DNA of 64,000 nucleotides. It comes from a virus. The notes under the pieces are model-generated. The model saw nothing but the letters and a program-made list of their open reading frames with translations, did no database searches and was not told the origin of the DNA. The translations under genes were made by a program, and so were the position numbers. Positions 1-64,000 of this stretch are shown one piece after another. The DNA is taken from the IMG/VR virus record IMGVR_UViG_3300044825_000904, positions 32,001 through 96,000 of that record. The stretch is one strand, 5' to 3'. Within the stretch, counting starts at the first letter, position 1; each line of letters opens with the position of its first letter.

Positions 1-804
1 AATATGAAAGGCTTCGAGAACGTAGTTCGATTTGCTGAGAAAGGTCGTGCTATTGGACTAGGTGTTCTAGGATGGCATACATACTTACAACAGAAAGGTA
101 TTCCGTTCGAAGGATTGCTTGCTCAGTTTGAGACACGTAAGATATTCTCTCAAATTAAGATTGAGTCTGAGCGTGCATCACGTGACATGGCTGTAGAATA
201 TGGCGAGCCATTATGGTGTGTTGAGACAGGCATGCGTAACACACACTTACGTGCAATAGCTCCAACCGTATCTAACTCTAAGCTAAGTGGTAACGTATCT
301 GCTGGTGTTGAGCCTTGGGCTGCTAACGTATTCACAGACCAATCAGCTAAGGGTACATTCATTCGCAAGAACAAAGAGCTCGAGAAAGTATTGAAGAAGA
401 TTGGTATTAACACCAAGGAGATATGGGATAAGATTCTTGCTGATGGTGGATCAATCCAAGACATTGCTGAACTAGATAACTGGTTCTATGTGAACGGAAA
501 GTTGACTGAGAATCCTGAAGGCGATGACCATATCCCAGTTAAGGATGTATTCAAAACATTTAAGGAGATAAACCAATTAGAATTAATTAAGCAGGCAGGT
601 ATCCGTCAGCAGTACATTGACCAATCTGTTTCATTAAACCTAGCGTTCCCATCTCAGGCTACACCTAAGTGGATTAATCAGGTACACATGGAGGCTTGGA
701 GACAACGTATTAAGACATTGTATTATATGCGTACAGAATCTGTTTTGCGGGCTGATATTGCTACACGTGCAACGGATCCTGATTGTTTATCTTGTGATGG
801 TTAA
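1..804 (+). CDS. nrdA: Ribonucleotide reductase large subunit, class I (3' part, truncated by window)
   Basis: RAIGLGVLG, AIAPTVSNS, IDQSVSLN, TLYYMR motifs and C-terminal CxxC tail (DCLSCDG). Confidence 0.95.
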   Translation, partial: NMKGFENVVRFAEKGRAIGLGVLGWHTYLQQKGIPFEGLLAQFETRKIFSQIKIESERASRDMAVEYGEPLWCVETGMRNTHLRAIAPTVSNSKLSGNVSAGVEPWAANVFTDQSAKGTFIRKNKELEKVLKKIGINTKEIWDKILADGGSIQDIAELDNWFYVNGKLTENPEGDDHIPVKDVFKTFKEINQLELIKQAGIRQQYIDQSVSLNLAFPSQATPKWINQVHMEAWRQRIKTLYYMRTESVLRADIATRATDPDCLSCDG

Positions 805-944
805 TAAGGTTTACCCATTTAAAACCACTAAGGCTTTGGTCGGTGGTGTCCTTGAAAATGGGTTCTTATAAATTTTTTATTAAAAATGTACAAGTAATTA
901 GATATTTAACTAAATTTACAAAGGTTAAAGTGATAATTTTTTTG

Positions 945-979
945 AAGGGGAGGTGTTTATCGTTTTACACTTCCCCTTT
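945..979 (+). terminator. Hairpin/intrinsic terminator after nrdA
   Basis: AAGGGGAGGTGT...ACACTTCCCCTT followed by a T-rich tract. Confidence 0.6.
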
Positions 980-987
980 ATTTGTTT

Positions 988-1188
988 ATGAAAGAGCATA
1001 TTGACTATACTAACACAACAATTCGCTTCATCAATAAGATGACAGACGAGATATATGAGGCTCTTATAGACAAAGAGTACGAAGACCTTCAAGACTCTAT
1101 TTCAATTCTAATCGAAAAATTAAATCAATTACGTGATGAAACCTTACCTAGAATACGCACTAGAACTACACCAACAAGGCGATCTTAA
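988..1188 (+). CDS. Hypothetical protein
   Basis: Short helical ORF (ATG 988) overlapping the next gene. Confidence 0.55.
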   Translation: MKEHIDYTNTTIRFINKMTDEIYEALIDKEYEDLQDSISILIEKLNQLRDETLPRIRTRTTPTRRS

Positions 1189-2266
1189 CAAAGCTGAGAT
1201 TGCTAGAAGAGTACAGGAGAATTATAATATGCACGACAGAAATGTCGATACGCTACGCAAAAGAATTTCCGAATACATTTTAAGAACAGAACATCGCAGC
1301 CTAAACGATGAGTGTGATAAAGAAGGTGCACCAATCGGTGAGGTATCGCACTACTGGCTGAAGACTGATAAGCAGTCTATTTTTGTCAAGGTTGACAAGA
1401 AAGACCCGGTACAAACATATCATGACATGCGAGCTGATATCGTGGCTGAGATGCAAAAGCACGCACCTGTATATCCCAAGTTAGATCGCAGTAACATTCA
1501 GGATGGTCACCTATTAGTTGTTGACCCAGCTGATATTCACATTGGCAAGTTAGCCTCTTCTTTTGAGACTGGCGATGACTACAATAATCAGATTGCTGTT
1601 CAGCGTGTACTTGATGGTGTACGTGGAATCGTACAAAAAGCATCTGGTTTTAACATTGACAAGATTCTTTTTGTAGGTGGTAATGACATCCTTCACATAG
1701 ACACCCCAAAACGTACGACTACAAGCGGAACTCCACAGGATACGGATGGAATGTGGTACGACAACTTTAGAGTCGCTAAGAAGTTATATATCGAGGTCAT
1801 CGAGATGTTAATTGGTATAGCTGACGTTCACTTTGTATTTAATCCATCAAACCACGACTACACTAATGGCTTCTTTTTAGCCGATGCAATCGAGTCTTGG
1901 TTCCATAATAATCCAAACATCACATTTGATTGCTCTATTGCCCACCGTAAGTACACTCAGTATGGCTCAAACCTAATTGGCACAACACACGGAGACGGGG
2001 CTAAGGTATCAGACTTACCCCTATTAATGGCTCATGAAGCAAGTAAAGAGTGGGCAGACTCAAAACACCGCTACATTTATACTCATCACGTGCACCACAA
2101 GTCTTCTAAGGATTACATGGGCGTTTGCGTCGAGTCTCTCCGATCTCCCAGTGGTACCGATAGTTGGCACCATCGTTCCGGATATCAGCATTCTCCCAAA
2201 GCTGTTGAAGGTTTCATTCACCACAAAGAGAATGGGCAGGTTGCACGACTAGTGAATATATTTTAG
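1136..2266 (+). CDS. Calcineurin-like metallophosphoesterase with N-terminal extension
   Basis: ADIH, GND, SNHD, HGD and HHVHH metal-binding motifs. Confidence 0.8.
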   Translation: MKPYLEYALELHQQGDLNKAEIARRVQENYNMHDRNVDTLRKRISEYILRTEHRSLNDECDKEGAPIGEVSHYWLKTDKQSIFVKVDKKDPVQTYHDMRADIVAEMQKHAPVYPKLDRSNIQDGHLLVVDPADIHIGKLASSFETGDDYNNQIAVQRVLDGVRGIVQKASGFNIDKILFVGGNDILHIDTPKRTTTSGTPQDTDGMWYDNFRVAKKLYIEVIEMLIGIADVHFVFNPSNHDYTNGFFLADAIESWFHNNPNITFDCSIAHRKYTQYGSNLIGTTHGDGAKVSDLPLLMAHEASKEWADSKHRYIYTHHVHHKSSKDYMGVCVESLRSPSGTDSWHHRSGYQHSPKAVEGFIHHKENGQVARLVNIF

Positions 2267-2289
2267 TATTTTTGTGAAAATATAAGATT

Positions 2290-2643
2290 ATGACAGTCCA
2301 AGAATACGTTAGCTCATTATTATAGATTCAAGATATCTCACACATTGCTCACTTGCAAACATCATCATTCGCAGAACACAAGGCTTTGAATGAATTGTAT
2401 GATGGCATTACGGATCAATTTGACGCTTACGTGGAGGCTTACCAAGGTAAGTATGGTATCATTAAAGGATACAAATCTTTTAAGCTAGAAGAGGGTCTTG
2501 ATATGGTAGATTACTTGAAAGAAAAGATGACAGCATTTGAAGGATACCGTGGTACTTTAACCGATGGTTACTTACAACAAATGGTTGACAACACTCAAGA
2601 GTTATTAAGCTCTACACTTTACAAATTAAGATTTTTAAGTTAG
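2290..2643 (+). pseudogene. Ferritin/Dps-like four-helix protein (DUF5856-like), interrupted by in-frame TAG at 2323-2325
   Basis: Reads MTVQEYVSSLL*IQDISHIAHLQTSSFAEHKALNELY...DAYVEAYQGKYG...YKLRFL; TATTTTTG promoter element at 2267. Confidence 0.65.
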
Positions 2644-2666
2644 AATTGCGTATAAGGTGATTAATT

Positions 2667-2694
2667 AAAAAGGGGACTCATGGTCCCCATTTTT
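2667..2694. terminator. Bidirectional terminator between convergent genes
   Basis: AAAAA-GGGGAC-TCATG-GTCCCC-ATTTT. Confidence 0.75.
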
Positions 2695-2695
2695 A

Positions 2696-5600
2696 TTAGT
2701 TCGTCTTATTAAATTCGGCTTCCATTTTTTTATCATAATCCTCTCTTTTAAGAACATTCTTAATAAAGTTTTTCTTACGTTTATTCTGAATGCTTCTATA
2801 CTCGGTAGGGAATACTGTTATTTCACCTGGAGCCAAATACATTCTATTCAAAATTTTCTGCTTTTCTTCTTCGGTATATGGATGGAATTTATCGTACTTA
2901 TCTGTGTATCCTCCTTTATATAGCTCCATAAAGTTGTCGAATATAACCTTTTTGCCAACTTCATAAGAAACAGCTGTCGTACCACCCATTAGGCTCATCA
3001 TTGCATCGAACTTACCTTCCGTCTCAGGAATAAATATTCTTAATGGTTTATTTATTTTCTCTTTTGTTTTCTTTCTTTGTTTTTCCTCATAGGTTTCAGG
3101 CATAGACTCTTCACCACCCGACTCAAACTTTTTCCAAGCAGCTTCTTGCTCTGGACTCATTTTACCATCTTCTTTATTAGTAATATAAGCGTGAAGATAG
3201 TCAACTAAGTCTAGTAACCCATTTATAGCATATTGCTCTGCCTCTTCCTCTACAAAGGGAAGTGATCCAGTAAATGATTGCAATGTGCTAGTACCCATCC
3301 TTTGAGCCTCCTGCATTGCTTTGAGTGTTTTAGTATCCTCATCTTCCTCCTCATTATCAATGTAGTTAGCCACACCAATAAAAAATGCCCCAATACCCCA
3401 TCTTAATCCATTGAACATAGTTTGTTCTATCAATGTAGCCACCATAGATTTGGCTGCATCAGCTTTCTCTTCTTTGGTTGCTTTGAAGTTCGTGTCAAAT
3501 AAAATAGCTGAGTTAGCTTTTATTTTATCTTTCATTGCCATTGAGTATCCAGAGAATGGACCAAAAGCCATCCTAGCGAATTTTCTTGCAGAGTCTTTAC
3601 CTGAGTATAGTCTAGGCAATAGCTCAGACATACTTTGGTTATGCTCCTTTTTGACAATTCGCTCAGCTTCTTTTGCCGCTTTAATACTTTCTGGGCTATC
3701 ATACCCATCAAAATCAAAGTCTTTGACACCAAGTTTTTGTAGTTCGTTCAAATAAATAGCAAGCCAAGAAGTACGAGCAATGTAAACATCGGCAGGCACT
3801 AATCGCTTATCGATAATAAAATCCAAGGCACTCTTAATTGACTTTGCGGCCTTATCCTTAGTCGAGTAATCGCCTTTATCTAATAACTTTGATGCAAAAT
3901 CTATAGACGTAACAGACTCCTTACTCCTTACACTAACTGTATATGGCATCTTATTCATCCACTCCATAACCTTAGGGTCATTAATAATCTTCATTGCCTC
4001 AAGCATTTTACCTGAATTTTTATTCAAGTAAGTTAATGTATTTAAGAACAATGGTAGAGTCTGCTTACTAGCCGCAAAAACTGAACTAAGTCCTAATCTA
4101 GCACCTGCCTTTCCAAGGTAACTATATAGTGGTGCTAAGAAATCAAAGATAGCTCCTGACTTAGGAGTTTTTGCGTTATTAGTCAAACTACGAATAGTGT
4201 AGTCCATCTTATCTTTAAATAAATCTCTAGAGTACTTATTCTTGATAATGTATCTAAACGCAGGTGAATTAACAAAGCCCAAATACTGATTCATGCCAGG
4301 TGCAGTCTTTACATTACCAATAGTAGACGTAAGTGCTCTGTTATTATTTTGAAAGAAATCAAAATTAATAATTTTATTTACACTACCATCTGCGTTTCGT
4401 GGTAATCCATCAGGGTATTTAGGTGCAATAAAGTTTCCTGCCGGCTTTGTATTAACAATATCATGACCGATACTAAATCCTCTTGTCGAGAACACGTCAG
4501 CCTCTGGATCATAGTCAACAGTCTTTTCCCAGAAGTCAGGCAAGTAGTTAGCGTCAGGTGAAAGTATAATACCAAACTGCTCCTTAGCAATTCTAGCAAA
4601 CTCGGGATACCATTTTTGATACTCAGAGATGTAATCATTAAGTGCTTCACGAATAACAGGATTAGCTCTATCAAAAACTTCCTTGCCACTAGTAGCATTC
4701 TCAATATCTAACTTTTCGTAAATATCACGAAGTCTTTCAGCTAAGTCCTTATTCTCTTCTTGCTCTTCTAAGTACTCAATAGTCTCTTTTATGTTTTTCT
4801 TTCTTTCATCAAAATACTGCTTGGTATCCATATTGGTTGCCTCTCTGTACAAAATACCAACCATAGCCAATTCATTAGCTGTATATGATGTCAAGAAATT
4901 ATGCTCACCATTTTTTCTATCCTTATACTTCTCCTCTATTTTATTAGAGAAATCAATTACTGCTTGTTTTGTTTGAACAGCTCCTTGCTCAATTCTGTCA
5001 TATCCCATCGCCTCTTTTATATCTTCCCATGGTTTTCCAAAATATGTAGAACCAAAATTATCTATATGACCTAACTCCTTCAACCAATTCTCTTGGTAAA
5101 CATCAGATAGCTTCTTTACTTTTTTATTGCTTAAGTAATACGGAATATCTCCTAAAGCATATACATATTTTTTGTAGCCTCCTAGCTTTATTTTTTTATC
5201 GACAACACGCTTCTTGTACTCAAGCAACTTTAGCATTTGATCTGCTTTCAAAGCACCTGTGTATGTGTCAAGTATAAGACCCATGTTTGCCGTAGATCCG
5301 TTAACAATAAAGTTCTCTAATGATTTAGCGGCTTTAAACGCATCCATTGATGACATTCTAAGCAAGTTCATGTCAATAAACTTCTTAATCAATGGTAGGT
5401 CTTCTTTATTAACCTCTCCATTCTTAATCATCTCAAGTACCTCTTTCTTTGAATCCTCAAAGAACTCTCTAGAGTCCTTTAGTACTTGAACAGACTTAGG
5501 GTAATCAAATGATTTAGGGTTTTCTTGTACACCTTTTAAATAATCCTCGATATCAGCAACATTCATATTGCTGGTAACTTTCCCCTCCTCCAATAGCTTA

Positions 5601-8600
5601 TCGTATTTAGCCGACATAGCATCATCTAATGCTTTCTGCTGTATTGTGGCTTGCTTGTTTAGGTAATCATTAAACTCCTTGTAATTAATTACTTTAGGTT
5701 TAACTGTTTTACCCTCAACAACCTTTGGAGCAGACACAGACTCAATGAATGCGGTAGCTTTATTTATGTACTCAGGTAGGTTAGTTACTAAATCAGGGTT
5801 AATAGAAGTAAATCCTTTAGCAATGTTCTTATCTTCAGGAGATAAGTTTTTTCTTTTTGCTATACTAGATATTCTACCTTTAAGTTTATTGGCATCAAAC
5901 AAGTCTTTTGCATAATCTGCTTTCTCAATAATTTGTTGCACTTTAGCAATGAATTTATCAAGCATAGCTGGGTTAGCAAGGTTAGACTTTAACCCATTGA
6001 AAATAGCTGATTGTTGAAAAGGTGTAATAGCCCCTCGTGAAACCATTGACTTCAATGTTTCGCTAAGACTTTTTGTAATTCTTTTTACAAAGTCTACACC
6101 TTTCTTAGCTCCTCTGATCTCAGCCTCGATTTGACTAGACACTAACTTAGCATTACTAATAGCTACCTTATCCTCTGACTTCTTAAAAATATCTAATACT
6201 TTACCTATAATAACACTTCTTTGCTCAGCCGTCTCTGCTTTACCATCTAAAGCAGTTAATAAAGAATTAATTGCTTTTGTGTCCAACGCACCTTTAGGTA
6301 ATTTTTTGAGTGTTAAATTAACAAGTTTTTTAGCCTTGTTTGCAAAGTCCATTCCACTCTTAGCAGCTTTCTCTTGTAGTTTTAGTTTCTCTTGTAATGA
6401 CTTCATCTCATCTACAAGAATCATTGTTGGTTTAATACCCAACACCTTCTTTACAGATGGAGGTGATACTTTCTTAGCTGTACCAAGTGAATAGTTCATT
6501 TGTCTGATCATCTCTTCTTTCTGAGTTTGGTCAGCATCGATGTACTCTTGGTTTGTTTTTTGAAATTCAGTTATAGCTTTTTCTTTTACAGCTAATGGCT
6601 GACGTTTAGGGAATGCTTTAACTAAATCTTCTGCTTTTTTAATACCGTTTTTTATTGCTGAATTTTGCTCATCAGACAATTTTGTAGCTTTAGGTGTTTC
6701 AGTAGGCTCTTGTTTTTTTGACAACAAAGATTCAATCGCTTTTGGATATTTTTGCTGCATTTGTAAATCTTCTGCAGCCGTAATCTCCTCGCCATTATAT
6801 ATTCTATCTGCTAATTCCTGGACTTTTGTCCATTCCTCTTGAGACATCTCTGTTGGCTGAGCTACTTCTTCGACTTTAACTTCTTCGGTAGGGACTTGAG
6901 GTTCTGATTGGGGTTCTCCTTCCTCCACTTCTCCGCTAACTCCGGTTTCTGGCTGTACAGGTACTTCACTTGTTGTTTGCTCTTGAATGGCATTTTTTGG
7001 TAGTTTAGATAGTTCTTGATTATTTTTTTCTATTTGTGCTTCTTTTTCTTTCATTGAAGCAGTAACATCTGTAACTAAATTAGGGTCTTTACCTACAATA
7101 GATTCAGACATCTGCTCTAATTCAGATTCAATTTTAGCATTATCTGCTAATATAGTAAATGCTTTTCTTTGACTTTCTACAGGAATTTGATCAGGTATTA
7201 AATCAAGAATTCGCTTAGATTCATTTAATGCTTTTAATTGATTTTCAGCATCCTCTTTTGTGATGACGCCAGTTGATAAATCAGTTGTTATTTTAGATAT
7301 TGTTAATTGTGCATTTTCTGGGTCTTGAATCAAAGACTTCATTGCAACAAAATCATCATTAGATAAGTCTTTGCCTTTTAAAGCAGATTGAGCTGCCATG
7401 ATAGGTGCTCCCATAATTAGACCACCAATACCTTCAACATTAGCATCGTATATAACTTTGCCTAGAAATTCTTTAGAAAGTATTTCAGGATTCTTAAATA
7501 AATCTATGTTATTTGCTTTATCATAAATTTCTTTAGTAATCATTTCTGCAGAAGATTGTAATGCTCCTGTTTCAGCTTCAACTCCATAAGACTTTGCAGC
7601 ACTTTCTGCAGTCTTTAATAGTAATTTACCAGCAGTACTTTCTGCAAACTCTTTGGTTGCTTTGCCTATTAAATCCATTGTTGCGTTTGCAGGTATTTTT
7701 GATAATACCGCAGAAACAAATTTTCCAACAACAGGAGTTAATGCAGGAGCACCTTGTTTTAATAATCTACCAAAGCTAACATCTTCTAAATAACCAGATA
7801 TAATTGCAATAGGTAATGTGATTTTTTTCCTTTCATTTTCATCCATTGATGCCAATGCCGGATCATTATCCATTTGTTCGTTTAGGCTTGCATATGTTTG
7901 CATCGCACCAGTAGCAAAACGACCATATCCACCAGATGCCATTATAGGTAAACTTTCAGCTATACCTAATGTCGCAAGTGGAAGAATTCCTTCTTTCTTC
8001 TTCTCTTGAATAAATTCTTCTGTAGTTCCCTTTGACTTTACTTCTTCGTATCCCTTTTTAAGAATAGGTTTGAATGTATTTATAACTTCCTTTTTAGATA
8101 AGTCTTTAACTTTTGAGTTAATCTCCTCTTCAGTAAGTTTACCTTTACCTTCTTTTATAACTTGGTTTCTTAATTCAGCTTTCTTTTCCTTGCTTGCATA
8201 ATCTATACCCATTAAATCAAGCAATTCAATACCTGCATCAATAGTAGACCGTTGAAATCCTTGTGCAGAACTTTCCAGACCATTTATAATTGAATTCCAA
8301 AGAGCTCCTCCCCAATTACCTTGCTCTGCTTTTTTCTTATAGTTTGCTACAGCTTTCTTTTTTAATTCAAGATTTGCTACATCAACCTCACTTGCTTGAT
8401 TATTAAGTGCCTGAGATCTTTGGTTTAATTCCTCTTGTCTTTTTTGTAAGTCTTTTTGAAGTGTAATTAATTGGGGATCAGACGGATTAAGTTCAGCTAA
8501 TTGCTGAAAAGAATTTAAGTCATCTTGAAACGATTTCGAGTCAGCATTAAATGCCTTGATATCAGATGCCACAAGTTTTGATTTCTCAATGACGCCTTTA

Positions 8601-9043
8601 CTTAAAGCATTAACATCTTGTTTATTTTCTAACCAAGATTTATCTTTTAAATTATATGGTTTTGGTTTTTCTGGTGCACGAAGAAGCTCGCCCTCGGTTG
8701 AAGGTAGTTCTTGTTTAGTAGGCTCTTGTGCTAAAAGTTTACTTCCTGATTGACCAAATGATGCCGATGGTCCAGTTACTATCTGACCTTTGGAAACCGA
8801 AGAAGGCTTCGTAGTTTCCGAAGGAGTAGCTGAAACCATACCTTGAGTCTGGTCTTTTTTTTTTGACCAAAACTGGCCTACAAATTCTTGTTCAGATTTT
8901 GTATAAAGATTCTGCTCCTTTAAGGTATTATACAATCTCTTCTGTCCATCAGGACTACCGAACTGATTAACAAACTCATCATAAGATTTGGTATATAATT
9001 TGTCCTTACTTAATTGATCGTATAATCTTTTACCGTTATCCAT
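2696..9043 (-). CDS. Giant (2115 aa) internal virion/ejection protein
   Basis: Last gene of the podovirus structural operon; helical, with a duplicated N-terminal LYTKS motif; no catalytic motif recognised. Confidence 0.6.
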   Translation of the reverse strand: MDNGKRLYDQLSKDKLYTKSYDEFVNQFGSPDGQKRLYNTLKEQNLYTKSEQEFVGQFWSKKKDQTQGMVSATPSETTKPSSVSKGQIVTGPSASFGQSGSKLLAQEPTKQELPSTEGELLRAPEKPKPYNLKDKSWLENKQDVNALSKGVIEKSKLVASDIKAFNADSKSFQDDLNSFQQLAELNPSDPQLITLQKDLQKRQEELNQRSQALNNQASEVDVANLELKKKAVANYKKKAEQGNWGGALWNSIINGLESSAQGFQRSTIDAGIELLDLMGIDYASKEKKAELRNQVIKEGKGKLTEEEINSKVKDLSKKEVINTFKPILKKGYEEVKSKGTTEEFIQEKKKEGILPLATLGIAESLPIMASGGYGRFATGAMQTYASLNEQMDNDPALASMDENERKKITLPIAIISGYLEDVSFGRLLKQGAPALTPVVGKFVSAVLSKIPANATMDLIGKATKEFAESTAGKLLLKTAESAAKSYGVEAETGALQSSAEMITKEIYDKANNIDLFKNPEILSKEFLGKVIYDANVEGIGGLIMGAPIMAAQSALKGKDLSNDDFVAMKSLIQDPENAQLTISKITTDLSTGVITKEDAENQLKALNESKRILDLIPDQIPVESQRKAFTILADNAKIESELEQMSESIVGKDPNLVTDVTASMKEKEAQIEKNNQELSKLPKNAIQEQTTSEVPVQPETGVSGEVEEGEPQSEPQVPTEEVKVEEVAQPTEMSQEEWTKVQELADRIYNGEEITAAEDLQMQQKYPKAIESLLSKKQEPTETPKATKLSDEQNSAIKNGIKKAEDLVKAFPKRQPLAVKEKAITEFQKTNQEYIDADQTQKEEMIRQMNYSLGTAKKVSPPSVKKVLGIKPTMILVDEMKSLQEKLKLQEKAAKSGMDFANKAKKLVNLTLKKLPKGALDTKAINSLLTALDGKAETAEQRSVIIGKVLDIFKKSEDKVAISNAKLVSSQIEAEIRGAKKGVDFVKRITKSLSETLKSMVSRGAITPFQQSAIFNGLKSNLANPAMLDKFIAKVQQIIEKADYAKDLFDANKLKGRISSIAKRKNLSPEDKNIAKGFTSINPDLVTNLPEYINKATAFIESVSAPKVVEGKTVKPKVINYKEFNDYLNKQATIQQKALDDAMSAKYDKLLEEGKVTSNMNVADIEDYLKGVQENPKSFDYPKSVQVLKDSREFFEDSKKEVLEMIKNGEVNKEDLPLIKKFIDMNLLRMSSMDAFKAAKSLENFIVNGSTANMGLILDTYTGALKADQMLKLLEYKKRVVDKKIKLGGYKKYVYALGDIPYYLSNKKVKKLSDVYQENWLKELGHIDNFGSTYFGKPWEDIKEAMGYDRIEQGAVQTKQAVIDFSNKIEEKYKDRKNGEHNFLTSYTANELAMVGILYREATNMDTKQYFDERKKNIKETIEYLEEQEENKDLAERLRDIYEKLDIENATSGKEVFDRANPVIREALNDYISEYQKWYPEFARIAKEQFGIILSPDANYLPDFWEKTVDYDPEADVFSTRGFSIGHDIVNTKPAGNFIAPKYPDGLPRNADGSVNKIINFDFFQNNNRALTSTIGNVKTAPGMNQYLGFVNSPAFRYIIKNKYSRDLFKDKMDYTIRSLTNNAKTPKSGAIFDFLAPLYSYLGKAGARLGLSSVFAASKQTLPLFLNTLTYLNKNSGKMLEAMKIINDPKVMEWMNKMPYTVSVRSKESVTSIDFASKLLDKGDYSTKDKAAKSIKSALDFIIDKRLVPADVYIARTSWLAIYLNELQKLGVKDFDFDGYDSPESIKAAKEAERIVKKEHNQSMSELLPRLYSGKDSARKFARMAFGPFSGYSMAMKDKIKANSAILFDTNFKATKEEKADAAKSMVATLIEQTMFNGLRWGIGAFFIGVANYIDNEEEDEDTKTLKAMQEAQRMGTSTLQSFTGSLPFVEEEAEQYAINGLLDLVDYLHAYITNKEDGKMSPEQEAAWKKFESGGEESMPETYEEKQRKKTKEKINKPLRIFIPETEGKFDAMMSLMGGTTAVSYEVGKKVIFDNFMELYKGGYTDKYDKFHPYTEEEKQKILNRMYLAPGEITVFPTEYRSIQNKRKKNFIKNVLKREDYDKKMEAEFNKTN

Positions 9044-9055
9044 AAATTCTTGTTA

Positions 9056-10507
9056 TTATTTATCGTCCAATAGACCTGGTTTTTTATTCGTACCCTTGTA
9101 ATCAAATAAGGTTCTGTTAGGATTATTGCCAGCTTGAACCCAATCTCTTTTTGCTGTTTCGGACGTACCATATTCCTCGCCCATTCTATTGTCCTTTGTT
9201 AATCTTTGGTATATAGCATCTGGGTCTATTCGTATTCTATCATATGTTCCACCCACATTAGATCCCTTTACTTTATTTCCGTTTTCGTCTTTTTTAAATA
9301 TATTAAATCCAATTACATCATTACCACGTTTTAATGGTTCGACTATAACTGAACCTGTTGGGTACAATCCAGCTATTTCAGATAATACTTGTGGGTTTGT
9401 TGGGTCTTTTCTAAATGTTTCGGACATACCTACAGCGTGTCCATATAAATCTCTTCTTTTTGTTACAGCTTCAGGAGTTTTTTCAGCTTTATCCGGTTTA
9501 GGAGGTGCCCACCCAGCAGTCTCACTTTCCTTCTGCCCAACACCTACTTCAATTTGGTCTCTAACATAAGACTGTGCTGCTTTCTTTTGAGTATCAGTAA
9601 GCACTGGAGTAAGAACCCCATTTACTCTTTCTGCAGAAATAATATTCTCAGCAAGCACTCCATTTGCTATTAATTGTTTTTTCTCAGCTTCTGTTTCCGC
9701 AAATTGGTATCCTCCTGCATAATCCATTAAAACACTAGCGGCTTTAAATGGCGTTACTGTTAATGCATTAACTTGAAGTTCAAGTGCATTTTTATATGAA
9801 GAATTTTGTCGAGCATTTTCAATAAGTTCAATTCTACCTCCTCCGAGATTTTTAGCAATACCATAATCAGATACACGCTTTAAGAATTCGGTAACACCAT
9901 TATTCAAGTCAACTTTTTCATCAATAATATTATATTGATTAATCATTGACACTGGACTATATACATTAGTTGGTGCATCAACAAGACCTGTTTTAGGATT
10001 TACTTTAGCTCCATAAACACGTAATGTGTCTGGATTAACATAAAGTTTTCCGTCTTTAATATCAAGTTGTTGACCATATTTTTCTGAACGATATCTACCA
10101 AATCCAGACATTTTTCCGCTTGCATTCATTTTTTGAATGCCTTCCATAATCCCTGCATTATTTTTAAGGGCTTTTGATACATTACCCCAATCAGTCATAA
10201 GCGTATTTTTCTTCAGCTTATAATCTGCCATAGTAATGGCACCTTTCTTCAATAAATCGTATTGAGTTTTTAGTGCATTACGAGCTTCATCTACACCTTT
10301 ATACAAATATTCATTTGTTGTTTGGTCTGTAGTACTTTCGTATTCACCAATTTTTTGAAAAGTTTCAGAAAAATCATTTTCAATTTTTTCTTTTTCTGCT
10401 TTTCTATCTTCATTTATCTTGTTATACTGATCAAATAACTGCGTACCAATCTTACCCCAATCTGTTGGAGGAACTTGATTGCCTACATATCCTGCGTATT
10501 CTGCCAT
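9056..10507 (-). CDS. Putative internal virion protein
   Basis: Position between pilot-like and giant proteins. Confidence 0.5.
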   Translation of the reverse strand: MAEYAGYVGNQVPPTDWGKIGTQLFDQYNKINEDRKAEKEKIENDFSETFQKIGEYESTTDQTTNEYLYKGVDEARNALKTQYDLLKKGAITMADYKLKKNTLMTDWGNVSKALKNNAGIMEGIQKMNASGKMSGFGRYRSEKYGQQLDIKDGKLYVNPDTLRVYGAKVNPKTGLVDAPTNVYSPVSMINQYNIIDEKVDLNNGVTEFLKRVSDYGIAKNLGGGRIELIENARQNSSYKNALELQVNALTVTPFKAASVLMDYAGGYQFAETEAEKKQLIANGVLAENIISAERVNGVLTPVLTDTQKKAAQSYVRDQIEVGVGQKESETAGWAPPKPDKAEKTPEAVTKRRDLYGHAVGMSETFRKDPTNPQVLSEIAGLYPTGSVIVEPLKRGNDVIGFNIFKKDENGNKVKGSNVGGTYDRIRIDPDAIYQRLTKDNRMGEEYGTSETAKRDWVQAGNNPNRTLFDYKGTNKKPGLLDDK

Positions 10508-10517
10508 GTTTGATTAA

Positions 10518-11429
10518 TTAAAAAGTAGAATTAGCATACCACTCATTGTTAATTGGATTCCATGCATACTGCTGGTCAAATGCACTTTGTGGTGCACGAA
10601 GTCCCGATAATTTAAAAGCATCATATTGTCCTTGAGCAGCTCTTAACCCTTGTAAATTTTGGTTATAATTAAAATTAGACTTCATTGCACTTTGAGCAGG
10701 AGTCATAATTCCTTGCGGCATCATTTTATTTAACTGTGGAGCTAATGCTTGTTGTGCATTAGTGCCAATTTGTTGAGTCTGCTGATTAGTTAATTGACTT
10801 TGATACGGCTTTAAATTAACTCCTGTTGTATCTTGTCCCCATAAAGGTTGGTCTTTCATATATTGACCAGCAAGATTGCCAGCTGTCTGAGCAATTCCTT
10901 GAATCCCCATGTTGATTTGGCTTTGTCCATAAGCAGCCGCAGCTTGAGCTCCTTCTAACCGTTGCTGTTCTAATCCTGATTTTCTAGCTAAATTTCTTTG
11001 TTCTACCCCTTGAGCATTTTGTGCTTGAGCTAAGTCACGTGCATATTGAGCTTGTTGAGCTTGTGCTGCTAACTGTAAATCTTCTGCTTGACCTTGTTGG
11101 TTTAGTGCAGTAAGACCACCTAATACTCCAGCTGCACCAATATCCCTTAACCCTTGTAGCTGTTGTGCTTGTCTGGCTTGAACATTTTGTTGAGCCATTT
11201 CTAATCCAAGAGTAGGAACTTGCAAACTTTTAAATTTGTCAGCCTCTTGCATTTGGGCTAAAGATTGAGCTGCTTTGCTTGCTGCATCTTCTGCTTCTCC
11301 TTTAGCATTTGATCCTTGAATAATATTTAATGCAGAACCACCAGCAGCTACGGCTCCTGTGACACCAGCTGCTATTATAGGTGCTGTTAATGCTGTTCCA
11401 GCTATTAATGATGCTGTTATTGCTGCCAT
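10518..11429 (-). CDS. Ala/Gln/Gly-rich DNA pilot/ejection protein
   Basis: Hydrophobic Ala/Gly N-terminus plus Gln-rich coiled coil, typical of podovirus ejection proteins. Confidence 0.6.
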   Translation of the reverse strand: MAAITASLIAGTALTAPIIAAGVTGAVAAGGSALNIIQGSNAKGEAEDAASKAAQSLAQMQEADKFKSLQVPTLGLEMAQQNVQARQAQQLQGLRDIGAAGVLGGLTALNQQGQAEDLQLAAQAQQAQYARDLAQAQNAQGVEQRNLARKSGLEQQRLEGAQAAAAYGQSQINMGIQGIAQTAGNLAGQYMKDQPLWGQDTTGVNLKPYQSQLTNQQTQQIGTNAQQALAPQLNKMMPQGIMTPAQSAMKSNFNYNQNLQGLRAAQGQYDAFKLSGLRAPQSAFDQQYAWNPINNEWYANSTF

Positions 11430-11430
11430 G

Positions 11431-11838
11431 TTATAATAATTTAATCATTTCTGTACAATTGGTATTTGATTTTGTAAATCCACATTTTTCGTATTTACTA
11501 ACCAAACTCTTATTAATAAGACAAGTCCAAACAGCTTTATGCCCTGCATCCTTACAAGCCTGAGATATTGTTTCAATTAATAACTCAATAGCCTCGTGTC
11601 TATCCTTATCCTTATATTTAAAATTAGATACTATAAACTCACAAAATGCGATCCCTGAATTAGTGAAATATGCAAAACCTGCACAAACATCCACATCTCC
11701 TTTTGAAATCATAAAACCACCTAATCCATTGTTGGGTAGCATTTCTTTTGGAGGGGCTTGCCATCTCCAATCTTTCCACCATTTTACCAATGTATTATCG
11801 TAGTCACTTTCGTTTAGTAACCTAATATTAAATTTCAT
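11431..11838 (-). CDS. GNAT-fold acetyltransferase-like protein
   Basis: IRLLNESDY start and SLVSKYEKCGF motif-B-like end; conserved position before pilot genes. Confidence 0.55.
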   Translation of the reverse strand: MKFNIRLLNESDYDNTLVKWWKDWRWQAPPKEMLPNNGLGGFMISKGDVDVCAGFAYFTNSGIAFCEFIVSNFKYKDKDRHEAIELLIETISQACKDAGHKAVWTCLINKSLVSKYEKCGFTKSNTNCTEMIKLL

Positions 11839-11859
11839 TCTACAAATATAATTAAATTA

Positions 11860-12588
11860 TCAAGGATAACTCTTGAATACGTCAGAAGTTACCATATACA
11901 TTTCTGTGTAATCTGTATCGTTATTTGTAAACTCTACGCTCAAGTAAGTTCCCCTTGTTGGGCTAGACTCAGCTACCGGGCTCTTCTCGTAAAGAATAAA
12001 GCTACCATTTGTTGGTGCGGTCCCAGTCACACTCACGGTTACTGTAGTCGCAGTGTGTGCAGTGATTGTTCCAATTAACGTAAGTACGCCTGCGTTAACC
12101 CAATAAAGAACGTCTCCTGTGCTAATTATATCACCAATATTAAACGCAAACGTAAGTACACCTGCCGCATACGTAGTCACATTACCTATGCCCTGTACAG
12201 ATGTCATAGACACATCGCTATGTGTGGCTTCGTTACGTCTGATATAAGCGTACCAAGTACCTTCTTTTAACGCATACCAATCTGCATCGATATACCCTTC
12301 TCCTTGGTCAGCTAAGATAGCTGTTTCCCAAGCAGTCGTTGAGTTGGTGGCTATTGTTTTAAATGACTTTGTTTGAGACGGCTCGTTATTAAATATGGTT
12401 GTTATTTTAGACGGGTACAATGTCCCATAGTAACTATTTCTAGTCGTATTGGAGTTATGCTTGTATAAATTACCGTTCTTAAATGTGTACAAATAATTAT
12501 TCATAGACACCATCCACTCTGGTAAATATGAGTGGTATGATGTCCATCCTGATAATCTCGGAGAATATGTTATTGTATAGTTAGCCAT
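11860..12588 (-). CDS. Tail stabilisation/nozzle protein, C-terminal part as a separate gene
   Basis: TITYS...GWTSYHSYLPE...LYTFKNGNLYKHN and TKSFKT motifs resemble the C-terminus of this family. Confidence 0.6.
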   Translation of the reverse strand: MANYTITYSPRLSGWTSYHSYLPEWMVSMNNYLYTFKNGNLYKHNSNTTRNSYYGTLYPSKITTIFNNEPSQTKSFKTIATNSTTAWETAILADQGEGYIDADWYALKEGTWYAYIRRNEATHSDVSMTSVQGIGNVTTYAAGVLTFAFNIGDIISTGDVLYWVNAGVLTLIGTITAHTATTVTVSVTGTAPTNGSFILYEKSPVAESSPTRGTYLSVEFTNNDTDYTEMYMVTSDVFKSYP

Positions 12589-12615
12589 ATGCTTACAAAT
12601 TTACTTATTTTAATA

Positions 12616-15600
12616 TTACGGACAACTATAGAACGATGTTATTTGAATTGAACCATTATATCCAGGAGGAACAGTAGTTTGTGTTAATGTGGCTCCTGTA
12701 TAAGTATAGAACTTCTCTGTTGGATATGGCAATACATATCTTCTACCAACTGATCCAGGAACAATCGTAGTGTATGCATATCCTGTACCAGGAGAGCATT
12801 CTGATAACTCATAGTAAGTAGTTAATGTCTCACAACCCGTTTCTCCTGTAGGAGTAATTGCTAATAATGTCCCACCAGGGTTGTATTCTATTTCACCTGT
12901 AATAACATACGTACTACCCCCTGATGTAACTCTGTCATCTATGTTAAATATGCCGGTAGCATAACTTTGAGAGTTAGCAGTAGAGCTATCAAAGCAGTTA
13001 AACAATTGATACCAATAAGCAGCAGGAGTAGGACATCCTTGAAGTCCTGTAGGCTCAACATCTATTAAAACTCCTGCAGGCTCTTCATGTAAAACCTCAA
13101 TGATATTAAATGTAGAATCACCAAAAGTGACACGATCATTAAGTTCATAAGTACCTGCCGCATACTGAATTGTATATGGAGTACTAAATACATCACAGTT
13201 TAATAATTTATACCAATCGTATAATACCTCTTGACTGATATTTAATACTACATCATCAGCACAACTATTTATTGTTATGTCTAAATCTCTAGCAGTTGTG
13301 GTATTTTCTGTAACTGTAACTGTAATCAATTGATTATTAGAACCAAATCTATCACTTAATGTAACCCAAGTGTTAGTCGGAACAGTTATCTCCCAATCAG
13401 AATTAGACTCAATGTAAAATGTTTTGCTCTGAGCCAAACCATCAAATGATAAAGATGTAGGTGTTACCGATAATGAGCAAGTTTTAATTTGTCTATCATT
13501 ATCTAACGCTAAAACATAATGCTCAAAGTATGGATCAAACATTCCTAGTTTTACTGTATTAGTATCTAAGTTTGCTTTAAACCAGTTCTTCATTCCTTGG
13601 GATGAGACCTCAAATAAACCATTAGGTTGTAATGCCATAACAGCACCACGTCTAGCGTCAGTAAAGAATAAATCATTACCCCACTTAGTAAAACTTTCTG
13701 GGTTTAAACTAATACCATATTCTCCTTCGTAAGAAATTTGAGTACCCAATACCTCAGGAATAGATGCAACTACGCCTCCACCTGTTGAATCACTCAATAA
13801 ATTCTTACCATAAAGAACTTTAGATATCTTATTCTCTTGCAATACAACTAAATCTGTATCACGAGAGAATAGTTTTTGGATAGAACCAAAGAATCTATCT
13901 AAGTATTTAAAGTTTCCAAGTGATAAGTTAAACTCATTTAATCTATTAATTGCAGATGTCTGAGTATAAATACCGCTGTATGTAAGAGCTTGAACTAAAG
14001 TTTGCTGCTCATATCCCTCAATGGTAGAGTTTACACGTGGGCTAAACTGCATTGTTGCAGAATTCCACGCATCCCTAATTCTAAAACTTTCAACACCATT
14101 ACCAAAAGTAAATGCATTAAAATCAGAATTAAAGTCAAGTGTATTTAAATCTATTATCGCCGGAGCCCCCAATGCAATATTCTGATTGTCAACATTTCCA
14201 TAGTGATTGCCATCGATAATAGGATACGTTTGTGAAAGCTCATAGTATATATCTTGGTTAGTGTCAGTTGGAACAGTCTCAAATAAAGAAGGGAACTCAG
14301 ATTGTTGTAACGAAAATTCCGTATCAATAGCTGGTTCTGCTCCTCCTTGATAAGAGTAGAAATACATATACACAGGGTAAGCTAAAGATGTCGAACTTAT
14401 AGTTGATCCTTGCGATATACTTCCTGGTCTTCCCGAAGATAACTGTAAACCTCTTCTAAAACAAACATTTTTAGGACCAACATTTTCATCACTAGTTCCT
14501 AATGCAACCCATTTTTGGTATGCCCCATCCTCAACAAACCATTCTTCAATATTAACATAATCTCTTGTAGAGATAAATGTCTGGGTAATCCATTGGTCTG
14601 TCCCGTTTGTTTCTTTATACTTAAATGTTAATATAGCTCCCGCTTTAACAGGTCTATCTTCATCGTGAGCAGCAGTAGGGTCCCAATTATTTAATGTAAA
14701 GAATACTCCTGGTACAGGAGTATTATAATCTATGTAACCTCCGAATATATTTAAACATACTTCTGCTACATTCCCTCTGCAATTAACAACCCAATAATCT
14801 TTAAATGTATATCCACTATTAGCCGCAAATCTAATAGAACAAGTTCCACCCGAATAGGTTAATACTTGGTCTGCAGCAGAGTTAATAGTAATTCCACTAG
14901 CAACTAAAACTTTATAATTACCATTTTGAGATGCGTAATATTTAAAAGTAGTTCCTGCAACATTATCAATTTCTACATAAAATCTAGTATCATTGTCTCC
15001 AGTGTATACATTAGATGCACCTGTAGTCATTGTATCTAAACCTGAACCGTAGAATATAGCATTCTCAGCAACATTAAATCTATCAAAAACTAAAGTTGTA
15101 GCTGAACTAGGGTATCCTCCAACATTATAATCTTTATAATATGTTACAGGAGGTAACTCTGACGCTTCAATTTTTAATTTAAAATATACACCTGCAGGCT
15201 GAACTGAATCAGCACTGTTTAAGAAGTTGGCATTTTTAGATTCAATATCTAATACTTTATATTGAACATTAGTATTAGTTGCAGCACTTTTTAAATACAA
15301 ATAAGAACCAACCGATATTTTATCTTGGTCAGCTTGGTTAATTAAAAACCATTTAAACTGACCATCATTAAAATAAGTTAATGGGAATACATTATAATAG
15401 TCCTGCTTATCCTGCTTAATCATAAAGCGATAATGTGTAGCAAAAGATGGTGGCTGGTAAGTACCATCAATTGTGATACGAATATTATTCGCATCAACAG
15501 CATTAACAGGAGGTATGTAAATTGTATTAGTATTATCTGTTGGTGTAATCACAGTAGTTGTTCTCCCGTAATCATCCAAGTAGACAATACCAATCTCATA

Positions 15601-16734
15601 GTCTCTATTGCTTTTAAACGTAGGAGTAGGTGTTCCACTGACTACTGAATTAGATAATAGTGATACTGAGAAAGCTGGATTAATGGGTTCTTTGTTTTCC
15701 TTTAACAAATCAAAGAATTGAGTATAATTACCATATACCAATCTACTTCCAATTAACTCTTGAGACTTCGCCTTAATAGGCACGTTATCAAACAATCTAT
15801 TTACTTGCTCAATTGGCAATAATGTAAATACTTTATTGTTTTTAAACTTATATTGATATTCCGAATCGTCGTCGTAATTATTTAGAGATTTAACTAAATT
15901 ATCAATCACATAAGTATTAGTACTTAATGTATCTCTAAAAACCAACTGAATCTCTTTTACAGTTTTAGGCCCAGAGTTGAAAGTTATATCTGCTGTGTTA
16001 AAGTTGTTAACCATAGATACGTTCTCTGATACACCATAATCGTATGCATATTCTTTTGGAAAGAATGCTACAGGTGAGAATGGAGATAGAGCACTATACT
16101 CGTTGTCTAAATATTTATATCTGTAAGAAAAGTATAAAAATTTATTCTCTAAGTTGTTAGCTTCACCCTGTGAATATAAATTAATTGTTGGTGCCGATAA
16201 AGGAGGAGCTAAGATAACATTGATGTCAGCCTCAGTAAATCCATTTACAGCATAATTCTTCGCACGATCAATATTAATCCTGCGTGGAGGATTTAGATTG
16301 TCAGTCCAAAAAAGCAACCCGTTAATATAGTTGATACCTGTAACAAAAAACTCTTTATTAAAGCCAAGTTTTGAGGTTGTAGTAGGCGTTTTAGTTGCCT
16401 GAATAACAGGTGTTGTTAAATCTAATGTTTCATTGTATTCATAAATAGCATCCAAGTAATCAGATGCTACTAACCAATAGATACAATTGTTAGCCTCATA
16501 AGCAAGTGAACCAATACACATTGCATTGGTTAACTCGTAGTCCGTTCCCTTTAATACGTTACCTAAATAATTTTGTGCTACCCCATTATGTGAGCCTTCT
16601 TCAGAAACAAATGTTCCATCAGAATCGCCCACAATAATATTGAGTGCATCTCTATATGCACCATCAGGTAAAAAGTGAGGGTCAAGATCTTTATTCATGA
16701 CCCCCGAAAGGAAATTTCTTTGAAGTTCTATCAT
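12616..16734 (-). CDS. Tail stabilisation/nozzle protein (P22 gp10-like) with C-terminal BACON domain and Cys repeats
   Basis: GVMNKDLD...GAYRDALN start, LLFWTDNLNPPRRINI, YGISLNPESF, FFTDARRGAV. Confidence 0.75.
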   Translation of the reverse strand: MIELQRNFLSGVMNKDLDPHFLPDGAYRDALNIIVGDSDGTFVSEEGSHNGVAQNYLGNVLKGTDYELTNAMCIGSLAYEANNCIYWLVASDYLDAIYEYNETLDLTTPVIQATKTPTTTSKLGFNKEFFVTGINYINGLLFWTDNLNPPRRINIDRAKNYAVNGFTEADINVILAPPLSAPTINLYSQGEANNLENKFLYFSYRYKYLDNEYSALSPFSPVAFFPKEYAYDYGVSENVSMVNNFNTADITFNSGPKTVKEIQLVFRDTLSTNTYVIDNLVKSLNNYDDDSEYQYKFKNNKVFTLLPIEQVNRLFDNVPIKAKSQELIGSRLVYGNYTQFFDLLKENKEPINPAFSVSLLSNSVVSGTPTPTFKSNRDYEIGIVYLDDYGRTTTVITPTDNTNTIYIPPVNAVDANNIRITIDGTYQPPSFATHYRFMIKQDKQDYYNVFPLTYFNDGQFKWFLINQADQDKISVGSYLYLKSAATNTNVQYKVLDIESKNANFLNSADSVQPAGVYFKLKIEASELPPVTYYKDYNVGGYPSSATTLVFDRFNVAENAIFYGSGLDTMTTGASNVYTGDNDTRFYVEIDNVAGTTFKYYASQNGNYKVLVASGITINSAADQVLTYSGGTCSIRFAANSGYTFKDYWVVNCRGNVAEVCLNIFGGYIDYNTPVPGVFFTLNNWDPTAAHDEDRPVKAGAILTFKYKETNGTDQWITQTFISTRDYVNIEEWFVEDGAYQKWVALGTSDENVGPKNVCFRRGLQLSSGRPGSISQGSTISSTSLAYPVYMYFYSYQGGAEPAIDTEFSLQQSEFPSLFETVPTDTNQDIYYELSQTYPIIDGNHYGNVDNQNIALGAPAIIDLNTLDFNSDFNAFTFGNGVESFRIRDAWNSATMQFSPRVNSTIEGYEQQTLVQALTYSGIYTQTSAINRLNEFNLSLGNFKYLDRFFGSIQKLFSRDTDLVVLQENKISKVLYGKNLLSDSTGGGVVASIPEVLGTQISYEGEYGISLNPESFTKWGNDLFFTDARRGAVMALQPNGLFEVSSQGMKNWFKANLDTNTVKLGMFDPYFEHYVLALDNDRQIKTCSLSVTPTSLSFDGLAQSKTFYIESNSDWEITVPTNTWVTLSDRFGSNNQLITVTVTENTTTARDLDITINSCADDVVLNISQEVLYDWYKLLNCDVFSTPYTIQYAAGTYELNDRVTFGDSTFNIIEVLHEEPAGVLIDVEPTGLQGCPTPAAYWYQLFNCFDSSTANSQSYATGIFNIDDRVTSGGSTYVITGEIEYNPGGTLLAITPTGETGCETLTTYYELSECSPGTGYAYTTIVPGSVGRRYVLPYPTEKFYTYTGATLTQTTVPPGYNGSIQITSFYSCP

Positions 16735-17631
16735 TTACTTAATCCACTTAGATTGGCCTCTCATGCTCATTAACAAGCGACCTGGGTGTAAATTACTTAA
16801 TCTAATCTTTGCGTTTCTCCAATTAGAAACTTTTTCTTTGCGAGCTCGTGAAATAACATACTCAGGCTGGTTTGCCTTTGTGTTTAAGATAGCCCATTTA
16901 ATGTATGAGTAAATATACTCTTCTGCTAACTTAGGAATAGTAATCTGAGCGTCGTCACCTGGATACAATCCGTCTGAAATATATTCTAATACAACAGAGC
17001 GATTAAACATACCTGAGCTAAAGTTAATAACTCCAGCTGCTTTGTCTACTCTAAATGTAGGGTTTACGTTTGCTACTTCAGTATTCAATCCATAAGCAGC
17101 ACCGAATCCCCAAGTGAAATACCAAAGACCATCTACATACCAACCCCACTGATTATTGAATGGGCATAGCATATAGTTCTCTCCATCAATACGAGACAAG
17201 TCTAGTTTAGATGTTCCTTGTAGGGCATTGCCTTGGTCATCAAATAAAATCTGATACTCATCATCCTGCAAAAATTCAATAGATGAATTAGCCTGAGGAT
17301 TCTCAGTCATTGGGTATAAGTTTCCACCCCAAAATAAAGATACACGAACATAGTTCACGTAATCAGGAGGCAATATAAACTTAAGGTCATGTCCAACTTC
17401 TAACTGCAAAGCATTAATCTGACGATTACCATCGTAGTTTAATTCCTGTACAGCTCTTTTGGCGTGGAATAATACCTTGTATCTGTTGATGTTATTCAAC
17501 AAATCGCCATCATCTGTATACATTAAGATGAAGTTATTTACAACATCGCCTAATGTTACATTCTGATACGTGCCCCAATTGGCATCGGTAGGGGTGACCC
17601 CATCATTGGTATAATATTTCTCCTGATTCAT
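16735..17631 (-). CDS. Tail ring/adaptor protein
   Basis: FHAKRAVQELNYD, LPPDYVNYV, LEYISDG motifs; synteny. Confidence 0.6.
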   Translation of the reverse strand: MNQEKYYTNDGVTPTDANWGTYQNVTLGDVVNNFILMYTDDGDLLNNINRYKVLFHAKRAVQELNYDGNRQINALQLEVGHDLKFILPPDYVNYVRVSLFWGGNLYPMTENPQANSSIEFLQDDEYQILFDDQGNALQGTSKLDLSRIDGENYMLCPFNNQWGWYVDGLWYFTWGFGAAYGLNTEVANVNPTFRVDKAAGVINFSSGMFNRSVVLEYISDGLYPGDDAQITIPKLAEEYIYSYIKWAILNTKANQPEYVISRARKEKVSNWRNAKIRLSNLHPGRLLMSMRGQSKWIK

Positions 17632-18323
17632 TATTGTTGTTTTTGATCAGTGTATGCTTCTTCTGCTCTTGCCGCTTGAACCACATCCATTTCTCTAATG
17701 TTAACACCTGCATATTCACAAATCTTAACGACTAACTTAGGGAAGTCAGATATAGCCAACTCGAAATCTTGGTAGTCATTAGCCGATTGATTAAACAAAG
17801 GGCTACCGTTAACTACTGTATAAGTCCATTTAGGATCTAACGGGTATCTAACGTAATAGATATTAATGTTATCCGTAATGGTATTCGGGTACACAGTAAC
17901 TTGATTACCTTGCATAACATACGTAGGGTATGTTTCTGTAGGTGCTGTTAAATTGGAATTAAGCAAATAATATAATTTACCTTGGTCCACATGAGTAACC
18001 TCTTTACCATTATAGTATAATACATTTAATAAGAAAAAGTTTGCAGGTAAGTCGAATCTACTATCTCCTGAATTGTATACCAAGTCTTCGTTCTTAGAGA
18101 AATAGTCAATAGTTTGGTCTATTTGCTTAGTGATATCGGAGTACCCACTGGTCTCCATACCCTTCATATCTTTTATCTTAGCCTGCTGAAAGTCAAAGAA
18201 GTATTGTTGGAACAATTCTAACTGAGCTTGCTTTGCAAAGCTGTTGAATTCTTCTGGTGTAATAAACCCATTATTATCCTTATTGATAATATTTAGGACA
18301 GTATTTCGTACGGAATTTATCAT
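17631..18323 (-). CDS. Tail tubular/ring protein (start revised to ATG 18323)
   Basis: NKDNNGFITPEEFNSFAKQAQLELF, YVRYPLDPKW; the track's upstream extension overlaps a terminator and promoter. Confidence 0.6.
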   Translation of the reverse strand: MINSVRNTVLNIINKDNNGFITPEEFNSFAKQAQLELFQQYFFDFQQAKIKDMKGMETSGYSDITKQIDQTIDYFSKNEDLVYNSGDSRFDLPANFFLLNVLYYNGKEVTHVDQGKLYYLLNSNLTAPTETYPTYVMQGNQVTVYPNTITDNINIYYVRYPLDPKWTYTVVNGSPLFNQSANDYQDFELAISDFPKLVVKICEYAGVNIREMDVVQAARAEEAYTDQKQQ

Positions 18324-18337
18324 AATGACAAAGATAA

Positions 18338-18365
18338 TAAAAAAAGGGCACTCAGTGTGCCCTCT
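18338..18365 (-). terminator. Intrinsic terminator
   Basis: GGGCAC-N5-GTGCCC with T-tract on minus strand. Confidence 0.65.
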
Positions 18366-18369
18366 TAAT

Positions 18370-19116
18370 TTAGCGATATTTTTTAGATAGTAACTCGTAG
18401 ACATCTAAACCATCATTGCTTTGGAGCCATGACACAAGTAGTTTGGTTGGGTCTTCTCCAAATGGAACGCCCATTAACTTATTCTTATTGTCAGGCAGGT
18501 TAAAGAAGATGTCACGTTTTTTATTCTTCAATACAAACGTACCATCTTGCAATGCCTTAGCTGCGATATCATTCAACTTAAGCTCAGGATCATTTAACAT
18601 GTTCATGAATTCGTAAGGATGGTTACGTGCATATAAAATTAAGTCACGTCTCAATTCCTCTGTAGTTAAACGATCAACACGAGCACCTAATAGTACACGT
18701 CCTAATGCATCAGCTGTATTGATATCTAAATCACGTGCAGCAAGTTGTGCATCCAATTGAGAGTACATAACCTCAATCTGATTGTTTGCATCTCTTTGAG
18801 TATCAACCTCTTCGAACAACACACCATTGTCTGGGTGTAATTCTAGGAATTGTTGTAATACCTGGTTGTATTTGTTAACAGCTAACAAACCATCTTCAAA
18901 GATGATTGGCTCTAAAATGAAGTTACCATCTTGCTCATCTTCAAATGGAGACTTCTGGTTAACTGCATAACGTAAAGCTCTATTAAGACCTTTAGAAGCG
19001 TCAAAGTATAGTAATGATTTGTTTCTAGTATTTCTACTAGCAAGCATAAAGCTGATAGGGAATGTTTTTCTTTTAAGGACATAGATCTTGTCCTTTAATT
19101 CTTTCTGAGTTGACAT
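18370..19116 (-). CDS. Conserved phage protein downstream of MCP
   Basis: RALRYAVNQKSPFEDEQ, FLELHP motifs; synteny. Confidence 0.5.
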   Translation of the reverse strand: MSTQKELKDKIYVLKRKTFPISFMLASRNTRNKSLLYFDASKGLNRALRYAVNQKSPFEDEQDGNFILEPIIFEDGLLAVNKYNQVLQQFLELHPDNGVLFEEVDTQRDANNQIEVMYSQLDAQLAARDLDINTADALGRVLLGARVDRLTTEELRRDLILYARNHPYEFMNMLNDPELKLNDIAAKALQDGTFVLKNKKRDIFFNLPDNKNKLMGVPFGEDPTKLLVSWLQSNDGLDVYELLSKKYR

Positions 19117-19145
19117 TATATTTGATTTTAAAATTTAAACAAATT

Positions 19146-19174
19146 AAATAAGGGGAGACCGAAGCCTCCCCCTA
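19146..19174 (-). terminator. Terminator after podovirus MCP
   Basis: GGGGAG...CTCCCC hairpin. Confidence 0.65.
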
Positions 19175-19180
19175 AGTTTA

Positions 19181-20596
19181 CTAGTTCTCGAACAAGAAGA
19201 AGTTGTTCGCACCAAGAGTACATAATGCACGCTCAGATAAGAAGTTAACTTCCATTGCATCTAAAGAACTTGTTTGAGCACCACCAGCAGAACCAGTGAT
19301 CCAAGTTTTGTAACGACGATCTTCAGTTTCAGAAGCACGGTAACGTACGTGTAAGAACGGACGCTTAGCATTCTTTCCTAAGATTTGATCGTATACGTTA
19401 GTAGAACCTGCAGGTACCAAGATACCATTGATAGCTCCACCTACGATTCCACCACGAGTAGTTGCATCGTTTAAGTATTTCCAGTCAGTCTTGTAGAAAT
19501 CGTATCCACGCTTAAAGCCTGTGAAACCTAAGTTTAACGCCATAGTCTCGCTGTTGTCGAATAAACCGTAAGAAGTACCACCTGAACCATAAGAGTTTTG
19601 TGATGCCAACATATCGTCGATATCAAAACCAAACTTACGGTTTAAGAAGATAACATTCTCTTGGATTGCTCCTTGCTTATCAAGACGTTGGATGATAGAA
19701 TCGAAGTCAGACAAAGTAGTTGGGTTACCACCTGCCCATACGTTTCCACGCTCAGCAACAGCATTGAATAAACCTTGAGTACCAGCAGCACCAGGTTGTA
19801 CTTGAGAAGAAGCTACAGTTAAGTAAGTAGCAGCAGCTGAACCAGCTTCTGCAGGAACACCTTCAACCATTGACATCTCTAAGTAATCTTCGAAACGTAA
19901 ACGAGTCTCGTGCTCAGACTTGATGTACCATAAGTAACCAGTAGCACCGTTCTCAGAAGTTACTTCAACCCATCCGATTTGAGCCATGTCAGAACCAGAA
20001 ACAGCGTACTTATCTTTGATGATAATTGGCTTGTTTTCGAAGAAGATATCTTGAGACTCTAAAGAACCGTCCATTCCTAATGAACCTTTAGTGAATTCAG
20101 AACCGTAAACGAATGCAGTAGAAGCAGTATCTACAGCGATTGATTGTCCTGAAGCAGCATAGTAAGCTACTGTGAAAGTGTTAGCAGTTGTATCTACTGC
20201 AGTGATAACCGCTTTATCAGAAGCAGAACCAGAGTTTGCAGATAAGAATACAGTTTGGTTAACACGGAAGTTAACAGTTACATCTGCATCTTCAACAGTC
20301 CACACAGCTGTATCTTGTCCTGCAGCAGCTGCTGAAGTACAGTTTACATACTTAGTGTGTAAACGACCTTGCTCTGCCCATTTGATTAAGTCAGAGTTAG
20401 AAGGTAATTCTGCACCTACCATACGTAAGAAAGATGCAATAGAACGATTACCATAACGCTCGAATTCAGCCTCGTAAGTATCAGGAAGATACTGATTTAA
20501 GAAATCGAAGTTAGTAATGTAGTTTGTAGGCAATGTTGCCTTTACCGCTGAGGGCTCTAATTGAAAGCCCGGGGTAGCTTGAACTGATCCAGCCAT
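19181..20596 (-). CDS. Major capsid protein, module A (Flavobacteria podovirus type)
   Basis: QYLPDTYEAEFERYGNRS, WAEQGRLH, GYLWYIKSEHETRLRFEDYLE; strongly biased codons; follows scaffold. Confidence 0.85.
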   Translation of the reverse strand: MAGSVQATPGFQLEPSAVKATLPTNYITNFDFLNQYLPDTYEAEFERYGNRSIASFLRMVGAELPSNSDLIKWAEQGRLHTKYVNCTSAAAAGQDTAVWTVEDADVTVNFRVNQTVFLSANSGSASDKAVITAVDTTANTFTVAYYAASGQSIAVDTASTAFVYGSEFTKGSLGMDGSLESQDIFFENKPIIIKDKYAVSGSDMAQIGWVEVTSENGATGYLWYIKSEHETRLRFEDYLEMSMVEGVPAEAGSAAATYLTVASSQVQPGAAGTQGLFNAVAERGNVWAGGNPTTLSDFDSIIQRLDKQGAIQENVIFLNRKFGFDIDDMLASQNSYGSGGTSYGLFDNSETMALNLGFTGFKRGYDFYKTDWKYLNDATTRGGIVGGAINGILVPAGSTNVYDQILGKNAKRPFLHVRYRASETEDRRYKTWITGSAGGAQTSSLDAMEVNFLSERALCTLGANNFFLFEN

Positions 20597-20615
20597 TGTT
20601 TTTGTTTTTTTGGTT

Positions 20616-21704
20616 TTAGTTTTTTAAAGATTTAATCTTAAGTCTGTTACCATGGTCACTATCCAATGCTGTTACTTTAAACCCACCTTTGTCGATATTT
20701 TGTGGAGCATTTCTAACGCTCATATCGATGTTCTTGCTTTGACGAACTGAGTCATCAATTGCATCTGCTTTGCCCATATCATAAAAGAATTTGGCCATCG
20801 CATCCGGGTTCATTGCCGCAGCAATTGTTTTGTGATACTGTTTAGCATCCTTAATGTATCCATTTTCATCAACGAAATTAGTGAAGAATTTGGAAATGTC
20901 TGTTTGTTGAGCTTTCAGCTGCTCTGGAGTTCCAGGTTTATAAGATACTTCCTTATCTCCAACTTTGAAATCAAAACCTTTGAATTCATCAGAGAATAAT
21001 TCATTTGTCTTATTCATAAAGTACTCCGACTTTTTAGCCTGCTCTTGCTGCATAGCAGTAGATTGGCTGATATATTGCTTGTAAGATTCCAAAGCCTCTT
21101 TGTCCTCAGCAGGAATAGCAGCTTCCATCCTCGACTCAAGGGGAGCTTTGTATTTTTCCTTTTGTTCTTCAAAGTACTTTGACGCCTTGCCAAGTTCTTT
21201 TTTAAGTGCTAACTTCTTGCGTTTGATTTCTTTTTCGTCATCCATCTCCTCATCGTATCCAAACTTTGATTCATATTCGAATGCGATATCCTCATCATCA
21301 AAATCAGGATTAGTCTCACGCATGTAGTCAGCTAGAAGTCTTTCTGGGTTAACCTTAGAAAAATCTTGGTTAACACGATAGAAATCTTCTAAACCACGCC
21401 CTGTGTCTTTCTTGAATTTTAAGAAAGCATTTACGTCTTCAGGAAGTAATTCCTGTTGTGGTCTCTCTGTAAATAATTCATCCAAAGAGTTTACCTCCTT
21501 GTTGAACTTTGTTTTTAAATATGAAAGAACGTCGTTGTCACCAAATTGCGGCGACTCTACTACAGGTGGCTCTTCTACATGTGTCTCCTCTACAGGAGCT
21601 ACATCTTCAGCCATCTTTTGTTCGTGCTGATCAAGCAACTGTTGCTCGATTTCTTGCACAGACTTTTCTTCAAAGTCTACAAGTTTTACTTGAATATTAT
21701 CCAT
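20616..21704 (-). CDS. Putative scaffolding protein
   Basis: Acidic coiled coil between portal and MCP. Confidence 0.65.
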   Translation of the reverse strand: MDNIQVKLVDFEEKSVQEIEQQLLDQHEQKMAEDVAPVEETHVEEPPVVESPQFGDNDVLSYLKTKFNKEVNSLDELFTERPQQELLPEDVNAFLKFKKDTGRGLEDFYRVNQDFSKVNPERLLADYMRETNPDFDDEDIAFEYESKFGYDEEMDDEKEIKRKKLALKKELGKASKYFEEQKEKYKAPLESRMEAAIPAEDKEALESYKQYISQSTAMQQEQAKKSEYFMNKTNELFSDEFKGFDFKVGDKEVSYKPGTPEQLKAQQTDISKFFTNFVDENGYIKDAKQYHKTIAAAMNPDAMAKFFYDMGKADAIDDSVRQSKNIDMSVRNAPQNIDKGGFKVTALDSDHGNRLKIKSLKN

Positions 21705-21741
21705 TTAATTAAATTTAGTTGCACAAAAGTAATAATAAAAA

Positions 21742-24174
21742 TTATCTTGGGTTGAATTGCTCTAAATCAAAGCCATCTAGAGAGTCTTCTTCTGATTCGA
21801 AGTTCATCGCTGGAAGGTCTTTTTGACGTTGTTCAATTAACTTAGATTGTTGAGTAGCTTGAAGTTTTGTGCGATCGTCTTTAGCTTTCTCCTTATCCAT
21901 ATCCAACTGCTTAACCTTCTCTACCTCCATGCCTCTTAATTGCATGTTATAGTTAAATTCAACAGCCATAAGTTGTTCTTTAATCTGAGCTTCTGCTTGC
22001 ATGCGTTGAATATCAAACTGCATCTGTGCTTGAGCAATTTGTGCTTTAGCTTGTGCTTCTGCTTGTACTTTTTGTAATGACGCTTGAGCTGCCGCTTGAG
22101 AAGATTGGATATTACCCTGAGTCTGCATTTGAATCTTAGCTTGCTCATTCTCCATATCTTTCTTACCCTTATCCTTACGCTTCATCTTAAGCAACTCGTT
22201 AGCTAACTTAAGATTCTTCATTTGACGGATATCAATAGCATCCTCAAGAGTAATTTGATCACGCTGTAATGCCATCTGAATGTTAGCCTCTAATTGAGCC
22301 TTCTCTTCTTCGTCAGGAGCAACCTCAATGAAAATACCAAAGTCGTGTAAGTACAAGTCTTTAATCTCCTCTAGAAGACCAACAGCATACTTACCGATTT
22401 GCATCGTAAACTCTTCTTTGAAATCAGAGTATTCTAAGATATCGGCAACACGAAGCGATAACGCTTCAGATAATCTACGAGTAATAAATAAACTTCCTTC
22501 TAAGATGTGGCGAGTTGCTGTGTTTGAATTTAATGCAGCAAGTTTCTGTACGCCAACTAATGCATCAGGATTAGGAGTAGAAGCATCACGAGCTTCATTC
22601 AATCCTGTTACATCACGTATCATGCTCATGTACTGATTGTATGCATTAATCAATGCAGTAATCTTACCTTGACCACTATTAGTATTAAGTTCTTGAATAG
22701 GAATACGACCATGGTTTAAATCACCATCGGTAGTCATACTACGTCCAATAACACTACCAGTTTGGAAATACAAACGAAGAGCATCTTCAGGATTGTAAGC
22801 ACCACCAGTTCCTAAGTCAACCTCATTGATACCATCAGCATCGATGAACACACCATCCGGCACAACACGTTGTAGAACTTGTTGTAATTTAAGGTGGGTC
22901 ATTTGAATTAAGTCAGCAAAAGGAATCATACGACGAGTCAATGACTCGATGATACCTTTGTACATTCTTGGTGCTACAGCGATGTAGTTTGGTAACGCAT
23001 ACTGAGAAGCAGACTTAGGGCGAACCATATTGCGAGCAAGCTCCCACTTAAGTAAATAAGGAGATCCAGGTACCATAATACCTTCGTACCATACATCAAT
23101 TCTCTTTTCAATTCTCTCGAATCTTTCTTCAGTTCCTTCAGGAGGGTTGAAATTTTCATCTTTTTGGATTACACGAACGCCATTGTTCTCAAGGTATTTC
23201 TTCTTGTAAACAAACGTCTTGTCAGTTTTATAATTAAAATATAATAACGTAACTACATCTCTGTTAAAGATGTCGCTACGATAAGGACGCATAATTCCAT
23301 AATAATTGTACCACGCTGTTCCTAATTGTTGAATCTCTGCCAACTCCTCTTTTGTAATGTCTGGCTTAATCTTAATTAGTTCAGTGATTGGTACTTGCTT
23401 TACTTCTCCCCAATAGAAACAATCGTCAAATGTTGGAGATTCAGTGTAACTATAAACAATGTTAGCGGGGTCAACATACTCAACACGAACTCCTGTTCCT
23501 GGTACAAATGAGTGCTTTACTACTCCGATACCGATTGTTGTGATGTCGTAGTCGACCCTTTTACGAACGTCTTGATAATGATTTAAATCTAAGATAGTAT
23601 TGATTGCCTCCTCTTCAGCAATCTCAATTGCAGGCTTATAATTAAGCTGCATATATAACGATAACTCTTGGTCGTTCTCTGGTAAATCTTCCTCAGGAAC
23701 ATTAAATGCATCAATACCAAACTCTTGCTTAGTTTGAACTAATAGGTCTTTAGCAATCATATCTGCCTCAACCATCTCTTGAAACTTAGAGCGTTTGTTT
23801 GATGACATAGCATCTTGTGCATATGCTTTAACCTCAAATAATCGGTCATGCATACCGTTAACAACGATGTCAACAAACTTAGGGATGATTGGTACAGGAG
23901 TCCAGTCTAGGTTAATGTGCGACATGTCGCCATCAACTTCTAATTGGCTTTTATATTTAGCTACTGGTTGTTCACCACGAGCATAAAGTCTAACTCTATG
24001 GAAATCAATCCATTGTGAATAGTATCGGCAACTGTTGCCTGTCTTTGCAAACCATTCATATGAAATGCTTTGCCCAATTCTTAAGCCATATTCCCATGAT
24101 GCCTTTTCCTGATCAGTCGCTAACTGCGAAGGGAATTGGGTATCTGGCATTAATATTCCAAGAGGTTTGTTCAT
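21742..24174 (-). CDS. Portal protein, module A
   Basis: RLYARGEQ, NLDWTPVPIIPKFVDIVVNG, IRDVTGLNEARD; Gln-rich C-terminal barrel helix. Confidence 0.85.
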   Translation of the reverse strand: MNKPLGILMPDTQFPSQLATDQEKASWEYGLRIGQSISYEWFAKTGNSCRYYSQWIDFHRVRLYARGEQPVAKYKSQLEVDGDMSHINLDWTPVPIIPKFVDIVVNGMHDRLFEVKAYAQDAMSSNKRSKFQEMVEADMIAKDLLVQTKQEFGIDAFNVPEEDLPENDQELSLYMQLNYKPAIEIAEEEAINTILDLNHYQDVRKRVDYDITTIGIGVVKHSFVPGTGVRVEYVDPANIVYSYTESPTFDDCFYWGEVKQVPITELIKIKPDITKEELAEIQQLGTAWYNYYGIMRPYRSDIFNRDVVTLLYFNYKTDKTFVYKKKYLENNGVRVIQKDENFNPPEGTEERFERIEKRIDVWYEGIMVPGSPYLLKWELARNMVRPKSASQYALPNYIAVAPRMYKGIIESLTRRMIPFADLIQMTHLKLQQVLQRVVPDGVFIDADGINEVDLGTGGAYNPEDALRLYFQTGSVIGRSMTTDGDLNHGRIPIQELNTNSGQGKITALINAYNQYMSMIRDVTGLNEARDASTPNPDALVGVQKLAALNSNTATRHILEGSLFITRRLSEALSLRVADILEYSDFKEEFTMQIGKYAVGLLEEIKDLYLHDFGIFIEVAPDEEEKAQLEANIQMALQRDQITLEDAIDIRQMKNLKLANELLKMKRKDKGKKDMENEQAKIQMQTQGNIQSSQAAAQASLQKVQAEAQAKAQIAQAQMQFDIQRMQAEAQIKEQLMAVEFNYNMQLRGMEVEKVKQLDMDKEKAKDDRTKLQATQQSKLIEQRQKDLPAMNFESEEDSLDGFDLEQFNPR

Positions 24175-26384
24175 ATCTTGTTAATTCTACTGAAGGAACC
24201 AGTGTTATCGTAAGTTGCAAATTTAATGCTTATTTTTGACTCTTTTTTCTCAGGCAAATATACGTGCTTTTGATTTGCCATAATAGCATATCCTGAACTA
24301 ATTGACGCATCAAATTTAGTTCTGTCGTTTACGTCGAATCTAGCCCAGTCCTGAAGTGTCTTATTGAACGGCATATCGCCTATTTCATCAGGCTGACGGT
24401 AGTTACCCTCCATATCTAATCCCACAAAACGCTCTATGTATGTCTCGATTGCTGTGGCGTGTGCTTGCTTAATATCTTCACTTGATGACGGTATACCACC
24501 AATCTCTCTTTCTGTGAATGACAGTTTGTGTGCGTGCTTATCAGGACGGTTCATTGAGAACCCACGGTAGCCTCTATTCTTAAAGTGATAAAGTAGACGT
24601 GCTTTGTTGTTCTCACAAAGAATAGGCATGCCATAGAATACGCAAGCCATCAGCACCTCTTCGAAGAATATCTCTGCTGTCTGTGGACGAGCAATATATT
24701 CTAAAAAGAATTGGTTGGATGGTGCACCTGTCATATTAAACTTGGTTAACCCATGGAGCGAACCGTTTGATCCACCAAAGGTCGCACCTGAGATGTCGTA
24801 GGGGTCACAGCCAAACGCACCAATATGCTCATTACCCGGATATCTATTCCCATTCTTAGTAATATAATTATTGTTGATGCCTGGTCCAGGTATCCAAGAT
24901 ACTAGGAACCGACCATTCTTATCGGGTGTCCAAACAACCTTGGTGTCCTTCTCTCCGTTAGCCCAGTGAAAATAGCCACGTGTTACGACGTGGTCTTGTA
25001 CCAAACTGTCATTGTAGTCTATCTGCTGATAGATTTTAGTCAAGTTAAACAGAGATGACTTGGTCTCATCACGGAAAGCGTGTGACTCTGTTCTAGGGAA
25101 CTGACGATAGAATTCATTCAGTGCATCAGGGTTAGCCTTTAACGATGCCACCTCATTGTTCCAATACTCAATTACGCCTTGTGTTATCCAAGTACCCTCT
25201 GCTGAACGCACAGGCTTCTCAGGACGTTCTAATACTGCGTGACCGTACTCGTCAATATATCCCTCAAAGTTATACTCCATTGGAATAAAGAGCGAATATA
25301 GACCCGATATAGTCTGACCATTCTGGTTTCTTTTCCTGACGTTCGAGTCATAATAAATACGTTTATAGTTTTCTCCACCTTTATCTAGTGCATTAGATGT
25401 TGATCCCATCATACACTTACCGATAATCCTAGCACCTAGACGAAGACAAGTTTTTCTGACACGCCAACCGTTCTCTATGTTCATAGGACGCTCTAACTTA
25501 GCGGCCTCATCTTCAACCAAATATAATAATTTTTCTCCATCATAGGAGTTGTCTGCTGTGTTACGCCAGTCAATCGTTGTATCCAATCCATCAATCTCTT
25601 CCTCGTTCTCCTCGTGCATATTCTTACGAGTAATCTTAGAAGCTGGTACACGGAATGCAAGTTCAGTCTTTGGTGTGGTCATACCATCACGCACTGGTTG
25701 AAAAAAGAATGGATAGTTATTTGCAATCGGAACTACCTTATCGGTAAACATCTTTTTAGCATCGGGACCTGTCTTAGATGTTAAACCTATACGAGCATCT
25801 TTAGCTAAAGTTGCAATGTTAACAGCTTCTGATGATGCCATAAAAGAGAAACCTGAACGACGGTTCTTAAGGTAGCACATACCAAAGCATCTACTATCAG
25901 CCTTGCATGCTTCCCAAAATATAAAGAATACTCTGTTTGATTCACGGAAGTCAGGATGACCTACGTCGGTCTTTGACCATTGCAGATACATATAATGTGC
26001 ACCTGTGATGTAAGTCTTCTCGCCATTGTTAATAAACCAATAGCCAAGCTCACGTCTGTCAAACTCTTTTTCGATGTAGTCTACCCATTGAGACTTAAAT
26101 GAATTGTCACGACGGTTCCAATCAAAGATGGTCTTGATACGAGATAATTCTTTTGGGAGCTCGGTGGCTTTCCACTTGTTGCCATCGTAGTCAACCTTAT
26201 CAGGAGCTAGTGGCAGAGCAACTCTTAGACCGCTGATATTGTACACCTCTCCAATCGTGCCATCTTTTGACACTACCACAAAGTCATACTCAGGATCCCA
26301 TCCATACTCCCAATCTTTCTTTGCATTTCTTTTTGCAAGGATTTTTTCAGGAACATTAGAATCTTCAATGTAGAATAAACTCAT
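24171..26384 (-). CDS. Terminase large subunit, module A
   Basis: LKNRRSGFS Walker A variant, LVEDEAAK Walker B, FGCDPYD nuclease motif, TKFDASISSG. Confidence 0.88.
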   Translation of the reverse strand: MSLFYIEDSNVPEKILAKRNAKKDWEYGWDPEYDFVVVSKDGTIGEVYNISGLRVALPLAPDKVDYDGNKWKATELPKELSRIKTIFDWNRRDNSFKSQWVDYIEKEFDRRELGYWFINNGEKTYITGAHYMYLQWSKTDVGHPDFRESNRVFFIFWEACKADSRCFGMCYLKNRRSGFSFMASSEAVNIATLAKDARIGLTSKTGPDAKKMFTDKVVPIANNYPFFFQPVRDGMTTPKTELAFRVPASKITRKNMHEENEEEIDGLDTTIDWRNTADNSYDGEKLLYLVEDEAAKLERPMNIENGWRVRKTCLRLGARIIGKCMMGSTSNALDKGGENYKRIYYDSNVRKRNQNGQTISGLYSLFIPMEYNFEGYIDEYGHAVLERPEKPVRSAEGTWITQGVIEYWNNEVASLKANPDALNEFYRQFPRTESHAFRDETKSSLFNLTKIYQQIDYNDSLVQDHVVTRGYFHWANGEKDTKVVWTPDKNGRFLVSWIPGPGINNNYITKNGNRYPGNEHIGAFGCDPYDISGATFGGSNGSLHGLTKFNMTGAPSNQFFLEYIARPQTAEIFFEEVLMACVFYGMPILCENNKARLLYHFKNRGYRGFSMNRPDKHAHKLSFTEREIGGIPSSSEDIKQAHATAIETYIERFVGLDMEGNYRQPDEIGDMPFNKTLQDWARFDVNDRTKFDASISSGYAIMANQKHVYLPEKKESKISIKFATYDNTGSFSRINKI

Positions 26385-26842
26385 ATCTTTTTTAAGAATG
26401 CAACCTGTATAATTCTAGAATATTCTCCTTGCCCATAGTTATCAAAAATATTTCTTGAGTGAAGAATTGTAGAATCAAATATAAATAGTCTATTAAACTT
26501 TGCGTTGGTAATTAGTATCTTATTATAAGATTCGTCATACAATGTAGTGCCGTCATCTTTAGGTGGATTCTTTGTTAGATATAATATGGCAGTCAAATCT
26601 CCCATCATCTCATCCGTATGAATGAAGTTTGGCTCTATTTGGCCATAAGGAGATAGACGAATAAAGTTATGAGCAATCTCATAATCAGGATACATATTAA
26701 GTAGCAATTGAGCTACCTCATCCCCATCCCTAGGTTGTATGCCTTTGAAGACTTTATGTCCATCGGGCACATCATAGAATTGACCACTTAAAACATTCTT
26801 TAAGTGATGGTCAGGATTCGGTAAAAAATTATCTACTACCAT
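26381..26842 (-). CDS. 2OG-Fe(II) oxygenase (DUF6445-like)
   Basis: VVDNFL start, HxD (IHTD), GTTLY, FNRLFIFD...H...R. Confidence 0.75.
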   Translation of the reverse strand: MVVDNFLPNPDHHLKNVLSGQFYDVPDGHKVFKGIQPRDGDEVAQLLLNMYPDYEIAHNFIRLSPYGQIEPNFIHTDEMMGDLTAILYLTKNPPKDDGTTLYDESYNKILITNAKFNRLFIFDSTILHSRNIFDNYGQGEYSRIIQVAFLKKI

Positions 26843-27123
26843 TATTTACCTTTTGCTCTTTGTTCTGCAAACCCACGGTTAGTAGGTGCAGAGTTTCCAA
26901 CTACTCCCTCAATAATATTATTCTCCTCCTCGACTCTTTTAAGAATCTCAAAAGCATCCATGATGGCTAACTTCTTTGCTGCGGCTGCGTTCTTTAATTT
27001 GTCTGCAGACAAGTCATCATCCATGTGGGTAACAATCTTCTCCTCAGCAACTTTAATCAACTCTTCAACGGCTTTATATCCAGAGTCAATGATGCGTTTC
27101 TTTAACTCAGTTATTTTGTTCAT
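26842..27123 (-). CDS. Putative terminase small subunit
   Basis: Small helical protein (LKNAAAAKKLAIMDAFEIL...GFAE) upstream of TerL. Confidence 0.45.
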   Translation of the reverse strand: MNKITELKKRIIDSGYKAVEELIKVAEEKIVTHMDDDLSADKLKNAAAAKKLAIMDAFEILKRVEEENNIIEGVVGNSAPTNRGFAEQRAKGK

Positions 27124-27670
27124 CTAATTTAATTGTTAAATTCTTAGTATACATACGATACACTTTCTCACCATCAATATAGAATGGATACTCGCTCTCA
27201 GGCTCAAACGTGACCGTGTCACCCTCTTTTAATCCTAGTGCTAGTACTTCTTCGTTTGGATACTTTATCGTGCCTACAAGAGGCTTCTCTGCGTCCGCAG
27301 TAAGTATGCCTGTGCTATAGTTCTCTACCGGAGAGATGAACACGTAGCGACCAATACCAATCCAATCGGACCCTGGCTTCTTGTATGCATACGGATCATC
27401 AATAAAGTACAAGTCATCTCGGAAGTAATTCCAAGCAGACTTCTCTCTACCACGCATATCGTAATACAACCTAAAAGTATTGTGATGCACAATGACCGTG
27501 TCGCCTGGTTCAACAGGACCCTCGTATCCAATAGGCGTAGAGATAACAACAGCCTCACGCATAGTGGCAAGGTGGTCTTCTTTCGATGTAGAAATAATAA
27601 GCTCTCCCCTCGTGTTGTCATATCTCTTGCCATCACGGGGTTGCACTATAAAGTAAAATGGGGACTTCAT
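27107..27670 (-). CDS. Tandem GroES-like co-chaperonin
   Basis: Two GroES-like units: VEPGDTVIVHHN and STGIL...GLKEGDTVTF...IDGEKVYRM. Confidence 0.7.
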   Translation of the reverse strand: MKSPFYFIVQPRDGKRYDNTRGELIISTSKEDHLATMREAVVISTPIGYEGPVEPGDTVIVHHNTFRLYYDMRGREKSAWNYFRDDLYFIDDPYAYKKPGSDWIGIGRYVFISPVENYSTGILTADAEKPLVGTIKYPNEEVLALGLKEGDTVTFEPESEYPFYIDGEKVYRMYTKNLTIKLDEQNN

Positions 27671-27671
27671 A

Positions 27672-27890
27672 TTAGAAATCTATATTATATTCAATTAAGA
27701 ATGGCATATTGCCATTAATCTTTTTCCATAAGACCACCTCATCGTTAGCCTCAATGAAGATTTCAATATCTCCTGCTTCGGTCTGACGAATCAAATGAAT
27801 CTTGTAGTTTCCTTGGAGTACAGATTGATTATGCATATAATTCATTGCATTCTTATAATCTGCACCAACTGATATTTTACGAATTACCAT
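27672..27890 (-). CDS. Hypothetical protein (start revised to ATG 27890)
   Basis: IRKISVGADYKNAMNY...WKK...IEYNIDF. Confidence 0.55.
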   Translation of the reverse strand: MVIRKISVGADYKNAMNYMHNQSVLQGNYKIHLIRQTEAGDIEIFIEANDEVVLWKKINGNMPFLIEYNIDF

Positions 27891-28131
27891 CTTTGTTCTT
27901 GATTTCTCCAGTCGCAAAGTCAATCGTGATATCTCCGTACTTAGCGTGTAGTTCTTGTTGGATAGCAACGTGTGTTGTACCAGCTGTATCTAACTGAGCT
28001 AAAATAGATTGTTTCTCTACTTTGGAATTGTGAATTGATATCTCAGCATCTGCTAATGCGTTGCGAAGATTTCTGATTTCTGTATGAGCGGCTCTGAAAC
28101 GATCCAACTCGTCTTGTGTTAATTTATCCAT
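27877..28131 (-). CDS. Small coiled-coil protein
   Basis: Coiled coil ending in KYGDITIDFATGEI. Confidence 0.55.
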   Translation of the reverse strand: MDKLTQDELDRFRAAHTEIRNLRNALADAEISIHNSKVEKQSILAQLDTAGTTHVAIQQELHAKYGDITIDFATGEIKNKDGNS

Positions 28132-28180
28132 TGTATTATATTTTTTTGTAAAAGTACTAATTATATTTTAATTTTAGCAT

Positions 28181-30208
28181 ATGAAGCTACTATACTTAAT
28201 TCCACATTGCTCAACTGGAGGGATGCCCGGTTTTGTTTTAAAGAGTGTTCAAACTCTTTATAAGACATTTGAGATTGAGGTAGTAGAATATCAATGCCAT
28301 AGCTTAGACTATGTCGTGCAACGAAATGCTATCAAGGAGCTAGTTTCTTTTCATACTTTGCACGAGGACAAGATGGAGTTGTTCAACATCATCGCAAAAT
28401 TCAATCCCGACATTGTTCACATTCACGAGCCATCTGAGCGATTTAATCGTGATATGATTTCTGAGTTATATCGGGAAGACCGAAACTATCGAATCGTGGA
28501 GACGTGCCATGACGTGTCATTTAAACATGACATAGAAAAGATATTTCACCCTGATGCGTATTACTTCTGCACGCCATATCACTTAGAGACATTCGCTTCA
28601 TCTCCATCTTACAAAGAAGTGATTGAGTTTCCTATTGATGACAGGACTAGTGAGACGTATGAGAATCCTTTTTATACAAACAAAATAAACATAGTAAACG
28701 TAGGTCTTTGGACTCCTGGTAAGAATCAAGCTGAGGGGATTGAGATAGCTAGAAAGTATCCCGAGATGGACTTTCATTTTGTCGGAAACCAAGCTATAAA
28801 TTTCAAGCATTACTGGGAGCCATTAATGAAGGATTTGCCATCTAATGTTCACGTGTGGTTGGAGAGAAATGATGCACATAGGTTCATTAAGATGGCAGAT
28901 ATCTTTATGTTCAATTCTACGTGGGAGTGTAACCCACTAGTATTACGTGAGGCAATATCTTTTGGTAAACCAATCATTGCCCACAACCTGCCACAGTACG
29001 GCTCGATGTTTGATAAGTATATTCAGCCTATCGACACCGATCTAAATACTATTAAATGTAATTACAATGTACCTACAGATAATACATCAGTTAAATTCTG
29101 GGACAAGCAAAAGGCATTCTACAACAAAGTAATGACGCTAGACAAACAAGAACAAGATGTTAAAATCATCCAACACTTTGTTGGTCAGCCATACCTAGAG
29201 ATTAAGTCAGGACTGAAAGCCGACTTTAAGGTACAATACTTTGATGCTGACAAGTTAGTCTATGAGAATACTATCGGATCAAACTGTTGGGTCAAACTTA
29301 ATAGACAATACTATACTAAGTGGCATAGTAAAGTCTATATGGATGGTAGACTAATACACGATAACGTACTTGACCTAGAAGGCAAGCGTGTGTATATCGC
29401 TTTATCTAGTAAGTCATTAGGCGATACAATTGCCTGGGCACCATATGCTGAAGAGTTTCAGAAGAAACATAAGTGTAAGGTAATATTATCTACATTCTTA
29501 AATAAGATATTATTTATGCCTGAGATAGAGTTAGTGGAACCTGGAACGGTTGTGCCTAATATCTATGCTCAGTATAACATTGGTTGGTTCTATGATTCAA
29601 ACAAGGAGCCTGAGTTACCAAATACTATTAAACTACAAGAGGCAGCTACCAAGATTCTTGGTCTTGAGTTCAAAGAGATTAAGCCAACAATAATATATCC
29701 ATACAAAAAAGTAATAAACGACACTAAGTATGTGACCATTGCTACCAACTCTACATCAGGGTGTAAGTTTTGGACAAAGGAAGGTTGGCAAGGAGTAATT
29801 AACTATTTACACGAGAAAGGCTATAAAGTAATTAACGTATCGCTTGAAGAGAATCCGTTCGATAATTGTGAGCAGATTATTAATCACAACATCTTTGATA
29901 CGATGGCGTTGATCGACCACAGTGAATTCTTTATTGGATTGGGAAGTGGTGTGAGTTGGCTTGCTTGGGCTCTAGGTAAAGAAGTAGTTATGATAAATAA
30001 CTTCGCTGAAGAGGACCACGAGTTTGAGTGTATACGCATCACAAATAAAAATGTTTGCAATGGGTGCTGGAACAATCAGAACTTTAAATTTGACAAATCG
30101 TGGGACTGGTGCCCTATATACAAAAATACTCCTCGACAATTTGAATGTCAGAGGAGTATAACTGCTGATGATGTAATTAATAGACTAGTCCTTCTTAAAA
30201 ACATTTAA
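28181..30208 (+). CDS. Glycosyltransferase fusion: GT-B/GT4-like domain + autotransporter heptosyltransferase (BAHT/TibC-like) domain
   Basis: HCSTGGMP, KNQ, ECNPLVLREA (GT4); KRVYIALSSKSLGD, FIGLGSGVSWLAW and CNGCW...CP...EC Cys cluster (BAHT). Confidence 0.78.
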   Translation: MKLLYLIPHCSTGGMPGFVLKSVQTLYKTFEIEVVEYQCHSLDYVVQRNAIKELVSFHTLHEDKMELFNIIAKFNPDIVHIHEPSERFNRDMISELYREDRNYRIVETCHDVSFKHDIEKIFHPDAYYFCTPYHLETFASSPSYKEVIEFPIDDRTSETYENPFYTNKINIVNVGLWTPGKNQAEGIEIARKYPEMDFHFVGNQAINFKHYWEPLMKDLPSNVHVWLERNDAHRFIKMADIFMFNSTWECNPLVLREAISFGKPIIAHNLPQYGSMFDKYIQPIDTDLNTIKCNYNVPTDNTSVKFWDKQKAFYNKVMTLDKQEQDVKIIQHFVGQPYLEIKSGLKADFKVQYFDADKLVYENTIGSNCWVKLNRQYYTKWHSKVYMDGRLIHDNVLDLEGKRVYIALSSKSLGDTIAWAPYAEEFQKKHKCKVILSTFLNKILFMPEIELVEPGTVVPNIYAQYNIGWFYDSNKEPELPNTIKLQEAATKILGLEFKEIKPTIIYPYKKVINDTKYVTIATNSTSGCKFWTKEGWQGVINYLHEKGYKVINVSLEENPFDNCEQIINHNIFDTMALIDHSEFFIGLGSGVSWLAWALGKEVVMINNFAEEDHEFECIRITNKNVCNGCWNNQNFKFDKSWDWCPIYKNTPRQFECQRSITADDVINRLVLLKNI

Positions 30209-30454
30209 GAATTGAGCCTTAGCTAAGATAGTAACAGTCTCGCTATCTTTAATAAAGGTCTTAAGAGTCTCTTGGTCAGATGAGTCTAGGTCAAGGATAT
30301 CGCCTTTGTTTAAAGCAAGAGCCCATTCCCAATACTTCACAGCATCACCTTTGGTTTGCTGAATAAGTGTGTTAGCTAATAACTTTCCTGCATTAGCACC
30401 TTCTAGTTCTTTACCGTCTAAATCGGTTAGATTAAAATTAAAATTAAGTTTCAT
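30185..30454 (-). CDS. Hypothetical fibre-associated protein
   Basis: ORF downstream of fibre genes. Confidence 0.5.
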   Translation of the reverse strand: MKLNFNFNLTDLDGKELEGANAGKLLANTLIQQTKGDAVKYWEWALALNKGDILDLDSSDQETLKTFIKDSETVTILAKAQFLNVFKKD

Positions 30455-30474
30455 AATATATTTTTTTTGTAAAG

Positions 30475-30810
30475 TTACACAATAGGTTCTTCAACTACAA
30501 CTTCTTCTTCTACAATTGGCTCAGGAGGTACTGGAGGAACATATTCTCCTGTAATAACTAGGTTTAATTGACCTGCAATCCAATCCCAAGCATAAGTATC
30601 TTGTGACCATTCTGCATAAGCCTCTCCTGTCATAGACAGATTACCTTGAGCAACTTGCACTCCTACATTGCCATCTTCGGTTGTAGTAAATAATCCGTAC
30701 CAAAAAGTAGCAGATGTATTTAAAGTTACATTTACTGCATAAGAGTTAAGGATAGTCGCTTGTTGTACTGTACCATTGTCCCAAATTGAGACTGCTTCGA
30801 TAGTTTTCAT
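30475..30810 (-). CDS. Hypothetical fibre-associated protein (possible chaperone)
   Basis: GNLSMTGEAYAEW...AWDWIAGQLNL; acidic Pro tail. Confidence 0.5.
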   Translation of the reverse strand: MKTIEAVSIWDNGTVQQATILNSYAVNVTLNTSATFWYGLFTTTEDGNVGVQVAQGNLSMTGEAYAEWSQDTYAWDWIAGQLNLVITGEYVPPVPPEPIVEEEVVVEEPIV

Positions 30811-30839
30811 TTATATATTTTTTTTAAAATTACTAAAAA

Positions 30840-31274
30840 TTAAGGACAAAAAAGTTGTCCTGATACAATTTGTATCGATCCGTTATATCCAGCAGGTAAT
30901 GTAGTTTGAAATATTCCATTGTAATAATAGAACACAGGACTACCACTTGGTAGTACATAACGCTGACCCAATCCCAATACAGGAGTAATCTTAGTCCACG
31001 CAGCAGGTCCACCTGAGCAATGATTAAGTTGATAATAAGTGTAAGAAGATGCTACTAAATTGCTTTTAACTACTAATTGATTATCAGTCTTACCCGATAA
31101 AGGAGAAGTCTGAATATCCACTGTTGTTAAAGCACCTAGCTTAGTAACTTCCCTATTACTAGGTATACCTGGAGGAGGTATAGTTCCAATCTGTATAAAT
31201 ACATTATTATTTACCGCATCCTGAAGATTAGCCCAACTCACACATTGATTACTTGCTATTCCTGCCCAAGACAT
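30840..31274 (-). CDS. Small virion protein carrying the Cys-repeat module also present in the 1372-aa tail protein
   Basis: YYQLNHC...QRYVLP...PAGYNGSIQI...CP. Confidence 0.55.
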   Translation of the reverse strand: MSWAGIASNQCVSWANLQDAVNNNVFIQIGTIPPPGIPSNREVTKLGALTTVDIQTSPLSGKTDNQLVVKSNLVASSYTYYQLNHCSGGPAAWTKITPVLGLGQRYVLPSGSPVFYYYNGIFQTTLPAGYNGSIQIVSGQLFCP

Positions 31275-31275
31275 A

Positions 31276-34200
31276 TTAGTTTAAGTTTAATAATTGTTCT
31301 AATTCTGATACACGTTTCTCTAATCTTGCAATCTTTGCTGTATGCACCTCACGATAAGAAAGACTCAGTAATCCGTCTGTTCCTTTGCTAACTGCACTTG
31401 GTAATATTTCTTGTACATCTTGTGCAAAGTATCCAAGTTCTTCTTTACCATTCTTAATATACAACTTAGCTATAATAGATTCAATACCTTTAGTTTGATA
31501 ATTATCTTCAATTAAAGTCTTAATAGTTTTATCTGAAGATTCAAAGAAACTTGCAGCTGTTACAGCACCACCATTTGTCATTGTTAATAATGCTGTACTA
31601 TTTCTTCCAATCGCAAATTTATCTGTTCCGACAGAACAAACACCAATCCCAATATCCCAATACATATCTGCAGCCGCATTTCCTGCCATTCTAAGCATTG
31701 CACCATATGTAGTTCCTGTATATCCATTAACCCCATTTTGAGTGTATGATACGTGAGGATTAATGTGCATCACCCATCTATCATTAGAACTTCCATATAA
31801 TGTTGGATATGATGCACTTCCTGCCCAAGATGCTTGTACTCCTCCTAATATCGCCTTAAATGAACCGGTATCCATTGCAATTTGTCCATTTACATAAACA
31901 TTGTATCCTGCATCTGTATTAGTGTTTATTAAAATATTTCCATTTGTATTGATTTTTAAATATTGAGTACCACTAACATTGAATGATTGGTAATTATATG
32001 TTCTAACAATTAACGCTGAACTATTCCATGTTTCCAAATATCCAATTCCTGATTCATAACCCAACGAAAGACCACCTGTTGATGTTGCATTTATAGTCCT
32101 ACCAATTGCTTTTATTGATCCATTTACTTCAAATTTTTCACCCGGCGAATTCGTTCCAATTCCTACGTTTCCTGCAAAATATGACTTAGCGGCATTCCCT
32201 GAATAAATAGAATAATCATTTGTAGCAGTACCCGAATTTGGTCCATCAACAAACAATGCATAACGATTAGTAACAGAAGTTCCACTAGATAAAGATATAT
32301 AAATACCATATAAATTAGTAATTGTATTGCCAAAAGTTGGATTGAATACCGCACCAAATTGACTAGTACCACTTGTAAATGCAGTACCACTTACTTGCAT
32401 CATTCTATCAGATGATAATGTACCAAAGCCAACATTTAATTCTCCTTGAGTTGTAACACTACTCGAAAACGTGGCTGCTCCTGATGTTGCTATTGTTAAA
32501 TTAGCACTACCACTTTGCCCAATATAAATTGGTTGAGAATAAGATGTAATTAATAAAGGTCTACTACCACTTTCAATTCGATTATTTACTGAATCCCAAT
32601 AACCAATTGTCATTCCGGGTAACCCTAAACGATAATCAGATGTTAATTGTCCACTAAACCTTCCCGTACCACTTACATCAAGTTGATATCCATTATTAGT
32701 TGTCTGATTAATACCTATTTTACCATCACTAAAAATCTTTAAGGCTCCACCACCAACACCAGGTCTATCAAAATTCACGACACCTGGGGCAACAGATAAA
32801 ACTGTATTTCCAACGTGATCAGCACCTCCACCAATTCGAACTTGACCTGTACCAAAATAAGTATTTGAATATGCAATACCTGCATCTCCGGTTGTTAAAT
32901 ACTGATCGCCTGCTGATGATGGTGTAACTCTAATTCCTACATTGCCATTTGTTTGCAATGTGCTAGAAAATAAACCGCCACCATTTGCCGCAATTGTTAA
33001 ATCAGCCGTATTTCCGCTTCCTCTTAATTCTAAATTATTTGTTGAATGGTTATAAACTATTCCTGCCTCATTCATTGTAGTGGCATCTGAAAAATAAATT
33101 GAACTATAATTTAATCCCTTGATTTGAATTGCAGCCTCTCCGTTTTCCTCAACAATTAATTGCCCAAAATAAGTACCTCCAACTGATGATGTTTTAATTG
33201 TTAATGCTCCACTAAATCTACTTGTTCCGTTTACATCAAATTTATATCCTGAATTTGTTGGTGTTCCAATCATTACATTGCCACCCTCCGGATTAATTGC
33301 TAATGAAGCCCAAGAATTTAATGCAGAATTATGACCGCCAATTGTCGGCCCTAAATAATTACCTATTACGACTTTATCGGCATTGCCTGTACCTGCAAAT
33401 GTTCCGCTAATCCAACTTCCTGATGTTGCAGCAACTTGCAATCTAACCGCATTTACATTGGATGTTGTCGCAATCGAAATTGCATCTCCGTGATCATAAA
33501 TTAAACTATTGCCCAATGCACTTGCTGATGTCCATTTTGGCAAATAATTTGTTCCACCTGATCCTGTGACTAATCCTGATAATGTTGAAACCGATCCATC
33601 AGCCATCAAATATTGTGATGATGTGCCACCCGATTTGATAAAAGATGCCGATGTCAATGTTCCGGTATTTATCGCATTACCCGATGGTGTTATTTGGAAT
33701 TTTGTTACACCGGCTGTTTGGTCATAAATATAAAAATACCCTGAATCAACAAATAATGTGTAATCCGGATTATTATCTGTATCGGTGAAATATAACTTTG
33801 GTGCAATTCCGCTGATTGTCATATCTCCTGTGAATACAGGGTTGGCCGCATCCGCTTTTAAAGCAAGTTTTGCCAACACCGCATTTGAATTTGGATATTC
33901 CGTATCACTAGCCAATAAATTCGACACCATTTTATCCTTTCTTTGATAAATGGTAGCAGCATCAGTAGTATTTAAGTATGTACTATTATCATAAGTGATA
34001 GTAGTACCAGAAGCTTTTACAAATCCAGTTCCATCTAATTTAGCTTGAGCACCTAAACTTGTTAAAGTTTGGTCTCCTGTATTTGTACCACTCAAATTAG
34101 ATGCACTAATTGTACCAGTAACTGTAAGATTACCAGTATTGGTTAATGATAATCTTCTAGCACCATTCCACTGAATTACAAAATCAGCACCAGCAGAAGC

Positions 34201-36423
34201 ACCTGACCTAGTCATACCAAGTCTCCAATGGTCATCATACCAACCATATTCGTGACCAGAAACTAAGTCATCTGTAGTATATGTAGATGCCATATACACT
34301 TTTACTTCTCTGCCTTCAGAAGCAGTTACAGTTATTGGGGTAGAAGTTGTAGCACCTCTTGCTGTAACTGAAGCTAATGTATCAGTTTCTGTATAAGAAG
34401 TTAAATATGTATTACTATCTACACTACCATCCGCTTTTAAGAATTGAGAAGCTGTACCTCCTGACTTAGCAATACTACCTACTATTACATCTCCAGGAAA
34501 AGTTGATACACCTAAGTTAGTAATATAGAATCTACTAACTGTATTAGTTTGATCATAGATTCTAAAATATCCATCATCATTACCTATGAAGTAATCTGGA
34601 TTATTATCAGTGTCAGTTAAGTATAACTTAGGACTAGCACTGCTAATAGTCATATTACCAGTAAAGGTAGGACTAGCTGCATCCGCTTTAAGGGCTAAGG
34701 CTGCTAACACTGCATTACTATTAGGATACTCCGTATCACTAGCTAATAAGTTGGAAACCATCTTATCTAACCTTTGATAGGTAGAAGCAGCAGTTGCACT
34801 TAAAAGATAATTGCTTAATGAACCAGAAGTCACATAAGTATTAGCATCTACAGTTCCATCTGCTTTAAGGAATTCCGTAGATAAACCACCAGATTTAGCA
34901 ATAGAGCCTACAACTACACTGCCTGGGAATGTAGAAACACCTAAGTTAGTAATGTAAAATCTACTAGCTGTATTAGTCTGATCGTAAATTCTAAAGTATC
35001 CATCGTCATTTCCAATAAAATAATCAGGATTATTATCGCTATCGGTTAAGTAAATCTTAGGATAAGCCCCACCTACTGTCATTGACCCTGTAAACTCAGG
35101 GTTTAAAGCATTAGCTTTAAGTGCTAAAGCAGCTAAAACAGCATTAGAGTTAGGGTATTCAGTATCACTTGCAAGCAAGTTAGATACCATTTTATCTAAT
35201 CTTTGGTATGTAGAAGCTGCAACTCCTGTAGATAAGTAAGTTGTAGTGTCTAATTCCCAAGTATTAGCTCCAGTTTTCTTTAGTATACCAGTTGTACCTG
35301 CTAAAGCTCCAATAGCTGTTAAGTCTCCATCTAATGGCTGATAAGAACTATTGTCATAGCTTATCGTAGAGCCATCAATTTTAACAAAACCTGTTCCACT
35401 AAGGGCTGCTTGTTTTGCGTTAAATGTAGCCCAATCTGTGCTATTTAAAAGACCTCTCTTAGTTGCGGAGGCTGTAGGTAGATTGATTGTATGTGTATCA
35501 TCACTAGAAACTATAGCAGCATCACTACCAGCATTTCCTATTGCAATGAATTGTACTTGCTTAGTTAAACCATTAATGGCTGTTAAACCATTAGCAAATG
35601 TAGTTCCTACAGAAGCTAAGTGTGAATCTTGAGTATGGAAGTTTACAGTTCTGTTGCCATCTGTATCTACAAAGATTCTAATAGCTATTCTATCAGTAAT
35701 CAACAAAGTAGTATCAGGTATTGTAACTGTAGTAGTATAGTAGTCAATAGCTACACCATTGCTAATAACTTCAGCAGAAGCTACACTAGAACCTAAAAGA
35801 GTAAATACACCTGTATTAGAATACTTGTATATTTCAGCGTAGAACTTAGGGCTACCACTATTATCAGAAGCTGAAAAATAGAAGCCTAAAGGCCATGCTC
35901 CAGGAGGAATCTTTAATAATGATGGGTCTCCTGCATCTGTAACGAATTGAGCAATGTTTTCAAATCCTGTAGTATTAATCTTAAAGAAGTCTACCATAGC
36001 TCCTTGTACAGGAGTTTTACTCATTTCATAATAAGTAGAACCATCTAAAACACCTTGAGATGTTCCACCATTAAGATAATAAGTTACACCACCACCTGCA
36101 TTGATAGAAGTGCCTCCACTACCAACTGCTACGATCATATTCATAACCACAGAGTTAATAGAAGGAGAATCAGGATAAACTCTAACTACACGAGTATAAC
36201 TAGGATTCCATGGGCTACCATGAGTTCTAATCCAAACATAAAAGTCAGTCATTGTATTGACTGCTACATCAATGTTGGGATCATCTGTTTGATAAGAACT
36301 AGGCTGTGTCTCTGGGAATGAATTACCTATTGTAATTCCATAGTCAATATTGCCTTGTGATGGCATAGGAACGTACCCATCAGATGTATATTCAGCAAAT
36401 ACTCGTATCGTTTTAATAGCCAT
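31276..36423 (-). CDS. Mosaic tail fibre with C-terminal intramolecular chaperone (S74-like) domain
   Basis: GNVGIGT/FDVNG fibre repeats, three long internal repeats, SSDKTIK...GYFAQDV...LSLSY plus coiled-coil end. Confidence 0.85.
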   Translation of the reverse strand: MAIKTIRVFAEYTSDGYVPMPSQGNIDYGITIGNSFPETQPSSYQTDDPNIDVAVNTMTDFYVWIRTHGSPWNPSYTRVVRVYPDSPSINSVVMNMIVAVGSGGTSINAGGGVTYYLNGGTSQGVLDGSTYYEMSKTPVQGAMVDFFKINTTGFENIAQFVTDAGDPSLLKIPPGAWPLGFYFSASDNSGSPKFYAEIYKYSNTGVFTLLGSSVASAEVISNGVAIDYYTTTVTIPDTTLLITDRIAIRIFVDTDGNRTVNFHTQDSHLASVGTTFANGLTAINGLTKQVQFIAIGNAGSDAAIVSSDDTHTINLPTASATKRGLLNSTDWATFNAKQAALSGTGFVKIDGSTISYDNSSYQPLDGDLTAIGALAGTTGILKKTGANTWELDTTTYLSTGVAASTYQRLDKMVSNLLASDTEYPNSNAVLAALALKANALNPEFTGSMTVGGAYPKIYLTDSDNNPDYFIGNDDGYFRIYDQTNTASRFYITNLGVSTFPGSVVVGSIAKSGGLSTEFLKADGTVDANTYVTSGSLSNYLLSATAASTYQRLDKMVSNLLASDTEYPNSNAVLAALALKADAASPTFTGNMTISSASPKLYLTDTDNNPDYFIGNDDGYFRIYDQTNTVSRFYITNLGVSTFPGDVIVGSIAKSGGTASQFLKADGSVDSNTYLTSYTETDTLASVTARGATTSTPITVTASEGREVKVYMASTYTTDDLVSGHEYGWYDDHWRLGMTRSGASAGADFVIQWNGARRLSLTNTGNLTVTGTISASNLSGTNTGDQTLTSLGAQAKLDGTGFVKASGTTITYDNSTYLNTTDAATIYQRKDKMVSNLLASDTEYPNSNAVLAKLALKADAANPVFTGDMTISGIAPKLYFTDTDNNPDYTLFVDSGYFYIYDQTAGVTKFQITPSGNAINTGTLTSASFIKSGGTSSQYLMADGSVSTLSGLVTGSGGTNYLPKWTSASALGNSLIYDHGDAISIATTSNVNAVRLQVAATSGSWISGTFAGTGNADKVVIGNYLGPTIGGHNSALNSWASLAINPEGGNVMIGTPTNSGYKFDVNGTSRFSGALTIKTSSVGGTYFGQLIVEENGEAAIQIKGLNYSSIYFSDATTMNEAGIVYNHSTNNLELRGSGNTADLTIAANGGGLFSSTLQTNGNVGIRVTPSSAGDQYLTTGDAGIAYSNTYFGTGQVRIGGGADHVGNTVLSVAPGVVNFDRPGVGGGALKIFSDGKIGINQTTNNGYQLDVSGTGRFSGQLTSDYRLGLPGMTIGYWDSVNNRIESGSRPLLITSYSQPIYIGQSGSANLTIATSGAATFSSSVTTQGELNVGFGTLSSDRMMQVSGTAFTSGTSQFGAVFNPTFGNTITNLYGIYISLSSGTSVTNRYALFVDGPNSGTATNDYSIYSGNAAKSYFAGNVGIGTNSPGEKFEVNGSIKAIGRTINATSTGGLSLGYESGIGYLETWNSSALIVRTYNYQSFNVSGTQYLKINTNGNILINTNTDAGYNVYVNGQIAMDTGSFKAILGGVQASWAGSASYPTLYGSSNDRWVMHINPHVSYTQNGVNGYTGTTYGAMLRMAGNAAADMYWDIGIGVCSVGTDKFAIGRNSTALLTMTNGGAVTAASFFESSDKTIKTLIEDNYQTKGIESIIAKLYIKNGKEELGYFAQDVQEILPSAVSKGTDGLLSLSYREVHTAKIARLEKRVSELEQLLNLN
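33590..35220 (-). repeat. Three ~125-aa internal repeats in fibre (start at 35220, 34791, 33960)
   Basis: AAxxYQRxDKMVSNLLASDTEYPNSNAVLAxLALKA...PKxYxTDxDNNPDY...xLxADG. Confidence 0.9.
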
Positions 36424-36425
36424 TT

Positions 36426-37007
36426 TTATCCTTCTTTTTGCCCATTAGGGCTAACATAACACTCCTCTGTTTTTACTCTTGTAAAGTAAGCCAAATTTAC
36501 ATTATCTGAACCACTACTACAACTCAAATATTTATACTGATTATTCCACCCAGAAGTTATACCTGTAAATGAACCTATTTCTGTCCAAGTAACATAAGTT
36601 GCATCTAAGTTATCAAGATTAAGAGAATAACTGATTGTTAAATCTCCACCTAGGTTATTAATTCTTAACCATATTTCATCATTCCTAGGAATATCAGTAG
36701 TGGAGACAATAGTTAAATTATCTCCTCTATTAATTCTACGAATGATTCTGATTTTATTATCACCACAAACAAAGACTGCAATAAAGGCCGAATCTGACTT
36801 GGCCATAGTCCTAAGCATCAATCCAGCTTTTGCATCGCTTGTAGTGCCATTAAATAGCTTTAGATGGGCTGTTAGTGTGTATTGTCCTAACTTATTCTCC
36901 CATCCATAAACGTAACCGCTATCTTCTTTGTCGGTAAACAAGCCACTTCCATATAATTCTATGGAAGAACGTGACTTGTATTTAAAATATCCTATCTCTC
37001 TAGCCAT
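36426..37007 (-). CDS. Tail-associated beta-sandwich (ConA/DUF1349-like) protein
   Basis: AKAGLMLR, IWLRI...TISYSL...WTEIG; ATG 37007. Confidence 0.5.
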   Translation of the reverse strand: MAREIGYFKYKSRSSIELYGSGLFTDKEDSGYVYGWENKLGQYTLTAHLKLFNGTTSDAKAGLMLRTMAKSDSAFIAVFVCGDNKIRIIRRINRGDNLTIVSTTDIPRNDEIWLRINNLGGDLTISYSLNLDNLDATYVTWTEIGSFTGITSGWNNQYKYLSCSSGSDNVNLAYFTRVKTEECYVSPNGQKEG

Positions 37008-37091
37008 ATCAAGGTACAAAATCGTCTAAGTAGAACACTGTGAATGTATCAAATATAGTTCCCTCTTTACCAGCTTGGCCTAAATCAGTAC

Positions 37092-39170
37092 CTATCCCGT
37101 TAGAGTTTTTTTTTTAGATGCCGTAACATCGGCTGTAATTAGAAGTCCATTTTCATCGTATCTTGACCGAGTAAGCTGTCCGTAGATTTCATTGGAAGTT
37201 AATTCCATAAATACCACTTCGGCTGTACACTCAAAGTCATTTAGCTTCATTGACAATGGCCAGAACTTTTTACCACCTAATGGTCCTTGATTAGGGAACT
37301 CATAAATAGCTCCATATTGTAAATCTATACCAATTAATGTACCAACAAAGATGTTTCTGTAGTCTGAATATTGGTTTAGAATGTTTCTAGCACAATACTC
37401 TAAGATTGTAAATCTATCATCTTCTTCTCTTTCTCTCCACGATCCTTTTATTTCACCTGTAAGCACATCAGTGTAATAAGATTGCATAGGCCAGTAATCA
37501 CTACCAGACTTATACAAGAATGCTGAAGGCTCTTGGATATCGTATAAAGCAAATTCTTTTTGATTAAAGTTATCACCACAATAAACCATTTTCTTTTCAG
37601 GAATAATGGATGTATACTTTATGTTATCAACATGAAATACTTCTCTTGTAGGCAATTGCTTACCAAGGTAAGTTAATGGCTTAGGACCATTAATAATGAT
37701 ATCAGAATACCAAGATTCATAAGTTGCAGTAGTGCCTATTTTCTTACCAGCATACATTACTAAGTAAACCGAATAAGATTCATATTGATAGATATCCCAA
37801 TCGTCTAAAATATTAGGGAATGGGAATTGTTGTGAGAATGAATTAATAGTATCTACATCTGGATAATCAGAAGACTTTTGGTAATAATGTGGTGAGTTTT
37901 TCCAAGTTCCTGATTGAAAATCATAATAATACTCAGCCACACCTGTTATATAAGGTATTTGAGCTATTAAAGAAAATGTAGGGTTATTTGTAGGGCATTG
38001 AACCGACAAAGTAAATCCTTCACCCCATCTAATGTCTACCTTACCAGTTGTAAAGTAATTTAAAGCATTATGAGGGTCTCCTGCAGTTAAACCAAGCTTA
38101 TACTTATTCTCTAATTGACTATACAATAAATAAGAATTTACTGAAGCTCCTTTATTAAAGAACTTAAATTCAGTTTGTGCTTGTGTAGTTCCTGCTAATG
38201 AAGTTGTATCAGTTAATAAAATCTCATTAGGATTATCACCCCAAATGGTACAATCACCATTAATAAACTTATTTGTAGCTCCTTGATACTCTACTTCAGT
38301 GTATTTATAAAATCTTCTAATTCTACGCTTAGGCTCTGCTAAGATTTTAAAGTCTTCGCCATGAATTAATGTAGGAATGTTCTTTTTAGATGTTGTATTT
38401 AAAGTTCCATCTAATGCAAACTTACTTGCATCCCTAACACCAAAAATTAAGTCCTTAGGCTTTACATAATACCACTCACCATAGTTTTGGTATACGAAGG
38501 CATTAAACACTTGGCAAATGTCAAGCAATAGCTCCAAATCACTTCTAAACTCAAAGTTATTATCCTTTAATGAAGGAGTATAAACATAAGTTTGCTCTAA
38601 TGGAGTAGAATAATCTGTCTTAACTTGAGCTTCATGCCACATCTTGCACAATACGTTTAAAGGATACTCATATCCAATTCCGTTTAATGCTCCTTGCAAA
38701 ACCTTCAACAAATTAAGAATACCAGGAGGCATCTTGCCATCAATATCAAGCTTATTCTTCTTTAATGTACTTAACCCATCAATTGTCTTAAATTCAATTG
38801 CGGGGTACTTTAAAAATACATCTTCATCACATAATTCTGGGCTTACAAAACCTCTCCAGAATAAATTACCAGCTCTATAATATTCAATGATGTATTCCTT
38901 TTCATCTTCACTAATAAGTGAATCCATATTGATTACACCACCCAATACTTTGAATGTAAGAGACGATCCCTTCAATGGATAGAAGATATCATCATCTGCT
39001 GTAGGATAATCAATTATAACTGGTCCTACTTGCCCATGGGGGATATCAGTAATTGTACCAGTGTAGTCTTTTTTAAGAATAAGTATCTTATTGTTGCTAA
39101 CAAGCATCTCGTTAAATGGATTACAAAACCCATCAAACTCAAAGCGATATAGTATTCCGTATCCTGTCAT
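37092..39170 (-). CDS. Tail tip/hub protein following tape measure; probably extends to 37009 by a -1 shift at A10
   Basis: Position after TMP; LKGSSLTF, FWRGFVSP, TIDGLSTLK motifs. Confidence 0.6.
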   Translation of the reverse strand: MTGYGILYRFEFDGFCNPFNEMLVSNNKILILKKDYTGTITDIPHGQVGPVIIDYPTADDDIFYPLKGSSLTFKVLGGVINMDSLISEDEKEYIIEYYRAGNLFWRGFVSPELCDEDVFLKYPAIEFKTIDGLSTLKKNKLDIDGKMPPGILNLLKVLQGALNGIGYEYPLNVLCKMWHEAQVKTDYSTPLEQTYVYTPSLKDNNFEFRSDLELLLDICQVFNAFVYQNYGEWYYVKPKDLIFGVRDASKFALDGTLNTTSKKNIPTLIHGEDFKILAEPKRRIRRFYKYTEVEYQGATNKFINGDCTIWGDNPNEILLTDTTSLAGTTQAQTEFKFFNKGASVNSYLLYSQLENKYKLGLTAGDPHNALNYFTTGKVDIRWGEGFTLSVQCPTNNPTFSLIAQIPYITGVAEYYYDFQSGTWKNSPHYYQKSSDYPDVDTINSFSQQFPFPNILDDWDIYQYESYSVYLVMYAGKKIGTTATYESWYSDIIINGPKPLTYLGKQLPTREVFHVDNIKYTSIIPEKKMVYCGDNFNQKEFALYDIQEPSAFLYKSGSDYWPMQSYYTDVLTGEIKGSWREREEDDRFTILEYCARNILNQYSDYRNIFVGTLIGIDLQYGAIYEFPNQGPLGGKKFWPLSMKLNDFECTAEVVFMELTSNEIYGQLTRSRYDENGLLITADVTASKKKTLTG

Positions 39171-41386
39171 TATCTTCCAGTTATTCTAAGAGTTGTTTCC
39201 ATTGACTTATTGATAGCGTAGCCAGTAGCAGTCTGAGTAATTGAACCAGTCAAATCTACGAATAATCTTACAGATTGTTGAACATTGCTCATATTTCCGT
39301 AAGAATAAGTGCTACCAGATATTCTTGATGAAGCTCCTGTTCCACCAGATGCTATAGATTTGCCATCTGTGGACTTATTTTTATCCATTGAAGATGTAAC
39401 CTTACCTGCAAGTCCTTTAAGGGCTGTACCGACAGATACTGCAGCAATACCTGCTACAATTGCTGATTCAGGTGATGCAAATCCAGCAGTTAAAGCATTC
39501 TTCAATACTGTATTAACTACACCAAATGTAATTGCTGCTCCACCGACTTTAATCAAGTAATCTCCCAACATATTAAGGATTAAAGCTCCAAGAGATTTAA
39601 AAGCATCTCCTACAGTCAATTCACCTAACATAATTGATCCTGCAATCTCTCCTAAACCACCAGCAATGTTTTCTGATAAACCTCTAGCTGCATCATAATA
39701 AGATTTACCTAAATTTTGGAATGAATCAATTTGGTTATTAATAACTGATTGATCCCAACCTTCTGTAATCTTACTTATAGGATTTTGTAATCTAAAATTA
39801 TCAAATGTACTTACAGGCTTAATCAACTTCATAATAGCAGCATTCTTTTCTGCTTGTATTTGTTGAGCTAATAATGATATTTCTGATAAATTCTTGAATT
39901 CAATAGCCGTAGAATCAACTCCAGCCTTCTTCATCTCAGCCATTAACTTAGCATGAGATAATTTTAAATCAGCTAATTTTCTTTCATTAGCCGATAACCC
40001 AAGTTGTCTAATTTCAGTTCCAGCATCTTTCTCCATCTGGATTAATGCCTTAATTCTTTCGCCTTGAGCCTTTGTAATAAAATCAGTACCTGCTATAGTC
40101 TCAACCCCCTCTTTTTTTTCAGGCTTAGGTTTACCTCCACCTGCACCACCTGACATTTTCTTGAACATTGCTAACCACTTTTGGTAGTCAGTGATTTTTC
40201 TGGTAAGTGAGTTTTTCATTTGTTTTTCAATAGAAAAACCTTCTTTACCAAAATTATTCAAATAGTCTAAAAGCTGCTTAAAGTTATTTTGAGCAGTTTT
40301 ACCAAAGAAGCCTGCTAACTTAATTGATGTTTCATCAAGCCAGTTAGAAAAATTACTTAATTTATCATTATCAAATACATATTCAATAGCACTACCTAAT
40401 AATTTTACACCCTTTATAACAACATCTAATGTTAGTGCTAAGAAATCTAAAGCTCCCTTTAATGCACCACTCCAAAATGTTGATTTAGCCATTTCATCAT
40501 TTGTAGACTCAAAGTTTTTAGCAAGTTGAGTAGCAAGGAATGAAACGTGTGTAAGTAAACCAGATATATCAAATGTTTTATTTAAGTTTTCTCCTATGGT
40601 AGATAATGTGAAAGTAATACTTTCACTCATTTTATTGTAAGCACCACTAAGAGTTTCTGATTGCTTTTCAGCATTTCTAAAGAATCTACCTCCTTCAGAA
40701 GTTGCAAATATAAATGCTTGAGCTACTTCTGAAACACTAATTTTCCCCTCTCGCATCCTTGAACTAAGGGATGCCATTGATTCTCCTGTTTTTTCAGAAA
40801 TTGCTTGTAATGGGTTAAATCCAGCATTAATCATTTGACGAGTTTCTTGACCCATCAATCTACCTGCTGCATTTACTTGCCCAAAAGCTAAAGAAAGTCT
40901 TGAAAATCTATCAGCATTACCTCCTGAAACATCTCCAAGCATTTTGGTTAAAGGAATAACTTGCTCTGCAGTTAATCCATATCCTAATAATGTTTGAGCA
41001 CCTTTTGCAATATCTTGAAATTGCATAGGTGAAGATAATGCTTGAGATTTTAACTCAGCAAGCATATTCTTTGCTGTCTCAGCATTACCAGTAAATACTT
41101 CGAATGATACTGAAATTTGTTCTAATTCTGCAGCAGTCTTTAATGCAGCCTTACCAATTCCAATAATTCCACCAACAATACCAACTGTTGTTAAAGCAAG
41201 CCCCATTGATGAGAATGCTGCTGAAATTACATTAGATGTGCTAGTCATGCTATTGCTAATTTGACTACCACTTCTTTGGGTACTAGATGCTAATGATGAT
41301 AATTTGCCTGATAAAGCACCAAGCTTATTCATAGCCTCATCTACATCAGCCCCAATTTTTATATAAAACTCATTAGTTTCTGCCAT
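39170..41386 (-). CDS. Tape measure protein
   Basis: Tape-measure domain (SFEVFTG...LGDVSGG...RLSLAFGQV...GRLMGQE); Ala/Gly-rich. Confidence 0.92.
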   Translation of the reverse strand: MAETNEFYIKIGADVDEAMNKLGALSGKLSSLASSTQRSGSQISNSMTSTSNVISAAFSSMGLALTTVGIVGGIIGIGKAALKTAAELEQISVSFEVFTGNAETAKNMLAELKSQALSSPMQFQDIAKGAQTLLGYGLTAEQVIPLTKMLGDVSGGNADRFSRLSLAFGQVNAAGRLMGQETRQMINAGFNPLQAISEKTGESMASLSSRMREGKISVSEVAQAFIFATSEGGRFFRNAEKQSETLSGAYNKMSESITFTLSTIGENLNKTFDISGLLTHVSFLATQLAKNFESTNDEMAKSTFWSGALKGALDFLALTLDVVIKGVKLLGSAIEYVFDNDKLSNFSNWLDETSIKLAGFFGKTAQNNFKQLLDYLNNFGKEGFSIEKQMKNSLTRKITDYQKWLAMFKKMSGGAGGGKPKPEKKEGVETIAGTDFITKAQGERIKALIQMEKDAGTEIRQLGLSANERKLADLKLSHAKLMAEMKKAGVDSTAIEFKNLSEISLLAQQIQAEKNAAIMKLIKPVSTFDNFRLQNPISKITEGWDQSVINNQIDSFQNLGKSYYDAARGLSENIAGGLGEIAGSIMLGELTVGDAFKSLGALILNMLGDYLIKVGGAAITFGVVNTVLKNALTAGFASPESAIVAGIAAVSVGTALKGLAGKVTSSMDKNKSTDGKSIASGGTGASSRISGSTYSYGNMSNVQQSVRLFVDLTGSITQTATGYAINKSMETTLRITGR

Positions 41387-41700
41387 TATTCTATAGAATT
41401 AACCCAATTTTTCACTATATCATCCGAAAGATACTCTTTTTCTTTTGGTTTTTCTAAAACTTTTCCTAGGTTATCTGTCCACAATGGAACTAAATCTTGA
41501 GCTTTTGGTGCATCCTTTCCTCCCATGGCAGCTAATGAAGCCCACATTATTTTTCTAGTCCTTTCCCACTCATAAGCCCTTCTAAACTCAAAGCCATGTT
41601 CATAGTCCAGAAATTCCCCGAAAGTCATTCTTTTCCATTCCCATGGCTTCAACCCTGTAATATATATTCTTGTAAGAACTTTACCCCAAGTAATTACCTC
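41386..41700 (-). CDS. Tail assembly chaperone, GT-type frameshift extension
   Basis: Open -1 frame from A AAA AAG into GLKPWEWKRMTFGEF. Confidence 0.8.
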   Translation of the reverse strand, partial: EVITWGKVLTRIYITGLKPWEWKRMTFGEFLDYEHGFEFRRAYEWERTRKIMWASLAAMGGKDAPKAQDLVPLWTDNLGKVLEKPKEKEYLSDDIVKNWVNSIE

Positions 41701-42071
41701 TTTTTTTTTGTGGCATTACCTATTTTTGGCTGGTCTAAATCACTTGGCATTAAATCAGCAGTAATCCATTCTACAACATTAATAACTTGAGCACTAATTA
41801 ACCATTTAGTGGCTAACATTCTTGATCCTCTAAGTTTACTTAAAATAGATTCAGCTTCTTCATCATGGCCATTTAAGAATAACCAATAAATATGTCCACT
41901 AAGGAGCATATCTCTAGTTATATCTAATAATTTAGAAGGGTTATCTTGATAATCTTGCATACTTACAAGATCATTAAATTGCCCTCCAAGCTCTCTTACA
42001 TATACATCGTTGATGCAACCTAAGGAAAAATCAAAGTTAATTTTCTTGCCTTCAAATGTAATACTACGCAT
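41694..42071 (-). CDS. Tail assembly chaperone G (start revised to ATG 42071)
   Basis: Between tail tube and TMP; ends at the slippery A-tract. Confidence 0.8.
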   Translation of the reverse strand: MRSITFEGKKINFDFSLGCINDVYVRELGGQFNDLVSMQDYQDNPSKLLDITRDMLLSGHIYWLFLNGHDEEAESILSKLRGSRMLATKWLISAQVINVVEWITADLMPSDLDQPKIGNATKKKR

Positions 42072-42099
42072 TGTGTGTGTGTTTTGTGTGTATTTAACC

Positions 42100-42128
42100 A
42101 AAAAGGGTAGAGATTATATCCCTACCCC
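42100..42128 (-). terminator. Terminator after tail tube gene
   Basis: GGGTAG...CTACCC plus T-tract on minus strand. Confidence 0.55.
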
Positions 42129-42153
42129 AAATGTAAACAAAAATTTTTAAATA

Positions 42154-42564
42154 TTAAGCTTGAGTAGTCTTTGTTAATGGACCATTACCTTTCAACTTAA
42201 TATCTACTGTAGCAATCTCTTGATCACCACCTTTTACTGGTACTGACTCAACATAAGCTAAACCAGTTAATACTGTAGCTCCTGTAGCAGCAGTTTTGAA
42301 TGAAACAGTTAATTCTGTTTGATCCATCCAAGCAGCTAATAGTTCATCATAAGTGTAGTTTGCACCACCATCTGCATAATCTAATTGAGCTGTAGCTGAT
42401 AGATTCCAAGCTTTACGACCTGGAATTGCAGTTTCCCATACACCTGAATCCTTGGATGAAGTATCAATCATTGTAGTTGATAATTCGATATCACAAGTTG
42501 TTTCGTTTGCTATAACCTTAGTACCTACGAAGATACGCAAGTCTGTTCCTTTTACTAATGCCAT
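42154..42564 (-). CDS. Major tail tube protein (TP901-1-like)
   Basis: VKGTDL...IDTSSKDSGVW...PGRKAWNLS...LKGNGPL. Confidence 0.85.
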   Translation of the reverse strand: MALVKGTDLRIFVGTKVIANETTCDIELSTTMIDTSSKDSGVWETAIPGRKAWNLSATAQLDYADGGANYTYDELLAAWMDQTELTVSFKTAATGATVLTGLAYVESVPVKGGDQEIATVDIKLKGNGPLTKTTQA

Positions 42565-42571
42565 TTTATTT

Positions 42572-43015
42572 CTAATTTAATTGTTCTAATAATTGACTAA
42601 ATGTTACGATAATTTCTACTTGCCATCCTGTTGGCAATTGTGAAGTTAATGTATTTGTTTGATATTCACAATTCAAAACCTGCCAATTAGTTAGGTGTGA
42701 ACTAATACCAAAATTGCTTGGTCCTAAAAGGACTTTATTTGCAATTTGATTAACAATATCATTAGCTACTTTTTTGCCTCCTGTATCAGAAACAAACTTA
42801 GTAATGACGTGAATATCAATAATCTCATCACGAATAAATCTATCTTTATTGCCATCATTTCTACCTGTCTGTTGCATAAATACAATAGCAGGGTATGCTG
42901 CCGTACTAGGAACTATTTCATCGAAAACTTCAACAGGCTGACCATTGCTAGTAATATTGGTCAAAGTCTCAAAATAAGCCTTTCTTAAATCAAATTGTGG
43001 GTCTTTTGCTACCAT
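42572..43015 (-). CDS. Tail terminator (DUF3168-like)
   Basis: VFDEIVP...YPAI; synteny. Confidence 0.65.
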   Translation of the reverse strand: MVAKDPQFDLRKAYFETLTNITSNGQPVEVFDEIVPSTAAYPAIVFMQQTGRNDGNKDRFIRDEIIDIHVITKFVSDTGGKKVANDIVNQIANKVLLGPSNFGISSHLTNWQVLNCEYQTNTLTSQLPTGWQVEIIVTFSQLLEQLN

Positions 43016-43019
43016 CTTA

Positions 43020-43460
43020 TTAAGTTTTCATAATGTTTTTAAATCTAGTCCTAGCTTTTCTAGTAATTCTTCTGGTAGTAATCACATAATGATGAAATAA
43101 GAACTTTCTAGCCCTTAAACCTTTATGATTCTGATTAGCTCCTTTAAAGCCAGCAATATAATCTTGGTATGGAGATAAAGTTCCTGTTAAATTAAATTTC
43201 TTACCTGTACCAAAATCCTGATAAGGGGCATAATGAGCTCTAAATCCAATTGTAGCAGTTACTTTATTTCTACCTTCTTGTTTTTTAAAATAATGACTAT
43301 TTCTAAGTTTTCCAGTCTTTACAGGTGCTAATGATTTAGATTGACTTGAAAGTGCTTCAGCTTCTTGCATAACCATTTCTGTTATGTCTTTGGCTCTATT
43401 TTGTGCACGTTCAAATCTATTAATTAAAATCTTTAAGCCCTCAAACTTAACTTTAATCAT
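43020..43460 (-). CDS. HK97 gp10-like tail completion protein
   Basis: APVKTGKLRNS, YAPYQDFGTG, ARKFL. Confidence 0.8.
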   Translation of the reverse strand: MIKVKFEGLKILINRFERAQNRAKDITEMVMQEAEALSSQSKSLAPVKTGKLRNSHYFKKQEGRNKVTATIGFRAHYAPYQDFGTGKKFNLTGTLSPYQDYIAGFKGANQNHKGLRARKFLFHHYVITTRRITRKARTRFKNIMKT

Positions 43461-43803
43461 TTCTTACAGTTGCTTTAAAAGTTATCCACTTATTCTTAAA
43501 ATCAACATTAGTGATATCAGAAAGTGCATATCTTTTATTCTTAAAAACCATTACAGTAGTGGTTTTAAATTCATATTGACTATTGTATCTGACCATACAT
43601 TCAAATGATTGATCAGTACCAATTTGACCACCTTCTTCATTTCTGACACCACCATAGTTGCCATAAAATGAACTTGTAGACTTAATATGCACATTACAGC
43701 TATACCCTTGACGAGAAGCTGCAGTAACACCTCCAGCACCATCTGGTATTTGTTCTACCATGGTTTGAAAGTTAGCCGTAAATCTGCTAAGTTTATTATA
43801 CAT
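43453..43803 (-). CDS. Head closure/head-tail adaptor
   Basis: DGAGG, VRY, FKNKRYAL; synteny. Confidence 0.65.
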   Translation of the reverse strand: MYNKLSRFTANFQTMVEQIPDGAGGVTAASRQGYSCNVHIKSTSSFYGNYGGVRNEEGGQIGTDQSFECMVRYNSQYEFKTTTVMVFKNKRYALSDITNVDFKNKWITFKATVRND

Positions 43804-44332
43804 AGATAGGTCTGTAATGTCTAATACGTTCTTTAATAGCTCTAATTGCCAATTTCTTGTCTTCTACCGCCTGATCATAATCAACTGCTATAATATCTAA
43901 TACAGCATTTTGAATATCAAAAGGCAATGGAAGATACCCTCCAATGTAAGTAACTACCATACCACCTGAAGAATAAGCAGAAATCTTTTGGTTTAATTCA
44001 CTAACAGTGTGAGACAAATCAACTCCAGCAGCATCTTTTACAGACTCAATATCAGTCACTGGGCCATAATACAAATCAATTGTACCATTTACCTCAATGT
44101 AAGACTGAATCATACGCTTTGGCTTTAGATTCTTTTGGATATATGTCTCAACCTCGTGAATAGCAGAATACCTTAAATCACTAAGCTTTTGATTATCGTC
44201 ATTATTAGAAATTTCAATATTCAAGTGTCGCTTAACTTGGTCTAAAGTTACTACTTCAGCTAAAGGGGTGATTTCCTCAACCATTTTAATTTCTAAACCC
44301 CTTGTTTTAACTACTTCAGGTATGTAAGCCAT
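43796..44332 (-). CDS. Head-tail connector (gp6-like)
   Basis: VTLDQVKRHLNI...DNQKL...VETYI, GYLPLPFDIQNAVL. Confidence 0.8.
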   Translation of the reverse strand: MAYIPEVVKTRGLEIKMVEEITPLAEVVTLDQVKRHLNIEISNNDDNQKLSDLRYSAIHEVETYIQKNLKPKRMIQSYIEVNGTIDLYYGPVTDIESVKDAAGVDLSHTVSELNQKISAYSSGGMVVTYIGGYLPLPFDIQNAVLDIIAVDYDQAVEDKKLAIRAIKERIRHYRPIYV

Positions 44333-44535
44333 TATTTCTTCTTAGAAGGTTTTACAACTTTATTTTGAGGAGGATTAACTGGATCAGTTTCTTCTTCCAT
44401 TTCTACAACAATTACTAAACCTTTCGATTCTAGCATTTTTGCTCTGTCATTACTTGTTTTGAATGAATCACCTACCATACGAGGATGATTAGCTTCCATA
44501 TCGAAAAAGTGTTGTTCACAAGTTACCTTTGCCAT
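44332..44535 (-). CDS. Small protein downstream of MCP
   Basis: GDSF...RAKMLESKGLV. Confidence 0.55.
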   Translation of the reverse strand: MAKVTCEQHFFDMEANHPRMVGDSFKTSNDRAKMLESKGLVIVVEMEEETDPVNPPQNKVVKPSKKK

Positions 44536-44560
44536 TTTATTTAAGTTTAAGGTTTAAAAA

Positions 44561-44592
44561 TAAGCCTACTGTTCTTATGGGAAGTAGGCTTA
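44561..44592 (-). terminator. Terminator after siphovirus MCP
   Basis: TAAGCCTACT...AGTAGGCTTA inverted repeat. Confidence 0.7.
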
Positions 44593-44620
44593 CATAATAA
44601 CACTAAAATAAGAAAGGTGA

Positions 44621-45805
44621 TTATGCTACCACAAAAGTACCTTTTGTCATTGCACTACCGAAGTAGATTGGCAAAGCAATAGATTCTTCTGCTCTCACAG
44701 TAACCAAGTTCTTAGTAAAGTTGTCCCCATCTTCGTAAGCGAATTCAACCATTACGTTGTCTTCGAATAACAATTCAGCAGCCTTATTCATATCTGCTAC
44801 GAAGAAAGTGTTAACAGGGATGATATCAGTTGAAATAACTGGCACACCAGCAATTGTTAAACCAGTTCCAGATAATAAAGATGGGTGAGAATAACCAGCA
44901 CCTGATTCTTTATTAATCAACAACTCCATCTCATCAATTGGGTTTACCAAGATGATAGAAGGACGGAAACGAGCAGCTTTTTTCTGAGCAATAGCGTTAG
45001 CTAATTTATCCCAACGGTTTGAACCTGCAACTACTGATCCAGATGGAGAGTAAGCTGAAGCAGCTTCGTATAAACCTGTGAATTCACCAGTTCCTGCATA
45101 ATCAAATAACTTAGTATCTTCTTGCTCTAACAAATCATTAACCATTTGTGTAGAAACGAAGTTTTGTAACCAAGATAAACGAGATAACATCTGCTTAGAG
45201 ATTTTGCTGTATGCAGCAATAGTCTTAGGAGTTACCTCAGTGATTGTGAAGTCATAATCAACTTGAGCCTTAGAAGCACCTTCAGTTTGAACTGCTGGAG
45301 CACCTTCGCCACCTGATTTCTTAGCGAATTTAAATACACCATTCTGCTCAATTACAGAAGAACGCATCAAATCACGCAAGTGAACTGAACGGAAAGGATC
45401 AGTTAAGATTACGTTAGATAAACCAGCAATCTTAGAAGCCCAATCAGAACCGATGTTAGCAGTTAAGTTCATATCACCTACTGCTTTCAATTCCATTGCA
45501 ACTGAAGAACGAGAAGTAGTCATAGACTTGAATTCTTGCTCACGAGCTTCGAATTTTTTCGCTAAGAAATCTTCTTTCTTAGTTGGCTCTACAGACTTAG
45601 CTTTCAAATCTAAGATAGCATCAGATACAGATTTTGATAAACCTTCCACCTTACCTTCTACCTCTTGTAATTTAACACCTGCATTTTTAGTTTGCTCGAT
45701 CAAATCAGATAAGCCTAAGCCTTCCATTTCACGACCAACACCTTTTTGAATCATTTCGTTGATGTCGCTTTTTACTTCATCAACAATTTTTTTAATATCT
45801 TCCAT
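44621..45805 (-). CDS. HK97-family major capsid protein, module B
   Basis: N-terminal delta domain, EGASKAQ, KTIAAYSKISKQML, FTKNLVTVRAEE. Confidence 0.92.
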   Translation of the reverse strand: MEDIKKIVDEVKSDINEMIQKGVGREMEGLGLSDLIEQTKNAGVKLQEVEGKVEGLSKSVSDAILDLKAKSVEPTKKEDFLAKKFEAREQEFKSMTTSRSSVAMELKAVGDMNLTANIGSDWASKIAGLSNVILTDPFRSVHLRDLMRSSVIEQNGVFKFAKKSGGEGAPAVQTEGASKAQVDYDFTITEVTPKTIAAYSKISKQMLSRLSWLQNFVSTQMVNDLLEQEDTKLFDYAGTGEFTGLYEAASAYSPSGSVVAGSNRWDKLANAIAQKKAARFRPSIILVNPIDEMELLINKESGAGYSHPSLLSGTGLTIAGVPVISTDIIPVNTFFVADMNKAAELLFEDNVMVEFAYEDGDNFTKNLVTVRAEESIALPIYFGSAMTKGTFVVA

Positions 45806-46536
45806 TACTTAAAAGAGTTTTTTAATTGTTTTAAAAATTCGATTTGCACTTGTCTTTGTAATTCTTCTGGATTAATCATCTCAGGAGTGGACTTAACCGA
45901 CTCCTTGTCATTAATTAGTTTGAACAACTCCGATTTTATAAAGTTATACTCAATTTCAATCAATTCATAAGTTTCGTCCTTTAAATTTCCACTACGCAAT
46001 TGCTTGTATAGTTTATCAAAACGATCTTGCAATCCTTTAGCATCCATAGATTTTAAACCTACAAATGGTGTTTCAGGATTAGCTCCCCATAGAACTGACG
46101 AAAATTCGTACAATTTTACTTCTTGAATCTGATAATACGGCTTTTGATTTGTATTAGCATCTGGTTCTACTCTTGTTTCCTTAATTGTAGAGAATCCAAT
46201 TGAATGCTGGTTAATTAAACCATTGTCATACAACTTAAGGATATCCTCGCCAATCTCAGTGTCAATAATAGCAGCCTCAAAATATAAACCATAATTATCT
46301 TCTTTCAATACTGATGGCTTACCAAGTGGGCTATCTGAGCTATGATTGTGTAAAAACCATATTTCATTCTTTCCCCCTGGACCACGTTCTTGAATAGTCT
46401 TGGTAAATGCACCTGGCATAATCATATCGCCATGCAAGTCAATATTACCAAACTTAGCAGCATAACCCATTACAGTCCGTTTTGCAACATCGACTTCAGT
46501 TATCTCCCCTTCAGATTTTATCTTATAATCTCTCAT
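45805..46536 (-). CDS. HK97 prohead protease
   Basis: GYAAKFGNIDLHGD...GAFTKTI, LHNH, SIGF, LYEFSSVLWGANP. Confidence 0.93.
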   Translation of the reverse strand: MRDYKIKSEGEITEVDVAKRTVMGYAAKFGNIDLHGDMIMPGAFTKTIQERGPGGKNEIWFLHNHSSDSPLGKPSVLKEDNYGLYFEAAIIDTEIGEDILKLYDNGLINQHSIGFSTIKETRVEPDANTNQKPYYQIQEVKLYEFSSVLWGANPETPFVGLKSMDAKGLQDRFDKLYKQLRSGNLKDETYELIEIEYNFIKSELFKLINDKESVKSTPEMINPEELQRQVQIEFLKQLKNSFK

Positions 46537-46587
46537 ATTTTCTATCTATTGCTTGCAAATATAATAAAAATAACTAAATACAAAATT

Positions 46588-47328
46588 TTAAATATATCTA
46601 ACCCCACATCTGCAATTAACAATCTCGCTTGCAGGGGCAGAACCATCTCCAGGATAGGCCATTGGATAGCCTCCTACAATAAACTTTTCATTTAAAGCAA
46701 TTGCAGGATATCCATCCATATCGTGATGAGATTTACGTTCTTTGCCATCCAAAATAACCATCCATTTCTTCTTGGTAATCTTAGGCTGTAAAGAAGCCCA
46801 TAAATCGCTTGCTAGATTCATTATTTTAGTCACTTCAGTCCTAGCTATCGTCTGACTACGAATTATGTTCTTCTGGGCCAAATAAACGCTTAATAGGGTA
46901 ATGATAGCGGAGGCAGGGATGCCTTGTTTTAGTTTATCGTCTACAAACTTTTGTATATCGTACTTAATTGTGGCAATAATGCCTAGTACAACTATAAATT
47001 GAGTGATATCTCTAAAACGCAATAACAAAAGTAGTAACCATGCCTCATTAAAGTTGTCTTCTTCTTCTTCCTCTTTCTTCTTGTATCTATTGAGAAACTC
47101 GGATTGTTTAAGGCCAAACTTTTGATAAGCATCTTTTAAGATGTCCATCATCCATTTTTCGCTAAAATGGTTAGTAATATGAAATGTATTGGGGTTTCTG
47201 CCTTCTAGTGTAGCTAGGTATGCCCTAGTTTCTGCACCAAGCTTAGTTCTAACAAAAGCAAATAAGGCACGTTCATTGATGTCGTGCCTTCTTCGCCAAG
47301 CAACTTTATACATTTCGTCACTTACCAT
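46588..47328 (-). CDS. Mu gpF/SPP1 gp7-like minor head protein
   Basis: IARTEV, KKW...R.SH, YPGD...EIVNCRC. Confidence 0.85.
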   Translation of the reverse strand: MVSDEMYKVAWRRRHDINERALFAFVRTKLGAETRAYLATLEGRNPNTFHITNHFSEKWMMDILKDAYQKFGLKQSEFLNRYKKKEEEEEDNFNEAWLLLLLLRFRDITQFIVVLGIIATIKYDIQKFVDDKLKQGIPASAIITLLSVYLAQKNIIRSQTIARTEVTKIMNLASDLWASLQPKITKKKWMVILDGKERKSHHDMDGYPAIALNEKFIVGGYPMAYPGDGSAPASEIVNCRCGVRYI

Positions 47329-47462
47329 TTTTTATCCTTAAAAAGTTTTTCTACCTTCTTCTTTTCCGCTTTCTTAATAAAACCTTCATACCATAGGAAA
47401 AACCCAAACCAAAATGAACTGGTTAATGAAACGGAAATTACTATGATATGAAAGTTTTCCAT
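47322..47462 (-). CDS. 46-aa single-TM peptide (not in ORF track)
   Basis: MENFHIIVISVSLTSSFWFGFFLWYEGFIKKAEKKKVEKLFKDKKW; fills the gap between portal and gpF genes. Confidence 0.5.
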   Translation of the reverse strand: MENFHIIVISVSLTSSFWFGFFLWYEGFIKKAEKKKVEKLFKDKKW

Positions 47463-47464
47463 AA

Positions 47465-48823
47465 TTACTCATTCATAGACCCTAATGTCGTAGGATCAAT
47501 GTTTAAACTGCTTACAGGCACTTGATTTGAACGGATGTATACTTGTTGCATCGAAGGATCATAAGTAGGCTCAAAATCCATAAACACACGCTTCTCATCT
47601 TGAGAAAGCACACCATCCAACTTATCAATAATGTTAGCAGCATCTAAGAAGTTCTGCTTCATTTCTGGATAAGCATCTGTATCAAAGCGTAAAACGTATT
47701 GAGATGGGTTAATTCCCATTGAAGGAGCTAAAAACTCCAACAATCCTTCGCAAATACGAGATTGCATAGGAATAACACAGTTAATAATCATTCTACGAAT
47801 AAATTCAGCCAAGTTACTCTCTGTTAAGTTATCAGCATTCAATAAAACGTATGGGTAATGCCATAATCTACAAAGTTGCTCCGTAGATAACTTACTCATA
47901 GCTCTTAAATCCAAGTCAATGTTAGTTGTTGATAACTTTGTGTAACCAACTTTAGCATTAGACCATTGAACACGACCTTTAGAAGCAGAATTGTAGATTT
48001 TATCATACATTCTATCTTCAAAAGCACCTTGTTGTTCTGGATCAAGGTCATCTACGTTTAAATCATCCTTATAAACAAAACCTACAGCTCCACGAGTCTC
48101 AAAGTTTTCAATACCCACTTCTTCTGCAGCATTAGCCTTTTGTAACACACGAGAACCAGCAGTCAATGGAGAGAATCCACGAGCAATAGTCTTTTGGTCA
48201 TTAAAGCTAGGGTTAAATGATCTAAACGATAAGAACCATTCTGGTGCTACATCTTGGTTTAAAGATGTAATGTTGTAACCAGTTATAACCCTAAAGCCAT
48301 CAGTGTAGATTTGGTAATCCCAAGGTGCAATAACGTGTAGTCTAGCAATCTTACCAGGTTTCAATGGGTCTTCTTCTGCCCAAATACCTACATCCTTTAA
48401 TAAAAGGTCATAAGAGAACAAAGTATCGAAGAATTGCTTCTGAGTTTGATAACCATTAGGTTTTTTAAGCAAATCAAGGATTGGATTAGCTTCAATCTCT
48501 TTTAAAGATGCTTTACGAATCTGACTTGCCTCCACTAAACTTCTTTGAGTAGGTCTTGTATTTAAAGCCTTGTATTTAGCTAATTGTTTAGTTTGAGTCT
48601 TGTTATTAGCCTGGTACATTTCTAAAGGTACTTCAACTGCTCTTGATGCTATATCAGCCACAATTGAATACACATCCACGTTCATCTCATAGCCCTTTTC
48701 TATAGCTTCACGATAATCAGTCTTATACATAGAATAAGCCTGGCCACCAATAACTTTCCAAGGAATTGAGTTTTTAACCATAGTCATGGCTTTTTTGCCA
48801 CTAAAAAAATCGAATAAGCCCAT
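47465..48823 (-). CDS. HK97-family portal protein
   Basis: GYEMNVDVYSIV, LLKKPNGYQT, RGFSPL, LSQDEKR. Confidence 0.9.
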   Translation of the reverse strand: MGLFDFFSGKKAMTMVKNSIPWKVIGGQAYSMYKTDYREAIEKGYEMNVDVYSIVADIASRAVEVPLEMYQANNKTQTKQLAKYKALNTRPTQRSLVEASQIRKASLKEIEANPILDLLKKPNGYQTQKQFFDTLFSYDLLLKDVGIWAEEDPLKPGKIARLHVIAPWDYQIYTDGFRVITGYNITSLNQDVAPEWFLSFRSFNPSFNDQKTIARGFSPLTAGSRVLQKANAAEEVGIENFETRGAVGFVYKDDLNVDDLDPEQQGAFEDRMYDKIYNSASKGRVQWSNAKVGYTKLSTTNIDLDLRAMSKLSTEQLCRLWHYPYVLLNADNLTESNLAEFIRRMIINCVIPMQSRICEGLLEFLAPSMGINPSQYVLRFDTDAYPEMKQNFLDAANIIDKLDGVLSQDEKRVFMDFEPTYDPSMQQVYIRSNQVPVSSLNIDPTTLGSMNE

Positions 48824-48825
48824 TT

Positions 48826-50208
48826 TTAGAATATTAAGAGTTTTTTCTTTGAATACTTGGTATATACCCCATATCTAATAGCATCTAAAGCGTGATTGAA
48901 GTCATCAATTGGTTTATTAATCGGTTTACCACCCACTGTTATCCATTGATAGTTATCAATCTCCTTTTTGATGTTCTTTGATCTCCGAGTATAATATACC
49001 TCGTATTCACGCAACTTACTTATTCCAGCATTAACAGAGTCATTTCCTTTAACCGCTTTCACGACCTTAATCCCTGCTCTCTTTAATTCCTCAATACTTT
49101 TAGGATCAGCACTATCAGCATAAATCTCATTCAATTTATCTGGATACATCTTAATCTTCTTAATTAAATCGGAATTCGTTAATCCCTTCTCATAAATTAC
49201 CTCGTCAAGGTATAACTTATTTCCGAGTTTTGCAATTCTAATCAGTGAAGTAGGGTCATTAGAGAATCCAAAGTCAAGTCCGCTAAAGATAACATCAGCA
49301 TCCTTAGGAAACAGCTCACAAGGCTGCCAATCGTGATAAATTAAGCTTTCTGAACTCGGTTTAGGTGATTGTTGATATAAAGATTCGAAAGTAAATGGCT
49401 CATTCTTCTTAACTCTTAATAATTTCTCCAAGGAATGCTTCTCAGGCCATAAAGCTTCACCAAACTCCCTTTCATCATAATCATTCTCGGCTTTCTCTCG
49501 AATAGCAGGAAATTCAATGATTGTCCAATCGTTATCCCTTTCAAGTAACCTACCAGCTAAATCATCATCATACCACCGAGTTTGGATAAGAACTTGTGCA
49601 CTATCGTTATGCAAACGAGTTTCCCACACATCGGTATACCAGTTCCATAATTGCTCTTTAATGATAATACTTTGAGCTTCTTGTCTATCCTTTAGCGGAT
49701 CATCAATGATTCCAATATCAACAGCAGTACCTGTAAGTGAGCCTCCACGACCTACAGCCCTTAAATAACCCCTTCTGCCAACAGTTTGAAAGAATTCAGC
49801 AGTCTTAACTGCCTCACCCTTCTTCTCCCCTATCCTACTATCTGGATATAACATCTTAAACTCCTCACTAAGCATCCTACGCTGTATCTCCGTAGAAAAT
49901 TGTTCAGCTAATGTAGCATTATAAGAAGCCAAGGCTAATTTCAAATCGGGGTTTCTACCAAGCAAGTAAGCAGGGAAGCTACGAGTAGATAATTCAGACT
50001 TTCCGTGTTGCGGAGGCACAAATATCATCAACTTCTTAATCTTACCTGCATATACCAAGTCCAAGTGATCAGCAATCACCTTGTGAAACCACCTCATATC
50101 ATAATCAGGCTTGATATAAGAAACAAAACTACTAAACGACCTCCTCGAAAGTTCCCTCGTCAATATTTCTCTCTCTAATTTCGCTAAGTCGTTGTCTAAT
50201 TTGGTCAT
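48826..50208 (-). CDS. Terminase large subunit, module B
   Basis: PPQHGKS Walker A, IIDD Walker B, QTRW, GLDFGFSNDP, DSADP, NHALDAIRY. Confidence 0.93.
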   Translation of the reverse strand: MTKLDNDLAKLEREILTRELSRRSFSSFVSYIKPDYDMRWFHKVIADHLDLVYAGKIKKLMIFVPPQHGKSELSTRSFPAYLLGRNPDLKLALASYNATLAEQFSTEIQRRMLSEEFKMLYPDSRIGEKKGEAVKTAEFFQTVGRRGYLRAVGRGGSLTGTAVDIGIIDDPLKDRQEAQSIIIKEQLWNWYTDVWETRLHNDSAQVLIQTRWYDDDLAGRLLERDNDWTIIEFPAIREKAENDYDEREFGEALWPEKHSLEKLLRVKKNEPFTFESLYQQSPKPSSESLIYHDWQPCELFPKDADVIFSGLDFGFSNDPTSLIRIAKLGNKLYLDEVIYEKGLTNSDLIKKIKMYPDKLNEIYADSADPKSIEELKRAGIKVVKAVKGNDSVNAGISKLREYEVYYTRRSKNIKKEIDNYQWITVGGKPINKPIDDFNHALDAIRYGVYTKYSKKKLLIF

Positions 50209-50629
50209 CACTTAATAATTTAGGATTAACAGTATCATTATGAATACTCAAGTCTTGCTCAATACGTTGTGTGCTCTTACCATGCTCAAACTCCAACATA
50301 AAAGCAGTATTCTTTAACTCACCATTGTTTATGTCACCCAAGATAGATGAAGCCATTACAGCCATAAACCCAGGAGTATTACTATCAGCAACTAAACGCT
50401 TTAAATCAGCAACACTCAAGCTACTAATGTAAGTCATCACCTTAACCACCTCAGGTTTACTCATCCTTAAACGATATTGCTCGTCTAAGTTCTTCATTAC
50501 CTCCTTAATTACACTCTTTGGCCTACCATAAGGATTCCTAACCTCTCCAGGCTTAATGGAGTATTGTCTAATGTTTTCGTAATTACCCCTAGGCTTCGTT
50601 TCAACTAAAGGTTGTTCTTCAGCTTCCAT
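50132..50629 (-). CDS. Terminase small subunit
   Basis: KPGEVRNPYGRPK motif; overlaps TerL. Confidence 0.7.
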   Translation of the reverse strand: MEAEEQPLVETKPRGNYENIRQYSIKPGEVRNPYGRPKSVIKEVMKNLDEQYRLRMSKPEVVKVMTYISSLSVADLKRLVADSNTPGFMAVMASSILGDINNGELKNTAFMLEFEHGKSTQRIEQDLSIHNDTVNPKLLSDDQIRQRLSEIRERNIDEGTFEEVV

Positions 50630-50776
50630 AATTGTAGTAGTTTATATTAACCCCAAAAAAACTTAGAATTTTTTTAGGCACTTTTTAAAATCATTTCAAT
50701 AAACAAAAATCACTTTCACCATTATTATACTTATTATACTAAGAGTATACTTAATATATAATATATATCTTTTCTT

Positions 50777-50795
50777 ATTTATAATCATTCTAAAT
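50777..50795. promoter_or_regulatory. Fur-box-like palindrome 1
   Basis: ATTTATAATCATTCTAAAT. Confidence 0.65.
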
Positions 50796-50854
50796 AATAC
50801 TTAACTTCTTAATAACCAACACGTTATTGATTAAATTCCGCCCCGATTTACCCT

Positions 50855-50873
50855 ATTTAGAACCATTCTTAAT
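50855..50873. promoter_or_regulatory. Fur-box-like palindrome 2
   Basis: ATTTAGAACCATTCTTAAT. Confidence 0.6.
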
Positions 50874-51433
50874 AGAAAGATTGTGTAAACATAAACATTA
50901 AACTCTCTCTAAACAACCATATTCTCTTTTTATTACAATATTCAAATACCATTTGTAAACAACTATTAACCAAATTTTGCTAGGATTTTTTTGGAGGGTT
51001 ACCAGGAAAAACTACCCCCTCCCCCTTTTGCTACCCAGCTTTTTACCCTTGTACCCCTCTTTTACCCCTGTATACCCCTATAATAAGGGCCTAACAGGGT
51101 ATAAACGTAGGAAACAAAGGGTATACCAGTAGAAAGAGGTGACAGGCCGAGGGTAGCCACCCTACAAAATCCACCTTTTACCCTTGTTTCCTTGCCTTGT
51201 TACTGTTCATATATACACAAAGGGAATACAGCCCTATTATAACAGCGTTAATACCTTGCGTTTAAACCCTTATTATTATTGAAGGTATACAAACATACTA
51301 CCACTGGGTAAACACGTTAATACAAGGCAATACAAGGGCCTAAACAAAGCGTTTAATTAATTAGGTTTAATGATCTTATATAGTGGCTATCTAAACCACC
51401 TGTTTACCTTGCTTAACTAAGTGTTTATACATT

Positions 51434-51452
51434 ATCTGTAATGATTATAAAT
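51434..51452. promoter_or_regulatory. Fur-box-like palindrome 3
   Basis: ATCTGTAATGATTATAAAT with TT/AA flanks. Confidence 0.5.
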
Positions 51453-51734
51453 AAGGATTAAAGAAAGAAATAAAAGAAAAAGAAAGTAAGCAAAGAAAAA
51501 GAAATACAAAGAAAGAAAAGAGAGTTACTTTTAAGTATACTATATAATATACTTAATGATATAATATAAGAGTATACTTAAGGGTATACTAAGGAGTATA
51601 TTATATAGTATACTTAAGGGTATAATATTTGTAATTGGTAAAAAAAGGAAAAAATTGAAATAAAAAAGCATTTATTAAAATATATTTTTATTCCCTTATT
51701 CGGTTAAATAAGCCTATTTATACTGTTATCAGTA

Positions 51735-51753
51735 ATTTATAATCATTCTAAAT
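51735..51753. promoter_or_regulatory. Fur-box-like palindrome 4
   Basis: ATTTATAATCATTCTAAAT, identical to box 1. Confidence 0.65.
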
Positions 51754-51820
51754 AAGGTGTATATTCTTATTATACAGCGTTTAAACCTACATTTTACCCT
51801 GTTTTATATCTTATATCCTT

Positions 51821-51839
51821 ATTTAGAACCGTTATAAAT
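51821..51839. promoter_or_regulatory. Fur-box-like palindrome 5
   Basis: ATTTAGAACCGTTATAAAT, 11 bp upstream of the -33 element. Confidence 0.6.
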
Positions 51840-51850
51840 TAGCATTAATA

Positions 51851-51882
51851 TTTGTTTACATTAATTAACTGCATTAAGTTTG
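51851..51882 (+). promoter_or_regulatory. Bacteroidota sigma-A promoter (early)
   Basis: TTTG (51851)-N20-TAAGTTTG (51875). Confidence 0.75.
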
Positions 51883-51905
51883 TCTCAACAAAAACGGTAA
51901 ACGAT

Positions 51906-52070
51906 ATGAAAAATACAGAAAAAACACAATTGTTTTGGGTAGCAGGTGATCACGTTAAAGGCTTTAAAATTCACACTAAGCAGCCCCGCCATAAATTTGT
52001 AAGAGAGCCTTTTAGCTCTCGCGAAGCTTGCCAAAGATTTATTGCATTGGAATATTTATTAAACGCTTAA
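51906..52070 (+). CDS. Early hypothetical protein (ATG 51906)
   Basis: MKNTEKTQLFWVAGD, directly after the promoter. Confidence 0.55.
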   Translation: MKNTEKTQLFWVAGDHVKGFKIHTKQPRHKFVREPFSSREACQRFIALEYLLNA

Positions 52071-52088
52071 CTAAACAAAATTACTAAT

Positions 52089-52199
52089 ATGAAAAATTAC
52101 AAACCTTTTGAAATTGTTTTGATCTATTCTTTTGCGGCTGTTGCCTTTTTTATGGTTATCGCTGCAGCTTCACAAATTCTTAACATTTTAAACTTTTAA
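52089..52199 (+). CDS. 36-aa hydrophobic peptide
   Basis: MKNYKPFEIVLIYSFAAVAFFMVIAAASQILNILNF. Confidence 0.45.
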   Translation: MKNYKPFEIVLIYSFAAVAFFMVIAAASQILNILNF

Positions 52200-52203
52200 T
52201 CTT

Positions 52204-52329
52204 ATGAAATTCTTATCAAACTTATTAACGGCCCTTTCAGGTGAACCAATGGAGGCCCAAACAAACGAAATGCTTTTCGCTTCGCTTACTGTATTTATTA
52301 CTTTATTAATCCTTTCTATAAACTTTTAA
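52204..52329 (+). CDS. 41-aa peptide with hydrophobic C-terminus
   Basis: MKFLSNLLTALSGEPMEAQTNEMLFASLTVFITLLILSINF. Confidence 0.45.
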   Translation: MKFLSNLLTALSGEPMEAQTNEMLFASLTVFITLLILSINF

Positions 52330-52340
52330 AATTTACAGCT

Positions 52341-52784
52341 ATGAACAATTTCAATAAATACGGATACATTGAGGACTTACAAGACCTTTTATTACAGGCT
52401 ATTTTAGACAATGATTTAGATAGAGCCGATTATATTGGTGATCATATTGCAGCGGACCTAGACAATCAAGTAATATATTATCAAGATTGCTTTGAGATTG
52501 CTGAAGCCTTAAGCCTTACAAGTTTTACAGGCTATGAACTGGGAGACGCTACCAATATTTCACAATTAGCCTATTTCGGTTTATACGAGTTTATTAATGA
52601 GGAACTAGACTATAATTTTATAGAAAACGCAATAAATGCAAAGGAGGATTTTGATATCTGGGCCGCTTCTGATAATTGCATAAACATACCAGGGGGATTG
52701 ACTCAAACCCAGTGCACCCAATACGGCAAAAATTTCACCTTTTTAGAATTATTTAAATATTACTTACAAGAATACGCAAATTAA
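52341..52784 (+). CDS. Very acidic early protein (possible DNA mimic)
   Basis: Asp/Glu-rich, aromatic; VIYYQDCFEI segment; function by inference only. Confidence 0.45.
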   Translation: MNNFNKYGYIEDLQDLLLQAILDNDLDRADYIGDHIAADLDNQVIYYQDCFEIAEALSLTSFTGYELGDATNISQLAYFGLYEFINEELDYNFIENAINAKEDFDIWAASDNCINIPGGLTQTQCTQYGKNFTFLELFKYYLQEYAN

Positions 52785-52829
52785 CATTTTAACAAACCTT
52801 TATTTTATCACACTTAACACACAAAAAAA

Positions 52830-53393
52830 ATGAAAGCATTAAACCTTATTTGCAGCAAAAACGAGCCATTTCGTCCACAAATGGAATACATTAGACTATT
52901 AAACGGTAATTTTTACGCTACGGACGCTATTATCTTAATTAAAGTACCTTTTTACGAGGTGATCCCGAGGCCATTATTTGACGAACTTACGGCCCATTTT
53001 GGCGACGAAATGTATTTCAGTGCTCAAAATTGGAAAGATGCAAAAGTAGAAAAGGGCTGTATTTTTAAATTTAAGCCTGAATGTGATTTAATTGAAATTT
53101 TCGACAATAAAAAAAGCCTGGGATTTTTACAGGTTCATAAATCTAGCGATTTTGAGAAATTATACAGCCGTTTTCCTAATTGTGACCAGGTCCTACACAC
53201 AAGCGAAGCACAAACAGAAAGTTTAGAAAGTGTTTCTATTAATCCTGATAAATTAGGGGCTTTATATAGTGCCATGGGCAAAAAAGATATTAAACTAACT
53301 TTTTACGGCCCAGGTAAGGCTATAAAGGCTAATTTTAGAGAAAGCGAAGCCCAGGCCGTAATTATGCCCATTACATTAAATAATTTCGAATAA
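52830..53393 (+). CDS. Truncated DNA polymerase III beta-clamp-like protein
   Basis: RPQMEYI...YATDA, RFPNCDQV, SINP..L, AVIMP resemble clamp domains 2-3. Confidence 0.55.
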   Translation: MKALNLICSKNEPFRPQMEYIRLLNGNFYATDAIILIKVPFYEVIPRPLFDELTAHFGDEMYFSAQNWKDAKVEKGCIFKFKPECDLIEIFDNKKSLGFLQVHKSSDFEKLYSRFPNCDQVLHTSEAQTESLESVSINPDKLGALYSAMGKKDIKLTFYGPGKAIKANFRESEAQAVIMPITLNNFE

Positions 53394-53621
53394 ATGCAGC
53401 GTTTCACAGTAAGGCCCAGCGATCAAATTATAGTAATTTGTCGCTACAGGGGGGAGATTATAGACAAAAACCGTTATTTTGGCTATAAATCCATAACAGA
53501 AATAAAAGAAAGCTTTTTAGCTTGCCTACCTGTAGAATTCAAGAATACAGGTAAAAGAATAGAATTAACCTTTTTTAATGTTAATCGAACAGTTACAAAA
53601 TACGTAAATACATTTAGTTAA
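53394..53621 (+). CDS. Hypothetical protein
   Basis: Abuts previous gene; followed by terminators. Confidence 0.55.
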   Translation: MQRFTVRPSDQIIVICRYRGEIIDKNRYFGYKSITEIKESFLACLPVEFKNTGKRIELTFFNVNRTVTKYVNTFS

Positions 53622-53625
53622 AATT

Positions 53626-53723
53626 AGGGCCTCTTTGGCCCTTTTTTTATAGACTCTATTTTATTGCAGTTTATTAAGGCCCTTTTAGGGCTTTATTTAT
53701 TTAGGCCCTGTTTAGGGCTTTTT
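53626..53723 (+). terminator. Three tandem GGCCC/GGGC hairpin terminators
   Basis: AGGGCC-TCTTT-GGCCCT-T; AAGGCCCT-TTT-AGGGCTTT; AGGCCCT-GTTT-AGGGCTTTTT. Confidence 0.7.
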
Positions 53724-54000
53724 ACGTTTCTGGGGTATTCCTATTACTGCCCAGGTTTAAACCCTGCAGGATCAAAGGAAAGAGCCCAGGACAAACCAAT
53801 TAAACCAGGATAAACCCTGGACCAATTGCAAGGTATTACCAGGGCTTCAATACTTTGAATTTAAGGCCCTAAAATACACTAGCCTAATAAATTACACGTT
53901 AAAAACATTTTAAACGCTTACAAGCAAAATAAACCCTGTTAGGGGGCAAAATTTAGATTAATATGAGAGAATACAAAACCAGTACAGGACCAAAATCACT

Positions 54001-54019
54001 ATTTAGAATGTTTCTAAAT
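54001..54019. promoter_or_regulatory. Fur-box-like palindrome 6
   Basis: ATTTAGAATGTTTCTAAAT. Confidence 0.65.
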
Positions 54020-54236
54020 AAGCAAAAAATGACAAGTCATAATTCTCAGGGAATTGGGGAAAAAGTGGGCGAACTCCCGAGAGCAAAAAAAGCTGATAGT
54101 CCTGGCCGAAATTTGGAGCAAATCGGTTTTTCCCTGGTGATTTTTGTGATCGCCTTGGTGGGAACTTTCATTTTTGTTTGGTATACAGCTCTTAAACGCA
54201 ATCTTTGAAAATCTTTTTAAAAATAACGAATAAATG

Positions 54237-54269
54237 TTTGCAACTATGAATAATAAATGTTTACATTTG
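54237..54269 (+). promoter_or_regulatory. Bacteroidota sigma-A promoter
   Basis: TTTG-N21-TACATTTG. Confidence 0.7.
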
Positions 54270-54290
54270 TCAAATCAAAATGACAACAAA

Positions 54291-54476
54291 ATGCCAAGAA
54301 TAAAAACAGTAGAAAATAAGAGAAAAGCTGGGAGACCAAAACTAGCTCCTTCGACCACAGTTTCCTTCAGAATTCCGATTCATTTAAAGAATCAAGTTGA
54401 GAATAGATATGGGAAACATTGGCCACAAATTTTCAAAGACTTTATAGCCGTTTTATTGGCTGAAGATAAGGGTTAA
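54291..54476 (+). CDS. Small DNA-binding protein (AT-hook plus ribbon-helix-helix-like)
   Basis: RKAGRPK followed by TTVSFRIPIHLKNQV. Confidence 0.55.
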   Translation: MPRIKTVENKRKAGRPKLAPSTTVSFRIPIHLKNQVENRYGKHWPQIFKDFIAVLLAEDKG

Positions 54477-54572
54477 AAACAGTGATTAATAAAGGTGTAG
54501 TGCAGTAAAATTTGAAAATTTTTTTTTCCTATTTTCTAAATTTATCACTTTTTGGAAATTTTATTTTTGGGT

Positions 54573-54917
54573 ATGAAACAAATAATCTATGGCCAAGTGC
54601 CAAGTAAGTCTAATGGTTACAGAATGTCTGGACACTTTATGTACAAGAAGAAAGCTGTAATTGATTACGAAGAATCGTTTTACTTGCAATGTGTGCAATA
54701 CCGAGACTTAGAGCACAAAGGATTTTTTGAGTTATACCTAGATGTGTACTTCCAAAGCAATAGAAGCGATATAGATGGTAGTTTAAAGATTATCCTAGAT
54801 ACACTTCAAAAGAAGGTAAAAGCCTTTAAGAATGACAACAAATGCGTTTTACTCCACGTTAGAAAAGGAGTTGATAAAATTACCCCAAGAATAGAATTTG
54901 AATTGAAGTTTTTATAA
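54573..54917 (+). CDS. rusA: RusA-like Holliday junction resolvase
   Basis: GQVPSKSN, SDIDGSLKIILDTLQ, NDNKC, PRIEF. Confidence 0.8.
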   Translation: MKQIIYGQVPSKSNGYRMSGHFMYKKKAVIDYEESFYLQCVQYRDLEHKGFFELYLDVYFQSNRSDIDGSLKIILDTLQKKVKAFKNDNKCVLLHVRKGVDKITPRIEFELKFL

Positions 54918-55048
54918 TATTAAAGAATTTACTTGTTTAAATATACGACTGTAAATATTGGCATTGAGGTTCTTAGTCGTATAACCCTCGGTACACGGTT
55001 TGCCACTGCAAGGCCACAAGTAATGACAGCTGGAAAGACAGCATATTT

Positions 55049-55122
55049 GGACTTATAGCTCAGATGGTTAGAGCAGGTCGCTCATAACGACAAGGTCACA
55101 GGTTCGACTCCTGTTTGGTCCA
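55049..55122 (+). tRNA. tRNA with CAU anticodon (probably Ile2, otherwise elongator Met); CCA not encoded
   Basis: GGACTTA acceptor, TAGCTCAGATGGTTAGAGC D-arm, GTCG-CTCATAA-CGAC anticodon arm, ACAGG-TTCGACT-CCTGT T-arm. Confidence 0.9.
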
Positions 55123-55145
55123 CTAACAATTAATTTTTAACAACT

Positions 55146-55532
55146 ATGATGACAAAAGAGCAATCACACAATTACCTAACTTATTATGCCCTATGCAACT
55201 TCATGACCGACTTCGTTGATGAGAAATGGGTACACAGTTCCTACAATGTTAGGAAGGTTAAGCTATTAACAAACCAGTTAAAGCAAGAATTAGAAAAATC
55301 AGTTGATCACGTTTTTACCAATAAAAATACCGATGGTGTTGATATGGGTAATGTATTGGAGCAATTTGTAAATGCTGCTAATGTTATGCACTTCTTCTTT
55401 AAAATTGGTTTATTCCTAGATGAAATGCCATACGATAAGAAGCATGAGCTTAATAAGCGAATCAATGATTTATTATTAGAGTATAACATAATTTTAACAA
55501 CAGATATTAATACAAATGGACTCAATAGTTAG
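55146..55532 (+). CDS. Hypothetical protein
   Basis: ORF in operon. Confidence 0.55.
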   Translation: MMTKEQSHNYLTYYALCNFMTDFVDEKWVHSSYNVRKVKLLTNQLKQELEKSVDHVFTNKNTDGVDMGNVLEQFVNAANVMHFFFKIGLFLDEMPYDKKHELNKRINDLLLEYNIILTTDINTNGLNS

Positions 55533-55875
55533 TGAAATTATTCAGCAATATCAGATTAGAGCTGAATTTGGTGAGAAAAAATATGGTGTTACTCTTGATA
55601 GAGAGGATTTATCCATAGAAGATTGGATAGAACACGCTAAACAAGAAGCAATGGACTTTACATTGTACCTAGAAAAGTTGAAGAAAGTGCTTGCTTCTGG
55701 TAATTATCCAGAATTAGGTAATATCGAAGCATCACATGAGACTAAAAATAGAATTATCTATAATCTTAACAGGGTTATAATGTCTCAAGAAGATGAAATT
55801 AAAGGCTTAAAAGCCGAAATTGACGAATTAAAAAAGGAATTACACAACAAAACTAAACGTGCTTGGCATCATTAA
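55516..55875 (+). CDS. Conserved phage all-alpha (MazG/dNTP pyrophosphatase-like) protein
   Basis: RAEFGEKKYGVTLDREDL...WIEHAKQEAMDFTLYLE. Confidence 0.45.
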   Translation: MDSIVSEIIQQYQIRAEFGEKKYGVTLDREDLSIEDWIEHAKQEAMDFTLYLEKLKKVLASGNYPELGNIEASHETKNRIIYNLNRVIMSQEDEIKGLKAEIDELKKELHNKTKRAWHH

Positions 55876-55876
55876 T

Positions 55877-56308
55877 ATGGAAACAGTATTTAAAAAAGGT
55901 GATAGAGTATATGATGCCATGTTAGGTTGGGGAGAAATTATTGATTTTAATTATTTAAAGCGTTATTTTAATGTTTTATTTGACACAGGAACAAGTATTT
56001 ATTATTGTGAAGATGGAGCATTATACGATTATGAAAATAGAAATCAATTTAAACCTACCTTATCCTTCACCGAATACACACTTGAAGGATTTAGTCAAGA
56101 ATGGCCAGAAGAATTACCTAATATAGGTGATGTAGTTTGGGTAAGAGATCACGATAAAGATTTTTGGATTGTATCCCATTTTATAAAAAAAGTAGATAAT
56201 AAATATATAGTTTCTAATAACAATCCATTTACATATAGCTATACAGAATATGATGAATGGAATTTTATGACAACAAAAAACCCTTATACAAATGAAGGCA
56301 GCATTTAG
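55877..56308 (+). CDS. Hypothetical protein (Bacteroidota phage type)
   Basis: FKKGDRVYD...GWG, PTLSFTEYTLEGFSQE. Confidence 0.55.
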   Translation: METVFKKGDRVYDAMLGWGEIIDFNYLKRYFNVLFDTGTSIYYCEDGALYDYENRNQFKPTLSFTEYTLEGFSQEWPEELPNIGDVVWVRDHDKDFWIVSHFIKKVDNKYIVSNNNPFTYSYTEYDEWNFMTTKNPYTNEGSI

Positions 56309-56474
56309 ACAGTATTTAGAAGATTTAGAAGGTGGTAAAGTGCGATCAGAGGATTATTACCTTGAGTTAGAAGAAGAAATTATTAATATCGCTTACGATG
56401 CTGGTTTTAGGGATGGAATAAGCCCTGCAGAAGAATTTAATAACGATTACTTTAACTCAAATTATTTAGAGTAA
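56292..56474 (+). CDS. Hypothetical protein
   Basis: EEIINIAYDAG; stop codon lies inside box 7. Confidence 0.5.
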   Translation: MKAAFRQYLEDLEGGKVRSEDYYLELEEEIINIAYDAGFRDGISPAEEFNNDYFNSNYLE

Positions 56475-56482
56475 TTCTAAAT
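56464..56482. promoter_or_regulatory. Fur-box-like palindrome 7
   Basis: TT-ATTTAGAGTAATTCTAAAT-AA. Confidence 0.65.
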
Positions 56483-56515
56483 AACATTAATTTTTGAAAA
56501 TATTTTTAAATATTA

Positions 56516-56545
56516 TTGTAAACAATAAATAACATACTACATTTG
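56516..56545 (+). promoter_or_regulatory. Bacteroidota sigma-A promoter
   Basis: TTG-N19-TACATTTG. Confidence 0.65.
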
Positions 56546-56567
56546 TATCACACAAAACAAAAATATT

Positions 56568-56798
56568 ATGGAAGAAAACTTAAAATTATTTAACTGGGAG
56601 TTAGAACGTATTGGTATAACCAAGGAAGACTTCTGGATTTTATCTATTTGGAAGAATCAGCCAGCAACTGCACAGGCTGAATATAGGGCTTCCCTAGCAG
56701 TAAAATTTATTAAATGTGGATATAATAGTAGGGTTAATCCTAGTGGTTCTGTCACTTTTACTCATCCTCAAAACAAGTTTGAATTTACATTATCCTAA
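56568..56798 (+). CDS. Hypothetical protein
   Basis: First ORF after promoter. Confidence 0.55.
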   Translation: MEENLKLFNWELERIGITKEDFWILSIWKNQPATAQAEYRASLAVKFIKCGYNSRVNPSGSVTFTHPQNKFEFTLS

Positions 56799-56810
56799 AC
56801 AATAATTATT

Positions 56811-57047
56811 ATGGGAAGACCTAAAAAACCAGTAATTCCTACTGTAGACCCAAAGGAAGTTATTTATTATTATGCTTCATCCGAAGCGATTTTAAATTCT
56901 CATGATGAGATTTATCCAGAACCTACTATTGATAAAGCAATAAGCTATTTAAGAGAGCAAGAAGATGAATTAGACCATGTTTTTATATTTGAAATAAAAA
57001 TGAAAGGTCATTATAAAACTACATTTACTTTAGAAGAAATTAAATAA
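56811..57047 (+). CDS. Hypothetical protein with GRPKK N-terminus
   Basis: AT-hook-like start. Confidence 0.5.
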   Translation: MGRPKKPVIPTVDPKEVIYYYASSEAILNSHDEIYPEPTIDKAISYLREQEDELDHVFIFEIKMKGHYKTTFTLEEIK

Positions 57048-57058
57048 ACAATAAAATT

Positions 57059-57697
57059 ATGGCAATTATCGCAAAATCAAGTGGATCAAATTATCCAAAA
57101 CAAGTTACACCTGCAGGCTCTCACGTTGCTAGATGCTACGGAATGATTGAAGTAGGTACAGAAGAAACAGAATACAAAGGTGAGAAGAAAGTAGGACACA
57201 AAGTGATTGTAGACTTTGAATTACCTTTAGAAACTGCTGTATTTCGTGAAGGAGAGGCTGAGAAGCCCTTTGTTATCTCTAAGGAGTATAATCTATCATT
57301 CCACGAAAAAGCTACGCTTAGATTGCATTTAGAAGCTTGGAGAGGAGCAACATTTACAGATGAGGAGGCTAAGAACTTTGACATTACTAGATTAGTGGGC
57401 AAAGCTTGTATGCTTAACATTACTCACAAGAAGTCTGCCGATGGCACTAAGACTTATGCTAACATTAACAGTATTTCTCCTATTCCTAAGGGTTTAACTT
57501 GTCCTGATCAGGTAAATCCTACAAGAATCTTATCTTATTCAGATTGGAATCAAGAAGTTTTTATGGGTTTACCCGAATGGTTAGCTAAAAAGATTACTGC
57601 AACTCCAGAATTTAATGAGAAGTTTGGTGTTTTACCTGATAATTCACCTAATCTTGATTTAGTAGCTGAAGACCCAAGTGATGCACTTCCATTCTAA
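57059..57697 (+). CDS. Putative single-stranded DNA-binding protein
   Basis: PAGSHVARCY, LVGKACMLNI, YANI and acidic D..DALPF tail. Confidence 0.65.
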   Translation: MAIIAKSSGSNYPKQVTPAGSHVARCYGMIEVGTEETEYKGEKKVGHKVIVDFELPLETAVFREGEAEKPFVISKEYNLSFHEKATLRLHLEAWRGATFTDEEAKNFDITRLVGKACMLNITHKKSADGTKTYANINSISPIPKGLTCPDQVNPTRILSYSDWNQEVFMGLPEWLAKKITATPEFNEKFGVLPDNSPNLDLVAEDPSDALPF

Positions 57698-57984
57698 TGA
57701 AAAGAGAGACTAATTTTCTCCTAAGAGTAGTTCAAAAGAATCTAAATAGGAGAGCCTTAATTACCTATAAGCTAGGTAAAGGTTTAGAAAGCATAGAAGC
57801 TGTAGTTTTAGGATATACAGATTCATTAATTTGTTTGAGAATTAAGCATCCAAAGCCTTTTATTAATAATTCTTTGATGATTATAGAAGAAAATCCTGTA
57901 ACAAAGAAAAAAGAAAGACTTCCTAAGCTTGTACAGGAGATGCTCATTCCAATAAGTAACATAACTGAATTTATATTATTATGA
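57697..57984 (+). CDS. Hypothetical protein
   Basis: Translationally coupled (TAATG). Confidence 0.5.
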   Translation: MKRETNFLLRVVQKNLNRRALITYKLGKGLESIEAVVLGYTDSLICLRIKHPKPFINNSLMIIEENPVTKKKERLPKLVQEMLIPISNITEFILL

Positions 57985-58187
57985 TAGATATAGAATTATC
58001 AAGGGGTGAAACCCTTACAGAAGTCTATCAAAATATAGCAGATAGGCTTAATGAAAAAGGAAAGATTCCATTTAGAGCACGAAAATATACTCAAGCTATA
58101 GTTCATAGCCATGTGTACAAAAGAATCTTTGACAATCAAATAGAAGAAGAAATAAACATAATTAAAGATGAACGAAGAAATAATTGA
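57981..58187 (+). CDS. Hypothetical, possible HTH
   Basis: QNIADRLNEKG. Confidence 0.45.
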   Translation: MIDIELSRGETLTEVYQNIADRLNEKGKIPFRARKYTQAIVHSHVYKRIFDNQIEEEINIIKDERRNN

Positions 58188-58365
58188 TAAGGAGTTTTGG
58201 GAATCACATCAACTAATGCTTTCTAGTCATTACTGGGATTACACCTTTGCAATGCTTGAGTTTATGATGAATGATGTTTATCCTTCTGATTTTAGGGAAT
58301 TTTCTCCCGATGGAGTAGTAAAAGATTATTTTAAGAATAAGTTTAAAATTACAGCAAGACAATGA
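58168..58365 (+). CDS. Hypothetical protein
   Basis: Overlapping operon ORF. Confidence 0.5.
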   Translation: MNEEIIDKEFWESHQLMLSSHYWDYTFAMLEFMMNDVYPSDFREFSPDGVVKDYFKNKFKITARQ

Positions 58366-58601
58366 CACCTAAAGAAAAAGCTGAACAATTGTTTAATAAA
58401 TTTAACAGTGCGTTAATTGATGAAATTAAACATAATGCTGCTAGAAATTTTGCATCATTTAATTGTGCTTTAATTGCAGTAGATGAGATATTGTTTTCTG
58501 GAGTACACAAGGATAACTATTATTTAGATAAATCTCTTGGCTATACAATTACTTTTCAAGAGTATTATCAAGAAGTTAAACAAGAATTAATAAAACTATG
58601 A
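58362..58601 (+). CDS. Hypothetical protein (common Bacteroidota phage family)
   Basis: MTPKEKAEQL...CALIAVDEIL...YYQEVKQEL. Confidence 0.6.
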   Translation: MTPKEKAEQLFNKFNSALIDEIKHNAARNFASFNCALIAVDEILFSGVHKDNYYLDKSLGYTITFQEYYQEVKQELIKL

Positions 58602-59338
58602 CACACGATCAAATCATACAAGCGTTAAAAGATGACAATGAATATTATAATGGCTTAGGTAGAAGCTACTTGTCTAATTCTGACATTGGAGTTTTACTTA
58701 ATAACCCTGTAATGTTTAAGAAGAAGTCTGAAAAGACTTTAGCAATGCTACAAGGAAGTTATTTTCATACAGCTTGCTTAGAGCCTCACAAACTAAAATC
58801 ATTCCCTTTAGTTGATGCCTCCACAAGAACTACTAACATTTACAAGGATGCTTGCAAAGAATGCAATGAGCCTTTTATGTTATTGCTTAGGGAAGCTGAA
58901 GAAGTAGATGAAATGGTTAAAGCACTAAGAGCTAATACTGATTTATCTAAGCTAGTTTGGGATAGTGGTATTAAATACGAAGTGCCAGCAATTGGTGAAA
59001 TTGAAGGTTTACTTTGGAAAGGTAAGGCTGATATCATTAATGGAGACTTTATCTACGATTTAAAGACTACAACTTCATTAGATGACTTTAAGTATTCCGC
59101 TAAGAAGTATAATTACGATTCTCAAGCATTTATCTACAATCATCTATTTGGTAAGGAATTAGCCTTTATTGTTATTGAAAAAGGCTCTAATCGCTTAGGT
59201 TTCTTTGAATGTTCCGATGAATTTATGGAATCTGGAAGAATGAAAGTAGAACACGCTATGGGTATGTATCATTTATACCATGGTCCTAATGCTACAAGAG
59301 ATGTTAATCAATATTATGTATCTAAAGTTTTATTCTAA
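58598..59338 (+). CDS. PD-(D/E)XK exonuclease (DUF3799/RecE-like)
   Basis: LSNSDI, GSYFHTACLEP, KGKAD, DLKTT, YDSQAFIY. Confidence 0.85.
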   Translation: MTHDQIIQALKDDNEYYNGLGRSYLSNSDIGVLLNNPVMFKKKSEKTLAMLQGSYFHTACLEPHKLKSFPLVDASTRTTNIYKDACKECNEPFMLLLREAEEVDEMVKALRANTDLSKLVWDSGIKYEVPAIGEIEGLLWKGKADIINGDFIYDLKTTTSLDDFKYSAKKYNYDSQAFIYNHLFGKELAFIVIEKGSNRLGFFECSDEFMESGRMKVEHAMGMYHLYHGPNATRDVNQYYVSKVLF

Positions 59339-59520
59339 TGGCACAAATTATTCACGCTGATGGCTCAATTATTGACCAAGATCAAAAACGTAATGAATTG
59401 GGTTATACAATCCAAGAAGCCTGGACACACCAAGCTAAAATGTTAAAAGAGGCTTACAGATTTTTAAAACTAACCAATGCAGAGAAAAGCAATAAAAACA
59501 GACAGAACAGAGTGTCCTAA
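59338..59520 (+). CDS. Hypothetical protein
   Basis: Coupled ORF. Confidence 0.45.
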   Translation: MAQIIHADGSIIDQDQKRNELGYTIQEAWTHQAKMLKEAYRFLKLTNAEKSNKNRQNRVS

Positions 59521-59713
59521 ATGTGGACACAAACATCCTGTACAGCAATTATGGGATTACTTTGATCAAAGTTTAGCCGAATATTCTGTAATGTACAGAT
59601 GTATGTCTTGTGATCAGAAAATTAAGATGGAAGTAAATGTAAATGGGTTTTTAGTATTAAGAAATGATAGGCCAAGGAAAAAACCAAGCATTTTACAACC
59701 AGAAAGCTGTTGA
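59477..59713 (+). CDS. Zinc-ribbon protein
   Basis: CPKC...CMSC. Confidence 0.55.
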   Translation: MQRKAIKTDRTECPKCGHKHPVQQLWDYFDQSLAEYSVMYRCMSCDQKIKMEVNVNGFLVLRNDRPRKKPSILQPESC

Positions 59714-59900
59714 ATGGGTAGATGAGTTTATGAAGAATAATGAGCCATTGATTGACTTTATTTCTTTTGATGGCCACATTATTCATAACTCTCACTACAC
59801 ATTAGAACTCTGGAAAACCAGATTATTAAATAACAAAGGAGCTGAAGAAAGAGCAGCGTTTATAAGAATTAAGAAATTTAAAGATTGGTATAATGGGTAA
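59664..59900 (+). CDS. Hypothetical protein
   Basis: Operon ORF. Confidence 0.5.
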   Translation: MIGQGKNQAFYNQKAVEWVDEFMKNNEPLIDFISFDGHIIHNSHYTLELWKTRLLNNKGAEERAAFIRIKKFKDWYNG

Positions 59901-60108
59901 AATCATAATTAAGAACAATACAGATATATCTGATATTAGTGTTTTAGAATGCGTAAAAGATGTTATAAATGCTGGAAGAATTTCCAACAATGATACTCAA
60001 TATTGTTACTTAACTGTATTTAAGATTAATGGTATAGAGCATCATATTGTAACTGATTTGCGTAAATGTTCTGATGTTTTTACTTTTTACAAAAGCTCAC
60101 ATAAATAA
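59893..60108 (+). CDS. Hypothetical protein
   Basis: VINAGRISN...QYCYLTVF. Confidence 0.55.
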   Translation: MGKIIIKNNTDISDISVLECVKDVINAGRISNNDTQYCYLTVFKINGIEHHIVTDLRKCSDVFTFYKSSHK

Positions 60109-60109
60109 T

Positions 60110-60475
60110 ATGGAAAAAGAATTTGTAACATACGAGCAAGCATTAGCCTTAAAGGAATTAGGGTTTGATCAAGAATGTTGTGGGGGATACAAGAAATCAT
60201 TCCCTTATGATAATGAATGGAAATTTTACATTGATGATATATATTGTCAAATTCAAGCCCCACTTAAACAACAAGTATTTAGATGGTTTGATAAAAAGTA
60301 TAATTTATTTGGATACATAGAAAGGTTTCAAGGTGGCAGATATGAAGATGTAATTTCTGGCAATTTTATGGAAGAATATGATGATGGAATATTTTTTGAT
60401 ACAATTGAGGATGCAGAAAATAATTGCATTAACAGATTAATTGAATTAGCTAAACAACAAGACAATGGAAAATGA
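60110..60475 (+). CDS. Hypothetical protein (common Bacteroidota phage family)
   Basis: MEKEFVTYEQALALKELGFD...APLKQQVFRWF. Confidence 0.6.
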   Translation: MEKEFVTYEQALALKELGFDQECCGGYKKSFPYDNEWKFYIDDIYCQIQAPLKQQVFRWFDKKYNLFGYIERFQGGRYEDVISGNFMEEYDDGIFFDTIEDAENNCINRLIELAKQQDNGK

Positions 60476-60599
60476 AATGCGTGAAGACATTAAGAAAGCA
60501 CTTAAATTTGTAGAATATGCTGTATTTTCAGCTCTAATCATAGGTTTAGTGCTAGGTGGTGTAATTGGTGGTTTAACAGTATTTGCTTTAATGAGATGA
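60465..60599 (+). CDS. 44-aa TM peptide (not in track)
   Basis: MENEMREDIKKALKFVEYAVFSALIIGLVLGGVIGGLTVFALMR; ATGA overlap with next gene. Confidence 0.5.
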   Translation: MENEMREDIKKALKFVEYAVFSALIIGLVLGGVIGGLTVFALMR

Positions 60600-61072
60600 G
60601 AAATAAGATGCTAGGATTAGGTGATTTCTTTCAAGAAGTTCTATCTAATATGAATTTAGTGATCAGAGATGAAGAATTATTAGCTTCATTGAATCAAACT
60701 AAGCTTACAGGAACTCCTGGTTTAGAAATTCTATACACTAAGACTAAAGAATTAGAGCCATTAGCTATTCCTATGGTTAATTCTCAAGATATTTTAGAAG
60801 ATGTAGAGAAGAAAGAAGCTAAATTCTTAGAGTTTTGGAATACATACAATAAGAAAACAGGTCAAATTAAAGCAAAACCTAGATTCCTAAAGCTTACTTG
60901 GAAAGAAATTGATGCTATATTTGCAACCCTTCCACACTATTTAAAGGCAACTCCAGATGTAAAGTTTAGAAAAGACCCTTTTACTTACTTAAATCAAAGG
61001 ACTTGGGAAGATGAAATGTACTTACCAAAAGCCCAAGAAGCTAAAAAGAATATAGTATTTAGATTCGATTAA
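60596..61072 (+). CDS. Replication initiator/helicase-loader-like protein
   Basis: FLEFWNTYNKK...FRKDPFTYLNQRTWEDE; directly upstream of DnaB. Confidence 0.65.
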   Translation: MRNKMLGLGDFFQEVLSNMNLVIRDEELLASLNQTKLTGTPGLEILYTKTKELEPLAIPMVNSQDILEDVEKKEAKFLEFWNTYNKKTGQIKAKPRFLKLTWKEIDAIFATLPHYLKATPDVKFRKDPFTYLNQRTWEDEMYLPKAQEAKKNIVFRFD

Positions 61073-61089
61073 AATTAAGAGTTACAACT

Positions 61090-62442
61090 ATGAAAGCTAA
61101 AGAGAAAATATCATTTACCGATTTAGATGCGGAAAAGGAAGTTATATCACTAATCACTTCTAATCCTTCTGCATTTAAACAAGTGCAAAAAATAATCAAA
61201 CCAAACATATTTCACTTCGAACAAACTAGAAGTGTATTTTTGGCTTGTGCTGAGTTATTTTCTGAAAAGGGTAACTATACCTTAACCGATGTAGTATTGA
61301 GGCTTAAATCAAGCGGAAACAATGATTGGGCTACCTTATTAGCCTCCACAACTACTCATTCATCTACAAGTACCAATGAATTACTCATTTACCTAGCTGA
61401 ATTGAAGGGTAAGAGAGATTTAATGGACTTATCAAGACAAATCACTAATGATTTAGCTAACGGATCAGATTACTTTTCTTTGGTAGACAAGGTAAACTAC
61501 ATTACTAATCAAGAGATGTTTAAGGATGACGATAAGGAGATTGTAGATATGAAATCTGCCTTAGTGGATGCCTTAAATAATCTAGGAGATGTAATGACTA
61601 ATGGACAAACTGCAGGAGTTCCTACAGGTTATCCTAAGTTAGATGATATTACAGGTGGGTGGCTAAAAGGTAATGTTATCCTATTTGCTGCAAGGCCAGG
61701 ACAAGGTAAAACCATTTGCCTACTAGAACACGCTAGGAATGCCTCCGCTATGGGGCATAATGTATTATTCTTATCCCTAGAGATGCCTGTGATATCTTTG
61801 ATTTACCGAATGATTTCTGGAACATTGGATAGTTATACCCCTTACTCCAAAATAAAGACAGGAAGGATAAATATTGACCAATTTTCGGCTATTCAAAAGG
61901 ATGCTATAGCTAAACTAGAAAAGCTACCTATTACTTGGTATGATGGAGCTAATAGAGATATCAATTATTTGTCGGCTTTAATACAAAAGATTGTAAGAGA
62001 GAAAGATATTAAAATGGTGGTTATTGATTATATGCAATTGATAACTGATTCTAACATTAAGAGTAATGATGAAACAGCCGTAGTGGGATCAGTATCCAAG
62101 AAGATACAACAGTTATCTAAGAAGTTAGATATTCCTTTCTTATGTGCTGCCCAATTAAATAGACAATCAGAAGGAAGAAGCTCACATAGGCCAAAACTAT
62201 CAGATTTACGTTCTTCTGGACAAATTGAACAAGATGCTTCCGTAGTTATTGGATTATATAGAGATGACTATTATAAGTATGAGAGAGCTAAAGAAGAAGG
62301 TAATAACAATGTAGAGTTTGATAATACCATTGAATACATCTTTATGAAGAATAGAGATGGACTAACTGCAACCCACGAAATGTTCATTGATGTAGCCACA
62401 TCTAAAATAAAAGAACATAACTTTATAGGGAACAAATTTTGA
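61090..62442 (+). CDS. dnaB: DnaB-like replicative helicase
   Basis: AARPGQGKT, FLSLEM, VIDYMQL, AQLNR, LSDLRSSGQIEQDA, KNRDG. Confidence 0.95.
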   Translation: MKAKEKISFTDLDAEKEVISLITSNPSAFKQVQKIIKPNIFHFEQTRSVFLACAELFSEKGNYTLTDVVLRLKSSGNNDWATLLASTTTHSSTSTNELLIYLAELKGKRDLMDLSRQITNDLANGSDYFSLVDKVNYITNQEMFKDDDKEIVDMKSALVDALNNLGDVMTNGQTAGVPTGYPKLDDITGGWLKGNVILFAARPGQGKTICLLEHARNASAMGHNVLFLSLEMPVISLIYRMISGTLDSYTPYSKIKTGRINIDQFSAIQKDAIAKLEKLPITWYDGANRDINYLSALIQKIVREKDIKMVVIDYMQLITDSNIKSNDETAVVGSVSKKIQQLSKKLDIPFLCAAQLNRQSEGRSSHRPKLSDLRSSGQIEQDASVVIGLYRDDYYKYERAKEEGNNNVEFDNTIEYIFMKNRDGLTATHEMFIDVATSKIKEHNFIGNKF

Positions 62443-62472
62443 GTAAGTTAATTTTTTTCATAGTTGTAAATT

Positions 62473-62504
62473 AATCCCCTTGGTTATTGACCTTGGGGAT
62501 TTTC
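62473..62504. terminator. Terminator between convergent transcription units
   Basis: AATCCCC...GGGGATTTT. Confidence 0.65.
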
Positions 62505-62598
62505 GTTTATAACGCAAAAAGGAGGATAAAATCCCCCTAATTGCACACACAATCCAAATCACACAAAACGTACTGCAATTTAGGAATTAATATTAGAA

Positions 62599-63831
62599 CT
62601 ATAAATTCACTTTAGTTCCTATCATTCCCATATATGTTTGGGGTACTATTGGGTTTGTATTGAATGATGTTTTTAATGCAAAATTGAACTTAAATCGTTT
62701 AGTAAACGCAATATCGAAATTAAATCCAGTCATTACACCAATATCATCACCAGTTACAAAAACTTTTTGATCAGTTAGATACCCAGTTGAGCTACCAGAT
62801 AGATAAACATCTGGGCTAATAGTAAGTCTTTTGCTCACTTTTACAGGAATAGTATAAAATAATAAGATGTTATTTGACAAATTAAGGCCATTATCAGCTC
62901 CTGCTACACTAAATGTATAGTTAGCACCACTAACACCATATTTACCTAATGGATAGATATAAGCTGCAGTAGCAAAGCCTAGCACACTTCCACCTAGATA
63001 AACTCCAGTAATACCATAGTTGCTTATGGATTGTAGCTTACCCTCATTGAAGTTCATTAAGGTATATCTACCACTTAAAGCAAACTGATCAAATGTAGAC
63101 CAAATCATTGAAGATATACCCCAAGAAGTGTTTCCCATTAAAGAAGATTGAGACATTCCTACGGAAGCTATAATAGATACCACATCCGTAGTAGGGGCAA
63201 TAGTGAAGTCACTAGAATAAATAATAGGATTAACTTTAGCTACACTCTTAGAAGAAGATTTCTTTTCTGATTTACTTTCTGATTTAGATTCTTCTTTCTT
63301 TTCCTCACTCTTAGATTCAGAGCTACTTTCACTCTTTTCTTCACTCTTGGACTCCGTTTTAGTTTCTGATTTAGTTTCAGTCTTAGGAGTTTCAGAAGAT
63401 GATGAAGAAGAACTAGAAGTTGTAGAAGGTGCTGGAGTAGATACAGGAGGAGGGCTAGAAACAGCAGCAGAAGTAGCAGCACTAGCTGCAGCACTTGTAG
63501 CAGAAGAAGTTGCTTGAGATGTAGCAGCACTTGTAGCTTGAGCTACTGCTTGTTGTACTGCTTTAGCTACTGTTTGTGTTACAGCAACTTCAGCCTGTGG
63601 GCAAGGAAAATTTACAGTTAAGTTATTAATCCAGGCTTGTAATTCACCTGTAGTGATATCATTTGCTGTTACTACCCGATATTTGCCACGATACACTATG
63701 GTAGTTTTTCCATTTGCAATAGGTACTGTAACCACTACTACCTGACCAGAACAAGGGTCTACAAAAGTTTGTGTCAGAACTTGTGCTTGGGTTAATAAAG
63801 GAAGGAATAGTAGTAGTAATAACCATTTCAC
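62599..63831 (-). CDS. Secreted protein: signal peptide, 2-Cys domain, long A/S/T/E/K linker, C-terminal beta-barrel-like domain
   Basis: MKWLLLLLFLPLLTQA|Q signal; alternating beta-strand pattern over the last ~210 aa. Confidence 0.6.
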   Translation of the reverse strand: MKWLLLLLFLPLLTQAQVLTQTFVDPCSGQVVVVTVPIANGKTTIVYRGKYRVVTANDITTGELQAWINNLTVNFPCPQAEVAVTQTVAKAVQQAVAQATSAATSQATSSATSAAASAATSAAVSSPPPVSTPAPSTTSSSSSSSSETPKTETKSETKTESKSEEKSESSSESKSEEKKEESKSESKSEKKSSSKSVAKVNPIIYSSDFTIAPTTDVVSIIASVGMSQSSLMGNTSWGISSMIWSTFDQFALSGRYTLMNFNEGKLQSISNYGITGVYLGGSVLGFATAAYIYPLGKYGVSGANYTFSVAGADNGLNLSNNILLFYTIPVKVSKRLTISPDVYLSGSSTGYLTDQKVFVTGDDIGVMTGFNFDIAFTKRFKFNFALKTSFNTNPIVPQTYMGMIGTKVNL

Positions 63832-64000
63832 TATTTGAAGATTTTTTTCTTGATCATTCTAACAATAATCTTACTTGCAGCACCCTCAAGAGCTTTCTTC
63901 GTAGAAGCTCCAATAGTTGATTGATTGAACTTTATCTCACTAAAGTTATTATCGTTCATTAGAGTAGCCTCTCTAGTAGTCTTAGCATCACCTAAACCAC
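63831..64000 (-). CDS. C-terminus of CsgG/HfaB-like protein (truncated by window)
   Basis: Manual translation GLGDAKTTREATLMND...KFNQSTIGASTKKALEGAASKIIVRMIKKKIFK*; stop overlaps the next start codon. Confidence 0.45.
   Translation of the reverse strand, partial: GLGDAKTTREATLMNDNNFSEIKFNQSTIGASTKKALEGAASKIIVRMIKKKIFK

Follow-up and report, generated by a model that had tools for sequence, protein, structure and literature searches.

A 104-kb metagenomic viral contig with two virion modules as a probable figure-eight misassembly of a podovirus and a siphovirus that share a tail-fibre module

The 64,000-nt stretch of DNA analysed here (the window; positions 32,001 to 96,000 of the record) sits within one 104,271-bp IMG/VR contig, IMGVR_UViG_3300044825_000904, which consists of phage genes throughout, with bacterial flanks and host genes absent. 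It carries a podovirus and a siphovirus virion module, linked by one long fibre gene (Table 1). The original prediction had described two complete, unrelated virion modules in this contig, which proved correct: every gene it named was found in place, both modules run on the minus strand, and the single ORF said to bridge them is indeed open over its whole length. Two of its details stood in part. The podovirus structural genes are present, but their labels as nozzle and ejection genes derive from PHROGs described as 'virion structural protein'; and the modules are joined without integrase or att site as claimed, but do not abut directly, since a plus-strand glycosyltransferase gene and two small ORFs separate the fibre from the podovirus packaging genes.

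Table 1. Features of the window (window coordinates; X1, probable source run; X4, run from another study)
Feature	Position	Strand	Basis or remark
Podovirus virion and packaging module	2696..27968	-	PHROG matches; gene-by-gene colinearity with MW202828.1
Large structural protein	2696-9043	-	podovirus module
Large structural protein	12616-16734	-	podovirus module
Major capsid-type structural protein	19181-20596	-	phrog_13704, E 1e-104
Portal, 810 aa	21742-24174	-	phrog_6547, E 1e-142
TerL, 737 aa	24171-26384	-	phrog_6681, E 4e-171
GroES-like protein, 187 aa	27107-27670	-	podovirus module
ORF, 98 aa	27672-27968	-	podovirus module
Glycosyltransferase fusion gene, GT1-like and GT9-like domains	28181-30208	+	Pfam PF00534, PF13692, PF01075
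Small ORFs of 111 and 144 aa, downstream of the podovirus fibre	30475-31274	-	colinear with podovirus relatives
Open fibre ORF, 1,715 aa	31276-36423	-	bridges both modules
Fibre C-terminal third, podovirus's own	31276..32805	-	18-19x in X1, the podovirus level
Seam: fibre sequence common to both phages, collapsed in the assembly graph	32806..33473	-	exact 127-nt copy and summed depth
Fibre N-terminal two thirds, siphovirus's own	33474..36423	-	41x in X1, 29x in X4; 86-92% identical to G001 fibre
Siphovirus virion module	36426..50629	-	PHROG matches; 92.5% nt identity over 16.5 kb to G001
Distal tail proteins	36426-37019 and 37092-39170	-	siphovirus module
Tape measure	39170-41386	-	siphovirus module
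Tube	42154-42564	-	siphovirus module
MCP	44621-45805	-	phrog_10
Protease	45805-46536	-	siphovirus module
Portal	47465-48823	-	siphovirus module
TerL	48826-50211	-	phrog_38, E 6e-73
Small terminase candidate	50132-50629	-	siphovirus module
Head-morphogenesis protein and connectors	within 36426-50629	-	siphovirus module
Siphovirus early and replication region (RusA-like, exonuclease, DnaB-like helicase)	50630..64000	.	PHROG matches, colinear with G001
tRNA-Met	55049-55123		in the early and replication region
Siphovirus envelope/lysis block	starts within 50630-64000, continues to contig end	-	PHROG matches

The left part of the contig, from position 1 to about 65.4 kb in coordinates of the whole contig (hereafter genome coordinates), is a podovirus of about 65-68 kb, phage P, with a predicted circle of at least 65.4 kb. 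A search with its TerL matched 87 phage records (68 from Flavobacterium, 15 from Cellulophaga and 2 from Tenacibaculum). Homologous TerL, portal and capsid genes in conserved order, the genome size and a phage GroEL at genome 10085-11644 (phrog_5725, E 5e-125) assign phage P, by sequence comparison, to the GroEL-encoding phi38:1/elemo-like group of Flavobacteriia phages; GroEL in phi38:1-group genomes has been described (PMC5332604). The left half resembles the phi38:1-like and vB_FspP_elemo-like podoviruses and MW202828.1 (Podoviridae sp. ctfjg026) in TerL identity (44-66%), colinear gene order, GroEL and GroES genes and size (about 60-68 kb). It differs in its glycosyltransferase fusion, a different fibre and protein identities that do not exceed 66% to any of the GenBank phage records searched, and is a new member of the group. 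MW202828.1, a circular genome of 60,850 bp, is 66% identical in TerL and 65% in both portal and capsid protein; its colinearity with the present contig, like that of six IMG/VR contigs of 56-68 kb, is confined to genome 1 to about 63.5 kb. One continuous fibre ORF (1,332-1,727 aa) joins the homologues of genome 63.3-63.5 kb and 150-2729 in five of the six IMG/VR loci, the sixth ending before the fibre, and none of the best 80 relatives of the podovirus capsid protein lies on a contig longer than 64.4 kb.

Close homologues of the glycosyltransferase fusion (85-92%) occupy the same position in podovirus contigs of 56-68 kb, and the gene belongs to phage P. The two small ORFs next to it are paralogous (about 71% nt identity by self-BLAST) to a pair that lies at the contig's 3' end, downstream of the siphovirus fibre. 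A 2,115-aa protein gave no PHROG match and only sub-threshold Pfam matches. This protein, the lengths of the TerL and portal and the 104-kb contig had raised the candidate of a crAss-like phage (Crassvirales), which was ruled out, the TerL matches all being in 60-73-kb Flavobacteriia podoviruses; the Crassvirales-like size was set aside because two genomes together make up the 104 kb.

The right part, genome about 64.9-104.3 kb, is a siphovirus of about 39.3 kb, phage S. Its relative IMGVR_UViG_3300046096_000241 (G001; 39,434 bp, CheckV 100%) is about 92% identical at the nucleotide level, is fully colinear with it and only with genome 65.7-104.3 kb, and has its circle closure at genome 86337/86354; in this relative the circle closes through the 3' end of the 104-kb contig. 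The size of G001 matches the 39,339-bp circle that we computed for the siphovirus with the join swapped, which has an open fibre of 1,714 aa. The G001 fibre runs from an N-terminus into a homologue of the contig's 3' end; it differs from that of phage S in a distal part of about 2.5 kb, which is unrelated and is precisely the part common to phage S and the co-occurring podovirus. None of the 56 relatives of the siphovirus MCP lies on a contig longer than 39.4 kb, and the Flavobacterium siphoviruses vB_FspS_tant8-1 (40.5 kb) and phage 1/32 (42 kb) are more distant relatives.

A TerL, portal, capsid protein, fibre, endolysin, exonuclease and replicative helicase of its own are present in each half, and each half matches complete independent genomes devoid of the other side, namely G001 for the siphovirus and MW202828.1 with the 56-68-kb IMG/VR contigs for the podovirus. 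Composition separates the halves weakly (GC 37.3% in the podovirus half and 34.0% in the siphovirus half; 20 of 25 windows of 4 kb placed in the correct half by tetranucleotides) and, being a weak discriminator, was not relied on. An envelope gene cassette is also common to the podovirus and siphovirus lineages.

The seam lies inside the bridging fibre ORF. The two ends of the 104,271-bp contig, inspected for terminal repeats and circularity, have no match to each other; the 3' end is homologous to one part of the internal fibre and the start to another, and a second fibre gene is split across the two ends. The last 127 nt of the contig are identical to window 32806-32932 (genome 64806-64932), so that its terminus overlaps the internal seam site by exactly 127 nt, and the Logan contigs of both X1 and X4 break at 32806-32835. 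A length of 127 is the largest k of SPAdes-type assemblers, and an assembler of this type was presumably used. The fibre genes of the two phages share a distal part of about 2.3 kb that is 81-96% identical, in which an identical core spans no fewer than 127 nt and probably some 670 nt. On the podovirus side of this core, 31276-32805 shares just 81-92% identity with the second fibre C-terminus, located at the contig end (self-BLAST), and the last ~270 nt of the ORF (31276-31549) are 85-88% identical to podovirus relatives. A search for the donor lineage of the shared distal part found the segment 31550-33700 in none of the relatives examined from either lineage. The 104-kb contig lacks a short piece of the podovirus fibre.

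The two sides also differ in abundance, as measured by Logan contig-level k-mer depths (k=31), which are not read pile-ups and whose contigs cannot phase a 670-nt repeat. The long podovirus-side contigs in X1 have depths of 15.3, 16.1, 18.1 and 18.6x and the siphovirus-side contigs 41.3 and 45.7x, a 2.7-fold step at the seam (about 16x against about 43x), and a shared 416-nt piece, 33058-33473, reaches 59.8x, roughly what 16-19x and 41x add up to. Of the two contigs that correspond to the ends of the assembly, the one at the 3' end has 39.4x and the one at the start 20.2x. The first 117 nt of the assembly differ at four positions from window 33357-33473, where the depth of 59.8x would suggest an exact match; the podovirus version of the core, or a strain variant of that version, is therefore defined only in part. 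The step is larger in X4, where the siphovirus is present at 29x with no mismatches (100% identity), its 18-kb contig ending at 32806, and the podovirus appears only as fragments of 3.5-6.8x; the podovirus:siphovirus ratio is about 0.37 in X1 and 0.16 in X4. Two further runs hold related strains (90-99% identity) rather than the same phages, and their ratios, about 10:1 in X5 and 1:1 in X7 (relatives of both phages at about 300-400x), are secondary evidence only; cover is missing over 31.7-34.3 kb in both, including the fibre seam region in X7, which shows only that the fibres differ there.

We conclude, at a probability of about 0.93, that two independent phages co-occurring in one freshwater sample were misassembled into the 104,271-bp contig as a figure-eight. 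An assembly chimera through shared fibre sequence was the explanation favoured in the original prediction, which had proposed the assembly graph, a coverage step and differential coverage as checks; it is now strongly supported by the branch in the graph, the depth step, the differential abundance and the independent relatives of each half, all of them observed here. In the proposed mechanism, the two circles would touch at the identical fibre core in the de Bruijn graph, and the assembler would have passed round circle P, across the core into circle S and round S, stopping when it met the core again. Such a walk would explain why the 3' end repeats window 32806-32932 and why the second fibre gene lies in two pieces at the contig ends, and would make the bridging ORF a chimera of a siphovirus N-terminal part, the shared core and a podovirus C-terminal part. 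The formation of chimeric metagenomic contigs through repeats between genomes during de Bruijn graph assembly has been reviewed (PMC7299287), and the present contig is like such chimeras in the unequal abundance of the partners, their shared k-mers and the crossing at a shared stretch. It differs in that the partners are unrelated phage morphotypes sharing only a fibre module, not related strains or species, which is why the product resembles a phage with two virion modules.

The same layout is the expected product of a single homologous crossover between two circles, and a real cointegrate has to be weighed against misassembly. Co-infecting P and S might have recombined in the shared fibre core to give a 104-kb molecule at up to the abundance of the podovirus, perhaps an intracellular intermediate, beside an excess of free siphovirus. 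The fibre ORFs at both junctions are open, the repeat flanks the insert, and recombination is plausible, given a probable common host and up to about 670 nt of identical core. The excess of siphovirus depth is not in itself contrary, since depth alone also fits a ~16x cointegrate with ~27x free siphovirus, and the similar depths of both relatives in X7 are also compatible with a linked pair. However, the depth ratio varies between samples, the join is absent from all relatives examined, and a chimera accounts for the graph and depth data without an extra entity. Tailed phages package their DNA into capsids of limited size; as the relatives' genomes are 56-68 kb for the podovirus and 35-39 kb for the siphovirus, a molecule of 104 kb should be too large for either capsid and unable to spread as a particle. 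A cointegrate, which if true would be a physical podovirus-siphovirus hybrid caught in nature, therefore appears very unlikely, and the suggestion of a real recombinant encoding two particle types gained no positive support; the sample presumably contained no cointegrate molecule.

That the record is one real phage of 104 kb, with two particle types or a resident helper or satellite module, is hardly credible: the modules are co-oriented and intact and CheckV scores the record as 100% complete, but the source run has its depth step exactly at the seam and another study a larger one, lysis and replication functions are duplicated, and each half corresponds to a complete independent genome. Equally improbable is a temperate siphovirus integrated site-specifically into the podovirus genome, or a pair of tandem prophages in a host chromosome, for although one phage genome does lie inside a gene of the other, the whole 104-kb contig encodes no resolvase and no tyrosine (PF00589) or serine (PF00239) recombinase, for which control genomes were positive, the junctions carry no att-like short repeats, their sole flanking repeats being homologous fibre coding sequence, and the single viral contig has no bacterial flanks.

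The claimed phage with two particle types consequently does not stand. The record is a clean, documented case in which a public catalogue lists as a 'complete' viral genome a chimera of two viral species; because such a record can distort genome-size statistics, species-level clustering and host prediction, it should be split at window 32806-33473.

With misassembly as the preferred reading, what the two phages really have in common is the fibre. Tail-fibre modules pass horizontally between unrelated tailed phages, as in the classic fibre mosaicism of P2, Mu, lambda and the T-even phages. The present pair follows the same pattern, in that the N-terminal anchor and the extreme C-terminus adhere to the lineage of each phage and the distal receptor-binding part is common across morphotypes, and departs from it in that both partners were caught in one sample with an identical core. 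Our literature search returned only general papers and no description of the present podovirus-siphovirus pair. Since the partners occur in the same sample with an identical core, a very recent exchange of the fibre module by these unrelated, co-occurring phages is much more probable than the cointegrate, and the shared receptor-binding module suggests that the two phages probably compete for the same Flavobacteriia-type host. The finding is modest but real: the identical fibre segment and the shared envelope cassette show that genes move actively between unrelated phages, which probably have a host in common.

The ORF listing and PHROG scans bear out the original prediction: the window, bases 32001-96000 of one 104,271-bp virus record, carries two unrelated virion modules, each complete and each encoded on the minus strand. 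Genome 1-32 kb, left of the window, codes for an M15-type endolysin, endonuclease VII, GroEL, a Sak-like annealing protein, an exonuclease, a primase/helicase, a helicase and a ribonucleotide reductase, and the DNA right of the window encodes another endolysin together with several exported proteins in one block; taking both flanks and the window together, neither half lacks genes of its own for packaging, capsid, fibre, lysis, recombination or replication. No tyrosine or serine recombinase was found in the whole contig, control genomes being positive. The siphovirus early region contains a tRNA-Met (CAT) gene (window 55049-55123). A 153-aa ORF (window 26381-26842) between the podovirus TerL and the upstream gene, with weak PHROG matches to endonuclease V and 'minor coat', is without counterpart in MW202828.1 (Podoviridae sp. 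ctfjg026) and precisely missing from the related podovirus of the public run X5, where 6 other letters separate 26384 from 26852; it therefore looks like an optional inserted gene.

Virion-module genes of the window and the features separating the two sets
Set	Feature	Window position	Strand	Match
Podovirus	TerL	24171-26384	-	phrog_6681, E 4e-171
Podovirus	Portal	21742-24174	-	phrog_6547
Podovirus	Capsid-type protein	19181-20596	-	phrog_13704
Podovirus	'Virion structural proteins' (several), extending to a 2,115-aa protein	2696-9043	-	
Separating	Glycosyltransferase gene	28181-30208	+	
Separating	Two small ORFs			
Separating	Fibre ORF, open, 1,715 aa	31276-36423		
Siphovirus	Small terminase (candidate)	50132-50629	-	
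Siphovirus	TerL	48826-50211	-	
Siphovirus	Portal	47465-48823	-	
Siphovirus	Protease	45805-46536	-	
Siphovirus	MCP	44621-45805	-	
Siphovirus	Connectors		-	
Siphovirus	Tube	42154-42564	-	
Siphovirus	Tape measure	39170-41386	-	

We consider it very probable (roughly 93%) that this contig represents two co-occurring phages merged by the assembler and not one genome; metagenome assembly is known to be prone to chimeric contigs where genomes have k-mers in common (PMC7299287). The podovirus part is phi38:1/elemo-like and GroEL-encoding (compare PMC5332604), and its TerL relatives are Flavobacterium, Cellulophaga and Tenacibaculum podoviruses of ~60-73 kb. MW202828.1 (circular, 60,850 bp) is gene-by-gene colinear with genome 3-60 kb, and its fibre gene is flanked by a homologue of the endolysin at the contig start and by homologues of window 27107-27968 and TerL. 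In IMG/VR, six contigs with lengths of 56-68 kb are 85-92% identical to the podovirus part, and all match genome 49.7-62.5 kb or further; the locus of one (L160) stops there, before the fibre, and in the other five the match continues via one unbroken fibre ORF (1,332-1,727 aa) as far as genome 150-2729 and includes no siphovirus DNA. IMG/VR contains 56 relatives of the siphovirus MCP, and the longest contig carrying one is 39,434 bp. The siphovirus relative IMGVR_UViG_3300046096_000241 (39,434 bp, CheckV 100%) aligns colinearly, at ~92% identity, with genome 65.7-104.3 kb and no other part, and its two termini adjoin each other at genome 86337/86354, indicating a closed, permuted genome; its fibre consists of the N-terminal part, ~2.5 kb of unrelated distal fibre and then a homologue of our contig's 3' end (genome 102905 downwards). 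Joining the contig end to genome 64933 computationally closes a circle of 39,339 bp in which the fibre stays open over 1,714 aa.

Self-comparison located the branch. Genome 102661-104271, the contig 3' end, is 81-92% identical to window 31319-32932, and its first 142 bases show 96% identity to window 33357-33498; a second fibre gene is therefore divided between the two contig ends, with 896 aa open at the start and 550 aa at the end. The final 127 bases recur exactly at window 32806-32932. The largest k-mer of SPAdes-type assemblers is 127, and a terminus repeating an internal site by exactly k is the mark of a graph branch; the overlap points to such an assembler behind the record. The graph has the shape of a figure of eight whose two loops touch in the fibre. 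In the window's fibre ORF the last 270 nt are of podovirus lineage, whereas the fibre C-terminus at the contig's end is of siphovirus lineage by comparison with the 39,434-bp relative, so the ORF is itself chimeric. The record lacks a short piece of the podovirus fibre. The siphovirus part of the ORF has tandem-like internal repeats of ~400 nt (window 34396-34792 and 34825-35221, 76% identical), and the N-terminal part of the podovirus fibre (genome 1475-2126) likewise has internal repeats, with collagen-like PHROG matches. A weak, sub-threshold Pfam match to Peptidase_S74 (intramolecular chaperone of endosialidase) at the extreme C-terminus (residues 1630-1678, window 31276-31530) would agree with this end being conserved within each lineage.

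Twenty public runs contain part of window 28001-38000, all as k=31 contigs, and depth was compared in four of them aligned on window 23001-43000. In X1, the probable source, podovirus contigs lie at 15.3x (48,040 nt), 16.1x (8,119 nt), 18.1x and 18.6x, siphovirus contigs at 41.3x (5,816 nt) and 45.7x (31,325 nt), and the shared piece (window 33058-33473) at 59.8x, about the sum of the two. Two more X1 contigs, imperfectly aligned, have loose ends matching genome 102990 and genome 290 exactly; the one with the assembly's 3' end is at siphovirus level (39.4x) and the one with its start at podovirus level (20.2x). The first 117 nt of the contig differ from window 33357-33473 at four positions, at odds with the exact sharing that the 59.8x piece suggests there; strain variation, or bubbles popped in the Logan contigs, may account for this. 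X4, from another study (sediment), has podovirus fragments of 383-793 nt at 3.5-6.8x, no listed shared piece, and siphovirus at 29x without mismatch, an 18,144-nt contig of which stops exactly at window 32806. Strains 90-99% identical occur in X5 (podovirus ~80-160x, siphovirus 5-10x, shared piece not resolved) and X7 (podovirus ~370x, siphovirus ~250-440x, fibre seam not covered). There is therefore a coverage step at the seam, with the repeat at summed depth and a podovirus:siphovirus ratio that shifts between samples; these outcomes of the coverage checks proposed with the original prediction speak against a real hybrid. A cointegrate present at up to 16x beside an excess of free siphovirus, with a core of ~670 nt to be spanned, is highly improbable: the join is seen in no relative, the abundance ratio differs from sample to sample, and, given how tailed phages package DNA, a 104-kb molecule should be too large for a capsid built for either ~65 kb or ~39 kb. 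The predicted assembly chimera through shared fibre repeats is supported by the graph branch, the coverage step and the independent relatives of each half: two phages, at ~16x and ~43x, co-occur in one sample and have a distal fibre segment in common, through which the assembler very probably ran round both circles and output a single contig.

Homologues (70-78% nt) of the siphovirus exported/envelope-protein block (window 62599-64000 and beyond, genome 94.7-98.6 kb) lie directly after the fibre gene in several of the 56-68-kb podovirus relatives (L185:18657-21996, L150:18562-22009, L148:16590-20176), so this cassette moves between both lineages. Related exonucleases encoded by the two phages (genome 20172-20906 and window 58598-59338) both match phrog_412 and are 45-47% identical to one and the same MW202828.1 protein, and the early regions have in common a 90-nt stretch, 81% identical (genome 19953-20041 and window 56061-56149); judged by sequence, these are probably further common gene stock. 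IMG/VR samples 3300046787, 3300032213 and 3300043392 hold relatives of both phages on separate contigs (for example 3300046787_000276 and 3300046787_000077), and the two lineages therefore often co-occur. Tail-fibre mosaicism is well known, and the same kind is caught here between two co-occurring phages: the fibre core of the podovirus and the unrelated siphovirus is identical, its flanks are 81-96% identical, and the N-terminal anchors and extreme C-termini are lineage-specific. The common core suggests that the two phages have a host in common and exchanged this segment very recently, and this fibre sharing between an unrelated podovirus and siphovirus is the real, mildly interesting residue of the merged contig.

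Follow-up and report, generated by a model that had tools for sequence, protein, structure and literature searches.

Six conserved Fur-box-like palindromes, lying at early promoters and upstream of the packaging genes of a siphovirus, suggest, as far as can be judged from DNA, that infection by this phage is tied to the iron status of its host. The window analysed was a 64,000-nucleotide stretch of IMG/VR record IMGVR_UViG_3300044825_000904 (positions 32,001 to 96,000 of the 104,271-bp record), and its numbering is used throughout. Host Fur probably binds the palindromes and couples early transcription to iron. Their predicted identity as Fur-box-like elements is well supported, given the literal match to a published consensus, the iron-gene contexts of the same motif in Flavobacteriales and the signs of purifying selection on the sites. 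The phage, an uncultured virus of Bacteroidota, shows no lysogeny genes and belongs to a group of virulent-looking siphoviruses with genomes of ~39 kb.

A search for 19-bp palindromes matching ATTTAGAATnATTCTAAAT at three or fewer mismatches returned six, compared with 0.38 expected from 100 dinucleotide-preserving shuffles, of which the highest gave three matches and none attained six; an earlier sequence-only reading of this DNA had proposed such a comparison. All six are 7-1-7 inverted repeats with one to three mismatches to the consensus, and they are confined to 5.7 kb, with no other match at this threshold across the record and no match at all to a reversed-pattern control. Counted against ATTTAGAATNATTCTAAAT, the mismatches number one in site L1 (50777..50795), two in L2 (50855..50873, 78 bp away from L1), one in E2 (51735..51753), three in E1 (51821..51839, with E2 86 bp upstream of it), one in the site upstream of promoter P2 (54001..54019) and one in the site upstream of promoter P3 (56464..56482). 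The sequence-only reading had listed seven palindromes, six of which stand; the seventh (51434..51452) has four mismatches, with one good and one poor half-site, and is not significant alone, since two equally weak matches occur elsewhere in the record. It had also placed every site in or at the edge of intergenic DNA, which holds for most of them: the site at 54001 falls within an 81-aa open reading frame (ORF; 53963-54208) and would be intergenic if that ORF started at the in-frame ATG at 54029, and the site at 56464 overlaps the final codons of ORF 56292-56474. The other virion module of the record yielded no site, in agreement with that reading.

L1 and L2 are separated from E2 and E1 by a repeat-rich, apparently non-coding central region (50880..51730) with TTTTACCCTTGT-type direct repeats, an A-rich tract and TTAAGTATACTTAA-type palindromes, for which an origin or packaging role is a guess. 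On the L1 side, the leftward (late/packaging) operon begins with a presumed small terminase gene, terS (50132..50629, minus strand), directly upstream of terL (48826-50211); the sole family match of its product is phrog_15125, of unknown function. The two sites nearest to it, L1 being the closer, are 157 and 235 bp away from its start codon, on the upstream side. In the rightward direction, strict matches to the Bacteroidota-type promoter pattern TTG-N17-23-TAnnTTTG start at 51852, 54238 and 56516, bearing out three promoters claimed earlier: P1 (51852..51882, with -33 TTG and -7 TAnnTTTG), P2 (54238..54269) and P3 (56516..56545), all on the plus strand. The early promoters serve genes for recombination and replication, along with others of unknown function.

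The phage consensus is, letter for letter, the published Fur box of Riemerella anatipestifer, ATTTAGAATTATTCTAAAT, a 7-1-7 inverted repeat with similar variants (e.g. ATTTATAAT half-sites), as the sequence-only reading had correctly stated (PMC5609570). The published motif was derived with RegPredict and with EMSA on whole promoter fragments, which were shifted by Fur, and without footprints (PMC5609570). The boxes of R. anatipestifer lie less than 100 bp from the start codons of chromosomal iron-uptake genes (PMC5609570), whereas those of the phage stand ahead of the -33 element of early promoters, within the core control region. Exact copies in Flavobacteriales genomes are intergenic. They precede genes for TonB-dependent receptors, imelysin and cytochrome c as well as hemA and nqrA, and others adjoin apaG and genes for multihaem cytochromes and an Fe-S assembly ATPase; the motif marks the iron regulon of Fur-encoding Flavobacteriales in general; two genomes with exact copies carry a single Fur-family gene each. 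The label 'host Fur box' is an extrapolation from the Flavobacteriales as a whole, and the phage's own host species may differ; no close prophage was present in 401 sampled genomes and no close isolate was found. The core TTTAGAA-N3-TTCTAAA is shared with the iron control element (ICE) of Bradyrhizobium and other Rhizobiales, which is bound by the Fur-family regulator Irr and reportedly gives positive or negative control according to its position in the promoter (PMC1698941), and it is therefore a bona fide Fur-family operator type; Rhizobiales were also among the database matches to the box. That position-dependent sign parallels the two geometry classes described below, although Irr is active in low iron, belongs to another phylum and involves no phage.

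In more than 25 related 35-39 kb phages, where the sequence-only reading had suggested looking, the sites are retained as conserved islands. Core entropy is 0.15-0.32 bit as against 0.9-1.0 bit in the flanks, while the central N varies freely. L1 occupies the same place in 18 relatives (core 0.15 bit, flanks 0.90 bit), and L1 and L2 are spaced 77-78 bp apart in every relative. Five complete relatives of 35-39 kb carry five to six sites each, with reversed-control counts of 0, 0, 2, 0 and 0, and 32 distinct sites taken from relatives again give ATTTAGAATnATTCTAAAT as their consensus. Several relatives have a better 'middle' site in the central region, at a position not aligned with 51434. In distant relatives the first early genes are not conserved, yet the sites and their spacing are. 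This pattern points to purifying selection on the sites in related phages. The feature is not universal, since tant8-1, a cultured phage of Flavobacterium, lacks any such site.

The same box recurs well outside this group. At least 120 IMG/VR stretches contain the exact consensus, as compared with four for a reversed control that differs from it in AT/TA dinucleotide content, and they fall into 69 unrelated flank clusters. Their exact boxes are intergenic in 86% of cases, versus 14% of random positions. Most of these other viral loci have one or two boxes rather than arrays, and the box-bearing loci compared share no common protein family. Across 20 independent clusters, the site-to-promoter offsets peak at 29-32, 39-43 and 52-53 bp, and in a post hoc periodicity test they were phased at 10.5-11 bp (Rayleigh R 0.58, p ~1e-4).

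Spacing to promoters is likewise fixed within the phage group. The start of E1 lies 31-32 bp from the start of the P1 TTG in 12 relatives with diverged promoter sequences, and sites stand 51-53 bp ahead of further promoters: the P3 site is 52 bp from its -33 TTG, start to start, and an exact site in relative L005 keeps the same distance. The P2 site is more variable, being 237 bp ahead of the -33 element here, 51 bp before the P2 homologue in relatives L015 and L021, and 202-261 bp away or absent in other subgroups. The boxes end 12 nt (P1), 33 nt (P3) and 218 nt (P2) before the -33 TTG, and thus do not show the layout of classical repression, in which the operator lies over the core promoter. 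In the iron-uptake promoters of hosts, the box abuts the -33 element (TTTG 4 nt past the box) or lies over the -7 element. In their nqrA and cytochrome promoters it stands further upstream, as in the phage: the -7 element is at +65 or +74-77 from the box in nqrA promoters of seven genomes and at +63-64 in two cytochrome c promoters, compared with +54 and +74 in the phage. The host nqrA promoters are without a good -33 element, whereas P1-P3 have both core elements at consensus, so an activator should not be needed there.

We propose that the palindromes are operators for host Fur, predicted to be the sole or principal regulator of the Fur family in hosts of Flavobacteriales type. The conserved core comprises four sites in the central control region of the siphovirus group, two ahead of terS and two ahead of the first early promoter, the latter with centres near -58 and -144; some lineages have extra sites ~52 bp ahead of other early promoters. 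Iron-loaded Fur, when available, would occupy these sites and tie promoters read by host RNA polymerase to the iron state of the cell. The boxes are on the same face of the helix, upstream of the -33 element, in the layout of host nqrA and cytochrome c and unlike that of Fur-repressed TonB-receptor promoters. On the strength of this layout we lean, by a modest degree, towards stimulation or position-dependent modulation in iron-replete cells and away from classical occlusion. The sequence identity to the Fur box, the enrichment, the conservation, the geometry and the contexts in host genomes are observed; the binding of Fur, the sign of its effect and a benefit to the phage are what we infer. 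Observations that count against a Fur switch include the position of the sites off the core promoters, unlike classical Fur operators, the consensus core elements of P1-P3, and a conserved candidate DNA-binding protein encoded next to P2. The sequence-only reading had offered two functional ideas, a cis-acting switch and a passive sponge for Fur; the former fits better, with the fixed 31-32 or 51-53 bp spacing and the helical phasing in unrelated phages telling against the latter. It had also brought in PerR, for which nothing in the analysis calls.

An upstream operator that activates would have a parallel in Neisseria meningitidis, where, as Delany et al. reportedly found in 2004, Fur directly activates norB, pan1 and nuoA from upstream operators. 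There, repressed genes have the operator over the promoter and activated respiratory genes have it upstream, the same split that separates TonB receptors and imelysin from nqrA and cytochrome c in Flavobacteriales hosts. Such activation would be hypothetical in Bacteroidota, and the phage promoters differ in having consensus core elements. A bolder and rather doubtful extension is that Bacteroidota Fur may regulate according to position, activating where its operator stands one to three helical turns ahead of the -33 element (nqr, cytochrome c), and that dozens of unrelated phage lineages could have independently copied this layout onto their early promoters, with phage expression gated by intracellular iron.

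The regulator could also be the phage's own, an explanation that we consider unlikely. The palindromes would then be operators of a phage-encoded protein, their likeness to the Fur box being coincidence or mimicry. The best candidate, missed in the sequence-only reading, is a 61-aa basic protein (gene 54291..54476, protein 54291-54473, plus strand) of possible ribbon-helix-helix (RHH) type, which, in dimeric or tetrameric form, would bind the TAGA-N5-TCTA core and set the timing of early and late transcription. Its gene is the first behind P2, which precedes it in 27 of the 27 loci scanned, and the protein is kept in every subgroup whose locus reaches that far, at 38-53% identity with K-A-G-R-P, S25 and R27 invariant. 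The predicted model has a strand at residues 21-25 followed by a helix, and the closest Atlas clusters are all of RHH type (e.g. CopG, NikA, TacA and HicB C-terminal domains; scores 0.90-0.93). Phage repressors typically have divergent control regions with several operators, and the P22 Arc operator also contains TAGA-N5-TCTA. Nevertheless, the protein has no Pfam RHH_1 match and no PDB match by fold or sequence, and its family is tiny (six representatives among 1.8 billion proteins) and limited to this phage group, whereas the box occurs, in the absence of this protein, both in the 69 unrelated viral clusters and at iron genes of hosts. Nor do the sites overlap promoters. At the gene's own promoter the nearest site is 51 to 261 bp away, or more than 2 kb in several subgroups, unlike autoregulated RHH repressors. 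The control region moreover holds a second, separate repeat family of TTAAGTATACTTAA and ACTAAGTAT units, which could be the operator of the 61-aa protein instead. The siphovirus part of the record encodes no HTH_3 protein. Neither a Fur gene (PF01475) nor a tyrosine integrase (PF00589) was found in the record, as the sequence-only reading had stated, and no Fur homologue was detected in the phage or its five complete relatives.

As a decoy, replicating phage DNA would titrate Fur and derepress host iron uptake and TonB receptors, with promoter effects secondary. The phage's 39 kb carry five sites with two or fewer mismatches, compared with 5-12 in whole Flavobacteriales genomes of 1.6-5.8 Mb, that is, as many as one whole host chromosome, and after replication the phage sites would far outnumber those of the host; with one or two mismatches, the sites also resemble high-affinity ones. 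A decoy, however, needs number and not position, whereas these dense sites cluster in the control region only, at distances from promoters that are fixed in relatives and phased in unrelated phages, and most other viral loci lack arrays. Pure titration fits such spacing poorly and is very unlikely as the main function; it is possible as a side effect of site density. Most improbable is an architectural role, in which Fur or another host protein would be bound for replication or packaging at sites bracketing an origin or pac site: the site pairs do flank an ~850-bp non-coding, iteron-like region adjoining terS, and L1 and L2 are without an identifiable promoter partner, a late promoter having been searched for and not found, but E1 and the P3 site stand at fixed distances from promoters, the box is promoter-linked in other phages, and the origin or pac function of that region is hypothetical only.

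Control by host Fur would extend what is described for other phages. Host regulators act in core phage circuits elsewhere, with LexA in GIL01 and CTXphi and NtcA and PhoB boxes in cyanophages; there too, host transcription-factor sites at phage promoters read host physiology, with a different regulator, signal and host phylum from the Fur, iron and Bacteroidota proposed here. Host iron regulators also act on phage-borne promoters: stx1 is reportedly regulated by Fur, and tox of corynephage beta by DtxR. In lambdoid coliphages, a Fur box precedes sitABCD (PMC6969025). The genes controlled in these cases are accessory ones (morons) carried by temperate phages, and the cargo promoter has a single operator, in contrast to the four to seven sites here, at the early/late control region of a phage without lysogeny genes. 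Our literature search brought up no published case of Fur boxes at the core early promoters of phages.

Growth is iron-limited across much of the ocean and in many niches associated with hosts, and Bacteroidota are prominent in both settings; iron gating, if true, would concern abundant aquatic and gut members of the phylum. The two promoter geometries offer a way to address whether Fur may activate transcription in Bacteroidota. The analysis also shows that host-regulator sites in the genomes of uncultured viruses can be used to infer both the lineage of the host and the cues that phages read. Such coupling would also affect the efficacy of phage control of flavobacterial fish and poultry pathogens in iron-variable settings. 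If many Bacteroidota phages read iron via host Fur, the timing of infection, burst size and carbon release would depend directly and predictably on iron.

In the window (bases 32001-96000 of an IMG/VR record of 104,271 bp), we found six matches to the 19-bp Fur-box-like palindrome ATTTAGAATNATTCTAAAT at ≤3 mismatches, at window positions 50777, 50855, 51735, 51821, 54001 and 56464, against 0.38 expected; none of 100 dinucleotide-preserving shuffles reached six, and the reversed-pattern control returned zero matches in the record. The sequence-only reading, which had named shuffled background as the comparison to make, had counted seven palindromes. Six of these stand, whereas the seventh, at 51434, carries four mismatches and is on par with two stray matches elsewhere in the record. 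As that reading had also noted, there are no boxes in the other virion module, the six being the only sites record-wide. Strict Bacteroidota-type promoters (−33 TTG, −7 TAnnTTTG; + strand) occur in the early region at 51852 (P1), 54238 (P2) and 56516 (P3) only, and each is indeed preceded by a site. On the late side, where the sites at 50777 (L1) and 50855 (L2) adjoin terS, the consensus search for a promoter was negative, a 1-mismatch −7-like element 84 nt from L1 being its sole trace. A terminator-like element, consisting of a short G+C hairpin (CCCT-GTTA-GGGG, 53934-53947) and an A/T-rich stretch, closes the first early operon ~55 bp before the 54001 site. An Rfam scan of 50000-57000 gave one tRNA and nothing else; a tRNA-Met (CAT) gene lies within the early operon at 55049-55123 (+).

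The terL gene (48826-50211) has 34 IMG/VR relatives at 82-100% identity, on contigs of ~35-39 kb. Since relatives are complete at 35-39 kb and direct terminal repeats occur in two of the five complete genomes, the siphovirus carrying the boxes is a unit of ~39 kb. The 104-kb record, in which its virion module and a second, unrelated one are joined (together window 19181-50629 and beyond), probably arose by chimeric assembly or concatenation. The box layout is retained in nearly every relative whose locus extends to the control region, and conservation in related phages, a check named by the sequence-only reading, is thus present: the pair beside terS is 77-78 bp apart, and the pair beside the first early promoter (51735 and 51821 here) 86 bp apart, or 73-74 bp in one subgroup. 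The five complete genomes hold 5-6 sites each within a few kb (reversed-control counts 0, 0, 2, 0 and 0). In a site-anchored alignment, the 18 specified positions had a mean entropy of 0.15-0.32 bit, versus 0.9-1.0 bit in the flanks and 1.1-1.5 bit at the central N, which is the signature of a selected binding site for a dimeric protein. In 12 relatives with diverged promoter sequences, the distance from the start of the proximal early site to the −33 TTG is nevertheless 31-32 bp, and sites at other promoters start 51-53 bp upstream; the first early genes vary between subgroups, while sites and spacing are constant.

The phage-box consensus is letter-for-letter identical to the proposed Fur box of Riemerella anatipestifer, whose Fur shifted promoter fragments containing it (PMC5609570); the sequence-only reading had correctly named it as the box described for Flavobacteriia. 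Exact copies in public genomes are nearly all intergenic and belong mostly to Bacteroidota, with others in some Firmicutes and in Rhizobiales, in which Irr recognises TTTAGAA-N3-TTCTAAA (PMC1698941). Their neighbours in Flavobacteriales include TonB-dependent receptors, imelysin, hemA, nqrA, apaG, multihaem and NapC-type cytochromes, an Fe-S assembly ATPase and T9SS-secreted proteins, and two such genomes have a single Fur-family gene each. Together, the iron-gene neighbours and the single Fur-family gene argue that the relevant lineage has a host Fur-family protein able to recognise the box.

The box is also widespread in other viruses, with exact copies in at least 120 IMG/VR stretches, compared with 4 for the reversed palindrome. 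Among the matches listed, 107 of 125 sites were intergenic (86 of 600 random positions) and 46 of 125 had a strict promoter within 200 bp (35 of 600). Flanks of these listed loci formed 69 clusters with no protein family common to them, and in 20 independent clusters a promoter followed 3' of the box at 29-32, 39-43 or 52-53 bp. The offsets were phased at a period of 10.5-11 bp in a post hoc Rayleigh test against a uniform null (R = 0.58, p ~1e-4). In one large cluster of other viral contigs (L060, L063, L064, L069, L103, L136, L141 and L144), the exact box lies 84-340 bp downstream of a homologue of a 377-aa protein; this protein is encoded in the other phage module of our record (window 1133-2266), where its copy has no box.

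Host promoters fell into two groups by box position. At TonB receptors and imelysin, the box lies against the −33 element or over the −7 element (−7 box start +14, +26 or +45-47), and at nqrA (seven genomes) and two cytochrome c genes it lies upstream (−7 box +63-65 or +74-77); the phage promoters P1 (+54) and P3 (+74) group with the latter class. Upstream of nqrA, an exact box stands at a fixed distance from the promoter (−7 box +65 or +74-77) in L181, L186, L227, L234, L243, L253 and L271, and is common to the divergent apaG gene in three of the seven (L186, L234, L243). This placement points to direct and conserved control of the Na+-NQR operon by Fur in Flavobacteriales-type genomes; our literature search found no published evidence that iron or Fur regulates nqr in Flavobacteriia. 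Two host TonB-receptor promoters (L185, L173) carry an extra Fur-like box immediately ahead of the start codon, besides one against the −33 element, an apparent two-operator repression design.

The simplest account is that host Fur sits on the phage boxes and makes transcription of the early genes, and probably of the leftward late operon as well, iron-responsive. Boxes placed upstream and in phase speak against simple occlusion, and the likeness to ICE/Irr and to the respiratory genes that Fur activates in Neisseria suggests that the boxes would stimulate transcription in iron-replete cells. Activation seems to us somewhat the likelier sign of control. However, consensus core elements are already present in the phage promoters, unlike in those of host nqrA. 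Repression, through looping or Fur spreading, retains a considerable though smaller chance. The sequence-only reading had left the choice between a switch and a Fur sponge. Some titration of Fur by replicated phage DNA is plausible at this density of sites (five at ≤2 mismatches in 39 kb, versus 5-12 in whole genomes of 1.6-5.8 Mb), but the fixed site-promoter spacing favours the switch and speaks against a pure decoy.

The boxes could instead be bound by a phage protein. A gene for a 61-aa basic protein (54291-54476, codons 54291-54473; +) is the first after P2 in each of the 27 related loci that we scanned, and its product, kept across the phage group, has an invariant K-A-G-R-P followed by a short strand and helices. 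Although there was no match in Pfam, a PDB profile search or Foldseek, the sequence pattern, a model (strand at residues 21-25, then a helix; pLDDT 74) and Atlas neighbours point to a ribbon-helix-helix fold. However, the family is limited to this phage group (6 representatives among 1.8 billion proteins) while the box motif is wider, and in several subgroups the homologue of P2, the protein's own promoter, has no nearby box. The control region also offers it another possible target, a second family of palindromic units, TTAAGTATACTTAA and ACTAAGTAT, clustered at 50722-50754 and 51531-51627 and kept beside L1 in relatives, which may be the operator of a phage protein. A phage-encoded Fur was rejected, as no Fur gene was found in the record or the five complete relatives; a regulator shared by the viral box loci, as the widest families among the matches listed were terL and a DnaA-C-like HTH protein (10 of 69 clusters), and our phage lacks the latter; an RNA hairpin, as one with 9-bp AT arms and a 1-nt loop is implausible; and a direct-repeat artefact, as paired sites are alike in the box alone and their flanks differ.

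Between the two site pairs lies a stretch of ~850 bp with higher G+C and without a conserved ORF (50880-51730). It contains conserved boxes, among them CCCCTTTTGCTCC, as well as TTTTACCCTTGT-type direct repeats and an A-rich tract (51460-51525), and may represent an origin, a packaging site or a non-coding RNA. All aligned relatives retain the GTTCCGCCCC box (50832-50842) that lies halfway between L1 and L2, pointing to one more site of protein binding.

Like a Fur gene, an integrase had been reported as not visible in the window, and the siphovirus and the five complete relatives yielded neither a tyrosine integrase nor an Xre-type HTH protein; the sole HTH_3 protein of the record (record positions 8568-8723) sits in the other phage part, and a lysogeny module was rejected. 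No close prophage was found among 401 sampled genomes of the class (best, ≤44% identity over part of terL), and the phage looks virulent. None of 40 siphovirus proteins searched in PHROGs and Pfam (20 of them in both libraries) matched a recognised regulator; the matches comprised a RusA-like protein, a RecE-like exonuclease, DnaB, an endolysin and a cohesin-domain protein. One further protein has an N-terminal pattern that is MazG-like by eye, PHROGs of unknown function being its only matches. Isolated phages gave no DNA match, and the best protein matches were to Flavobacterium and Parabacteroides phages (35-44% identity); Flavobacterium phage tant8-1 has no box. By its promoters, the phage has a host among the Bacteroidota.

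Host regulators such as LexA, NtcA and PhoB act at phage promoters, and Fur/DtxR control of phage cargo genes is known. In lambdoid phages, for example, a Fur box precedes the cargo genes sitABCD (PMC6969025), whereas in the phage described here the boxes lie at core early promoters. We found no literature report of such an arrangement or of its spread among Bacteroidota phages.
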